Source: Nonlabens ponticola (GTDB lineage: Bacteria > Bacteroidota > Bacteroidia > Flavobacteriales > Flavobacteriaceae). From it: a stretch of 32,000 nucleotides of DNA. Where the stretch lies: NCBI RefSeq assembly GCF_003966335.1, contig NZ_CP034549.1:900001-932000 (forward strand), given 5' to 3'. Numbering within the stretch: the stretch's first letter is position 1; each line of letters starts with the position of its first letter. The position numbers and the translations under genes are program-made. Below the pieces are notes generated by a model. It did not search any database, was not told where the DNA came from, and was given only the letters and a program-made list of their open reading frames with translations. This document shows, piece after piece, positions 1 through 32,000 of the stretch.

Positions 1-80
1 TTGTGATATTTTAACAAACGTCTTAACAAAGACTTGTGATTTGAATTATCTTTGTTCAAAAATATCTCTGTAGTTGAACA

Positions 81-464
81 ATGAAGCCTAACAAAACTAT
101 TGAATATCATTTTGGAAAGGTCGAGTATTATGACCACTACGTTATAGGTCGAGTCAATCAAGATCATACGGTAGATACAGCAGTTGCCAAAGCAATCCTC
201 ACAGATTTAAACAGCCATTATGGTAAAGAGCCATTTGTTTACATATCTAATCGCGCTTTTCATCATGACGTGGATATCTCTGTCTATAAGTTAGTCAATC
301 CTCGCCGTATTATAGGTATTGCCATAATCACGCCTAATAGGCATGAGATCATACCAAAAGCTTCTCAAGAGCAAGCCGCTTATGAGGGTTCTTTTGGGAT
401 ATTCCCTAATGAGGAAAGTGCAGTTTCCTGGGCTCAATCTTTTTTTGAGGACGACGATTCATAA
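81..464 (+). CDS. hypothetical protein (127 aa, acidic C-terminus)
   Basis: This is the only long ORF in the interval and it has an ATG start. A TAnnTTTG-like box (TATCTTTG, 47-54) lies about 26 nt upstream. I recognise no family. Confidence 0.5.
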   Translation: MKPNKTIEYHFGKVEYYDHYVIGRVNQDHTVDTAVAKAILTDLNSHYGKEPFVYISNRAFHHDVDISVYKLVNPRRIIGIAIITPNRHEIIPKASQEQAAYEGSFGIFPNEESAVSWAQSFFEDDDS

Positions 465-563
465 TAGGCATATCTACTCACTGTTCATATTTTTATCTGC
501 ATTGTTGATTACATTCTAGCTATAGACCTCACGCATCACCTACTAATCTTTTAAGTTTATGGT

Positions 564-1388
564 ATGAAGCAATACCACGACTTACTTAAACTTATACTGG
601 AAGAAGGAAACGATAAGGGCGACCGCACAGGTACTGGTACGCGCAGTATTTTTGGCCATCAAATGCGCTTCAATCTGCAGGATGGTTTCCCGCTGGTCAC
701 GACCAAAAAAGTGCATCTCAAGTCCATCATTTATGAGCTGCTGTGGTTGCTCAAGGGCGATACCAATGTCAAGTATTTACAAGAAAATGGCGTGCGCATC
801 TGGAATGAGTGGGCAAATAGTGATGGCGATTTAGGACCCGTTTATGGGCACCAATGGCGCAACTGGAATAGTGAGGAAATTGACCAGATCAAGGATGTGA
901 TCCGTACACTCAAGAATAATCCCAACAGCCGTCGCATGATGGTCACCGCGTGGAATCCCAGCGTGATGCCCGACACCAGCCAGAGTTTTGAGGCTAACGT
1001 CGCAGCAGGCAAAGCTGCCTTACCGCCATGTCATGCGTTTTTTCAGTTTTATGTAGCAAACAATAAATTGAGCTGCCAGTTATACCAGCGCAGTGCAGAT
1101 GTTTTCCTGGGCGTGCCATTCAATATTGCCAGCTATGCGCTGCTCACCATGATGATGGCGCAGGTTTGTGGCTATGAGTACGGTGATTTCATTCACTCTT
1201 TTGGCGATGTGCATATCTATGCAAACCACCACGAGCAGGTCAAGCTGCAGCTTTCAAGAGAGCCACGCACATTACCTACCATAAAGCTCAATCCAGAGAT
1301 CAAGGACTTGTTTGATTTTGATTATGAGGATTTCATGCTTGAAAATTACGATCCGCATCCTGCGATAAAGGGTAAGGTAGCTGTTTAA
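564..1388 (+). CDS. thyA: thymidylate synthase
   Basis: Classic ThyA motifs are present: [17 protein letters not shown], the catalytic-Cys context [27 protein letters not shown] and GDVHIY. The 274-aa length fits. Confidence 0.97.
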
Positions 1389-1512
1389 AAATTGGTTGAC
1401 CTGAGTGCGGCTGGTCATACCTTGTTTTCTTGATAAGAATTCATGAGGCAATCTTGCAGCGCAGTATAATTGTAGCACCGATTTATTTTGTTGTTCTCAA
1501 ACGGTTTGATGG

Positions 1513-1534
1513 TTACGCTTTCGCGAAAGCGTAA
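1513..1534. repeat. 22-bp perfect palindrome TTACGCTTTCGCGAAAGCGTAA (family P1, intergenic copy)
   Basis: I read it directly and it is its own reverse complement. It lies between thyA and egtB. Confidence 0.95.
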
Positions 1535-1631
1535 TTACAAAAACCATATTGCATCGTTTAGGTCACGCCTTTAACGCCAGCTTAGCACATCGCCGTTTTT
1601 TCTTATAGCTACAATATTCTAACTTTGAGAG

Positions 1632-2801
1632 GTGAACCGACCAGAATCCTACCTAGACTTTTTCAATCAGACGCGTGCCGCTACTGAAAATCTATGCAAG
1701 CCACTAGCTACCGAAGATTATGTGGTGCAGCCCATCGTTGATGTGTCGCCGCCCAAATGGCATCTGGGTCACACGACCTGGTTTTTTGAGGAGTTCTTGC
1801 TAGTGCCTTATTTGCCGCATTACGAGCGTTATGATGAGCGCTATGCCTACGTTTTTAATAGTTATTATGAGAGTATGGGCAAGCGTGTGGTGCGCACTGA
1901 TCGTGGTAATTTATCACGGCCTAGTGTTGCAGATGTTTACAAATATCGAGCGCACGTCAATGAACATATGCAAAAGTTACTGGCGAGCGAGCTGGCTACT
2001 GACGCAATACCAGTGATCGAGATAGGCATACACCATGAAAAACAGCATCAGGAATTATTGATGACTGATATCAAGTATATCCTAGGTAACAATCCGCTAC
2101 TACCAAAATACGGTGAGGTAGATCATGAAGTTTTTGTAGAAAATCATGAGCAGGAATGGATCGAGATGCCAGACGGTATTTATCATATAGGTCATGATAC
2201 TAAAGAGTTTTGCTATGATAATGAGTTGCCTAGACATCGGATTTTTCTAGAGCCGTATGCGCTGAGCAACAAACTGGTCACAAACGCAGATTGGATGGAA
2301 TTCATGCAGGCTGGTGGATATACAGAGGTGTTGCTGTGGCACACTGAAGGTTGGGATTGGGTTTCCAAGAACAATATAGCAGCACCCAATTATTGGCATA
2401 ATGATGAAAACGGTGAGTGGTTCAACTACACACTTAATGGGTATGAAAAGATAAATCTTGAGGCTGCCGTAACGCACATTTCCTATTACGAAGCTTTTGC
2501 TTTTGCACAATGGAAAGGCCTGCGCTTACCAACGGAATTTGAATGGGAAGCTGCGCAGGACAAACTAGATTACGGCAAGCGTTGGGAATGGACTGAAAGT
2601 GCCTATTTGCCTTATCCCAATTATCAGAAACCAGACGGCGCGCTAGGTGAGTACAACGGTAAGTTCATGGTCAATCAAAAGGTATTGCGAGGATATTCTA
2701 TCGCGACGCCAGACCATCATGCGCGACCTACTTACAGAAATTTTTTCCATCCTTATCTTAGATGGCAATTTACTGGTCTAAGACTGGCCAAATCAATATG
2801 A
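1632..2801 (+). CDS. egtB: EgtB-like hercynine sulfoxide synthase (DinB-like N-domain plus FGE-sulfatase-like C-domain), short form
   Basis: The N-terminal DinB-type motifs are PPKWHLGHTTWFFEEF and IHHEKQHQELL. The C-terminal FGE-like motifs are RLPTEFEWE, WEWTESAYLPYPNY and RNFFHP..RWQFTGLRLA. The start is a GTG. The gene is coupled to an EgtD homolog. Confidence 0.8.
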   Translation: MNRPESYLDFFNQTRAATENLCKPLATEDYVVQPIVDVSPPKWHLGHTTWFFEEFLLVPYLPHYERYDERYAYVFNSYYESMGKRVVRTDRGNLSRPSVADVYKYRAHVNEHMQKLLASELATDAIPVIEIGIHHEKQHQELLMTDIKYILGNNPLLPKYGEVDHEVFVENHEQEWIEMPDGIYHIGHDTKEFCYDNELPRHRIFLEPYALSNKLVTNADWMEFMQAGGYTEVLLWHTEGWDWVSKNNIAAPNYWHNDENGEWFNYTLNGYEKINLEAAVTHISYYEAFAFAQWKGLRLPTEFEWEAAQDKLDYGKRWEWTESAYLPYPNYQKPDGALGEYNGKFMVNQKVLRGYSIATPDHHARPTYRNFFHPYLRWQFTGLRLAKSI

Positions 2802-3760
2802 CAAAACAAGAAATATTTAAAAAGGAATTTGAGCAGCACGTACACGATGGTCTCAAAGCTTTTCCTAAGTACCTGAGTTCAAAATACATCTATGACGATA
2901 AAGGCGACAAATTATTCCAGCAAATCATGGATTTGCCCGAATACTATCTTACGGGCGCCGAGTATAATATTATTAACAAGCACAAAGCTGATTTAAGAGA
3001 AACCTTCTCAAGCGATAACGGTTTTGATCTGATAGAATTGGGTGCTGGCGATGGTAAGAAAACCAAGGTCTTGCTCAAAGAGTTGGTAGATAACAAGGTG
3101 GACTTCAAATATATACCTATCGATATAAGTCAAAGTGCTATTGATGAATTGAGTAATTCTTTGACCGATTTGTTTCCATCGCTCGATGTACAAGGCGAGC
3201 AAGGAACCTATTTTAAGGTGTTGGAAAAGCTGTCGCAATACACACAGCGACCTAAGGTAATCTTGGTATTGGGTTCTAACATCGGGAATCTAGAACATGA
3301 GAATGCCATTGAATTCTTGACGCAACTCAAGGATATCATGAGTGATCACGACAGCTTGTTTATGGGTTTTGACCAGAAGAAAGATCCGTTGACGATACAG
3401 AATGCCTACAGCGATTCACAAGGTGTAACACAGGAGTTTAATCGTAATTTACTATATCGCATAAATAAAGAGATGAATGGCAACTTTCCTGTGGAGCAAT
3501 TTGAACATTGGGAAGCCTATGATCCAGAAACTGGAACCGCAAAAAGCTACCTCATCGCCACAGAACCTTGTGAGGTAGAAATAGCAGATCTCAATCTAGC
3601 GGTATCGTTCAAAAAATGGGAAACAATCCATACAGAAATCTCGCAAAAGTATGATGACGATATAGTAGAATGGCTTTCAAAAAAAGCAGGATTAACTATT
3701 GCAGAGATTTATGAGGATGACCGAAAATATTTCAAGAATTATCTTCTGAAAAGAGCATAA
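2798..3760 (+). CDS. egtD: L-histidine N-alpha-methyltransferase (EgtD family)
   Basis: Motifs present are KYLSSKYIYDDKGDKLFQQIMDLPEYYLTGAE, ELGAGDGKKT and YIPIDIS. I chose the ATG at 2798 (MTKQEIF) because it forms an ATGA overlap with the egtB stop at 2799-2801. The ORF-track start at 2762 would overlap egtB by 40 nt. Confidence 0.85.
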   Translation: MTKQEIFKKEFEQHVHDGLKAFPKYLSSKYIYDDKGDKLFQQIMDLPEYYLTGAEYNIINKHKADLRETFSSDNGFDLIELGAGDGKKTKVLLKELVDNKVDFKYIPIDISQSAIDELSNSLTDLFPSLDVQGEQGTYFKVLEKLSQYTQRPKVILVLGSNIGNLEHENAIEFLTQLKDIMSDHDSLFMGFDQKKDPLTIQNAYSDSQGVTQEFNRNLLYRINKEMNGNFPVEQFEHWEAYDPETGTAKSYLIATEPCEVEIADLNLAVSFKKWETIHTEISQKYDDDIVEWLSKKAGLTIAEIYEDDRKYFKNYLLKRA

Positions 3761-3762
3761 AA

Positions 3763-3790
3763 AAATCCCTAGACTTTCATCTAGAGATTT
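3763..3790. terminator. hairpin between convergent egtD and the M43 protease gene
   Basis: The arms are AAATCCCTAGA and TCTAGAGATTT, an 11-bp stem with one mismatch, around the loop CTTTCA. It is flanked by A and T runs, so it could act in both directions. Confidence 0.5.
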
Positions 3791-3809
3791 TAAATTACTT
3801 TGTCCTTTT

Positions 3810-4832
3810 CTAGTTTCCAGCAAGAGCTGCTCTTGCACCACCTGGTGTAAATAGAGATCTCATTCTAGCCTTTTGACCGTTAGTAAACATGTACATGCAT
3901 GCATCGTTTGTGTAATCCATATAGTTCATCGTCATGTCTGCAGATCTACAGTTTGAAGTTGGGTAAGTAGGACAACCGTAGTTAGCTCTATCAGAAGATG
4001 GAGTGTCTGACACAAAGTCATCTTGACGACATCTACCATCACCCCAGATATGTCTCAAGTTCAAGTAGTGACCTACTTCATGAGTACCTGTACGACCCTC
4101 GTTGAATGGAGCTACCGCAGTACCAGTATTACCAAAGTACTGTGGAGAAATTACTACACCATCAGTTGCTGCAGGTCCACCTGGGAACTGCGCGTATCCT
4201 AGAATACCACCGCCTATATTACATACCCAGATGTTTAAAGCGTTAGCGGGATCTACTACATCAACACCACCATTTGCAGAGCTTTTCATGGCATTATTAG
4301 TTCCCCAAGAAGTGCGCGTAGATGCGGTTCTTGTAATTCCAGCTAGTGTAAATGAAACTTCTGAATCTGCGGCAGCTCCAGCAAACTGTGTAGGAACTTG
4401 ACCAGCATCAGAGTTAGTCTTTCTAAAGTCCTCATTCAACACTTGTATTTGAGAGTTGACTTGTGCGTCACTTATATTCTCTTGGTTATTAGAATAAATT
4501 ACGTGAACATATACAGGAATGTTTACAACGCCTAGGTTATCACCGGGATCGCTACCGCCACCACCATCAGTATCTCCACCACCTCTGGGTTTCTTGCGGG
4601 CTTTTTCAAGAGCTTCTGCTATATATTCTTGTGCTTGTTCTTCAATAAGTTCTGTGTTCTTTCTGAAATCTTCATCGAGAAGCATTTTTTCATAGTTCTC
4701 AGCAGCGAAACATTTACGCAATTCTGCAGTTTGTACACCATCATTGTTGATGTTAGCCTCTAGCTCCTGATCATTGCTTGAACAAGAAGCTAGAATGGCT
4801 GCTACGCTCAAGGATAAAAGAATTTTTTTCAT
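3810..4832 (-). CDS. secreted lipoprotein zinc metalloprotease, peptidase M43 (pappalysin-like)
   Basis: It has a signal peptide with lipobox (LASCSS) and a Gly/Asp-rich linker (RGGGDTDGGGGSDPGD). The zinc site HEVGHYLNLRHIWGD and the Cys-rich C-terminal part are typical of M43. Confidence 0.85.
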   Translation of the reverse strand: MKKILLSLSVAAILASCSSNDQELEANINNDGVQTAELRKCFAAENYEKMLLDEDFRKNTELIEEQAQEYIAEALEKARKKPRGGGDTDGGGGSDPGDNLGVVNIPVYVHVIYSNNQENISDAQVNSQIQVLNEDFRKTNSDAGQVPTQFAGAAADSEVSFTLAGITRTASTRTSWGTNNAMKSSANGGVDVVDPANALNIWVCNIGGGILGYAQFPGGPAATDGVVISPQYFGNTGTAVAPFNEGRTGTHEVGHYLNLRHIWGDGRCRQDDFVSDTPSSDRANYGCPTYPTSNCRSADMTMNYMDYTNDACMYMFTNGQKARMRSLFTPGGARAALAGN

Positions 4833-4998
4833 TTGAGTAAGGGTTTTAAATTTTAATGATCGTGGAATATAAATATATCCTTAACCAAAACTTAACAACT
4901 AAAAATGTTTTTTATGAATCCTTTGAAATTTTGGCAAAATTGATGTCATTCATCGAGATTTTTAATAGTTCTATTTGTAACTTGAAAACAAAAAGAAC

Positions 4999-5280
4999 AT
5001 GAAAGCAATTTGGAACGATAAAGTAATTGCAGAAAGCGATGATACTAAAGTGGTTGAAAACAATCATTATTTCCCACAGGATTCTATTAAGAAAGAATTC
5101 TTCTCAAAAACAGATCATCATACCAATTGTCCATGGAAAGGCGTGGCTAGTTACTATACCCTAGAAGTTGACGGCGACAAGAATGAAAATGCAGCCTGGT
5201 ATTATCCTGAACCGAAAGACGCTGCTAAAGAGATTGAGGACCATGTGGCTTTCTGGAAAGGCGTGCAGGTAGTTGATTAG
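4999..5280 (+). CDS. DUF427 domain protein
   Basis: The 93-aa protein shows the pattern NCPWKGVASYY...AAWYYPEP...VAFWKGV, which is characteristic of DUF427. Confidence 0.75.
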   Translation: MKAIWNDKVIAESDDTKVVENNHYFPQDSIKKEFFSKTDHHTNCPWKGVASYYTLEVDGDKNENAAWYYPEPKDAAKEIEDHVAFWKGVQVVD

Positions 5281-5310
5281 TTGATAGTTGACAGTTGACA
5301 GTTGACAGTT
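5271..5310. repeat. tandem heptamer AGTTGA(T/C), 5 copies plus a partial one
   Basis: The sequence reads AGTTGAT-t-AGTTGAT-AGTTGAC-AGTTGAC-AGTTGAC-AGTT. It overlaps the last codons and stop of the DUF427 gene and extends into the convergent spacer. Confidence 0.85.
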
Positions 5311-5367
5311 TAAAGTTATGGGTTGTCAGGCGTTTAATGTTGAATGCAGCGCGCACTATCGCTTAAC

Positions 5368-6057
5368 TTATGACTCAATCAACTTATACCCATAACCACG
5401 TACGTTCACTATTTCTAATGATGGATCGCTGGCCAGTTTTTTGCGCAGTTTTGATATGAACACATCCATACTACGACCAGAGAAAAAATCATCGTTGCCC
5501 CATAATTTTTGGAGAATGTACGAGCGATCCAAAACTTGATTTTTATTTTGTATCAAGTGATATAGCAAATGAGATTCTCTGTGGGTGAGCTTAACAGCAT
5601 CTTGTTCTTGATAAACCAGCTTTTGTTGCGGGAAATTGAATGAATAACCACCCAAACCAAATTCTTGAGAAGACGTTTGTACCTTTTTTCGATCTAGTAA
5701 ATTATGGATCCGTACTATCAGCTCTTCCATGGAGAAAGGCTTTTTAAGATAATCATTGCCACCTACATCAAATCCTTTAAGTACATCTTCTGTCTGAGAT
5801 TTTGCTGTAAGGAATACGATAGGTATTGCCTGATTATTGGCTCTTATCCTTTTAGCCAGTTCATAACCATCCATCTTAGGCATCATAACGTCTAGCACGG
5901 CAATGTCATAGCTTTCTTTTTCAAAAGCCTTATAAGCTGCGGCGCCATCCAGATGATGATCTACATAGAAGCTGCGGCTTTCCAGGCTTTCTTTAACAAT
6001 CATAGCTAGTGAGGGTTCATCCTCTGCAAAAAGTATTTTTATGGCTGGATTATTCAT
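5368..6057 (-). CDS. response regulator, OmpR/PhoB family (REC plus winged-helix)
   Basis: Receiver motifs are KILFAEDE, LDVMMPKMDG and LTAK. The C-terminal winged helix contains LTHRESHLL...VRGYGYKL. I chose the start at 6057 (MNNPAIKIL), which overlaps the upstream kinase stop by 8 nt. Confidence 0.9.
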   Translation of the reverse strand: MNNPAIKILFAEDEPSLAMIVKESLESRSFYVDHHLDGAAAYKAFEKESYDIAVLDVMMPKMDGYELAKRIRANNQAIPIVFLTAKSQTEDVLKGFDVGGNDYLKKPFSMEELIVRIHNLLDRKKVQTSSQEFGLGGYSFNFPQQKLVYQEQDAVKLTHRESHLLYHLIQNKNQVLDRSYILQKLWGNDDFFSGRSMDVFISKLRKKLASDPSLEIVNVRGYGYKLIES

Positions 6058-7549
6058 ATGGTAAGCTTGCTTTAAAGGTGGTAGGATCAAGGCTTAATGT
6101 TAATGTACCGCCGTGCTTTTCAATGATGGCTCTTGAATAAAACAATCCTATTCCATGACCTTTGACGTCGTGTTGATTGCCCTTGGATACCCGGTAGAAT
6201 TTTTCAAAAATCAGTTTTGAATTTTCACGGTTCAGTTTTTTGCCGTTGTCGCTTATAATGAGTTCAACAAGATTGCGATTTTTTTTCAGGCTTACCGTGA
6301 TAACATTACCACCATATTTTATGGCATTGTCAATCAAATTATTAATAGCATTATCAAGATAAAATTCATCACCATGGATAAGAATTTCTTCTTTGGGCAA
6401 ATCAACATTTACTTTTTTTTCGGTTTTATTTCTATTCACGGCACTTGATACCGTGGTGGTCATATCAAATCTGGTTTTGCGTAATAACAATTGTTCACTG
6501 TCAATGGTTGCTGTTTCAAGTAACTTTTCTACCATGACATTGAGTTTAACCAGCTGCTCGCGACCTATTTCTAAATATTTATCTGATTTTGCACTATCGG
6601 TGGTTCCAGTAAAATTTTGCACACCTTCTAGTGCCGCACTTGCGGTGGCAATGGGTGTTTTGAATTCGTGCGTGATATTACTAATCAAATCATTTTTTAC
6701 TTGGGTAATTTGTTTTTGTCGTTTGATGATTTGAAGAAGGTAGAATAAACAACCCATGACCACGAGTATTAGTATCAGGGACACTGATAATCCAGCAAGA
6801 TTACGTTTAAGGATAGTACTTGTTTGTCCACCGTAAACCATCTTAAGCTCACTATCTACTTTGATTAATATGTTATTGTTTGTAATCGTGTCTCCAGCAA
6901 TATTTCTATCTAGAGTAATTAATGAATCATTAAATGTATAGGCAAAATCATAATGAATATCAATCTTCTCATTCTGCAAATCAGTTTGCACAAGGCTGTC
7001 TAAAACCTCAAGATCAATTTCATTGTATTTATACGAGAAAACAACACGACTGCTAAATTCTAGTATCTCACCTTCAAGATTATCACTAGAAAATTTGAAA
7101 GATGTCGTGCCGCCTGTACTGTTTGCAGATTTCTCATTTTTCTTTTTAATATCGCCAAACAACATTTTCTCAGTTCCGTCTGAATAAAATTTATTAGGAG
7201 TCTCGTTAATCGTAGAATTGATTACTTGAATGCTATCTGGATCAACCAGTTCCTTGATACGCTCCTTAAATTGATTTTTGGGCAAATCAATAATCGTGAG
7301 AATCTCTTGGAATTTCGTCACTTTCTTAGAGCTGCTATCAGTAAATTGAGTCAGGTCAATTTTATTAGTGGTAGCTTGTAGTGTAAAGTAATCCTCGACG
7401 CTGTCATCCAGTATTTGCCTCACGTCTTGATTGAGATCCTGCTCACTTACCTCAAAATCTTTATATAATAAATAGACTTGCACGGCGATTGTAAGTAAGG
7501 TAACGATTGCTGCTAGTAATAGTAATCGGCTGTATTTTATTGCGTTCAT
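6050..7549 (-). CDS. sensor histidine kinase with a large extracytoplasmic domain
   Basis: There is an N-terminal TM segment, a roughly 230-aa unassigned sensor domain and a second TM segment. The H-box is ITHEFKTPIA. The ATPase motifs are the N-box DNAIKY and the G-boxes DNG and GHGIGL. Confidence 0.9.
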   Translation of the reverse strand: MNAIKYSRLLLLAAIVTLLTIAVQVYLLYKDFEVSEQDLNQDVRQILDDSVEDYFTLQATTNKIDLTQFTDSSSKKVTKFQEILTIIDLPKNQFKERIKELVDPDSIQVINSTINETPNKFYSDGTEKMLFGDIKKKNEKSANSTGGTTSFKFSSDNLEGEILEFSSRVVFSYKYNEIDLEVLDSLVQTDLQNEKIDIHYDFAYTFNDSLITLDRNIAGDTITNNNILIKVDSELKMVYGGQTSTILKRNLAGLSVSLILILVVMGCLFYLLQIIKRQKQITQVKNDLISNITHEFKTPIATASAALEGVQNFTGTTDSAKSDKYLEIGREQLVKLNVMVEKLLETATIDSEQLLLRKTRFDMTTTVSSAVNRNKTEKKVNVDLPKEEILIHGDEFYLDNAINNLIDNAIKYGGNVITVSLKKNRNLVELIISDNGKKLNRENSKLIFEKFYRVSKGNQHDVKGHGIGLFYSRAIIEKHGGTLTLSLDPTTFKASLPYE

Positions 7550-7588
7550 AATTCAAAGGTGCATGATTTTGAACCGTCAGAAAAATCG

Positions 7589-7614
7589 GTTAACACTCGT
7601 TAACGCTGGTTAAC
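7589..7614 (+). promoter_or_regulatory. three GTTAAC boxes in 10-bp phase (candidate response-regulator operator)
   Basis: GTTAAC occurs at 7589-7594, 7599-7604 and 7609-7614. The boxes lie in the divergent spacer between the kinase/regulator operon and the first GLPGLI gene, just upstream of a -7-like box. Confidence 0.45.
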
Positions 7615-7636
7615 TTTCATATCTTAGAAAGGGTCG

Positions 7637-7644
7637 CATATTTG
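7637..7644 (+). promoter_or_regulatory. candidate Bacteroidota -7 box (CATATTTG versus consensus TAnnTTTG)
   Basis: It is a near match to the consensus and lies 22 nt upstream of the ATG at 7667. Confidence 0.3.
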
Positions 7645-7666
7645 ACTTGTTAAAACGATAGAAACC

Positions 7667-8545
7667 ATGAAAAAACTAACTTTTTTATTGAGTGTTGTTG
7701 TTTATTTAGCTTTCGCGAAAGCTAACACAGCACGAGCACAACAAGAATTTAAAGGCGTTGCTTACTACACGAGCAAGACGACTTTTAAAATGAAAAAAGA
7801 TACCGCTAGTGTCAAGCAACAGGATCCTGAAAAGGCTGAAATGCAGGCGATGATTAGGGAGGCCTTCAAAAAAGGAAGCACCGCAGACTTTAAACTAGAA
7901 TTTTCTCAAACAGAGTCCATGTATGAGAAAGAGGTCGAGTTAGTGGCGCCAAAACCGTCAAGCGGCGCGAGCATCACTTTTTCATCTAGTGGACCAACAT
8001 CCAGCACCATTTATAAAAACTTGCAGGATCAGGAGTTTATCATGAAAGATCAAATCTTTGGTAAGGACTTTCTCATAACCGATAAATTAAAAACCTATCA
8101 ATGGCAACCTACTCAAGAGACAAAGCAGATAGGAAACTATACCTGCTATAAAGCTACTTACACGCCAGAGCTTACCGAGGAGCAGAAGAAAGCAAAAGAA
8201 GAGAAAAAAGAGGATGCCAAAAAAGGCAGCCTGTTTGCCCTAATGGATGATGTCGATCCTACTATCGAAGTATGGTACACTCCAGAAATTCCCATCGCCA
8301 ACGGTCCTGGTGAATATCATGGATTACCAGGTCTTATCCTTGAGGTCAAAGAGCGCAATACGATCCTTTTATGTACTAAAATCGTTATGAATCCAGAAGA
8401 GGATTTTGAAATTGATCAGCCTCGTGGTGGTAAGACAATTACTCAAGAAAAATTTGACGCCCTACAAAAGAAAAAAATGGAAGAGTATCAAAAGAAGAAC
8501 GGTACTAAGGGCTTTATAGTAAGAGAAGTGCGCACGTCAAATTAA
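7667..8545 (+). CDS. GLPGLI family protein (paralog 1)
   Basis: It has a signal peptide and the motifs QIGNYTCYKA, WYTPEIPIANGPGEYHGLPGLILEV and LLCTKI, which define the GLPGLI family. Confidence 0.85.
   Translation: MKKLTFLLSVVVYLAFAKANTARAQQEFKGVAYYTSKTTFKMKKDTASVKQQDPEKAEMQAMIREAFKKGSTADFKLEFSQTESMYEKEVELVAPKPSSGASITFSSSGPTSSTIYKNLQDQEFIMKDQIFGKDFLITDKLKTYQWQPTQETKQIGNYTCYKATYTPELTEEQKKAKEEKKEDAKKGSLFALMDDVDPTIEVWYTPEIPIANGPGEYHGLPGLILEVKERNTILLCTKIVMNPEEDFEIDQPRGGKTITQEKFDALQKKKMEEYQKKNGTKGFIVREVRTSN
7706..7725. repeat. P1 palindrome copy, TTAGCTTTCGCGAAAGCTAA, inside a CDS
   Basis: This 20-bp perfect palindrome encodes LAFAKAN in the signal-peptide region of GLPGLI paralog 1. Confidence 0.95.
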
Positions 8546-8626
8546 ACTTTAAGACTAGTGCATAAGTCTTAAAAAGATAGTGTAACACAAATAGAAAACT
8601 TGTTACCTATCTTTAAAAGAAAAACT

Positions 8627-9514
8627 ATGAAAAAGTACATTACTGCACTGGCATTCATTCTTATTACCGCAAGCGCTGTTGCACAAGACCTATACGGTGA
8701 GGCTACCTATTTTTCTAAGACCGCTGTTGACAAAAGCTGGATGGAAGGAAATAGGGACATCACACCAGAGCGTCGCAAACGCATCGAGGAGAATCTCAAG
8801 AAGATGAATGAGAAAAGCTATACGCTAGCTTTTAATAGGAGCGAGGCACTGTGGAAAGAGAATAAGGAACTTGCAGCACCTGGTCAAAGTCGTGGTTGGG
8901 GTAGCTTTATGGGAACTTCCATGGGTGGCGAGAAGTACAAGGATATGACCGCAAATACTTTTATCGAGCAACGTGATATGATGGGTAAAACCTTTTTAAT
9001 CGTGGACGATCTACCACAGCTGGAATGGAATATCACTGGCGAGATGAAGCAAATAGGTAATTATACTGCTATAAAGGCTACTGCGGTCAAAAAAAATGAT
9101 GAATTGGACATGAGTGCGTGGAGACGACGTGGTCGTGATGACAAAAAGAAAAAAGAGGAAGAAGAAAAGAAGGAAGATGCAGCAACCGATGAGCCAACTA
9201 AACTTACCGACATGTTTGAAAAAGTAGATGAGACTGTTGTTACTGCTTGGTTTACTCCAGAGATTCCTGTACAACATGGTCCTGCTGATTACGGCGGCTT
9301 GCCAGGATTGATCCTTGAAGTAAGCGCAAACAAAACAACGCTGTTGTGTACTAAGATTACCATGAACCCTGATGAACGCATGGATATTGAACCAGCGACT
9401 AAAGGTGATGAGACGACCCTTGAGGTTTACAACGAGACCTTCCAGAAGAAAATGGAAGAGATGTCACAGCGCTTTCGCGGCGGTCGTGGTGGACGCGGCG
9501 GTCGTAGACAATAA
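8627..9514 (+). CDS. GLPGLI family protein (paralog 2) with a C-terminal RGG tail
   Basis: I chose the ATG at 8627 (MKKYITALAF, a signal peptide). Family motifs are QIGNYTAIKA, WFTPEIPVQHGPADYGGLPGLILEV and LLCTKI. The protein ends in RFRGGRGGRGGRRQ. Confidence 0.85.
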   Translation: MKKYITALAFILITASAVAQDLYGEATYFSKTAVDKSWMEGNRDITPERRKRIEENLKKMNEKSYTLAFNRSEALWKENKELAAPGQSRGWGSFMGTSMGGEKYKDMTANTFIEQRDMMGKTFLIVDDLPQLEWNITGEMKQIGNYTAIKATAVKKNDELDMSAWRRRGRDDKKKKEEEEKKEDAATDEPTKLTDMFEKVDETVVTAWFTPEIPVQHGPADYGGLPGLILEVSANKTTLLCTKITMNPDERMDIEPATKGDETTLEVYNETFQKKMEEMSQRFRGGRGGRGGRRQ

Positions 9515-9586
9515 TAACATATCAAAATATTAATAAGATGCGAGGTTTAAACCAGCCTCGCATTTTTTGTAACTAACAACCAGATC

Positions 9587-12355
9587 ATGAACAAACTCAT
9601 ACTATTACTAGCTGCAATGCTACTCACATCCATTGCGGCACATTCTCAAAATGTCAAAATCACTGGTATAGTAATTGACAGTGCAGGAACTCCATTACAA
9701 ATGGCAAATGTTATTGCTTACGGGTCCAATAAATCACTAGGCGCATTTGGTATTACTAATCAAGATGGTCGTTACCAATTGTTAGGTCTTAAAAAGGATA
9801 GTACCTACACGCTTAAAGTATCTTTCTTAGGCTTGCAGGCTACCGAAGAAAAAGTAGAAAAAATTCAAGAAGATCTAGTCAAAAACTTTGTTTTGCTAGA
9901 AGGCACCGACCAGCTGGACGCCGTGCAGATTACCTATGAAATGCCAGTCTCTATCAAAGGCGACACTATCGTCTATAATGCAGATAGTTTTACAAATGGT
10001 ACAGAGCGTAAACTCGACGATGTCCTAAATAAACTACCTGGCGTTGAGGTCAATGAAGATGGTGATGTGCAAGTAGAAGGAAAGAATGTAGAAAAGATCT
10101 ATGTGGATGGTAAGGAGTTTTTTGAAGGCGATACCAGATTAGCGACTAAAAATATTCCTGCAGACGCCATCGGTAAGGTTGAGGTACTTAAAAACTTCAA
10201 CAATGTGAGTCAGCTTAAAGGTCTAGGCAATGATCAAGACCGTGTGGCGATTAATATCAGGCTCAAAGAAGGAAAGGAGAAATTCTGGTTTGGCGAGGCA
10301 ACAGCAGCTGGCGGTTATGGTGGTGATGATTTTAGATATCAAGCACAGCCAAAGGCCTTTTATTATAGTCCCAATCTATCACTCAACTTCCTGACAGATT
10401 TTAATAATCTAGGGATTCCTGCATTTACAGGTCGCGATTACAATAGGTTTACAGGTCAGCGTTTTAGTAACACTAGTGATGCTGGTGTAAATGTAAATAC
10501 CAATTCAAACGGTGGTAGACTGACCACATTTCAAAACAACCGCGCATTAGAGATAGAGAGTAGATTTGGTGCATTTAATGGCGCATATCAAGTAAATAAA
10601 AGTCTTGGAATTAATGCTTTTGCTATTTTCTCCAGTGTAGATACTGATGCACGTACCGATAGTAGAAGATTTTTCACACCAGCTGATGAGAGCTTGGCAG
10701 CATCTTCTCGAGCTCCACTAACTGAATTTACTGAAGACCTAACCTTTCAACGTAATGAGCAAGCCATCTTTAAAGTAGGCGCAGACTATAAGCCTAATGA
10801 CAATTTTACGCTGGATTTCAACGGCCAGGTAAACATTGCCGATAATACAGAGCGGTCTGCGTTAATCTCTGATCGTGTTGAGATCAATAGAGAAACAGGT
10901 GATCCAGAAAGAATCATTGAAGACGTGGCACAGCGAGATGCACAAAAGCCAATCGTCATTGATCAAAATTTAAACATGTACTATACTGCGAGCGACCGTA
11001 ATATTTTTGCATTTGAAGGTCGCTATGTTGATAGCGAGGAAGATCCTTTTTACAACGCGGTAAGAGATTTTAGAGATCAACAAGATCCAGAACCATTTAA
11101 TGGACGATTGAATCTAGACAATGCAGATCCTTACAACATCAATCAGCGTAATCTTGTGGATACCCGACGTATCAATGCTAAGGTTGATTACTGGTACGTG
11201 CTTAACAAAATAAGCAACATCAACTTCACTGTAGGTACGATCCAGTCGCGTCAAGATTATAACAGCAATATTTTTCAAATACTTGATAACGGCGGCGTCA
11301 ACATTCTTACCGATGATGATCTTGTCAACGATGTGCGATATGATTTTAGCGATATATATGCTGGCGTCCATTACAAAATCATCAAAGGGAAATTTACCAT
11401 CACCCCAGGATTTAATGTACACCAGATTGAAACAGATACTGATGACCTGTTGAGTGATAATGATCAAACCATTTCTACAACAGAGTTCTTACCCGATTTC
11501 AACATACGGTATGACTTTAGATCATCAGAGAGCTTAAGAGCAGACTATCGCCAGGTGATCAATTTTGCAGACGTCAATAGCTATGCAGAAAGTCTTGTCT
11601 TTAACAACTACAACTCTTTAAGTAGAGGTAACAATAATTTGTCAGGAGCTAAAACTGATCAGTTCTCATTAAACTATAACAATTTTAATATGTTTAATTA
11701 TACTAACATATTTGCCTTTGTGACTTACAGCAAGCAGCGCGAGGCCTTGCAGAATAGCGTTGAGTTAGATGGTATCAATCAAGTTAATACAACGATCAAT
11801 TCGCCATTGGCTAATGAGTCTGTCAATGGTACTGGTAGAATCACAAAAGAATTTGGTAAGATTAGAACAGGTTTGAGAGCAACACTCAGCTACAGTTTGT
11901 TCAACAACATTATTAATGATCAGGCTCAAGAGTCAGAAAACTTCAATCAAACCTATGCGGTCGATTTGCGCAGTAATTATCAAGAAGGTGTCAACTTTGA
12001 TGTCAGCTACAGTTACAATTTGAGCAATAACGATCAAGGCTCGCGCACAACCCAGTTTACCACACACAGGATCAATCTAGGCGCAGATTGGCAAATAGGT
12101 GATGCATGGCAATTAACGGCAGACTATGACTTGAACCTCTTTAGAGGTGAAGGACAAGACAATAATTTTGATTTTCTTGAAGCTGCCTTATACTATCAGC
12201 AGCCAGATAGTCAGTGGGAATTCAAACTAGCGGGAACTAACCTTTTAGGTACTGAGGCTTTTGTCTCTAATAATTTTGGTCAAATCATCACATCAACTAC
12301 AGAGCAGTTTGTATTGCCTAGATACGTCTATTTACAAGTACAGTATGAATTATAG
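9587..12355 (+). CDS. outer-membrane beta-barrel protein with an N-terminal CarboxypepD_reg-like domain (TonB-dependent-receptor-like)
   Basis: After the signal peptide comes a CarboxypepD_reg-like segment (ITGIVIDSAGTPLQMANVIA...GRYQL). A plug-like segment follows (DDVLNKLPGVEVNEDGDVQVEGK...IYVDGKEF). The rest is a long barrel rich in N, D, Y and F. Confidence 0.85.
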   Translation: MNKLILLLAAMLLTSIAAHSQNVKITGIVIDSAGTPLQMANVIAYGSNKSLGAFGITNQDGRYQLLGLKKDSTYTLKVSFLGLQATEEKVEKIQEDLVKNFVLLEGTDQLDAVQITYEMPVSIKGDTIVYNADSFTNGTERKLDDVLNKLPGVEVNEDGDVQVEGKNVEKIYVDGKEFFEGDTRLATKNIPADAIGKVEVLKNFNNVSQLKGLGNDQDRVAINIRLKEGKEKFWFGEATAAGGYGGDDFRYQAQPKAFYYSPNLSLNFLTDFNNLGIPAFTGRDYNRFTGQRFSNTSDAGVNVNTNSNGGRLTTFQNNRALEIESRFGAFNGAYQVNKSLGINAFAIFSSVDTDARTDSRRFFTPADESLAASSRAPLTEFTEDLTFQRNEQAIFKVGADYKPNDNFTLDFNGQVNIADNTERSALISDRVEINRETGDPERIIEDVAQRDAQKPIVIDQNLNMYYTASDRNIFAFEGRYVDSEEDPFYNAVRDFRDQQDPEPFNGRLNLDNADPYNINQRNLVDTRRINAKVDYWYVLNKISNINFTVGTIQSRQDYNSNIFQILDNGGVNILTDDDLVNDVRYDFSDIYAGVHYKIIKGKFTITPGFNVHQIETDTDDLLSDNDQTISTTEFLPDFNIRYDFRSSESLRADYRQVINFADVNSYAESLVFNNYNSLSRGNNNLSGAKTDQFSLNYNNFNMFNYTNIFAFVTYSKQREALQNSVELDGINQVNTTINSPLANESVNGTGRITKEFGKIRTGLRATLSYSLFNNIINDQAQESENFNQTYAVDLRSNYQEGVNFDVSYSYNLSNNDQGSRTTQFTTHRINLGADWQIGDAWQLTADYDLNLFRGEGQDNNFDFLEAALYYQQPDSQWEFKLAGTNLLGTEAFVSNNFGQIITSTTEQFVLPRYVYLQVQYEL

Positions 12356-12379
12356 ATTTTCTTGAAACAGCAAGAAAAA

Positions 12380-12404
12380 GCAATCCTGGTTGGGTTGCTT
12401 TTTT
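12380..12404 (+). terminator. rho-independent terminator of the barrel gene
   Basis: The stem is GCAATCC/GGGTTGC with one G-U pair, the loop is TGGTT, and a TTTTTT run follows. Confidence 0.6.
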
Positions 12405-12409
12405 GGTTT

Positions 12410-12452
12410 TTACGCTTTCCTTCCTGTCCGACAGGCAGGCGCGAAAGCATAA
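12410..12452. repeat. P1 palindrome split at its centre by a degenerate P2-like palindrome
   Basis: The sequence reads TTACGCTTTC + cttCCTGTCcGACAGGcaggc + GCGAAAGCATAA. It lies between convergent genes. Confidence 0.8.
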
Positions 12453-12472
12453 TTACCACAAACAGCCTAACA

Positions 12473-13171
12473 CTATAACTTCCTCTTGTTTTCAATAGAA
12501 ATACGCGAGCCTTGCGCCATCATCACGCTGTCAGGTAGTAAATCGTTAAGAATGGCAAACTCAGCGCCGTAGGTTTGTTCAAAATCCACTTCAATCTTGT
12601 AATCATCAATCTTGAAATGTTCCCATGAGGCGTGACGCACCTCATATTCAAAGGTAGTTTCTTTATCATATTCAGAATAGCCAAAATACCTTTCTAGAAT
12701 AAACTGCTCGTTACTATTTTCAGCGATGGCAAGCGGTTGAGGTTGGTAGGTCACTTGAAATGTTTGCCAGTCCTTAGGTTTCCATTGATACGTTAATCGG
12801 TTTTGACTTTCTGCTTCTTGTAAATCAAATTTGACAGGCATGGTTTCATACCGCTCATGGTATAATTTGTTGGCTACCAGCGTGATCATGGGTTTGTCCA
12901 CGATCTCTTTGATGAAAACCACACCATGCCTGCCAGTAGCTGGATTCTTGACATAAAAGCGCAAGTTGATCTCGCTAAAATTGATATGAAATGGTACAGG
13001 CAAATTCAAGATGCGCGTATTCTCAAATCGCAGGCCTACCAGACTAATATCTGCCAGATCACCGCGCATGTCTAGCTCACAGCCTTTAGGTAAATGCGGC
13101 TTGAGAATTGATGGATCGATTTTAAAATTGGCAAACGGCAAATAAGACCAGGTAGAAGTAAGAAATGACAT
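12473..13171 (-). CDS. DUF2071 (YgjF-like, COG2071) family protein
   Basis: The 232-aa protein has an N-terminal pattern (W..L.FANFKIDPSILKPHLPKG.ELD...G.A.ISLV) that resembles DUF2071. The assignment is from memory only. Confidence 0.6.
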   Translation of the reverse strand: MSFLTSTWSYLPFANFKIDPSILKPHLPKGCELDMRGDLADISLVGLRFENTRILNLPVPFHINFSEINLRFYVKNPATGRHGVVFIKEIVDKPMITLVANKLYHERYETMPVKFDLQEAESQNRLTYQWKPKDWQTFQVTYQPQPLAIAENSNEQFILERYFGYSEYDKETTFEYEVRHASWEHFKIDDYKIEVDFEQTYGAEFAILNDLLPDSVMMAQGSRISIENKRKL

Positions 13172-13301
13172 AAGCCCAAAGCTACTACCATAATCAAATA
13201 GCGGTCGTTAAAGCGTTGCTAACATCTACAGGATCATGCACCAATAGAAGTAAGTTGTATTCTTCAAAACCGTTAGTCGGTAAAAAACGTTTATTTTACC
13301 T

Positions 13302-14156
13302 ATGAAGTTTATGAAAAAGAAATTTGTTTTTATCAGTTGTGCGGTGGTACTGATGGTAATAACAGCTTCGGTTATTTCCTGTAGCACTCAAAAGTTTGAT
13401 GATATAAGCTATCTACAGTCTGCTGAAAAATTAGCAAACGAGCCACAACTCAATGTCTTTACAGAAGATAGTGATCCAGAGAAATTCATGCCTGTACTCA
13501 TATTTGTACATGGCGGTAACTGGAATAGTGGTGATAAGGATACCTATAATTATTTGGGGCGCAACTTTGCTCGCAATAAAATGGTTACCGTTTTGCCCAC
13601 TTACACCACGAGTCCACAGGCCAACTATAAGGAAATGACCCAGCAAATCGCACAGTCTATTTTATGGACGCGCGATAACATCAAGAAATACGGTGGCGAT
13701 CCTGACAGGATTTTCTTGACGGGACACTCTGCCGGTGGGCATCTAGCCGCGCTTGCTACCATGGATCGTGACTATGGGATTCCTCAAGGTTTAATTAAAG
13801 GCATTGTTTTGAATGATGCAGCAGGACTTGATATGGCAGGATATTTTGAGAAACAACCACCTACAAGTAGCCAGGATTATTTAACCACATGGACCAATGA
13901 TCCAGCAGAATGGGAAAAGGCGTCACCCATCAATTTTATAGATAAGAACACGCCACCCATCAAGATGTATGTAGGGACTAAAACCTATAAATCTATCAAG
14001 GAAAGCAACCTACGTTTCCATAAGGAGTTGGTTAAAGTGCAACCTGATGTTGAGATTGAATATCTTGACAAAGCTCACGTGCCTATGGTCTCGCACCTTT
14101 TCTGGCCATGGAGTTCTAGATTTGAAGAAATCAAGAAGTTTATTGACGCTAACTAG
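13302..14156 (+). CDS. alpha/beta hydrolase (esterase/lipase-like) lipoprotein
   Basis: It has a signal peptide with Cys (VISCST), an oxyanion-hole motif (HGGNW) and a nucleophile elbow (GHSAGG). Confidence 0.85.
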   Translation: MKFMKKKFVFISCAVVLMVITASVISCSTQKFDDISYLQSAEKLANEPQLNVFTEDSDPEKFMPVLIFVHGGNWNSGDKDTYNYLGRNFARNKMVTVLPTYTTSPQANYKEMTQQIAQSILWTRDNIKKYGGDPDRIFLTGHSAGGHLAALATMDRDYGIPQGLIKGIVLNDAAGLDMAGYFEKQPPTSSQDYLTTWTNDPAEWEKASPINFIDKNTPPIKMYVGTKTYKSIKESNLRFHKELVKVQPDVEIEYLDKAHVPMVSHLFWPWSSRFEEIKKFIDAN

Positions 14157-14269
14157 TTGATAATTAGAAGTCTGAACAGCTGTAATTGCTAGTTAAATTA
14201 TAGCCAATGAATATCTATCCGCACCAATTACACACATACATTTACACCATAACTTAAACGTCATGTACC

Positions 14270-14368
14270 ATGGCACAAAAGCAAAAGAAAGGCCCAAAAA
14301 ACTTTGGCAAACCTTCTTCTCAGCCTGCTGTAGCAAGCAAGGCAAAGAGACAAGCTCCTAAGAAGTAG
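14270..14368 (+). CDS. possible small basic protein (32 aa, MAQKQKKGPKNFGKPSSQPAVASKAKRQAPKK)
   Basis: This ATG ORF falls below the ORF-track cutoff. It sits alone in a 415-nt spacer and is followed about 50 nt downstream by a good terminator. A second 32-aa ORF in another frame starts at 14263, so the coding frame is uncertain. Confidence 0.3.
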   Translation: MAQKQKKGPKNFGKPSSQPAVASKAKRQAPKK

Positions 14369-14416
14369 CTTGCAGCAGCGGTCTAAGTGACTGCTATTTC
14401 AAACACAAACAACCAT

Positions 14417-14442
14417 AACCAGACCCAGCGTCTGGTTTTTTT
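14417..14442 (+). terminator. rho-independent terminator
   Basis: The stem is AACCAGAC/GTCTGGTT, the loop is CCAGC, and a T-run follows. Confidence 0.6.
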
Positions 14443-14495
14443 GTGATAGGAGCTTTCTTAATCGTTTGTTACTTGTTGGTATGATGGTGGTCATT

Positions 14496-14515
14496 TTGCT
14501 TTCGCGAAAGCGTAA
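14496..14515. repeat. P1 palindrome copy, TTGCTTTCGCGAAAGCGTAA (intergenic)
   Basis: The 14-bp core at 14498-14511 is perfect. It lies upstream of the rimK operon. Confidence 0.95.
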
Positions 14516-14571
14516 CACTCAACATTCATTTAAGTATTCTTAAACCTATAAGGGCTTCAAAAATTGGTAAC

Positions 14572-15027
14572 TTGCGTGCTGCTAAATTCACTACTAAGAT
14601 CGCAACGAAGAAAATCATAGGACGTACCGACAAGGCAGATTTCCCTAAATTGAAACTGTCTGAAATTGATATAAAAATCGACACAGGTGCTTATACATCC
14701 AGCATTCATTGTACTGATATAGAAGAAGTTGATGGTGTGCTAATTGCTAATTTTCTTGATCAAGATCATCCTCAATACCACGGTAAAAAAATCGAGTTTC
14801 AAGATTATGAGATCACCACGGTGCGCAGCAGTAATGGCAATCAAGAGCAGCGCTATGAGGTGCAGTCCAACATACGCATTTTTAAAAAATTGTATAAGAT
14901 ATCGCTCACGCTTAACAACCGTCAAGAAATGCGATTTCCTGTATTGATTGGGCGCAAGTTTCTCTCAAAAAAATTTATAGTAGATCCTGAATTGCAGGAC
15001 ATTTCATTTTTACAATCACAAGCATGA
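14572..15027 (+). CDS. retropepsin-like aspartic protease (PF05618 'putative ATP-dependent zinc protease', RimB-like)
   Basis: It has the DTG signature in KIDTGAYTSSIH plus the motifs IIGR..K..FP.L and FPVLIGRKFL. The start is a TTG. Its stop overlaps the rimK ATG (ATGA). Confidence 0.7.
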   Translation: MRAAKFTTKIATKKIIGRTDKADFPKLKLSEIDIKIDTGAYTSSIHCTDIEEVDGVLIANFLDQDHPQYHGKKIEFQDYEITTVRSSNGNQEQRYEVQSNIRIFKKLYKISLTLNNRQEMRFPVLIGRKFLSKKFIVDPELQDISFLQSQA

Positions 15028-15899
15028 CCATTTACATTCTATCAAGAAGCAAGAACATTTACAGCACTGCCCGCATGGTAGAAGAGGTAGAAAAAGCTGG
15101 GCATAAAGTCCAGGTGATCGATCCTTTAAAATGTGATATCAAGCTTGAAAAACAGAAGCCTACTGTAATCTATAAGGGTGAACGACTAGCAAAACCAGAC
15201 GCAATAATTCCGCGTGTAGGTGCGAGCATTACCTTCTATGGTACTGCCATTGTACGCCAGTTTGAGGCAATGAATTGCTTCACCACGGTTTCCTCTCAAG
15301 CATTGGTGCGCAGTCGAGATAAATTACAAAGTCTACAGCGGTTGAGTAGTGCTGGTGTTGGTATGCCTAAGACGGTATTCACCAACTTTGGCAAGCATAC
15401 CTCAAAGATTCTTGAAATGGTTGATGGACCACCAGCAGTGATAAAGGTGCTGGAAGGAACGCAAGGAATAGGAGTCAACCTAGCTGAGGATTTTGAAAGT
15501 GCAGAGACAATTCTAGAAGCCTACAACAATCTAGAAAGTCGCGTAATCATTCAGGAATTTATTGAAGAAGCAGGTGGCGCAGATTTAAGAGCTTTTGTAG
15601 TTGGTGATAAAGTGGTAGGTGCCATGAAGCGTCAGGCTCAAAAAGGCGAATTTAGATCTAACCTACACCGTGGTGGTACCGCCAAAAAGATTTCGCTATC
15701 AAGAGAAGAAGAGCAAACTGCAATCGCTGCCGCGCGTTCTTTGGGTCTTGGCGTTTGCGGTGTGGACTTGCTACAAAGTAAACGCGGCGCATTAGTTCTA
15801 GAAGTCAATAGCTCGCCAGGTCTAGAAGGAATCGAGGCAGCAACTCAACATAATATTGCCAAGGAAATAGTCACCTACATTGAGAAAAACCTCCAATAA
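15024..15899 (+). CDS. rimK: RimK-family ATP-grasp alpha-L-glutamate ligase
   Basis: Motifs IPRVGAS, VIKVLEGTQGIGV, IIQEFI, DLRAFVVG, EFRSNLHRGG and GVDLL...G..VLEVNSSPGLEGIE are typical of RimK. The 291-aa length fits. Confidence 0.92.
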   Translation: MTIYILSRSKNIYSTARMVEEVEKAGHKVQVIDPLKCDIKLEKQKPTVIYKGERLAKPDAIIPRVGASITFYGTAIVRQFEAMNCFTTVSSQALVRSRDKLQSLQRLSSAGVGMPKTVFTNFGKHTSKILEMVDGPPAVIKVLEGTQGIGVNLAEDFESAETILEAYNNLESRVIIQEFIEEAGGADLRAFVVGDKVVGAMKRQAQKGEFRSNLHRGGTAKKISLSREEEQTAIAAARSLGLGVCGVDLLQSKRGALVLEVNSSPGLEGIEAATQHNIAKEIVTYIEKNLQ

Positions 15900-16885
15900 T
15901 GAGTCAAGAACCTGTATTCATTCTTGATACTGAGATTTTACCTGGTACCAGCCACACGCTCAATTTAAACATGGCGAGACTGTACACATCTACCGTGGTA
16001 GATGTTCCTGTACTTATCCATAGAGCTAAAAAAGCTGGGCCTACGGTCTTACTTACTGGCGGTATTCATGGCGATGAGATTAATGGTGTCGAGGTTGTGC
16101 GACAAATGATCGCCAAAAAAGTGGTGAAACCTAAAATCGGTATGATCATCGCGATGCCTGTGGTGAACATTTTTGGTTTTCTAGATATGAAACGTGAATT
16201 TCCTGACGGTCGTGACCTCAATCGAGTCTTTCCAGGAACTAAAAATGGATCACTCGCTAGTAGGTTTGCCTACCAGATGACACACAGTATTTTGCCGCAC
16301 GTGGATGTGGTTATGGATTTTCATACCGGTGGCGCGCAGCGATTCAATGCACCGCACTTAAGGGTTGATCCTATGGATATTGAATCTACTGCGTTAGCAG
16401 AGGTTTTTCATCCACCATTCCTGATGCATTCAAAAAATCTTTCTAGAACTTTCAGGGATACTTGCAGCAAGGCTGGTAAGAGGTATTTGCTGTTTGAAGG
16501 CGGTAAGTCTCAAGAGACAGATAAAAAAATCATATCCAGCGCAGTACATGGTGCGCTAAGAGTATTGCACCATTTAAAGATGCTGGTTGATACTAAGCCA
16601 CTTATTAAGGAGACAGCAGCACCTATTCTTATCAAAGAATCTAAATGGATACGTGCTAAATATTCCGGATTGCTACACCCAAAGACACAATGCGGTCAAC
16701 ATGTTAATAAGGCAGATGTGATCGCTACAATTACAGATCCTTATGGTACCATGCGCCACAAGGTTAAGGCGCCACATTCGGGATACATCATCAATGTAAA
16801 CCAGACGCCATTGGTATATCAAGGTGATGCTATATTTCATTTAAGCAAACATGAAGACAAAGAGCCGGCTGCGTCAAGTTTATAG
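15899..16885 (+). CDS. succinylglutamate desuccinylase/aspartoacylase-family (M14-like) deacylase
   Basis: The zinc motif is GGIHGDEINGVE. Other family motifs are NRVFPG and DFHTGG. Its ATG overlaps the rimK stop (TAATG). Confidence 0.85.
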   Translation: MSQEPVFILDTEILPGTSHTLNLNMARLYTSTVVDVPVLIHRAKKAGPTVLLTGGIHGDEINGVEVVRQMIAKKVVKPKIGMIIAMPVVNIFGFLDMKREFPDGRDLNRVFPGTKNGSLASRFAYQMTHSILPHVDVVMDFHTGGAQRFNAPHLRVDPMDIESTALAEVFHPPFLMHSKNLSRTFRDTCSKAGKRYLLFEGGKSQETDKKIISSAVHGALRVLHHLKMLVDTKPLIKETAAPILIKESKWIRAKYSGLLHPKTQCGQHVNKADVIATITDPYGTMRHKVKAPHSGYIINVNQTPLVYQGDAIFHLSKHEDKEPAASSL

Positions 16886-17420
16886 AGCAAAACGTGCTGC
16901 CTTAACTCTAGATGAAGTTCAGGAAAAAAGTATCGCAATTGCTAATCAATTACTGCGATTAGATATCTGGAATCACGCCAATTACCATCTTTTCCTACCT
17001 ATTGAAAAAAGTAATGAAGTAGATACTGCTCATATTTTAAATATTCTACAGGGTAGAGATAAGAATGTAATCCTATCGCGATCTAATTTTAATGATGGCA
17101 CGATGCAACATTATTTATTAACGGATAGTACCAAGCTAGTCGTCAATAAATATGGCATTCCAGAACCAGATGAAAATGCCATTGAATTTCCTGTAGATAA
17201 AATCAATGTCGTTTTTATACCATTGTTAGTGGCTGATCTTAATGGTCATCGAGTAGGTTATGGTAAAGGTTTTTACGATCGTTTTTTAATCAATTGTCAA
17301 CCAAACACGCAATTCATCGGTTTGTCATTTTTTGAACCAATAGAATCGATCGAGGATATCTATACTGGCGACGTGCCTGTCAACCAATTGATTACGCCGG
17401 CAAATACCTTTAATTTCTAG
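16851..17420 (+). CDS. 5-formyltetrahydrofolate cyclo-ligase
   Basis: The N-terminus (K..LR..YR.KR) and the motif PLLVADLNGHRVGYGKGFYDRFL are typical of MTHFS. It overlaps the upstream gene by 35 nt. Confidence 0.85.
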   Translation: MKTKSRLRQVYRAKRAALTLDEVQEKSIAIANQLLRLDIWNHANYHLFLPIEKSNEVDTAHILNILQGRDKNVILSRSNFNDGTMQHYLLTDSTKLVVNKYGIPEPDENAIEFPVDKINVVFIPLLVADLNGHRVGYGKGFYDRFLINCQPNTQFIGLSFFEPIESIEDIYTGDVPVNQLITPANTFNF

Positions 17421-17530
17421 ATTTCCTTAACAAAAATTATTATTTTTATTAACAGCTTTTAATCGATTGTATAGATTAAAGCCTATTTTTCGCATCCCAA
17501 AAAAGTTCAAACTCTTTTCCCCTACGAGAG

Positions 17531-18625
17531 ATGTTAGATAAAAATAAAAATGTTAAGCCAACCCTAGACGATCAGGCCTACTTCTTAAAAGAAGTGGCTC
17601 GCGCTACCAAAACGGGTGTTTACAGTGCCTCATTCACAGATAACACAGTCTATTTTGATAATATAGCGCGAGATATTCTAGAAATTCCAGAATCTGTAAA
17701 TTTTAAAGTAGAGGAATGTCTGTCGTTTTTTCAGAATCATGAAAAAGCTCTTAAGCTTTTCAAGAAATGCTTAAAAGGTAAAACCGTTGCCACAGACATC
17801 AAAGTAGTTACTTATACGGGCAAGGTAAAATGGATGCGCTTTACGGCAGATGCAAAGTTTGATCATCAAGACGATATAGTAGGAGCTCGTGGCGTTTTTA
17901 CAAGTATCGATAGATACGTGCGTCACAGCGAGCAACTAGAAAAACATTCACAAACAATAGAGGCTCAAAATGAACACCTAGTCCATTTCGCACACATTGT
18001 TTCGCACAATCTCAGATCTCATAGTAGTAATCTTGAATTGACGCTAGAATTGTTTAAGGAGAATGCACAAGAAGAACGCACCAATGTTTTTTATAGTTAC
18101 CTACAAGAAATATCAGATAGTTTGAGTGCTACTTTAAAGCATTTGAATCAAGTGGTTACCATCAATTCACAAGTGCGTAACATGGAAGTGGTAAGCGTCC
18201 AGCAAATCGCAAATAAAGCAATTAGAAAGTTTGCCCATCATTCCTTGAATAAGAATATCGCCATTTCGACAGATTTTCACCTCTTAGAGTTTGTGGAATA
18301 CGTGCCTGATTTCTTGGAAAGCATCATAACAACGCTAATTACAAATAGCATTGCCCACAGAAAAACCGGACAGCCCTTACTGATTAAAATTAAGACTAAG
18401 GTCAAGAAGTCAAAGCGTTTACTTATTGTAAAGGACAATAGTAGAGGACTTGATGACGACGATGCTGTGCGCGAGGTTTTCAATGTACATCATGATAAGG
18501 ACAAGCTAGACGATGAGAATAATCTAGGCTTATTTCTCATGAAAAATCAAGTAGAGGCGTTAGGTGGTGATATTGTAGTAAAGAGCGTTCCAGGAAATGG
18601 CACTACCTTTACTATCAAACTCTAG
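17531..18625 (+). CDS. PAS-domain sensor histidine kinase (cytoplasmic)
   Basis: There is no TM segment. The N-terminal domain is PAS-like. The H-box is FAHIVSHNLRSH, and the ATPase G-box context is LGLFLMKNQVEALGGDI...GNGTTFT. Confidence 0.85.
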   Translation: MLDKNKNVKPTLDDQAYFLKEVARATKTGVYSASFTDNTVYFDNIARDILEIPESVNFKVEECLSFFQNHEKALKLFKKCLKGKTVATDIKVVTYTGKVKWMRFTADAKFDHQDDIVGARGVFTSIDRYVRHSEQLEKHSQTIEAQNEHLVHFAHIVSHNLRSHSSNLELTLELFKENAQEERTNVFYSYLQEISDSLSATLKHLNQVVTINSQVRNMEVVSVQQIANKAIRKFAHHSLNKNIAISTDFHLLEFVEYVPDFLESIITTLITNSIAHRKTGQPLLIKIKTKVKKSKRLLIVKDNSRGLDDDDAVREVFNVHHDKDKLDDENNLGLFLMKNQVEALGGDIVVKSVPGNGTTFTIKL

Positions 18626-18634
18626 GACATCATA

Positions 18635-19045
18635 ATGGCAACACCGCTAGTTCCCAAAGTATGTATTATTGATGATGATCGATTATATGTAAGTCTTATC
18701 GGCATGCTTCTAGAGAAGCATCACATCGCTGACCAATTTACAGTTTTTGAAAATGGTGCAGTAGCAATTGATCATTTCAAGGAGATCTTTGAGTCAAACG
18801 ATACTCAAGAATTACCCGATGTAATCCTGCTTGACTTAAATATGCCCGTCATGAATGGATGGGAATTTCTAGACAATATAGAGCCATATGCGTCGCAATT
18901 ACTAGAGAGTGGCGTTCGCTTAAATGTCGTAAGTTCTACCATAAATCCTGAAGAAGTTAAGAGAGCGCAGGAACATTCCATCGTGCATCACTTCATCACA
19001 AAGCCCATTTCTAAAGAGGCTATCATGCGAGCCGTAAAGGATTAA
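18635..19045 (+). CDS. single-domain response regulator (receiver only)
   Basis: Receiver motifs are IIDDD, LLDLNMPVMNG and ITKP. There is no output domain. It starts 10 nt after the kinase stop. Confidence 0.88.
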   Translation: MATPLVPKVCIIDDDRLYVSLIGMLLEKHHIADQFTVFENGAVAIDHFKEIFESNDTQELPDVILLDLNMPVMNGWEFLDNIEPYASQLLESGVRLNVVSSTINPEEVKRAQEHSIVHHFITKPISKEAIMRAVKD

Positions 19046-19068
19046 TGGTTTCAATTTATGATTAATAG

Positions 19069-19090
19069 TTACGCTTTCGCGAAAGCGGAA
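19069..19090. repeat. P1 palindrome copy, TTACGCTTTCGCGAAAGCGGAA (intergenic, between convergent genes)
   Basis: The 14-bp core is perfect and there is one mismatch in the outer arm. Confidence 0.95.
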
Positions 19091-19113
19091 TCATATTCAT
19101 CATTTAACCTAGA

Positions 19114-19731
19114 TCAAGCACCTTTCTTTTCTGGAAAGGCCTTTTTGCTAAAAAGGATGAGAAGCACTACGCCTACAGATATGGCGCTATCTGCAACATT
19201 GAATACCGCGTTGAAGAATGAAAAACTTTGACCACCGACTATTGGAATCCAGCTAGGCCAAATACCGTCAAAAAGCGGAAAGTACAGCATGTCCACTACC
19301 TCACCGTAAAACCAGGAACTGTAGCCACCACCTTCAGGCATAAAGGTCGCCACACTGTGTGCGCTATCTGAAAATATGACGCCGTAGAAAACACTGTCTA
19401 TGATATTTCCCACAGCTCCAGCAAAAATTAACGAGATACACACGATAAGAATCTTGTGACTGTTGTCTCTTACACTCTTCCATAACCAGTAGGCAATACC
19501 AAAGCAGGCAAAAATTCTGAACACCGTAAGTATGATTTTACCATAATCACCAGGAATCTCAAAACCCCATGCAGCACCAGCATTTTCATAAAACAATAAT
19601 TGGAACTTATCCCAATCAACAATAGGATTGCGCGAGTCGCGCAGCATGTAATTAAGTTTGATATAAATCTTACTCGCTTGATCCACAAATAGGACAGCAA
19701 TAATGATAAGAATGGCTTTGTATAATTTCAT
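19114..19731 (-). CDS. lspA: lipoprotein signal peptidase (signal peptidase II)
   Basis: Motifs present are VDQASK, ENAGAAWGF, GAVGNIIDSVFYG, VVDMLYF and FNVADSAISVGV. Confidence 0.9.
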   Translation of the reverse strand: MKLYKAILIIIAVLFVDQASKIYIKLNYMLRDSRNPIVDWDKFQLLFYENAGAAWGFEIPGDYGKIILTVFRIFACFGIAYWLWKSVRDNSHKILIVCISLIFAGAVGNIIDSVFYGVIFSDSAHSVATFMPEGGGYSSWFYGEVVDMLYFPLFDGIWPSWIPIVGGQSFSFFNAVFNVADSAISVGVVLLILFSKKAFPEKKGA

Positions 19732-19767
19732 AAATGTCCCGCGTTAGCGCCGTGAGTCAAAAAAAGC

Positions 19768-20412
19768 TCAATTTACAATAATCTCACCTTGTTTGGTTGA
19801 TGCGACTAGTAGATAGTTGACCTGATCAACATCACGCACGATATTTGGTAGGTGCTTATGGCCAGTCAAACCATAATTATACTGCGGCATCTCTTTTATT
19901 TGAATATTTGCATTAACCGTTGTGATAGTAGCATTACCTTGTATCTCATCAATAATGGCGATACCATTTAGCAGGTCGATATCTATCACATCATAATTAC
20001 CGCTCAGTTTCACATTTGCTGAGGCTGCTTTAAAACTTAGTTTTTTATTTTCTGGCAAGTCAATCAATAACCTAGTGTCAGTAATTTTATGAGCACTTAA
20101 TTTATCTTGAGGTAGTGTGCCATGTGGCAATGCTACATCTGTAATATATAAGATGCCATCTTGAACGTTGTAGGTAACGGTATTCATATCGTGGTACTCG
20201 CCAGCCTGAATTTCATTAACCACCAATTTTCCCGCATCATTTGTACTGATTTCGATAGCAACGTGTTGATCAAAATTCATGATGACTTGATCATAATTTG
20301 ATGAGTCGATGGTGCTCATCGTTCGCGTTTGATCGGTTTGCGCTAAAACGGAAAAACTCATCAAGCAGGATAGATATAATAATCCTTGCTTGATGAGTTT
20401 AATGATGTGCAT
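19768..20412 (-). CDS. secreted hypothetical protein with beta-strand repeats (possibly DUF4097/GIN-like)
   Basis: I chose the start at 20412 (MHIIKLIKQG...VLAQ, a signal peptide), which avoids overlap with dksA. The C-terminal half has repetitive I/V-x-I/V strands (VKLSGNYDVIDIDLLNGIAIID..GNATITTVNANIQI). The family call is tentative. Confidence 0.55.
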   Translation of the reverse strand: MHIIKLIKQGLLYLSCLMSFSVLAQTDQTRTMSTIDSSNYDQVIMNFDQHVAIEISTNDAGKLVVNEIQAGEYHDMNTVTYNVQDGILYITDVALPHGTLPQDKLSAHKITDTRLLIDLPENKKLSFKAASANVKLSGNYDVIDIDLLNGIAIIDEIQGNATITTVNANIQIKEMPQYNYGLTGHKHLPNIVRDVDQVNYLLVASTKQGEIIVN

Positions 20413-20422
20413 AGCTCGGTTT

Positions 20423-20812
20423 CTAGCTCTGCATATTCTTTGCCTCAATGCTCAAAGTAGCGTGAGGTACAAGCTCTAGACGTGCTTTAGAAATAAGATT
20501 ACCTGTAACGCGACAAACGCCGTATGATTTATTCTCAATACGTATCAATGCATTCTTGAGATCACGAATGAATTTTTCTTGGCGTATGGCAAGCTGGGCG
20601 TTTGCCTCTTTGCTCATGACCGCACTACCTTCATCAAAGGCCTTGAATTGAGGTGCTGTGTCCTCGGTTCCGTTGTTTGAATCATTCATGTAGGCACTTT
20701 TAATAAGCTCGTATTGCTTAGTGGCTTCCTCAATCTTCTTTTCTACCAAAGCTTTGAAGTGGGCGAGATCTTTATCGCTGTATCTTATTTTTTCGTTTGC
20801 GTTTGTACTCAT
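20423..20812 (-). CDS. DksA/TraR-family regulator (single-Cys variant)
   Basis: The protein has a coiled-coil N-terminal part and the C-terminal motif YGVCRVTGNLISKARLELVPHATLSIEAK. Its position between ileS and lspA is conserved in Bacteroidota. Confidence 0.8.
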   Translation of the reverse strand: MSTNANEKIRYSDKDLAHFKALVEKKIEEATKQYELIKSAYMNDSNNGTEDTAPQFKAFDEGSAVMSKEANAQLAIRQEKFIRDLKNALIRIENKSYGVCRVTGNLISKARLELVPHATLSIEAKNMQS

Positions 20813-20814
20813 TA

Positions 20815-23800
20815 CTATTTCTTATTAATCGCAAGGATTGTTTCTATATCGTCAAACTCAATTTCTGTACCGTTTTCTATACTGTCAACGATATCAAGTG
20901 AATCTGCTAGAGTTTCATCCTTTATATATTGTTCATTTGTTTTAAGAGCGTTGTCCATCGCTGGATGCGACTGCACTGTAATATCTATACGATCGGTCAC
21001 TTCTAAACCTGTGTCCTTACGTAGGTTTTGTAATCGATTGACGAGTTCTCTAGCGATGCCTTCTTCCTTTAACGCTGGTGAGATTTGTATATCAAGCGCC
21101 ACCGTTGTTCCAGACTGGTTGGCAACAAGCCATCCTTCAATATCTGATGATGTAATCTCCACATCATCTAGCGTCAAAGAAATGTCATTTCCGTTCAGAT
21201 TAATGATTTTCTCGCCTGTTTTTTCTAACAATGCGATGTCCTCTTGTTGAAAACCTTTGATCAATCCAGCCACTTTGCCCATATCCTTGCCAAAACGTGG
21301 TCCCAAAGTCTTGAAATTAGGTTTGATTTCTTTGACTAGAATACCACTGGTATCATCGATTAACTCAATCTCCTTGACATTTACTTCACTTTTTACAAGA
21401 TCAGCAATCGCTTCGATTTGTTCTTTTTCCGTTTGATCCAATATTGGTATCATGATGCGCTGCAGTGGTTGGCGCACCTTGATGCTTTCTTTTTTACGCA
21501 ATGAAAGCGTCAAGCTAGAAATCACTTGAGCCTTATGCATTTTACTTTCCAGCTCTGTATTAATCAAGCTTTCATCAACTTTAGGAAACATAGATAAATG
21601 CACACTCTCGCTAGCATCGTTTTCGCAAACACTAGTCAAATCTTTATAAAGCTGATCCATAAAGAAAGGCGCGATAGGTGCTCCCAACTGTGCGACCGTC
21701 TTTAAACAAGTATAGAGCGTCTGGTAGGCTGCTATTTTATCTTGCTGATAATCACCTTTCCAGAAACGTCTCCTGCACAATCGCACGTACCAGTTACTCA
21801 AGTTTTCCGTCACAAACGTGGTAATAGCTCTGGCTGCTTTGGTAGGTTCATAATCTTCATAGAATTCCGTCGTTTCCTTTATCAGTGTGTTCAGCTCTGA
21901 TAGAATCCAGCGGTCTATTTCTGGTCGTTCGTCTGTTGGGATTACGCTTTCGCGAAAGCTGAACCCATCAACATTTGCATACAAAGCAAAAAAGCTATAG
22001 GTATTGTAAAGTGTTCCAAAAAACTTGCGCTGAACTTCGGTAATGCCATCCAGATCAAACTTGAGATTATCCCAAGGATTTGCATTGCTTACCATATACC
22101 ATCGTGTGGCATCGGCGCCAAATTTGCCCAACGTATCAAATGGATCAACGGCATTGCCTAATCGCTTGGACATTTTCTGGCCGTTCTTGTCCAACACCAG
22201 ACCGTTCGAAACCACATTTTTATAGGCCACATCATCACTTATCATGGTAGCAATAGCGTGCAGCGTGTAGAACCAGCCGCGTGTTTGATCAACACCTTCG
22301 GCAATGAAGTCTGCCTTGCGCAGTTCATTTTCTACCTTTTCCTTGTTCTCAAATGGGTAGTGCCATTGCGAGTAGGGCATGGAACCACTATCAAACCAGA
22401 CGTCAATAAGATCTGCCTCACGAGTCAGCTTCTCGCCATTTTGTCCTACTAGGTAGATATCATCCACAACATTTTTGTGCAGATCAACAAGGTCATAGTT
22501 TTCCTCGCTCATGTCGCCAGCCTTGAAGCCAGCAAAAGGATTTGATGTCATGAAACCAGCTGCGATGGATTTCTCAATTTCAGCAACCAATTCTTCAATA
22601 GAACCTATGATCAGTTCTTCAGTTCCAGTCTCGTTGCGCCAGATAGGTAGCGGAATACCCCAGAATCTAGATCTTGAAAGGTTCCAGTCGTTTGCATTGG
22701 CCAGCCAGTTCCCAAAGCGTCCTTCACCAGTAGATTTAGGCTTCCAATTGATTTGCTTGTTCAACTCGTGCATGCGGTCCTTAAACTCGGTCACTTTAAT
22801 GAACCAACTGTCTAGCGGATAGTACAGTACAGGCTTGTCAGTTCTCCAACAATGCGGGTAACTGTGTACATATTTCTCGACCTTAAAGGCGCGGTCATCT
22901 TCTTTCAATTTTATGGCGATGTCTACATCAACAGATCGCTCTGGTGCCTCGCCTGCATTGAAGTATTCGTTTTTCACGTATTTGCCACCTATTTCTGGTA
23001 ACTCCTCACGGAATTTCCCTTGAAGGTTCACCAGCGGCACTGGATTATTATTCTCATCCAGCACCAACATCGGCGGTATAGGCGGATTTGCCTGTTTAGA
23101 AACTAGCGCATCGTCTGCACCAAAAGTTGGCGCCGTATGCACGATTCCAGTTCCGTCTTCAGTCGTCACAAAATCACCAGAAATGACTCTAAACGCATCT
23201 TCTGCATTTTGGTAAGGCGTCGCATAGTCGAGTAACTGATCGTAGCGTGTGTTCACGAGATCACTTCCCTTGCAGCTGGCAAGTACGCGATATGGTATTT
23301 TCTTGTCAGAAAGTTGGTAGGCTTGTTTTGCTTTCGCGAAAGCGTCACTGTCAACAACATTCTCGTACTTTTTACTAAACTGGTAACTCACCAACTTTTC
23401 AGCAATGATCACCTGCATAGGCTGGCCAGTGTATTGATTGAAAGTCTCAACCAGCACGTAATCTATTTTGGGACCCACGGTCAGAGCTGTGTTGGACGGC
23501 AGCGTCCATGGTGTGGTCGTCCAGGCAAGGAAGAAGACCTCGCCAGAAGTCTCAAAAGGTAATTGTGATGTATCAGAAACTTTGAATTGTGCCGTCACTG
23601 TGGTATCGGTCACATCTTGATAGGTTCCTGGCTGGTTCAACTCATGCGAACTCAAACCAGTTCCTGCAGCAGGTGAGTACGGCTGGATGGTGTAACCTTT
23701 ATACAGCAAATCCTTAGAATAGATCTGCCTGAGCAACCACCAGACGCTCTCCATGTATTTAGGCTTGTAGGTAATGTATGGATCTTCCATATCTACCCAA

Positions 23801-24225
23801 TAGCCCATGTCGTCAGTGAGTTTGCTCCAGATGTCTGTGTATTTTAACACGGCATCTTTACAGGCCTGATTGTATTCTTCTACACTTATTTTGGTGCCAA
23901 TGTCTTCTTTGGTAATGCCCAGTGCTTTTTCAACGCCTAATTCTACAGGCAAGCCGTGCGTATCCCAACCAGCCTTGCGGTTTACCTGATAACCTTGCTG
24001 TGTTTTAAAACGGCAAAAAAGATCCTTGATCGTACGACCCATCACGTGGTGAATACCAGGCAATCCATTGGCAGACGGTGGTCCTTCAAAGAAAATAAAA
24101 GGCTCATTGCCCTCACGAGTCGTCATGGACTTGTTGAAGATGTCGTTCTCCTTCCAGAAAGTCTTGATGCGTTCATCAACTTCTGGTAGGTTTAACCCTT
24201 TGTATTCCTTGAATTTAGTACTCAT
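20815..24225 (-). CDS. ileS: isoleucine--tRNA ligase (type 2, long form)
   Basis: It carries the HIGH-type motif (PSANGLPGIHHV) and KMSKR. The length is about 1136 aa. I preferred the start at MSTKFKEYKG (24225) over the ATG three codons upstream (24234). Confidence 0.97.
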   Translation of the reverse strand: MSTKFKEYKGLNLPEVDERIKTFWKENDIFNKSMTTREGNEPFIFFEGPPSANGLPGIHHVMGRTIKDLFCRFKTQQGYQVNRKAGWDTHGLPVELGVEKALGITKEDIGTKISVEEYNQACKDAVLKYTDIWSKLTDDMGYWVDMEDPYITYKPKYMESVWWLLRQIYSKDLLYKGYTIQPYSPAAGTGLSSHELNQPGTYQDVTDTTVTAQFKVSDTSQLPFETSGEVFFLAWTTTPWTLPSNTALTVGPKIDYVLVETFNQYTGQPMQVIIAEKLVSYQFSKKYENVVDSDAFAKAKQAYQLSDKKIPYRVLASCKGSDLVNTRYDQLLDYATPYQNAEDAFRVISGDFVTTEDGTGIVHTAPTFGADDALVSKQANPPIPPMLVLDENNNPVPLVNLQGKFREELPEIGGKYVKNEYFNAGEAPERSVDVDIAIKLKEDDRAFKVEKYVHSYPHCWRTDKPVLYYPLDSWFIKVTEFKDRMHELNKQINWKPKSTGEGRFGNWLANANDWNLSRSRFWGIPLPIWRNETGTEELIIGSIEELVAEIEKSIAAGFMTSNPFAGFKAGDMSEENYDLVDLHKNVVDDIYLVGQNGEKLTREADLIDVWFDSGSMPYSQWHYPFENKEKVENELRKADFIAEGVDQTRGWFYTLHAIATMISDDVAYKNVVSNGLVLDKNGQKMSKRLGNAVDPFDTLGKFGADATRWYMVSNANPWDNLKFDLDGITEVQRKFFGTLYNTYSFFALYANVDGFSFRESVIPTDERPEIDRWILSELNTLIKETTEFYEDYEPTKAARAITTFVTENLSNWYVRLCRRRFWKGDYQQDKIAAYQTLYTCLKTVAQLGAPIAPFFMDQLYKDLTSVCENDASESVHLSMFPKVDESLINTELESKMHKAQVISSLTLSLRKKESIKVRQPLQRIMIPILDQTEKEQIEAIADLVKSEVNVKEIELIDDTSGILVKEIKPNFKTLGPRFGKDMGKVAGLIKGFQQEDIALLEKTGEKIINLNGNDISLTLDDVEITSSDIEGWLVANQSGTTVALDIQISPALKEEGIARELVNRLQNLRKDTGLEVTDRIDITVQSHPAMDNALKTNEQYIKDETLADSLDIVDSIENGTEIEFDDIETILAINKK
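21942..21959. repeat. P1 palindrome copy inside ileS (TTACGCTTTCGCGAAAGC)
   Basis: It is read on the minus strand as SFRESV, in the context VDGFSFRESVIPT. Confidence 0.95.
23330..23343. repeat. P1 palindrome core inside ileS (GCTTTCGCGAAAGC)
   Basis: It is read on the minus strand as AFAKA, in the context DSDAFAKAKQAY. Confidence 0.95.
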
Positions 24226-24248
24226 AACCACCATTATATTAAGGTGGG

Positions 24249-24256
24249 CAAAAATA
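24249..24256 (-). promoter_or_regulatory. candidate -7 box for ileS (TATTTTTG on the minus strand)
   Basis: It is an exact match to TAnnTTTG and lies 15-24 nt upstream of the two candidate ATGs. Confidence 0.35.
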
Positions 24257-24340
24257 GTAGATTTAAACGGGACGATAAAGTTTAATGCACTGTGAGAAAG
24301 CGCATTTTCTTGTGTCGCATTTAGGACTATGAATTAAGAT

Positions 24341-25522
24341 CTACACCTGCGTTTCCATTTCTCTAACCTGCGCCATTTTATTCTTGAAAATCACAGCAGC
24401 GCTGGTATAACCACCTTCAGTTCCATCTACAAAGTGGATATGATTATCCTTTCTGTCTTGCACATAACAACTCATCACGGATGCGTGCGTGCTATGGATG
24501 CCATAAACGATCTTTCCTTCACGTTCCAGCAGGTCTAGATAATTTGTCAACGCCTCGATTTGTCCAGCATCACCTTCCATAACTGTATTAAGGGAACCAT
24601 CAAACATGATGGTGTCAGACAATTGGCTCACTTTATTTAGGTATTCCTTGCCTTCCTTGAAATAGGTGAAATAGAACGTGCCAAAATAGGTGATCAACCA
24701 GTGTTTCAATAAATAGTCCAGCTTGCTCTTACCTATGCGCGCAATCATTTCTTTCTTGATTTTGGAAATGGTTGCTTTCAGTTTCAGACGGTTGGTATTG
24801 ATGGGCTGCCTGCGCTCTAGTGAACCAAATAGCAGGAATATAATATCCATGATATCGGCATAGATCTCGGCTTGTTTTGATTGATCCTCACAATTAACTA
24901 GCAGGCAAACCACCTTATGTTTCTGGTCACGTGGCGATATCTCATCCCAACGGCATTCCATACCAGTAAGGTCGATTGCAGGCGAATTATTTTCAAAAAT
25001 AGATTCCTGCTTAAATTCTGCCTTTATCAAACTCTCTGCATATTTCAAGCCGTTGCCCAAAACGATAGGTATGGTCAAATAACTGTTGATCTTTGCCTTG
25101 GCAATTCTCAATAAATGACGCTCATCGTACACCTTTTGCACCTTGATACTACCTATGCGCAAGTTTAGTTTGAGATTGTTCTTGACGTGAGACTTATAAT
25201 TGTATAAGGCAGACATGACGCGTGCATGCACATCTGCAGGAATCAAAAAGGTCACGCCATCACCGCCAAAAAAATACGGAATCTCATGATTGCGCAATTG
25301 ACTCTTGACCGTGTTGATCACCGTCACAACGCTACCGGTCGCTGCCAGATTGACCTCATTATGCATGCCTTTTTGAACCGCACGCGTGCTTTGCGCAACG
25401 TCTGCTACTACCACATGCCAGTCATGTGGTACCGCGGTAAAATTCTGCGGCTTACGTAAAATCTTACGTATAGGCGCATATTTTGTCTTCAAAGAAGAAT
25501 AAAAATAACGTGTGTCTTCCAT
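24341..25522 (-). CDS. DUF3095-like protein with a palm-type nucleotide-cyclase-like N-domain
   Basis: The 393-aa protein has an N-terminal HVVVADVAQST (D41) and YFFGGDGVTFLIP (G86-G89). These resemble the two metal-Asp strands of GGDEF or class III cyclase palm domains. The DUF3095 assignment is from memory. Confidence 0.6.
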   Translation of the reverse strand: MEDTRYFYSSLKTKYAPIRKILRKPQNFTAVPHDWHVVVADVAQSTRAVQKGMHNEVNLAATGSVVTVINTVKSQLRNHEIPYFFGGDGVTFLIPADVHARVMSALYNYKSHVKNNLKLNLRIGSIKVQKVYDERHLLRIAKAKINSYLTIPIVLGNGLKYAESLIKAEFKQESIFENNSPAIDLTGMECRWDEISPRDQKHKVVCLLVNCEDQSKQAEIYADIMDIIFLLFGSLERRQPINTNRLKLKATISKIKKEMIARIGKSKLDYLLKHWLITYFGTFYFTYFKEGKEYLNKVSQLSDTIMFDGSLNTVMEGDAGQIEALTNYLDLLEREGKIVYGIHSTHASVMSCYVQDRKDNHIHFVDGTEGGYTSAAVIFKNKMAQVREMETQV

Positions 25523-25669
25523 CGTACATTTAAGTACGTAAATGTATCAGCACAGATATTTTACAAAATCCTAATTAACTAATTATTAAATATCTAGAGT
25601 ATCGATGCACAGATCGTGGTTTTAAGGGCGTTTTTCCCAAAATTTTTGGGGATCGGGCTATACGCTACA

Positions 25670-25691
25670 ACCTGCCTGCTGGCAGGCAGGT
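25670..25691. repeat. P2 palindrome copy, ACCTGCCTGCTGGCAGGCAGGT
   Basis: It is near-perfect, with a 9-bp stem and a CTGG centre. It is preceded by CGCTACA. Confidence 0.9.
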
Positions 25692-25733
25692 CTTTTTTAG
25701 GTTTCATTAACCAAAAAAAGGATTTCCGCTACT

Positions 25734-25755
25734 ACCTGCCTGCCGGCAGGCAGGT
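25734..25755. repeat. P2 palindrome copy, ACCTGCCTGCCGGCAGGCAGGT (perfect, 22 bp)
   Basis: It is its own reverse complement. It is preceded by CGCTACT and lies 64 bp from the first copy. Confidence 0.95.
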
Positions 25756-25774
25756 CCCTAACGCAAGAAAAGTT

Positions 25775-25876
25775 AAACTCAAACTTGAATTAGAACTTTA
25801 ATTCGCACTTGAAATGTGAACCTGAATTAGCATGACATGAACTATTAGTCTCTCTGAATTTATTTCAGAGTCTTCC
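25775..25876. repeat. composite repeat, copy C: hexamer-phased tract plus hairpin A
   Basis: The hexamer tract runs from 25775 to 25828 (AAACTC AAACTT GAATTA GAACTT ...). Hairpin A is CTCTGAA-tttat-TTCAGAG at 25852-25870. It lies downstream of the helicase gene. Confidence 0.75.
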
Positions 25877-25994
25877 TAATTAATAGAGATCTTTTTAGAG
25901 GATGACATTAAACTTAATTTCTGATTCATCTTCAAGTTCGCTTTCAATTTCCTAAAGAGTATCATTAGAAATTTAAGAGACAGCGTTATTTCAA

Positions 25995-28454
25995 TCATTC
26001 CCACTTCAGCTGCATGCGCTTGATACGATCTGCTAATTTCTCGCTGCTCAGTTTTTCGCGCAAGCGGTCTGTAATAATAGGGAATGAAAAAGGCGTTGGT
26101 TTTTCACAGGCTTTCCAGACAATTTCTTGATTTTGAATGCGCACCAGCGCTTCACGTAGACGATATTCTTCAATAGCTTGCTCAAAAGTTTCCGTATAGG
26201 CTTGTTTGAAAAGCAAGTTGTCTGGCTCGTTATCTCTAAAAACTTCAAAAAGAAGCTGACTGCTATTCTGTAAGTGAGCTGTTTTAATAGCCTTGTTTGG
26301 ATAACCCGTAAATACAAGCCCAGAGATCACCGCAATATCACGGAATTTCCTTCTGGCCATTTCAGTCGCATTCATGCTGGATTGCAAGTCCTCAGTAAGC
26401 ATGTCTGGTGTTAGCAGGTCATTATCCAGCACCTCTTGCATATCAAACGGCTGATCACTCAATAGTTCAAAACCATAATCATTGAATGCAATCGAGAACG
26501 TAATAGGTTTTAATAAACTGATGCGGTAAGCGATGATGCCTGACATAGCCTCGTGAACAAATCTGCCTTCAAAAGGATAGAACACCGCATGATAGCCTTC
26601 ACGAGTTTTAAAAGTCTCTATCAAAAATTGATGTTTTTGCGGTACGATACTTTCCAATTGCTGCCGCTGGATAATTTCTTTGAGGGCTTTGACTTCTGGT
26701 GTGCGTTTCTTTCCCGTCTGGAAGTTTTCCATCTCGTCACGCAGCAGCTCGCCTAGTTGTGCACTCAACGGTAAGCGGCTGCCTTGCCAATTAGATACTG
26801 TATTAGTTTTTTTAGTCGAATTGCGCACTTGCGCCACCATGCCTTTGAGTCTAATGAATTCCAGTGTTCTTCCAGCAAAAACAAACACATCGCCACGATC
26901 CAGTTTGCTGATGAAATACTCTTCAACTGATCCTATGTAACCACCAGTTTGATATTTCACGGTGACCGTTGTCGCGCCGACTATGGTTCCCATTTGCAAG
27001 CGATGGCGCATGGCGATGGCCTTGCTGTCTATGTAATACCTACCATCATCATCAATGCTTACTTTTTTATACTCATCATAAGATTGCAACGAGGCACTAC
27101 CGTAAACGATAAAATTGAGGCACCATTTCCATTCCTCATCGGTTATACTAGCATAACAAAATGTGTTTTTGACCTCAGGAAAAATATTGTCGGGATAAAA
27201 ACCTCCTGAAACAGCCAGCGTACATAAGTATTGAATCAGTACATCGTAGCATAGTAAATAGGGCAATCGATCTTCAACCGCCTGACTAGAAACGGCCTTT
27301 TGCAAAGCACTTGCTTCAATCAGTTCCAGCGCATGAGTAGGCAGGAAGTGAATCATACTGGTCTCGCCAGGCCTGTGACCTGATCTGCCTGCACGTTGTA
27401 AAAATCGCGCAACACCTTTGGGGCCACCTACCTGGATAATGGTTTCCACTGGCGCAAAATCCACACCTAGATCCAGTGATGAGGTACAAACACAGGCTTT
27501 TAATGACTCATTTCTTATCGCATTTTCTACCCAAACACGCGTTTCTTTATTGATGGAACCGTGATGCATGGCCACTTCACCCGCAAACTCTGGATGCTTA
27601 GACATAAGTGATTGAAACCAAAGCTCACATTGCGCTCTGGTATTTGTAAATATGAGTGTTGACCGACTGGAATTGATGATCTCGACAACATTTTTTAGCA
27701 AATGCAACCCTAAATGACCGCGCCATGGGAATTTATCCATGCTTTCAGGTATGATGGATTGCACGGTGATGTCTTTTTTGAGATTGGCTTTTATGAGTAC
27801 GCTTTCGCGAAAGCGTGACTCGTCAACACCCAATAACACTTGTCTGGCTTGCTCTAGATTACCGATGGTCGCACTAATACCCCAAATCTTGATCTGCGGA
27901 TTAAGTCCCAAAAGTCGCGAAACGCCCAATTCCATTTGCACGCCGCGTTTGGTTCCTAGCAGTTCATGCCACTCGTCTACCACTATGGTGCTGCAATCCC
28001 TGAAGATGCGCTCATGATCTTTGGAACCCAGCATGAGATGCAGACTCTCTGGTGTGGTGATCAGTAAATCAGGCATGGATCGCATCTGTGCGGCGCGTTC
28101 TTTTGTTGAAGTGTCGCCACTGCGTATGCCTACTGTAAATGGTAGGCCGATACCATCCACAAATCGCTGGGATGCTTGCGATATTTCCTGAGAAAGCGAG
28201 CGCAAAGGTGTGATCCAAATAGCCTTGAGACCTTTTTTGGGCTTCTTCTTGTAGTCAGGATTTTCCTTGATGTATTTAAGAACAATCGCCACCCAGAGCG
28301 CATAAGTTTTACCACTACCCGTTGGTGCGTTGAGCAGCCCGTGCTTACCAGCCAACAACGCTTCCCATGTCTTTTTCTGAAACGGAAAACTCGTCCAGCC
28401 TTGCTGCTGGAAATAACTTTCGGCTATATGGAAGAGTTCTTTTTTTGTCATCAT
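25995..28454 (-). CDS. ligase-associated DNA damage response DEXH-box helicase (Lhr-core-like)
   Basis: Helicase motifs are motif I (NAPTGSGKT), motif II (VDEWH), SAT, TSSLDLGVD and QRAGRSGH. The C-terminal part resembles a DEAD-associated domain. The gene is adjacent to the ligase and the MBL exonuclease. Confidence 0.92.
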   Translation of the reverse strand: MMTKKELFHIAESYFQQQGWTSFPFQKKTWEALLAGKHGLLNAPTGSGKTYALWVAIVLKYIKENPDYKKKPKKGLKAIWITPLRSLSQEISQASQRFVDGIGLPFTVGIRSGDTSTKERAAQMRSMPDLLITTPESLHLMLGSKDHERIFRDCSTIVVDEWHELLGTKRGVQMELGVSRLLGLNPQIKIWGISATIGNLEQARQVLLGVDESRFRESVLIKANLKKDITVQSIIPESMDKFPWRGHLGLHLLKNVVEIINSSRSTLIFTNTRAQCELWFQSLMSKHPEFAGEVAMHHGSINKETRVWVENAIRNESLKACVCTSSLDLGVDFAPVETIIQVGGPKGVARFLQRAGRSGHRPGETSMIHFLPTHALELIEASALQKAVSSQAVEDRLPYLLCYDVLIQYLCTLAVSGGFYPDNIFPEVKNTFCYASITDEEWKWCLNFIVYGSASLQSYDEYKKVSIDDDGRYYIDSKAIAMRHRLQMGTIVGATTVTVKYQTGGYIGSVEEYFISKLDRGDVFVFAGRTLEFIRLKGMVAQVRNSTKKTNTVSNWQGSRLPLSAQLGELLRDEMENFQTGKKRTPEVKALKEIIQRQQLESIVPQKHQFLIETFKTREGYHAVFYPFEGRFVHEAMSGIIAYRISLLKPITFSIAFNDYGFELLSDQPFDMQEVLDNDLLTPDMLTEDLQSSMNATEMARRKFRDIAVISGLVFTGYPNKAIKTAHLQNSSQLLFEVFRDNEPDNLLFKQAYTETFEQAIEEYRLREALVRIQNQEIVWKACEKPTPFSFPIITDRLREKLSSEKLADRIKRMQLKWE
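27799..27816. repeat. P1 palindrome copy inside the helicase gene (ACGCTTTCGCGAAAGCGT)
   Basis: It is read on the minus strand as RFRESV, in the context VDESRFRESVLIK. Confidence 0.95.
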
Positions 28455-28487
28455 CGTTCCGCATTAATGGCGGAATCTTTCTTTTCT

Positions 28488-28591
28488 TTGTCATTCTGAA
28501 CTTGTTTCAGAATCTACCTTTCAACTTTATTTAAATTATTTAAACTTCCAAACACGTATCTCGACTGTCGCTCGATACTGGACTGATTTTT
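28488..28591. repeat. composite repeat, copy I: hairpin A plus 37-nt box B
   Basis: Hairpin A is ATTCTGAA-cttgt-TTCAGAAT at 28493-28513. Box B is CGTATCTCGACTGTCGCTCGATACTGGACTGATTTTT at 28555-28591. It lies in the ligase-helicase spacer. Confidence 0.8.
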
Positions 28592-28635
28592 AAAATTCTA
28601 TTCTCTAATCTCTTTTTTCCTTTCTTCATTTCGAT

Positions 28636-30390
28636 CTACATAAACTCACCATCAGTAGGAATGAGTGCTTTCAAATCATCCAGCGTGTTGGCTTCTTCAA
28701 TAGGTTTGTCTTGACGCCAGCGCACGATTCTAGGGAAACGCGTGGCAACGCCAGATTTATGACGCTTGCTGGGTGCGATGCCTTCAAAAGCTATTTCAAA
28801 AACATGATGCGGCGTAACAGATCTTACAGGTCCAAAACGTTCCAAGGTGTTTTTCTTGATCCAGGCGTCTACTTTTCTGAATTCGGCATCGGTGAGTCCT
28901 GAGTATGCCTTTGCGAAAGTCACTAGTTCACCATCTTGCCATAATCCAAAGGTGTAATCGGTGAATAGATTGGCGCGCCTACCATGACCGCGCATGGCAT
29001 AAGTTAACACGGCATCCACAGAAAATGGATCAACTTTCCATTTCCACCAGTCGCCTTTTTTGCGTCCTACCAGATACGGACTGTCCTTGCGCTTGATCAT
29101 TAAGCCTTCCGATCTGCGTTCTTGTGATTTTTCTCGTTCTTCTGCTGCTTCTTTCCAGCTGTTGAACGACATGGTTTCTGAAAGGAGTAGAGGAACTAAA
29201 TCTGAACTTGAACTTGAAATCGAATTAGAGTTGTCATCCTGAACTGGTTTCAGGATCTTCTGGTCGCTAACATTAGGCTGGTCTGATCCACCATCCGTAT
29301 CTCGAATGTCGCTCGAAACTGGATTACTTTTGGGATCTTCATAAGGAATACCATCCATGACAGCATCCACCAGTTCCTCCAAAATCTTCCTGCGATCTTG
29401 GAAAGCCATGTCTCTAATGTCCTTGCCTTGCCATTCTAACAAGTCATAGGCGACGACTACAACAGGAACATCTGCCAGCAATTTTTTACCGACTGTTTTA
29501 CGACCTATTCTGGTTTGTAGATCGTTGAAATTCATGATCTCACCATCCTTATAAGGCAAGATTTCACCATCGATCACGGTGCCATCAGGAATCACGTCTA
29601 GGAATTTTTGAAATTCTGGATATTTATCGGTTACCAATTCCTCACCGCGTGACCAGACAAACAGCTCACCAGACCTGATGATACTTTGAGATCTAATGCC
29701 ATCCCATTTATGTTCCATGCTCCAATCCTGGACGTCTCCTAGATCAGCAACATCGCCTTCAATCGCATAAGCCAAATAGAATGGATATGGCTTGCCACGC
29801 ATGGCAACCTCATTGTCCTCAAAGACCAATTCTTGAAATGTCGTATTCTCGCCAGTCCAGCTACCCATTAATTTGTGAGCCAGTACATCTTGATCGATAC
29901 CTGTTGATGCAGCCAAGGCGCGCGTCATCAATTTTTGCGAGACGCCTATACGAAAGCTACCTGTCATGATCTTATTGAAAACAAATCGCTCATAGTAATT
30001 GAGCTTCAACCAGTTTTCTTGTAGGTATGCTTTCTTTTCTTCATCTGGCTTTTTGCGCAGCTCAATCAACTCACTGACGATGGTAGAAAGTGATTTGTCA
30101 GACGGCTCGCTGGTGGTAGGTAGAATCAACGCAATGGTTTCTGCGAGGTCACCAACAATATGGTAGGATTCTTCAAACAACCACATGGGAATACCGCTGA
30201 TCTCAATCGCCCATTCTCTCATGAGGGTTGTGTTCACTGGTCGTTTAGGTCTGCGATGTGATAGAATGGCGATGGTCCATAGCTTGTCATCTTCAGGCGC
30301 TGTGTTAAAGTACTCGGTTAGCGCGGCTACCTTGAGCGTAGTTTTATTGGTGCCATCAATGGTTCTTATGAGTTCTGCGAATTGTTTCAC
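28636..30390 (-). CDS. ATP-dependent DNA ligase (ligase-associated DNA damage response type) with an internal low-complexity insertion
   Basis: Ligase motifs are motif I (EHKWDGIR), III (DGEIL), IIIa (VVVAYDLL), IV (EGLMIKRK) and V (WWKWK). A roughly 50-aa Ser/Asp/Asn-rich segment sits between IIIa and IV. Confidence 0.92.
   Translation of the reverse strand: MKQFAELIRTIDGTNKTTLKVAALTEYFNTAPEDDKLWTIAILSHRRPKRPVNTTLMREWAIEISGIPMWLFEESYHIVGDLAETIALILPTTSEPSDKSLSTIVSELIELRKKPDEEKKAYLQENWLKLNYYERFVFNKIMTGSFRIGVSQKLMTRALAASTGIDQDVLAHKLMGSWTGENTTFQELVFEDNEVAMRGKPYPFYLAYAIEGDVADLGDVQDWSMEHKWDGIRSQSIIRSGELFVWSRGEELVTDKYPEFQKFLDVIPDGTVIDGEILPYKDGEIMNFNDLQTRIGRKTVGKKLLADVPVVVVAYDLLEWQGKDIRDMAFQDRRKILEELVDAVMDGIPYEDPKSNPVSSDIRDTDGGSDQPNVSDQKILKPVQDDNSNSISSSSSDLVPLLLSETMSFNSWKEAAEEREKSQERRSEGLMIKRKDSPYLVGRKKGDWWKWKVDPFSVDAVLTYAMRGHGRRANLFTDYTFGLWQDGELVTFAKAYSGLTDAEFRKVDAWIKKNTLERFGPVRSVTPHHVFEIAFEGIAPSKRHKSGVATRFPRIVRWRQDKPIEEANTLDDLKALIPTDGEFM
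29193..29332. repeat. composite repeat, copy L, in frame within the ligase CDS: hexamer tract, hairpin A and box B
   Basis: The hexamer tract is at 29193-29230. Hairpin A is ATCCTGAA-ctggt-TTCAGGAT at 29236-29256. Box B is at 29296-29332. By hand alignment, box B matches copy I at about 31 of 37 positions and hairpin A at 26 of 30. Confidence 0.8.
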
Positions 30391-30531
30391 ACGATTAAAT
30401 TTAAACTCAAGTTCAAATCAAAACTCAAATGGTTTTCCTTATTTAATTTGTAAGGCATATTGTTTGAGGAAGAGCTCACTATATTCAAAGAGATCATGAC
30501 TTTAAATTGATTTTTAAATTTTAGTTTTGAT

Positions 30532-31566
30532 TTAATTTTTGTCGGGTTCCAACTCGGCTTCAGGCTCAGATTCATTGAGTGTTTCGCCTTCATATTGCGT
30601 GCGCTCACTGATAGCGTTGAGGCCCTTTTCTTCTCTCAAGTATCTAGCGAAAATCTCTTGATATCCATGTGTGGTAATCACGTTTTCACAGCCGGTGGCA
30701 TCAATGCTTTGTAGCAAACCATCCCAATCGCAATGGTCTGATAGAACAAAGCCTTTATCTATGGCCCGCCTGCGGCGCGCACCACGAAAGGTCATCCAGC
30801 CGCTAGCGCTTGCTGTCGCGTAGGGAACAAATTTGCGCATCCACGCGCTACCGTGTGCACTAGGTGGAGCAACCACGATGTTGCCTATCAAGTCTTTCTT
30901 AGGTGTTTCCCTAGTGACTAAATGCGTCTCAGGAAAATCGATGAGTTCGCGCAGTACCTCGGTCATTTTATAAACGGCGCCATGGCAATAGATTTTCATC
31001 TTACTGGTGTCTAGATGTTTGATAAGTCGTTGTGCTTTGCCTAGCGAATATGCAAATAGGATAGAGGTCTTGCCTTCGGCGTGGTTTTGTGCGCACCACT
31101 CGTTGACATCGCTCATGACCTCAGTCTGTGGTCGCCATTTGAATGCTGGTAATCCAAAGGTGCATTCTGTTATAAAAGTGTTGCATTTGATGGGCTCATA
31201 AGGGGTTGAGATACCGTCATCTTCCGTTTTATAATCTCCTGTAAAAACCCAGACTTCGTCTTTGTGTTCTACCCTAATTTGGCAGGATCCTGGAATATGA
31301 CCAGCAGGATGGAAGCTGAACTTGACGTTGTTGATGTGCAAGCTTTCGCCGTGAGCGATTCCTGAAACATTAATATCACCCAGCCTGTGACTAATGATGG
31401 GCACGTTATCGTGATGTGTGATGTATTTCTTGTGACCCCAGCGACTGTGATCTGCATGGCCGTGTGTAATTAATGCTTTGTCCACAGGTTTCCATGGATC
31501 TAGGTAAACATCTGCAGCATGGCAATAGATGCCGTGGTCTGTAAATTTAAGTAAGGGCTCGCTCAT
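30532..31566 (-). CDS. ligase-associated DNA damage response exonuclease (metallo-beta-lactamase fold)
   Basis: It carries the MBL motif HGHADH and further His/Asp motifs (HPAGH, TFGLP, DHCD, TTHG). It is the first gene of the exonuclease-ligase-helicase set. Confidence 0.9.
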   Translation of the reverse strand: MSEPLLKFTDHGIYCHAADVYLDPWKPVDKALITHGHADHSRWGHKKYITHHDNVPIISHRLGDINVSGIAHGESLHINNVKFSFHPAGHIPGSCQIRVEHKDEVWVFTGDYKTEDDGISTPYEPIKCNTFITECTFGLPAFKWRPQTEVMSDVNEWCAQNHAEGKTSILFAYSLGKAQRLIKHLDTSKMKIYCHGAVYKMTEVLRELIDFPETHLVTRETPKKDLIGNIVVAPPSAHGSAWMRKFVPYATASASGWMTFRGARRRRAIDKGFVLSDHCDWDGLLQSIDATGCENVITTHGYQEIFARYLREEKGLNAISERTQYEGETLNESEPEAELEPDKN

Positions 31567-31617
31567 TGCTTAAAAATAACAAGCGATGCAGGCAGTGACG
31601 TGCGGTTTAAGAGAAGT

Positions 31618-32000
31618 TTATGCGGTAGTCGTGTCAAGCGCTTCATCACTTGCGGCAGGTGGCAAATCATTTTTAAGATCTTCCAAAGCTTGTCGCTGGT
31701 TGCGGTCATACTCTTCTTTCTCATTCATGGCCGCGATCAATTGATCTGTGGCTAGAATGATGCCATTGTACCGATCCTGATGCTCACTCGCGGTGCGAGT
31801 TGTGTATGATAAGTAGGATTCATAGCTTCTAGAACGAACGAGCAATACCTTGATGCGTGATTTGATACGTTGCTCATCAAAGGCATCGGGAACGTTTTCC
31901 AGCATGGATTCAGCATGTGTCGCTAGTCGCGTTGTGGCCGCCTTACTGTGATCATAGTTTTCTAAAGCAGTCTGAAACCTTTCAAATTCTTGCCAGTCGC
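31618..32000 (-). CDS. hypothetical helical protein, 5' end outside the window
   Basis: I read the minus-strand frame as open upstream of the listed ATG (31905) all the way to position 32000, so the gene is probably truncated by the window edge. I recognise no family. Confidence 0.45.
   Translation of the reverse strand, partial: DWQEFERFQTALENYDHSKAATTRLATHAESMLENVPDAFDEQRIKSRIKVLLVRSRSYESYLSYTTRTASEHQDRYNGIILATDQLIAAMNEKEEYDRNQRQALEDLKNDLPPAASDEALDTTTA

Follow-up and report, generated by a model that had tools for sequence, protein, structure and literature searches.

A clade-specific, highly iterated palindrome of Nonlabens and Dokdonia, and its possible role as a protein-recognised DNA signal

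A perfect palindrome of 14–16 bp is repeated between genes and also within essential genes in Nonlabens ponticola and its relatives. What is it, and what keeps it there? The window analysed here is a 32-kb stretch of the N. ponticola genome. Its initial annotation had placed the palindrome closer to HIP1 of cyanobacteria and to DNA uptake sequences than to classical REP elements; this interpretation is partly supported.

Copies in the window and in the clade

The exact 14-mer GCTTTCGCGAAAGC occurs seven times in the window vs. 0 expected, starting, as annotated initially, at positions 1517, 7709, 14498, 19073, 21946, 23330, and 27801. It is seen in 0 of 100 dinucleotide-preserving shuffles of the window, and Markov models of order 1 and 3 predict 1e-5 to 1e-4 copies per 23–32 kb, so that the occurrence is indeed far beyond chance. 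No copies with one or two mismatches are found in the window; at up to three mismatches, there are 12 matches vs. 1.3 expected. The perfect palindrome extends over 22, 20, 18, and 16 bp in one copy each, and over 14 bp in three copies; hence, the full 22-mer, previously ascribed to several copies, is limited to one.

This is copy 1 (1513–1534, TTACGCTTTCGCGAAAGCGTAA), intergenic, 125 nt past the stop of thyA and some 100 nt ahead of an EgtB-like ORF, its 5′ side being G/T-rich and its 3′ side A/C-rich. Copy 2 (7706–7725, 20 bp) lies within an ORF of the Porph_ging/GLPGLI family (7667–8545, + strand) and encodes the end of the signal peptide, ...VVVYL-AFAKA-NTA. Copy 3 (12410–12452), between convergent beta-barrel and DUF2071 genes, is indeed split at its centre: the arms TTACGCTTTC (left) and CGCGAAAGCATAA (right) are separated by a 20-nt insert, and the site reads TTAC-GCTTTC (12410–12419), CTTCCTGTCCGACAGGCAGG (insert, 12420–12439), CGCGAAAGC-ATAA (12440–12452). 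The orthologous site of Nonlabens sp. Hel1_33_55 (L126, 21394) holds a one-mismatch copy. Copy 4 (14498–14511) lies between genes, some 60 nt ahead of the RimB-like/rimK operon; six Nonlabens genomes have an orthologous copy, which in one carries a single mismatch, in a spacer that is otherwise unalignable. Copy 5 (19072–19087, 16 bp) is situated between a convergent receiver-domain gene (ending at 19045) and lspA (ending at 19114). Copies 6 (21946–21959) and 7 (23330–23343) fall within ileS (20815–24234, − strand), being read as (S)FRES and AFAKA, respectively, and copy 8 (27799–27816, 18 bp) within the gene of the ligase-associated Lhr helicase (25995–28454, − strand), being read as RFRES. 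A probable decayed copy with three mismatches, GCCTTTGCGAAAGT (28907–28920), lies in the gene of the ATP-dependent DNA ligase; its orthologue in L126 (5467) has one mismatch and matching flanks. The gene contexts initially assigned to the copies are correct.

The insert in copy 3 is a variant of a second palindrome family, CCTGCCTG..CAGGCAGG. Two copies of this family, ACCTGCCTGC(T/C)GGCAGGCAGGT, are located in the lhr–DUF3095 spacer (25670–25691 and 25734–25755, in 25656–25756), each within a 37-nt direct-repeat unit tagged by CGCTAC (GTAG on the complementary strand). Searching the window with Pfam yielded neither a RAYT nor a transposase gene, as had been noted before. A RAYT-like gene is present in the lig–lhr–ileS neighbourhood of two relatives, in one of them (L289) directly between lhr and ileS.

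The palindrome is a clade-wide feature of Nonlabens and Dokdonia. A motif-independent, i.e., unbiased, sample of 172 kb from these genera contains 34 copies, about 1 per 5 kb, vs. about 5e-4 expected; the enrichment is thus not limited to the window. Among the matches listed in a genome scan, Nonlabens, Dokdonia, and related Flavobacteriaceae predominate with 1–3 copies per 8 kb, while other taxa show single matches at the chance level, lacking the flank signature described below. These matches, in 8-kb blocks picked for carrying a copy and with genes called by crude ORF heuristics, form the genus-wide sample. Genuine siphovirus-like contigs have 2–6 copies each, flanked as other copies are, and the cultured lytic Nonlabens phage P12024S has none. 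We found no earlier description of the Nonlabens/Dokdonia palindrome in the literature.

Flanks, origin, and maintenance of the copies

Newly recognised here is a functional unit of about 50 bp with dyad symmetry. The core, (C)GCTTTCGCGAAAGC(G), is invariant over 14–16 bp, with T preferred at positions −3 and −4. Over about 18 nt 5′ of the core, each strand is G/T-rich with about 7% C; hence, the sequence 3′ of the core is A/C-rich and G-poor. The skew is observed both in non-coding copies and at synonymous sites: NNY codons end in C in 10% of cases upstream and 56% downstream of the core (background 29%), and NNR codons end in G in 56% upstream and 15% downstream (background 31%). It is compositional, copy-specific pairing being absent, and takes in conserved IleS codons. 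Flank preferences differ slightly between Nonlabens and Dokdonia, which we liken to DUS dialects.

Alignment of orthologs, proposed in the initial annotation, shows, at the sequence level, that the copies at the ileS FRES and lhr sites come from point substitution or very short conversion tracts. The IleS FRES site has the same length with and without the motif (motif-free species read F[TK]Y[SDN]E[AK]), and hence copy 6, patchily present among Nonlabens IleS, arose by substitution. At the lhr RFRES site, outgroups carry ALENS, the loop having 11 residues in both, and Lhr proteins display graded intermediates (RYDNS, RFDES, RFRES). The close relatives L121 and L124 differ only in GCTTTCGCG vs. 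GCTATAGCG, i.e., by 2 nt, with identical flanks. The hosting sequence at the ileS FRES and lhr sites is shown to be substitution-tolerant; such places include protein loops, signal-peptide ends, and spacers. For some copies insertion is possible, since IleS with AFAKAK is four residues longer than outgroup IleS, and some lhr alleles have the palindrome and skewed flanks within extra loop sequence. Judging from these alignments, the palindrome is not a REP/MITE-type insertion.

Once formed, the copies are kept letter-perfect by a sequence-specific force. This is shown by the prevalence of perfect copies (151) over one-mismatch (13) and two-mismatch (14) ones among the matches listed; structure-preserving variants with compensatory stem changes were looked for among the copies and not found, nor was the swapped arrangement GCGAAAGCTTTCGC (0 copies). 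Nearly all Nonlabens retain the AFAKAK peptide in IleS. The five species compared that have AFAK all encode it as GCT TTC GCG AAA, although synonymous codon identity across IleS as a whole is 0.51 and no Ala codon is rarer than GCG. At least one lineage shows a relaxed force: N. arenilitoris has one perfect and four one-mismatch copies in 23 kb of sequence vs. 33 and nine in others (Fisher p = 0.017).

Among the matches listed, 68% of the 151 copies reside in long open frames, in favour of a HIP1- or DUS/USS-like element rather than a classical REP. All three reading frames are used by the 103 coding copies among these matches (58/26/19), the two frames seen initially being a small-sample effect. 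The density of copies in intergenic DNA is 3.7-fold above the rest in the same matches; here, the tandem, divergent, and convergent shares equal those of intergenic DNA itself, and the suggested placement at gene ends is not supported. Close pairs of copies bracket ordinary genes.

Possible function and competing explanations

The explanation we favour, with about an even chance of being right, is that this palindrome, highly iterated and specific to the Nonlabens/Dokdonia branch of Flavobacteriaceae, is a DNA signal of the HIP1/USS type, recognised by a protein and probably serving uptake or recombination. A symmetric (dimeric), clade-specific protein would recognise the core as DNA; the signal would most likely mark "own" DNA for uptake and/or initiate or stimulate homologous recombination; and copies would accumulate by the resulting drive plus selection. 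The uptake/recombination role is thought the most likely because the strand-specific flanks imply that the strand running 5′-to-3′ into the core matters. Own-DNA marking and recombination roles are established for DUS/USS and Chi, respectively. To our knowledge, a 14–16-bp perfect palindrome has no precedent as a DUS/USS or Chi, and neither Nonlabens nor Dokdonia is known to be naturally transformable; the analysis identified no binding protein, methylase, or competence system for the palindrome. HIP1 shows conservation and may act in a Chi- or uptake-like way (PMC5861425; bioRxiv 10.1101/2024.09.10.611283), and own DNA is preferred in transformation of Riemerella columbina (PMC7965970).

A dyad-symmetric, strictly specified, conserved, and evenly scattered motif would also fit a site of chromosome architecture, bound by an abundant nucleoid-associated or topology protein (gyrase-like, SMC-/ParB-like, or a clade-specific NAP) and having no role in uptake or recombination. 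We regard this as unlikely, though ahead of the other alternatives. The copy-free phage P12024S fits a chromosome-only function; however, the siphovirus-like contigs bear copies with the same flanks, and a duplex binder has no obvious need for strand-specific G/T vs. A/C flanks of 18 nt. Architecture-type roles have also been proposed for REP/BIME elements. For HIP1, a nucleoid role was argued by Xu et al. (2018; PMC5861425).

Rather improbable is a REP/REPIN- or MITE-like mobile element, whose hairpin and TTAC flank would be recognised by a Y1 (RAYT/IS200-type) transposase and inserted together with the flanks. The higher intergenic density among the matches listed, the extra residues at IleS AFAKAK and in the lhr loop, and RAYT-like genes in relatives agree with it, and the TTAC/GTAA flank resembles an IS200/IS605-type target tetranucleotide such as that of IS608. 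Intragenic REPs are known as well (PMC3733652). Against it, the ileS FRES and lhr RFRES sites are unchanged in length, close relatives differ by 2 nt, conserved IleS codons form part of the skewed flanks, the palindrome is perfect and untagged, copies among the matches listed are mostly in ORFs, and close pairs enclose ordinary genes. No RAYT cognate to the 14-mer was found, the RAYT genes of relatives adjoining other palindromes; only 22 close RAYT homologues were retrieved, none under the name N. ponticola.

Still less probably, the palindrome results incidentally from a methyltransferase with biased (very-short-patch-like) repair, or from a restriction-modification system, acting at TCGCGA/CGCG and turning near-matches into perfect sites. 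Both words are contained in the core, perfect copies far outnumber near-matches among the matches listed, several one-mismatch variants are CpG transitions, and HIP1 contains methylase sub-sites (PMC4390886). The initial suggestion of such a target is nevertheless not borne out: outside the palindromes, TCGCGA (20 observed vs. 19–20 expected) and CGCG (210 vs. 208–290) are at the Markov expectation. Methylase-linked repair specific for 14–16 bp plus 18-nt flanks is implausible, and conservation of HIP1 favours selection over biased repair (Xu et al., PMC5861425).

An RNA-level hairpin (terminator, mRNA stabiliser, or processing site) is very improbable. The single-stranded 22-mer folds well (−7.3 kcal/mol as DNA), and three window copies are downstream of genes or between convergent genes; yet, among the matches listed, most copies are in ORFs, including essential ones, and the intergenic ones show no terminator-like placement. 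The flank polarity (T-rich upstream, A-rich downstream) is opposite to that of a bidirectional terminator, compensatory variants are absent, and there is no Rfam match.

Finally, selection for a peptide (AFAKA as a signal-peptidase site, or FRES) with an incidental DNA palindrome is effectively refuted: the initial annotation's concern about an ancestral peptide is justified in that AFAKAK is conserved genus-wide, and about 12 of the 61 AFAKA-frame copies among the matches listed end signal peptides (AxA), but the peptide does not explain the palindrome, because one DNA word is common to three frames and to non-coding copies, synonymous positions are fixed, and intergenic copies are conserved.

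Comparison with known systems

The favoured DNA signal shares with HIP1 (GCGATCGC) a perfectly palindromic structure, hyper-abundance over the Markov expectation, location inside and between ORFs in all frames, conservation of orthologous sites beyond the background, and recent hints of transformation and Chi-like recombination. HIP1, however, is 8 bp long, belongs to a different phylum, is unrelated in sequence, and reaches 1 per gene vs. about 1 per 5 kb here; moreover, the present palindrome has strand-specific G/T vs. A/C flanks of 18 nt, of which we found no report for HIP1, and has no known cognate methylase.

DUS of Neisseria and USS of Pasteurellaceae are likewise clade-specific words scattered over genes and spacers, with perfect copies far exceeding mismatched ones, coding copies derived by substitution at tolerant protein positions, a consensus running into compositionally biased flanks, and dialects among related genera. 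In contrast to the palindrome, they are asymmetric, 9–12 bp long, and denser (about 1 per kb); competence of their hosts has been demonstrated, and the receptor is known (ComP for DUS). Chi (RecBCD/AddAB) has a similar density, about 1 per 5 kb in E. coli, a taxon-specific sequence, mostly genic location, and G/T-richness on the strand left with a 3′ end if a break occurred beyond the site. Unlike the palindrome, Chi is 5–8 nt long, asymmetric, and co-oriented with replication; we know of no Chi of palindromic or hairpin type.

REP/REPIN elements with RAYT, including intragenic REPs and Rickettsia RPEs, are also short GC-rich hairpins in hundreds of copies, some in frame within repair and replication genes, and RAYT genes occur in genomes of N. 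ponticola relatives. REPs, however, differ in being imperfect and mostly extragenic, in bearing a GTAG or CGTC tag, and in adding length where they lie within genes, while the present palindrome is perfect, mostly intragenic, substitution-born, and does not flank RAYT genes.

Lastly, either strand of the 14-mer has exactly GCGAAAGC as its 3′ half. The d(GCGAAAGC) mini-hairpin of Hirao et al. is the prototype of an extraordinarily stable, exonuclease-resistant, SSB-excluding structure of single-stranded DNA, found at the phage G4 priming origin (PMC13037366); it is known from single sites in phage origins, whereas here its sequence, which may or may not fold in this way, is part of an element iterated genome-wide.

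Abundance and distribution of the palindrome

The palindrome GCTTTCGCGAAAGC (the 14-mer, or core) occurs exactly at positions 1517, 7709, 14498, 19073, 21946, 23330, and 27801 of the window, i.e., in seven copies per 32 kb, and is absent from all 100 of 100 dinucleotide-preserving shuffles of the window. The initial annotation had counted eight copies; the eighth, at 12410–12452, is split into TTACGCTTTC and CGCGAAAGCATAA by a 20-nt insert. The full 22-bp palindrome is seen only at 1513–1534, the other copies being perfect over 14–20 bp. The window has no copy of the 14-mer with one or two mismatches; at three or fewer mismatches, 12 matches are found vs. 1.3 expected.

The gene map proposed earlier from the sequence is borne out by Pfam, which identifies thyA, an EgtB-like gene, two Porph_ging proteins, a TonB-type barrel, DUF2071, the rimK operon, lspA, ileS, DUF3095, and an Lhr helicase with an ATP-dependent ligase; in agreement with the same annotation, Pfam finds no transposase or RAYT in the window. 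The IleS encoded here shows 100% identity with that of Nonlabens ponticola, which has a contig of 2.87 Mb. Rfam yields zero matches within the window. The window also contains a partly palindromic 36-nt direct repeat, CGTATCTCGAnTGTCGCTCGAnACTGGA (28555–28590 and 29296–29331, 86% identical), one site being in the lhr–ligase spacer and the other within the DNA ligase ORF; the ligase length among relatives ranges from 547 to 588 aa. AT-rich repeats with a period of ~12 nt, similar to AAACTTGAATTAGAACTT, are seen in the spacers at 25769–25814 and 30397–30430, and in the DNA ligase ORF at 29198–29231.

In 172 kb of sequence chosen independently of the motif (the window and the surroundings of six ileS orthologues, 23 kb each), 34 copies of the 14-mer are found, the Markov expectation being 1e-5 to 1e-4 per locus. 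This density, ~1 per 5 kb, extrapolates from the 172 kb to roughly 600 copies per genome. When one genome per species is scanned, the matches listed comprise 120 blocks of 8 kb; 91 of these are from genomes that belong to Nonlabens or Dokdonia or are related or unclassified (mostly Flavobacteriaceae), with two to three copies in many of the 91. The other 29 are single matches in unrelated, mostly GC-rich taxa; they lack the flank signature described below and are as expected by chance.

The placement of copies relative to genes was assessed in a wider sample of 151 flavobacterial copies, from blocks picked for having a copy and with genes called by crude ORF heuristics. Open frames 150 codons or longer contain 103 of the 151 copies (68%), vs. 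86% of random positions, and 33 copies are in non-coding-like DNA; with these crude ORF calls, the copy density is 3.7-fold higher in intergenic than in coding DNA. All three reading frames are occupied, with the encoded peptides AFAKA in 58, FRES in 26, and LSRK in 19 of the 103 copies. Intergenic copies are found between tandem (34), divergent (16), and convergent (5) genes, intergenic DNA itself being distributed as 62/25/12%; hence, the copies are spread as intergenic DNA is, with no REP-like or terminator-like placement.

Maintenance, origin, and flanks of the copies

The sequence comparisons show the 14-mer to be a palindrome specific to the clade, highly iterated, and kept letter-perfect, with conservation at the level of the DNA. 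Copies with zero, one, and two mismatches are found in the ratio 151:13:14, and there are zero copies of compensatory-stem variants or of the swapped arrangement GCGAAAGCTTTCGC; the latter two results reject the half-site as the real unit. The sub-sites TCGCGA and CGCG are likewise rejected in this role, both being at Markov expectation outside the palindromes. Half-sites of the sequence GCGAAAGC are in excess (19 vs. 4 expected), most of them apparently being decayed copies. In ileS, GCT TTC GCG AAA is identical in five of five compared species with AFAK, GCG being the rarest Ala codon; the background codon identity in IleS, given the same amino acid, is 0.51. A copy upstream of the RimB-like gene is kept in six species, the surrounding spacer being unalignable, and, in a small sample, Nonlabens sp. 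Hel1_33_55 conserves four of the five intact window copies of the shared region.

The exception is N. arenilitoris (L122). Within 23 kb, it has a sole perfect copy, at 13899, and one-mismatch copies at 5131, 10880, 19683, and 22744, where other species have the intact 14-mer; perfect and one-mismatch copies number 1 and 4 here, compared with 33 and 9 in the other six sequences (Fisher p = 0.017). As these mismatches affect sites perfect elsewhere, the force keeping the copies perfect seems to have relaxed in this lineage. The apparent loss of copies offers a direct comparative route to the responsible protein.

Alignment of orthologues shows that the 14-mer arose by substitution at the sites tested. 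At the ileS FRES site, sequences with the motif have F-[SRC]-FRES and those without it have F-[TK]-Y-[SDN]-E-[AK], of equal length; two close relatives differ here solely by GCTTTCGCG vs. GCTATAGCG, with identical flanks. At the lhr site, xESKALENSVL of the outgroups corresponds to VDxxRFRESVL of Nonlabens, 11 residues each, with graded intermediates RYDNS, RFNNS, and RFDES. IleS with AFAKAK is four residues longer than in the outgroups, and some lhr alleles hold the motif within expanded loops.

The 5′ flank of the core, on each strand, is G/T-rich over ~18 nt, with only 4–9% C; the 3′ flank mirrors this, being rich in A/C, with 5–10% G. Beside the core, C is preferred at position –1 (81%) and T at positions –3 and –4; the outer flanks of the palindrome are also symmetric (TTAC...GTAA). 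The skew is equal in non-coding copies and in every reading frame, and extends to synonymous sites: NNY codons end in C in 10% of cases upstream of the core and 56% downstream (background 29%), and NNR codons end in G in 56% and 15%, respectively (background 31%). A coding artefact is thus rejected. An extended hairpin formed by the flanks is rejected as well, since ungapped pairing of left and right flanks is no better in native than in chimeric combinations, and the minimum free energy is –15.6 kcal/mol in both; hence, the signal is strand-specific composition and not a copy-specific stem. Core and flanks form a unit of about 50 bp that is dyad-symmetric, with each strand asymmetric in composition. 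The 3′ half of the core on either strand is GCGAAAGC, documented as an ultra-stable, exonuclease-resistant mini-hairpin (PMC13037366). The nearest-neighbour folding energy is only –2.1 kcal/mol (14-mer) or –7.3 kcal/mol (22-mer).

About a dozen AFAKA-frame copies supply the AxA motif that ends a signal peptide, with a hydrophobic stretch followed by AFA|KA and then by a polar Q/S/T-rich stretch, e.g., at window position 7709 (ORF 7667–8545); the gene orthologous to this ORF is present at about 13.9 kb in L121, L122, L124, L125, and L288, all from the comparison set. The G/T-to-A/C composition switch favoured by the motif pre-exists at such signal-peptide ends.

The flank skew is common to both genera and to viral copies, with slight differences in flank preferences between the genera. 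The 16-mer, a longer palindromic form, is present in forty viral-contig stretches, and contigs of low GC content that encode tape-measure, portal, and major-head proteins have two to six copies with the same skew. Copy positions are conserved among related uncultured flavobacterial siphovirus contigs (L130–L166), whose nearest cultured relative is a Cellulophaga phage. In the lytic cultured Nonlabens phage P12024S (L290, 35.7 kb), a search allowing two mismatches finds no copy, so that the phage evidence is mixed.

Insertion points, the second palindrome, and RAYT genes

A second, separate palindrome family has the form CCTGCCTGCCGGCAGGCAGG, with arms CCTGCCTG..CAGGCAGG and the window form CCTGCCTGC(Y)GGCAGGCAGG. 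Two window copies, at 25656–25756, are each part of a 37-nt direct-repeat unit tagged with CGCTAC (GTAG); in relatives, the family is seen at L123 12273–12299 and at L124 7978–7997 and about 10880–10897, and in metagenomes in L167–L286. The exact 20-mer has at least 120 metagenome matches, with contig GC from 29% to 71% among the matches listed, some of which are in tRNA-gene fragments. Many metagenomic copies are flanked by short tandem-like motifs similar to the AAACTTGAATTAGAACTT-like repeats of the window.

The 14-mer core is an insertion hot spot. In three places, the second palindrome interrupts the 14-mer precisely at GAAA^GC, as an in-frame insert of 18–27 nt: in ileS of one relative, and at the mirror ileS position and in lhr of another. 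The centre, GCTTTC^G, is also a recurrent insertion point, as three copies are split there by unrelated inserts of 20–34 nt, some of them hairpin-forming: in the window at 12420–12439, where the insert is a variant of the second palindrome, and in the relative L289 at about 10650–10720 (lhr) and about 17010–17060.

Two relatives have a 135-aa RAYT-like Y1_Tnp gene, annotated RayT by JGI (L289 12584–12991; L288 7105–7512). In both, it belongs to the lig–lhr–ileS neighbourhood, and in L289 its immediate neighbours are lhr and ileS; the matching spot of the window, 24235–25994, has DUF3095 and two palindromes of the second family instead. These genes are flanked by inverted copies of CCTAACGGCAGACTTAAGTCTGCCGTTAGG or GGGCAGAATKYATTCTGCCC and never by the 14-mer, unlike REP/REPIN–RAYT systems, in which the RAYT gene is flanked by the same repeat. 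A homologue search of limited sensitivity yields only 22 close relatives of the RAYT. Genes bracketed by close palindrome pairs are ordinary (PGK, patatin, DEAD helicase, a TolC-like protein, and similar), with no REPtron among them.

Candidate functions and comparison with known systems

The core is probably recognized by a symmetric, clade-specific protein in a process that would include a single-strand step; the latter is pointed to by the strand-specific flank, which overrides synonymous codon choice. Taken together, such recognition and such a step point to a putative role in uptake and/or recombination. The main rival explanation is a role of the palindrome in chromosome architecture (cf. 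PMC5861425).

It seems improbable that bidirectional, structure-assisted recombination takes place at the palindrome, i.e., that it is a "palindromic Chi" or a self-break site. A symmetric enzyme would then break or stall at the core, and the strand with its 3′ end at the core would have the GCGAAAGC mini-hairpin at its tip. RecA prefers G/T-rich tracts, and an 18-nt tract of this kind would lie directly behind the tip. Such a site would account for the rotationally symmetric keto/amino skew of the flanks and fits the core as a recurrent insertion point (GAAA^GC and GCTTTC^G, three times each). REP/RAYT mobility, methylation-linked repair, an RNA hairpin, and peptide selection each fail at least one direct test.

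If the motif does govern uptake and/or recombination, donor DNA with the motif could ease the genetics of Nonlabens and Dokdonia, as HIP1 does for Synechococcus. Rare words iterated genome-wide, such as HIP1, DUS/USS, and Chi, have each opened a window on uptake, repair, or chromosome organization, and the motif is an independent example of such a word in the abundant, ecologically important marine Flavobacteriaceae. To our knowledge, HIP1 is still unexplained after 30 years. A role in uptake or recombination is now being suggested for it (bioRxiv 10.1101/2024.09.10.611283). In the literature consulted, neither palindrome string appears in any paper, nor does any paper connect Flavobacteria with a highly iterated palindrome or with a specific motif of the uptake-sequence type.

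Intrinsic bidirectional terminators consist of a GC-rich hairpin followed by a T-run and are located after genes, whereas the palindrome has T/G-rich sequence upstream and A/C-rich sequence downstream on both strands, shows no convergent or 3′ preference, and is mostly intragenic. REP/REPIN elements are mainly extragenic, near 3′ gene ends, and imperfect, one end bearing a GTAG or CGTC tag; here, most copies are in ORFs (the 68% noted in the wider sample), and the 14-mer is perfect and symmetric. Chi is short, asymmetric, recognized by RecBCD/AddAB, and co-oriented with replication, whereas the motif is palindromic and 14–16 bp long.

Similar to DUS/USS, perfect copies greatly outnumber mismatched ones, and copies in coding sequence result from substitutions at positions that tolerate them (ileS, lhr). 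DUS/USS are asymmetric, of 9–12 bp, and occur ~1 per kb, unlike the 14–16-bp palindrome with ~1 copy per 5 kb. In DUS/USS systems, a dedicated receptor lets the host favour DNA with the motif during uptake. The only precedent for an uptake preference is the self-DNA preference of Riemerella columbina (PMC7965970).

The likeness to HIP1 is seen in a short, perfect palindrome that exceeds its Markov expectation by orders of magnitude (in the window and the 172 kb), in its presence within and between ORFs and in every reading frame, and, in a small sample, in conservation of orthologous sites above background. The differences concern sequence and phylum, HIP1 being GCGATCGC, cyanobacterial, and with sub-sites recognized by orphan methyltransferases; the strand-specific G/T vs. 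A/C flank overriding synonymous codon choice, none being described for HIP1 in the literature consulted; and the motif itself, which at 14–16 bp is longer and more specific.

What the first reader, a model, noticed from the sequence alone, without database searches (positions are those of the whole stretch)
25775..29332. Composite repeat at the junctions of the ligase cluster, with compensatory base-pair changes in its hairpin
There are three copies of a modular element. Copy C (25775-25876) lies downstream of the helicase gene. Copy I (28488-28591) lies between the ligase and helicase genes. Copy L (29193-29332) lies inside the ligase gene.

Hairpin A reads ATTCTGAA/TTCAGAAT in copy I, ATCCTGAA/TTCAGGAT in copy L and CTCTGAA/TTCAGAG in copy C. 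The differences between copies come as paired changes that keep the stem intact: T-A to C-G at one stem position in L, and at a different position in C. This is the signature of selection on secondary structure.

Copies I and L also share box B (CGTATCTCGAnTGTCGCTCGAnACTGGA...), placed 35-37 nt after the hairpin. Copies C and L share the motif ACTTGAAAT...GAATTAG in a hexamer-phased tract before the hairpin.

A structured element recurring around one operon could be a MITE-like repeat. It could also be an RNA processing or stability element, or a protein-binding module.
Basis: seen in the sequence. Interest (0 to 1): 0.65.

Follow-up and report, generated by a model that had tools for sequence, protein, structure and literature searches.

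The report
Hairpin DNA repeats decorating a ligase operon
The repeat is real, but it is a mosaic of known-type selfish DNA hairpin repeats (CGTC-tagged REPs, the kind cut by small GIY-YIG nucleases) that sit at the junctions of a Nonlabens DNA-repair operon, one copy being read in frame as a floppy loop of the ligase.

Summary
Three same-strand hairpins (25848-25872, 28490-28514, 29233-29257) fit GTC-[8 bp stem]-[5 nt loop]-[stem]-C; none is expected by chance. Copies I and L are also ~104-106 nt composites: hairpin A, spacer, box B.

Hairpin A matches the published definition of CGTC/TGTC-tagged REPs (Di Nocera 2013), the class containing Neisseria dRS3/NTS and Rickettsia RPE-4/6. Small GIY-YIG "Ssn" nucleases cut these as single-stranded DNA (Nat Commun 2025). 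The exact 25-mer occurs in at least 120 genome stretches from many phyla, mostly as head-out dimers, and in two cases beside a GIY-YIG gene.

Box B is a dispersed repeat confined to Nonlabens-like DNA in the sequence sampled. Arrays of it flank a GIY-YIG gene in N. antarcticus.

Copy L lies in frame inside a 56-aa, predicted-disordered, hypervariable insertion of the ATP-dependent ligase. Across 11 Nonlabens ligases the orthologous hairpin keeps pairing (97.7%). Five of 8 pairs change on both sides and there are no G-U intermediates. This points to constraint or turnover at the DNA-hairpin level, not to an operon-specific RNA element.

Verdict: a new member of a known kind; moderate interest.

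The parts
28490..28514 (+). Hairpin A, copy I: (T)GTC tag, 8-bp stem ATTCTGAA/TTCAGAAT, loop CTTGT, tail C(TA). It lies in the ligase-helicase spacer.
   Evidence: (DNA fold -5.3 kcal/mol, z -3.5)
28554..28581 (+). Box B, copy I. On the operon strand it reads CCAGTA-TCGA-GCGACAG-TCGA-GA-TACGT, an interrupted palindrome.
   Evidence: The fold is weak on its own. The family is a dispersed repeat of Nonlabens-like DNA.
28484..28589 (-). Composite I (box B, 41-nt AT-rich spacer, hairpin A), 106 nt, intergenic.
   Evidence: An orthologous copy exists in L001.
29233..29257 (+). Hairpin A, copy L: (T)GTC tag, stem ATCCTGAA/TTCAGGAT, loop CTGGT, tail C(TT). On the coding strand it is read in frame as ILKPVQDD.
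29295..29322 (+). Box B, copy L, read in frame as PVSSDIRDT.
29227..29330 (-). Composite L (box B, 39-nt spacer, hairpin A), 104 nt, inside the ligase ORF.
   Evidence: The length is 104 nt in WIN-L, L001-E, L001-L, L002-L and L128-L.
29191..29358 (-). Segment coding ligase residues 345-400. This is an insertion relative to the family profile, between the NTase-domain helix 330-344 and strand 401-403. It is predicted to be disordered.
   Evidence: profile split 1-345 / 404-584; hypervariable, adding roughly 0-70 aa between ligases of 536 and 606 aa; pLDDT <50 for residues 354-396
29198..29231 (+). Hexamer-phased tract (TGAACT units) next to hairpin L. It encodes SNSISSSSSD.
25848..25872 (+). 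Hairpin A, copy C: GTC tag, stem TCTCTGAA/TTCAGAGT (first pair broken, second pair compensated), loop TTTAT, tail C. It lies downstream of the helicase.
   Evidence: (z -4.1)
25782..25830 (+). 12-nt periodic tract (consensus AACTTGAATTAG) beside copy C.
28636..30390 (-). ATP-dependent DNA ligase (cisplatin damage response / ligase-associated operon), 584 aa.
25995..28454 (-). Ligase-associated DEXH (Lhr-type) helicase, 819 aa.
30532..31566 (-). Ligase-associated DNA damage response exonuclease.

Best explanation
The 'composite repeat' is a mosaic of selfish or domesticated DNA hairpin repeats of the REP class, not an operon-specific RNA element.

Hairpin A. It is a member of the CGTC/TGTC-tagged REP superfamily, most like family CGTC-2: unpaired GTC head, 8-bp stem starting AT, 5-nt loop, tail starting with C. 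This superfamily includes Neisseria dRS3/NTS and Rickettsia RPE-4/6. Its members have been shown elsewhere to be bound and cut, only as single-stranded DNA, by small single-domain GIY-YIG 'Ssn' nucleases whose genes they flank.

Box B. It is a second interrupted-palindrome repeat, found here only in Nonlabens and related flavobacterial sequence. It forms inverted doublets, and arrays of these doublets surround a different small GIY-YIG gene.

History (inferred). In the Nonlabens lineage one box B and one hairpin A came to lie about 40 nt apart. The resulting ~104-nt unit was then copied within the ligase-associated repair operon: into the ligase-helicase spacer (I), in frame into a tolerant surface loop of the ligase (L), and in a sister species also between exonuclease and ligase. 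Only the one open reading frame on the coding strand (…ILKQVQDD…) is seen in genes. The insert behaves as a disordered, length-variable linker.

The 'compensatory changes'. They reflect a requirement for a perfect Watson-Crick DNA hairpin. This requirement could be met by recognition by the nuclease or propagation machinery, or by replacement or gene conversion from other family variants. It does not indicate selection on an mRNA structure.

Shown versus inferred. Shown here: the family features, the distribution, the in-frame status, the covariation and the association with GIY-YIG genes. Inferred: that a Nonlabens GIY-YIG enzyme acts on these particular copies, and how the composite was copied.
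For: Family features.
- All three window hairpins carry the GTC head, an 8-bp stem, a 5-nt loop and the C tail.
- These are the defining features in PMC3733652: tag CGTC or TGTC, 8-9 bp stems starting AT, loops of 4-5 nt, a short tail, head-to-head dimers, presence in Bacteroidetes.

Distribution.
They come from Bacteroidota, Sphingomonadales, Patescibacteria, Elusimicrobiota, Treponema, Melainabacteria and others.
- It is also found in 47 viral-contig stretches.
- In those loci there are 198 GTCAT-headed hairpins, against 2-13 for control heads, and the tail is C in 197 of 198.
- In a flank-blind test, 53 of 71 other AT-stem hairpins carry GTC…C on exactly one strand.
- 41 of 59 neighbouring pairs are head-out dimers with 6-103 nt spacers (34 of them 6-39 nt), mostly heterodimers. 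This is as described for CGTC-2.

Link to GIY-YIG genes.
- A GIY-YIG gene is flanked on both sides by hairpin-A-type repeats in L110, and one lies directly adjacent in Winogradskyella L079.
- A Lacinutrix GIY-YIG gene is flanked by GTCATTGCGAGG-type hairpins.
- Box B arrays flank a GIY-YIG gene in metagenome locus L125 and in N. antarcticus L143, with 3 doublets upstream and about 11 downstream.
- The literature reports that Ssn cuts NTS/SRM hairpins as ssDNA. The C after the palindrome is critical for binding and the 3 nt upstream for cleavage. 71% of ssn genes have flanking SRMs.

Intragenic status.
- The ligase profile is split at residues 345/404.
- The linker is hypervariable and built of recurring in-frame modules across Nonlabens and other genera.
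- It is predicted to be disordered.
- PMC3733652 already reports intragenic REPs concentrated in DNA synthesis and repair genes, including a DNA ligase.

Covariation without wobble pairs.

The composite is a unit. It has a constant 104-nt length, and the L001 E and L copies are 82% identical including the spacer.
Against: - The window hairpins do not match the published degenerate SRM search motif, which requires a G+C-rich stem.
- No GIY-YIG gene lies in the 32-kb window. I could not survey the source genome, so an enzyme partner for hairpin A in this organism is unproven.
- In about 200 kb of Nonlabens-like DNA sampled, GTCAT hairpins were seen only in the ligase operon. That is unlike a freely dispersed REP family and fits local duplication better than active transposition.
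- Box B folds no better than shuffled sequence.
- cd10448 (Ssn) membership of the Nonlabens GIY-YIG protein could not be tested. Only Pfam GIY-YIG was tested, on the Lacinutrix protein directly and from the precomputed annotation for the Nonlabens clade.
- REPs can also act at the RNA level, for example in mRNA stabilisation. Such a secondary role for copy I is not excluded.
Confidence: 0.72

Rival explanations
1. Operon-specific structured RNA. Hairpin A, with or without box B, acts in the polycistronic mRNA as a processing, stability or translation-control element at the gene junctions of the ligase operon.
For: - The hairpins fold in RNA as well (-7.5 to -9.6 kcal/mol, z -1.9 to -3.0).
- Pairing is conserved with double-sided changes.
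- Copies I and C lie just downstream of ORFs, where REPs are known to stabilise upstream mRNA (general knowledge; PMC3733652).
- All three copies have the same orientation relative to the operon.
Against: - The same 25-mer occurs in unrelated contexts in many phyla.
- There is no Rfam family and no U-tract.
- There are no G-U intermediates in 128 cells.
- The conserved unpaired GTC head is on the antisense strand of the operon.
- Copy L is inside a coding region that is dispensable in many orthologues: Nonlabens ligases of 536-546 aa lack all or most of it.
- The lig-hel spacer is replaced by other genes in L002, L137 and L140, so the element is not required there.
Confidence: 0.12
2. Purely local history. 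I is a decayed copy of the linker-coding segment of the ligase (or the reverse), made by a one-off segmental duplication. The modules have no life of their own.
For: - The composites have a constant length of 104-106 nt.
- E and L in L001 are 82% identical including the spacer.
- GTCAT hairpins in Nonlabens-like DNA were found only in this operon.
- Read in the matching frame, I gives KISPVSSDSRDT…ILKQVQND, which resembles the ligase peptide.
Against: - Both modules exist independently elsewhere. Hairpin A is cross-phylum. Box B is at 10 or more other sites, in doublets and in arrays around a GIY-YIG gene.
- The modules stay 86-88% identical while the spacer has diverged to background.
- The orthologous hairpin changes stem type between close species while staying perfectly paired.
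- Local duplication is therefore part of the story but not a sufficient account.
Confidence: 0.1
3. A REPIN-type element mobilised by a REP-associated tyrosine transposase (RAYT, Y1 HUH).
For: - An IS200-like Y1_Tnp gene lies immediately downstream of the helicase in L003.
- Head-out dimers resemble REPINs.
Against: - That Y1 gene is flanked by a different palindrome, GGGCAGACTTAAGTCTGCCC, not by GTCAT hairpins or box B.
- PMC3733652 found no transposase associated with CGTC REPs.
- The genes found next to these repeats here are GIY-YIG genes.
Confidence: 0.04
4. Chance similarity of short A+T-rich palindromes.
For: - The window is A+T rich (about 40% GC).
- The hexamer tract is low-complexity and only 68-74% alike.
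Against: - 0.00 matches are expected for the hairpin pattern and for box B in shuffles.
- Orthologous copies exist in other Nonlabens genomes.
Confidence: 0.02

Closest known systems
CGTC-tagged REPs (Di Nocera, De Gregorio & Rocco 2013, BMC Genomics 14:522), especially family CGTC-2
   Same: - Unpaired tag CGTC or TGTC.
- 8-bp stem beginning with A-T, T-A.
- 5-nt loop and a short tail starting with C.
- Head-to-head heterodimers in other genomes, including Novosphingobium and Sphingomonas.
- Occurrence in Bacteroidetes.
- In-frame intragenic copies concentrated in DNA synthesis and repair genes, including a DNA ligase.
   Different: - The stem is A+T-rich (CTGAA).
- In Nonlabens the copies seen are singletons confined to one operon, not a dispersed family.
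- Here the hairpin is joined to a second, unrelated repeat (box B) in a ~104-nt unit that has itself been duplicated.
- Tails are CTA/CTT rather than CCA.
Neisseria NTS/dRS3 and Ssn-related motifs (SRM), cut by SsnA-type GIY-YIG ssDNA nucleases (Nat Commun 2025;16:2388)
   Same: - Architecture (C)GTC-AT…stem-loop-stem…AT-C.
- The invariant positions are those reported as critical for binding (the C after the palindrome) and for cleavage (the 3 nt before it).
- Small single-domain GIY-YIG genes are flanked by hairpin-A-type repeats (L110, L079) and, for box B, by arrays (L125, L143).
- Loops tolerate insertions (nested inserts in L001, L003 and L125).
   Different: - The hairpins fail the published SRM degenerate pattern.
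- No enzyme has been tested.
- No ssn-like gene lies in the window.
- Box B has a different design: TCGA/TCGA core, bulged outer stem, no GTC tag.
Rickettsia palindromic elements (RPE), in-frame insertions in protein genes
   Same: - A palindromic repeat inserted in frame into a surface-exposed, tolerant part of a housekeeping protein.
- According to Di Nocera 2013, RPE-4 and RPE-6 are themselves CGTC REPs.
   Different: - A free-living marine flavobacterium, not an obligate intracellular bacterium.
- One hot-spot site that accumulates several different modules and a Ser-rich microsatellite, rather than many genes each with one element.
BIME/NIME-type mosaic elements and REPINs
   Same: A mosaic of short palindromic units and spacers at gene junctions; dimer organisation in other genomes.
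   Different: The RAYT association was tested and not found. The two halves of the composite are unrelated repeats, not an inverted pair.

Membership tests
CGTC-tagged REP superfamily (PMC3733652) | Unpaired 5' tag CGTC (TGTC or CCTC allowed) | tested here: met
   I and L have TGTC; C has AGTC with the GTC core kept. In 120 other loci, GTCAT-headed hairpins number 198 against 2-13 for control heads.
CGTC-tagged REP superfamily (PMC3733652) | Stem of 8-9 bp with complementary A-T/T-A at positions 1 and 2 | tested here: met
   I has ATTCTGAA and L has ATCCTGAA, both perfect 8-bp stems. C deviates: TC…GT, first pair broken, second pair C-G.
CGTC-tagged REP superfamily (PMC3733652) | Loop of 4-5 nt | tested here: met
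   Loops are CTTGT, CTGGT and TTTAT. The same loop types dominate in other genomes.
CGTC-tagged REP superfamily (PMC3733652) | Short unpaired 3' tail (consensus CCA) | tested here: met
   The tail starts with C in all three copies (CTA, CTT, CTT). The tail is C in 197 of 198 hairpins elsewhere. CCA, CTC, CTT, CTG and CTA are the common tails.
CGTC-tagged REP superfamily (PMC3733652) | Multi-copy in the genome, predominantly head-to-head dimers | tested here: inconclusive
   In other genomes 41 of 59 adjacent pairs are head-out dimers. In Nonlabens-like DNA only singletons in the ligase operon were seen. The source genome could not be surveyed.
Ssn-related motif (SRM) / NTS (PMC11893778) | Match to HGTCWYN(0-2)YYVSBRHN(0-5)WNVSBRGN(0-2)RNCYNB | tested here: not met
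   There are no matches at I, L or C, nor anywhere in the window. The stem is too A+T rich for the motif.
Ssn-related motif (SRM) / NTS (PMC11893778) | Conserved GTC just upstream and C just downstream of the palindrome, giving the repeat an orientation | tested here: met
   the literature basis is.
Ssn-related motif (SRM) / NTS (PMC11893778) | Repeats flank a small single-domain GIY-YIG (cd10448) gene | tested here: inconclusive
   Met for hairpin-A-type repeats in L110 and L079, and for box B in L125 and L143. Pfam GIY-YIG was confirmed directly only for the Lacinutrix protein; for the L125/L143 clade it rests on the precomputed PF01541 annotation. There is no GIY-YIG gene in the window, and cd10448 membership is not testable with the libraries to hand.
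Ssn-related motif (SRM) / NTS (PMC11893778) | Strand-specific cleavage as single-stranded DNA by the cognate nuclease | not testable with these tools
   This needs biochemistry.
REPIN/RAYT system | A single-copy Y1 transposase gene flanked by the same REPs | tested here: not met
   The Y1_Tnp gene of L003 is flanked by GGGCAGACTTAAGTCTGCCC palindromes, not by hairpin A or box B.
RPE-like in-frame palindromic insertion | The repeat lies in frame within an ORF, at a site absent from homologues and tolerant of insertion | tested here: met
   Profile split; orthologues of 536-546 aa lack all or most of it; the reading frame is open through the modules; pLDDT is <50 for residues 354-396.
Curated structured RNA (Rfam 15) | Match to a covariance model at or near the gathering score | tested here: not met
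   No hit at I, L or C, even at E<=10.
Intrinsic terminator | G+C-rich stem followed by a T/U run | tested here: not met
   None of the three hairpins is listed by the terminator scan.

The most novel reading that the evidence does not exclude
A stretch of an expressed DNA-repair enzyme is being continually rewritten by REP turnover. At one orthologous in-frame site of the Nonlabens ligase, the hairpin switches between stem types (CTGAA, CCGCA, CCGCG, CCGGC) several times on a shallow tree. It always stays perfectly paired. Within a genome it tends to match the stem type of the other copies in the same operon. This suggests re-insertion or gene conversion by an ssDNA-hairpin machinery (Ssn-like GIY-YIG) acting inside the gene. 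It may also mean that the ligase/Lhr/exonuclease operon is a preferred sink because its own products handle the nicked ssDNA intermediates.
Probability: 0.15. Interest if true: 0.7.

Novelty: new member of a known kind. Interest (0 to 1): 0.4.

Why it matters
The finding turns an apparently operon-specific 'structured element' into a recognisable case of a widespread class of DNA hairpin repeat whose enzymology was described only in 2025.

It adds four things:
- An A+T-rich CTGAA variant conserved as an exact 25-mer across many phyla. The published SRM search motif misses it, so current censuses probably under-count these repeats.
- A second candidate repeat/nuclease pair: box B arrays around a distinct GIY-YIG gene in Nonlabens.
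- Another example, in Bacteroidota, of the unexplained tendency of REPs to sit in frame in DNA-repair genes. Here there is a series of orthologues in which turnover of the hairpin can be followed.
- A practical annotation warning. The 56-aa 'linker' of this ligase, and several short 'ORFs' at the operon junctions in relatives, are translated repeat DNA.

Tried and rejected
- Rfam at gathering and at E<=10. Nothing was found at I, L or C. There was only a weak Flavo-1 hit next door.
- Literal sequence and peptide searches of the paper library (CTGAACTTGTTTCAG, LKQVQDD and others): no papers.
- The published SRM regular expression: no match.
- Terminator and promoter scan: nothing at the hairpins.
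- RAYT hypothesis: the only Y1 gene seen has different flanking palindromes.
- GIY-YIG genes in the window and in the 47 viral loci: none.
- PDB and NCBIfam look-ups meant to tie the GIY-YIG proteins to Ssn gave only distant UPF0213 hits (E 0.035 and 0.19) and sub-threshold family hits. The supplement of the Ssn paper is not held.
- Box B as a stable hairpin: the fold energy is no better than shuffles. Its outer-stem flanks do differ between variants in a complementary way (CCAGTA…TATGG against CCTGTT…AAAAGG). This was read by eye and not tested formally.
- GC skew to assign the replication strand: it follows gene orientation only, so it is uninformative.
- Ligase tree to time the stem switches: a neighbour-joining tree without support values, so it is only suggestive.
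Full report
1. WHAT IS IN THE WINDOW

The window comes from a Nonlabens-like flavobacterium. The ligase is 88% identical to that of Nonlabens sp. Hel1_33_55.

On the minus strand lies a ligase-associated DNA damage response cluster:
- exonuclease, 30532-31566 (TIGR04122)
- ATP-dependent DNA ligase, 28636-30390 (TIGR04120 / PRK09247)
- DEXH Lhr-type helicase, 25995-28454 (TIGR04121)
- a DUF3095 gene follows.

C is downstream of the helicase, I is in the 181-nt ligase-helicase spacer, and L is inside the ligase.

2. CHECKING THE OBSERVATION

Hairpin A is present three times, always on the + strand:
- 25848-25872 GTC-TCTCTGAA-TTTAT-TTCAGAGT-C
- 28490-28514 GTC-ATTCTGAA-CTTGT-TTCAGAAT-C
- 29233-29257 GTC-ATCCTGAA-CTGGT-TTCAGGAT-C

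The pattern GTCNNYCTGAANNNNNTTCAGRNNC gives these 3 hits against 0.00 in shuffles. CTGAA-N5-TTCAG gives 3 hits against 0.05.

The hairpins fold as predicted, as DNA (z -2.3 to -4.1) and as RNA.

I and L share a 26-nt hairpin block (23 of 26 identical) and a 36-nt box B (31 of 36 identical), at nearly the same spacing. Taken from 12 nt before box B to 6 nt after the hairpin, the composites are 106 nt (I) and 104 nt (L) long. They are 66% identical overall because the spacers are unrelated.

C has no box B. It shares only the hairpin and a periodic A/T-rich tract with L (TRF period 12, consensus AACTTGAATTAG; period 6 in L). That tract is low-complexity and 68-74% alike.

The hairpin-to-box-B gap is about 38-40 nt rather than 35-37 nt.

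3. COPY L IS TRANSLATED REPEAT DNA IN A TOLERANT LOOP OF THE LIGASE

The family profile matches ligase residues 1-345 and 404-584, leaving an unmatched insert of about 56 aa.

In an alignment of 34 flavobacterial ligases this site is hypervariable. Nonlabens orthologues range from 536 to 606 aa, so the insert adds roughly 0-70 aa. It contains recurring peptide modules: ILKQVQDD, IPRQARND, IPHQVRND, VSSDSRD(T/M), SSAVEN, VSPLGKSPQENG, FDYAQDKL and Ser/Asn runs.

At the DNA level these modules are, in frame, hairpin A variants, box B variants, other small palindromes and an AGTTCA/AATTCA microsatellite.

An AlphaFold2 model gives pLDDT <50 and no secondary structure for residues 354-396. These lie between a confident helix (330-344) and a confident strand (401-403). 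The model as a whole is only moderate (mean pLDDT 67).

On the coding strand only one of the three frames through hairpin A is open; the other two contain TGA. That is the frame found in the ligase genes.

4. THE SAME ELEMENTS IN RELATIVES

- Nonlabens sp. Hel1_33_55 (L001) has orthologous I and L composites. It also has a third composite inside a 132-aa 'ORF' between exonuclease and ligase. Its E and L copies are 82% identical over all 104 nt, spacer included, so the composite has been copied as a unit.
- N. agnitus (L002) has box B, spacer, hairpin A and a second box B in the linker. A 125-aa ORF replaces the spacer element.
- Other relatives have a Fic gene or a methyltransferase gene at the ligase-helicase junction.
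- Nested insertions sit in the loops of hairpin A (L003, +24 nt) and of box B (L001, +27 nt; L125, a CCTGCCTGC…GCAGGCAGG palindrome).

5. COVARIATION

I aligned the orthologous linker hairpin from 11 Nonlabens ligases, together with the I, E and C copies. That makes 16 sequences. The L003 loop insert was removed by hand.

On the 8-bp stem:
- 97.7% of cells are paired.
- 5 of 8 pairs change on both sides, in 25 cells.
- No shuffle out of 500 reaches the observed covariation score, and slid controls collapse to 19-45% paired.
- Not one cell shows a one-sided (G-U type) change.

Stem types are CTGAA, CCGCA, CCGCG, CCGGC and CCCGCA. On a quick neighbour-joining tree of the ligases they are interleaved (no support values). 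Within a genome the copies tend to share a type: three of three in the window, three of three in L001, and a CCGC type in three of three in L139.

The absence of wobble intermediates and the wholesale switches fit a DNA-level palindrome requirement, or replacement by other family members. They fit gradual RNA-level compensation less well. This reading is an inference.

6. WHAT HAIRPIN A IS

They come from Bacteroidota, Sphingomonadales and other Alphaproteobacteria, Gammaproteobacteria, Patescibacteria/CPR, Gracilibacteria, Elusimicrobiota, Treponema, Melainabacteria, Firmicutes and others. There were also 47 stretches in viral contigs. The flanks are unrelated.

In those 857 kb:
- There are 198 GTCAT-headed perfect hairpins, against 2-13 for control heads. 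197 of 198 are followed by C.
- In a search blind to flanks, 53 of 71 further AT-stem hairpins carry GTC…C on exactly one strand.
- 41 of 59 neighbouring pairs are head-out dimers. Spacers run from 6 to 103 nt, and 34 of the 41 lie between 6 and 39 nt. The pairs are usually of two different stem variants.

This is the published description of CGTC-tagged REPs (PMC3733652):
- tag CGTC or TGTC
- 8-9 bp stems starting with A-T pairs
- 4-5 nt loops and a short tail
- head-to-head dimers, with heterodimers predominating in CGTC-2
- five phyla including Bacteroidetes
- Neisseria dRS3 and Rickettsia RPE-4/6 as members
- no dedicated transposase.

That paper also reports that intragenic REPs are concentrated in DNA synthesis and repair genes, including a DNA ligase. 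It notes that in some species such a gene is the only one decorated.

A 2025 study (PMC11893778) showed that the Neisseria member (NTS, CGTCATTCCCGCGMAVGCGGGAATCYRG) and related 'SRM' hairpins are bound and cut, only as single-stranded DNA, by small GIY-YIG 'Ssn' nucleases. The genes for these nucleases are typically flanked by the repeats. The C just after the palindrome is most important for binding, the three nucleotides before it for cleavage, and the loop is dispensable.

These are the positions that are invariant in hairpin A. The window hairpins nevertheless fail the published degenerate SRM pattern, because their stems are A+T rich.

7. LINK TO GIY-YIG GENES IN THE DATA GATHERED HERE

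- L110, a gammaproteobacterial MAG, has a 91-aa GIY-YIG gene flanked on both sides by hairpin-A-type repeats and by tandem half-sites.
- Winogradskyella immobilis (L079) has such a gene with a hairpin-A dimer about 75 nt upstream. Another hairpin supplies its stop codon.
- A Lacinutrix GIY-YIG gene (Pfam PF01541, E 7e-18) is flanked by GTCATTGCGAGG-type hairpins.

Two of the 120 seed loci have a GIY-YIG gene within about 120 nt of the hairpin. That is far more than a gene present a few times per genome would give by chance. This is an estimate, not a formal test.

8. WHAT BOX B IS

Box B was absent from the 120 cross-phylum loci at up to 3 mismatches. A looser core pattern hit two sites in one of those loci, L117.

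An exact scan of metagenome contigs found 11 stretches. Several come from large contigs of one marine metagenome, at different genomic places.

There it forms inverted doublets with a sister unit (CGTTCTCGACTGYCGCTCGAACCGG … AAACCAGTATCGAGCGACAGTCGAGATATGG). Only the ligase locus (L128) has it joined to a hairpin A.

In L125, and in the isolate genome of N. antarcticus (L143), arrays of these doublets surround a 114-115-aa GIY-YIG gene. In L143 there are 3 doublets upstream and about 11 downstream, with a period of about 125 nt. Homologues of that gene form a small clade that includes a named Nonlabens protein.

Box B alone folds no better than shuffled sequence. Its outer flanks differ between variants in a complementary way (CCAGTA…TATGG against CCTGTT…AAAAGG) around a constant TCGA…TCGA core with fixed bulges. 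This was read by eye and not tested formally.

Box-B-like modules also occur in frame in the ligase linkers of Maribacter and Pricia.

9. HOW IT MOST LIKELY WORKS

Shown:
- Hairpin A has every structural hallmark of CGTC REPs.
- Box B is an independent dispersed repeat.
- Both kinds flank small GIY-YIG genes somewhere.
- The composite has been duplicated as a unit within the operon.
- L is an in-frame, disordered and dispensable insert.

Inferred:
- The repeats are maintained as DNA hairpins recognised on single-stranded DNA by Ssn-like nucleases, or by whatever propagates these repeats.
- Their presence in the ligase operon is the outcome of insertion or local copying, filtered by selection for an open frame and a tolerant site.
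- The 'compensatory' pattern arises from that DNA-level constraint or from conversion.

Unexplained: in about 200 kb of Nonlabens-like sequence, GTCAT hairpins were seen only in this repair operon. This echoes the older, also unexplained, bias of intragenic REPs towards repair genes.

10. VERDICT

The 'structure under selection' reading is right about pairing but probably wrong about the molecule and the scope.

The element is a new member of the CGTC-REP / Ssn-motif class: a new host, a new stem variant and a new mosaic. It comes with a useful series of orthologues and a second candidate repeat-nuclease pair.

Interest is moderate (0.4).

Noticed in passing
window 25647-25760 (minus strand): A weak Flavo-1 RNA match (RF01705: 23.2 bits against a gathering score of 42, E 0.16) lies downstream of the helicase. 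Each half carries a 22-nt perfect palindrome ACCTGCCTGCYGGCAGGCAGGT (25670-25691 and 25734-25755), and the + strand copy at 25670 is followed by a T run. L001 has a Flavo-1-like GATTGAAATGGAAA repeat at the same place, without the palindromes.
   Followed up: partly
L125:3414-3436 and window 25670-25755: The same CCTGCCTGC…GCAGGCAGG palindrome is nested in the loop of a box B unit next to the GIY-YIG gene of L125. A third palindromic repeat family therefore seems to insert into the loops of other hairpins.
   Followed up: no
L003:4745-5880: An IS200-like Y1 transposase gene (PF01797, E 9e-19) lies right after the helicase. It is flanked by three copies of a different palindrome (GGGCAGACTTAAGTCTGCCC, or GGGTAGAC…) and followed by a putative toxin-antitoxin pair. 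It looks like a RAYT/REP system unrelated to hairpin A.
   Followed up: partly
window 30391-30531; L002:4352-4500: The exonuclease-ligase spacer is bounded by inverted hexamer-phased tracts (AAATTTAAACTCAAGTTCAAATCAAAACT… and its complement). This gives a TIR-like, MITE-like outline of about 140 nt. Similar tracts bracket copy C (25770-25789 against 25931-25950).
   Followed up: partly
L110:7250-7350 and 7790-7990; L019:1-60: Tandem arrays of the hairpin's 5' half only (GTCATCCTGAAC plus 7-9 variable nt, up to about 10 units) lead into a complete hairpin beside a GIY-YIG gene. Neither paper I read mentions such an arrangement of half-sites.
   Followed up: no
L002:6254-6631, L137:5594-6703, L140:4755-5501: The ligase-helicase junction is a hot spot for gene insertion among Nonlabens relatives. 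It holds a 125-aa ORF, a Fic/DUF4172 gene or a methyltransferase gene in place of the I composite.
   Followed up: no
window 28456-28476; L001:6413-6435: A separate hairpin lies immediately upstream of the helicase start codon in both species, with unrelated stems: TTCCGC…GCGGAA in the window and TCTCGCG-TCAAG-CGCGAGA (operon strand) in L001. It may be a decayed CGTC-type REP or a translation-control hairpin.
   Followed up: no
window 24341-25522; L135:7897-8568; L136:7997-8692: In Maribacter and Pricia the operon ends with the expected PdeM-type metallophosphoesterase. In Nonlabens a DUF3095 gene follows the helicase instead, and no PdeM was seen nearby.
   Followed up: no
L001:4106-4504; L139:2636-3004; L138:47-469: The short 'genes' of 122-140 aa called between exonuclease and ligase in relatives look like translated repeat modules. 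In L001 the product contains box B, hairpin A and SPLGK-type palindromes. The L139 and L138 calls were not read, so they may be the same or may be annotation artefacts of another kind, or unusual disordered proteins.
   Followed up: partly
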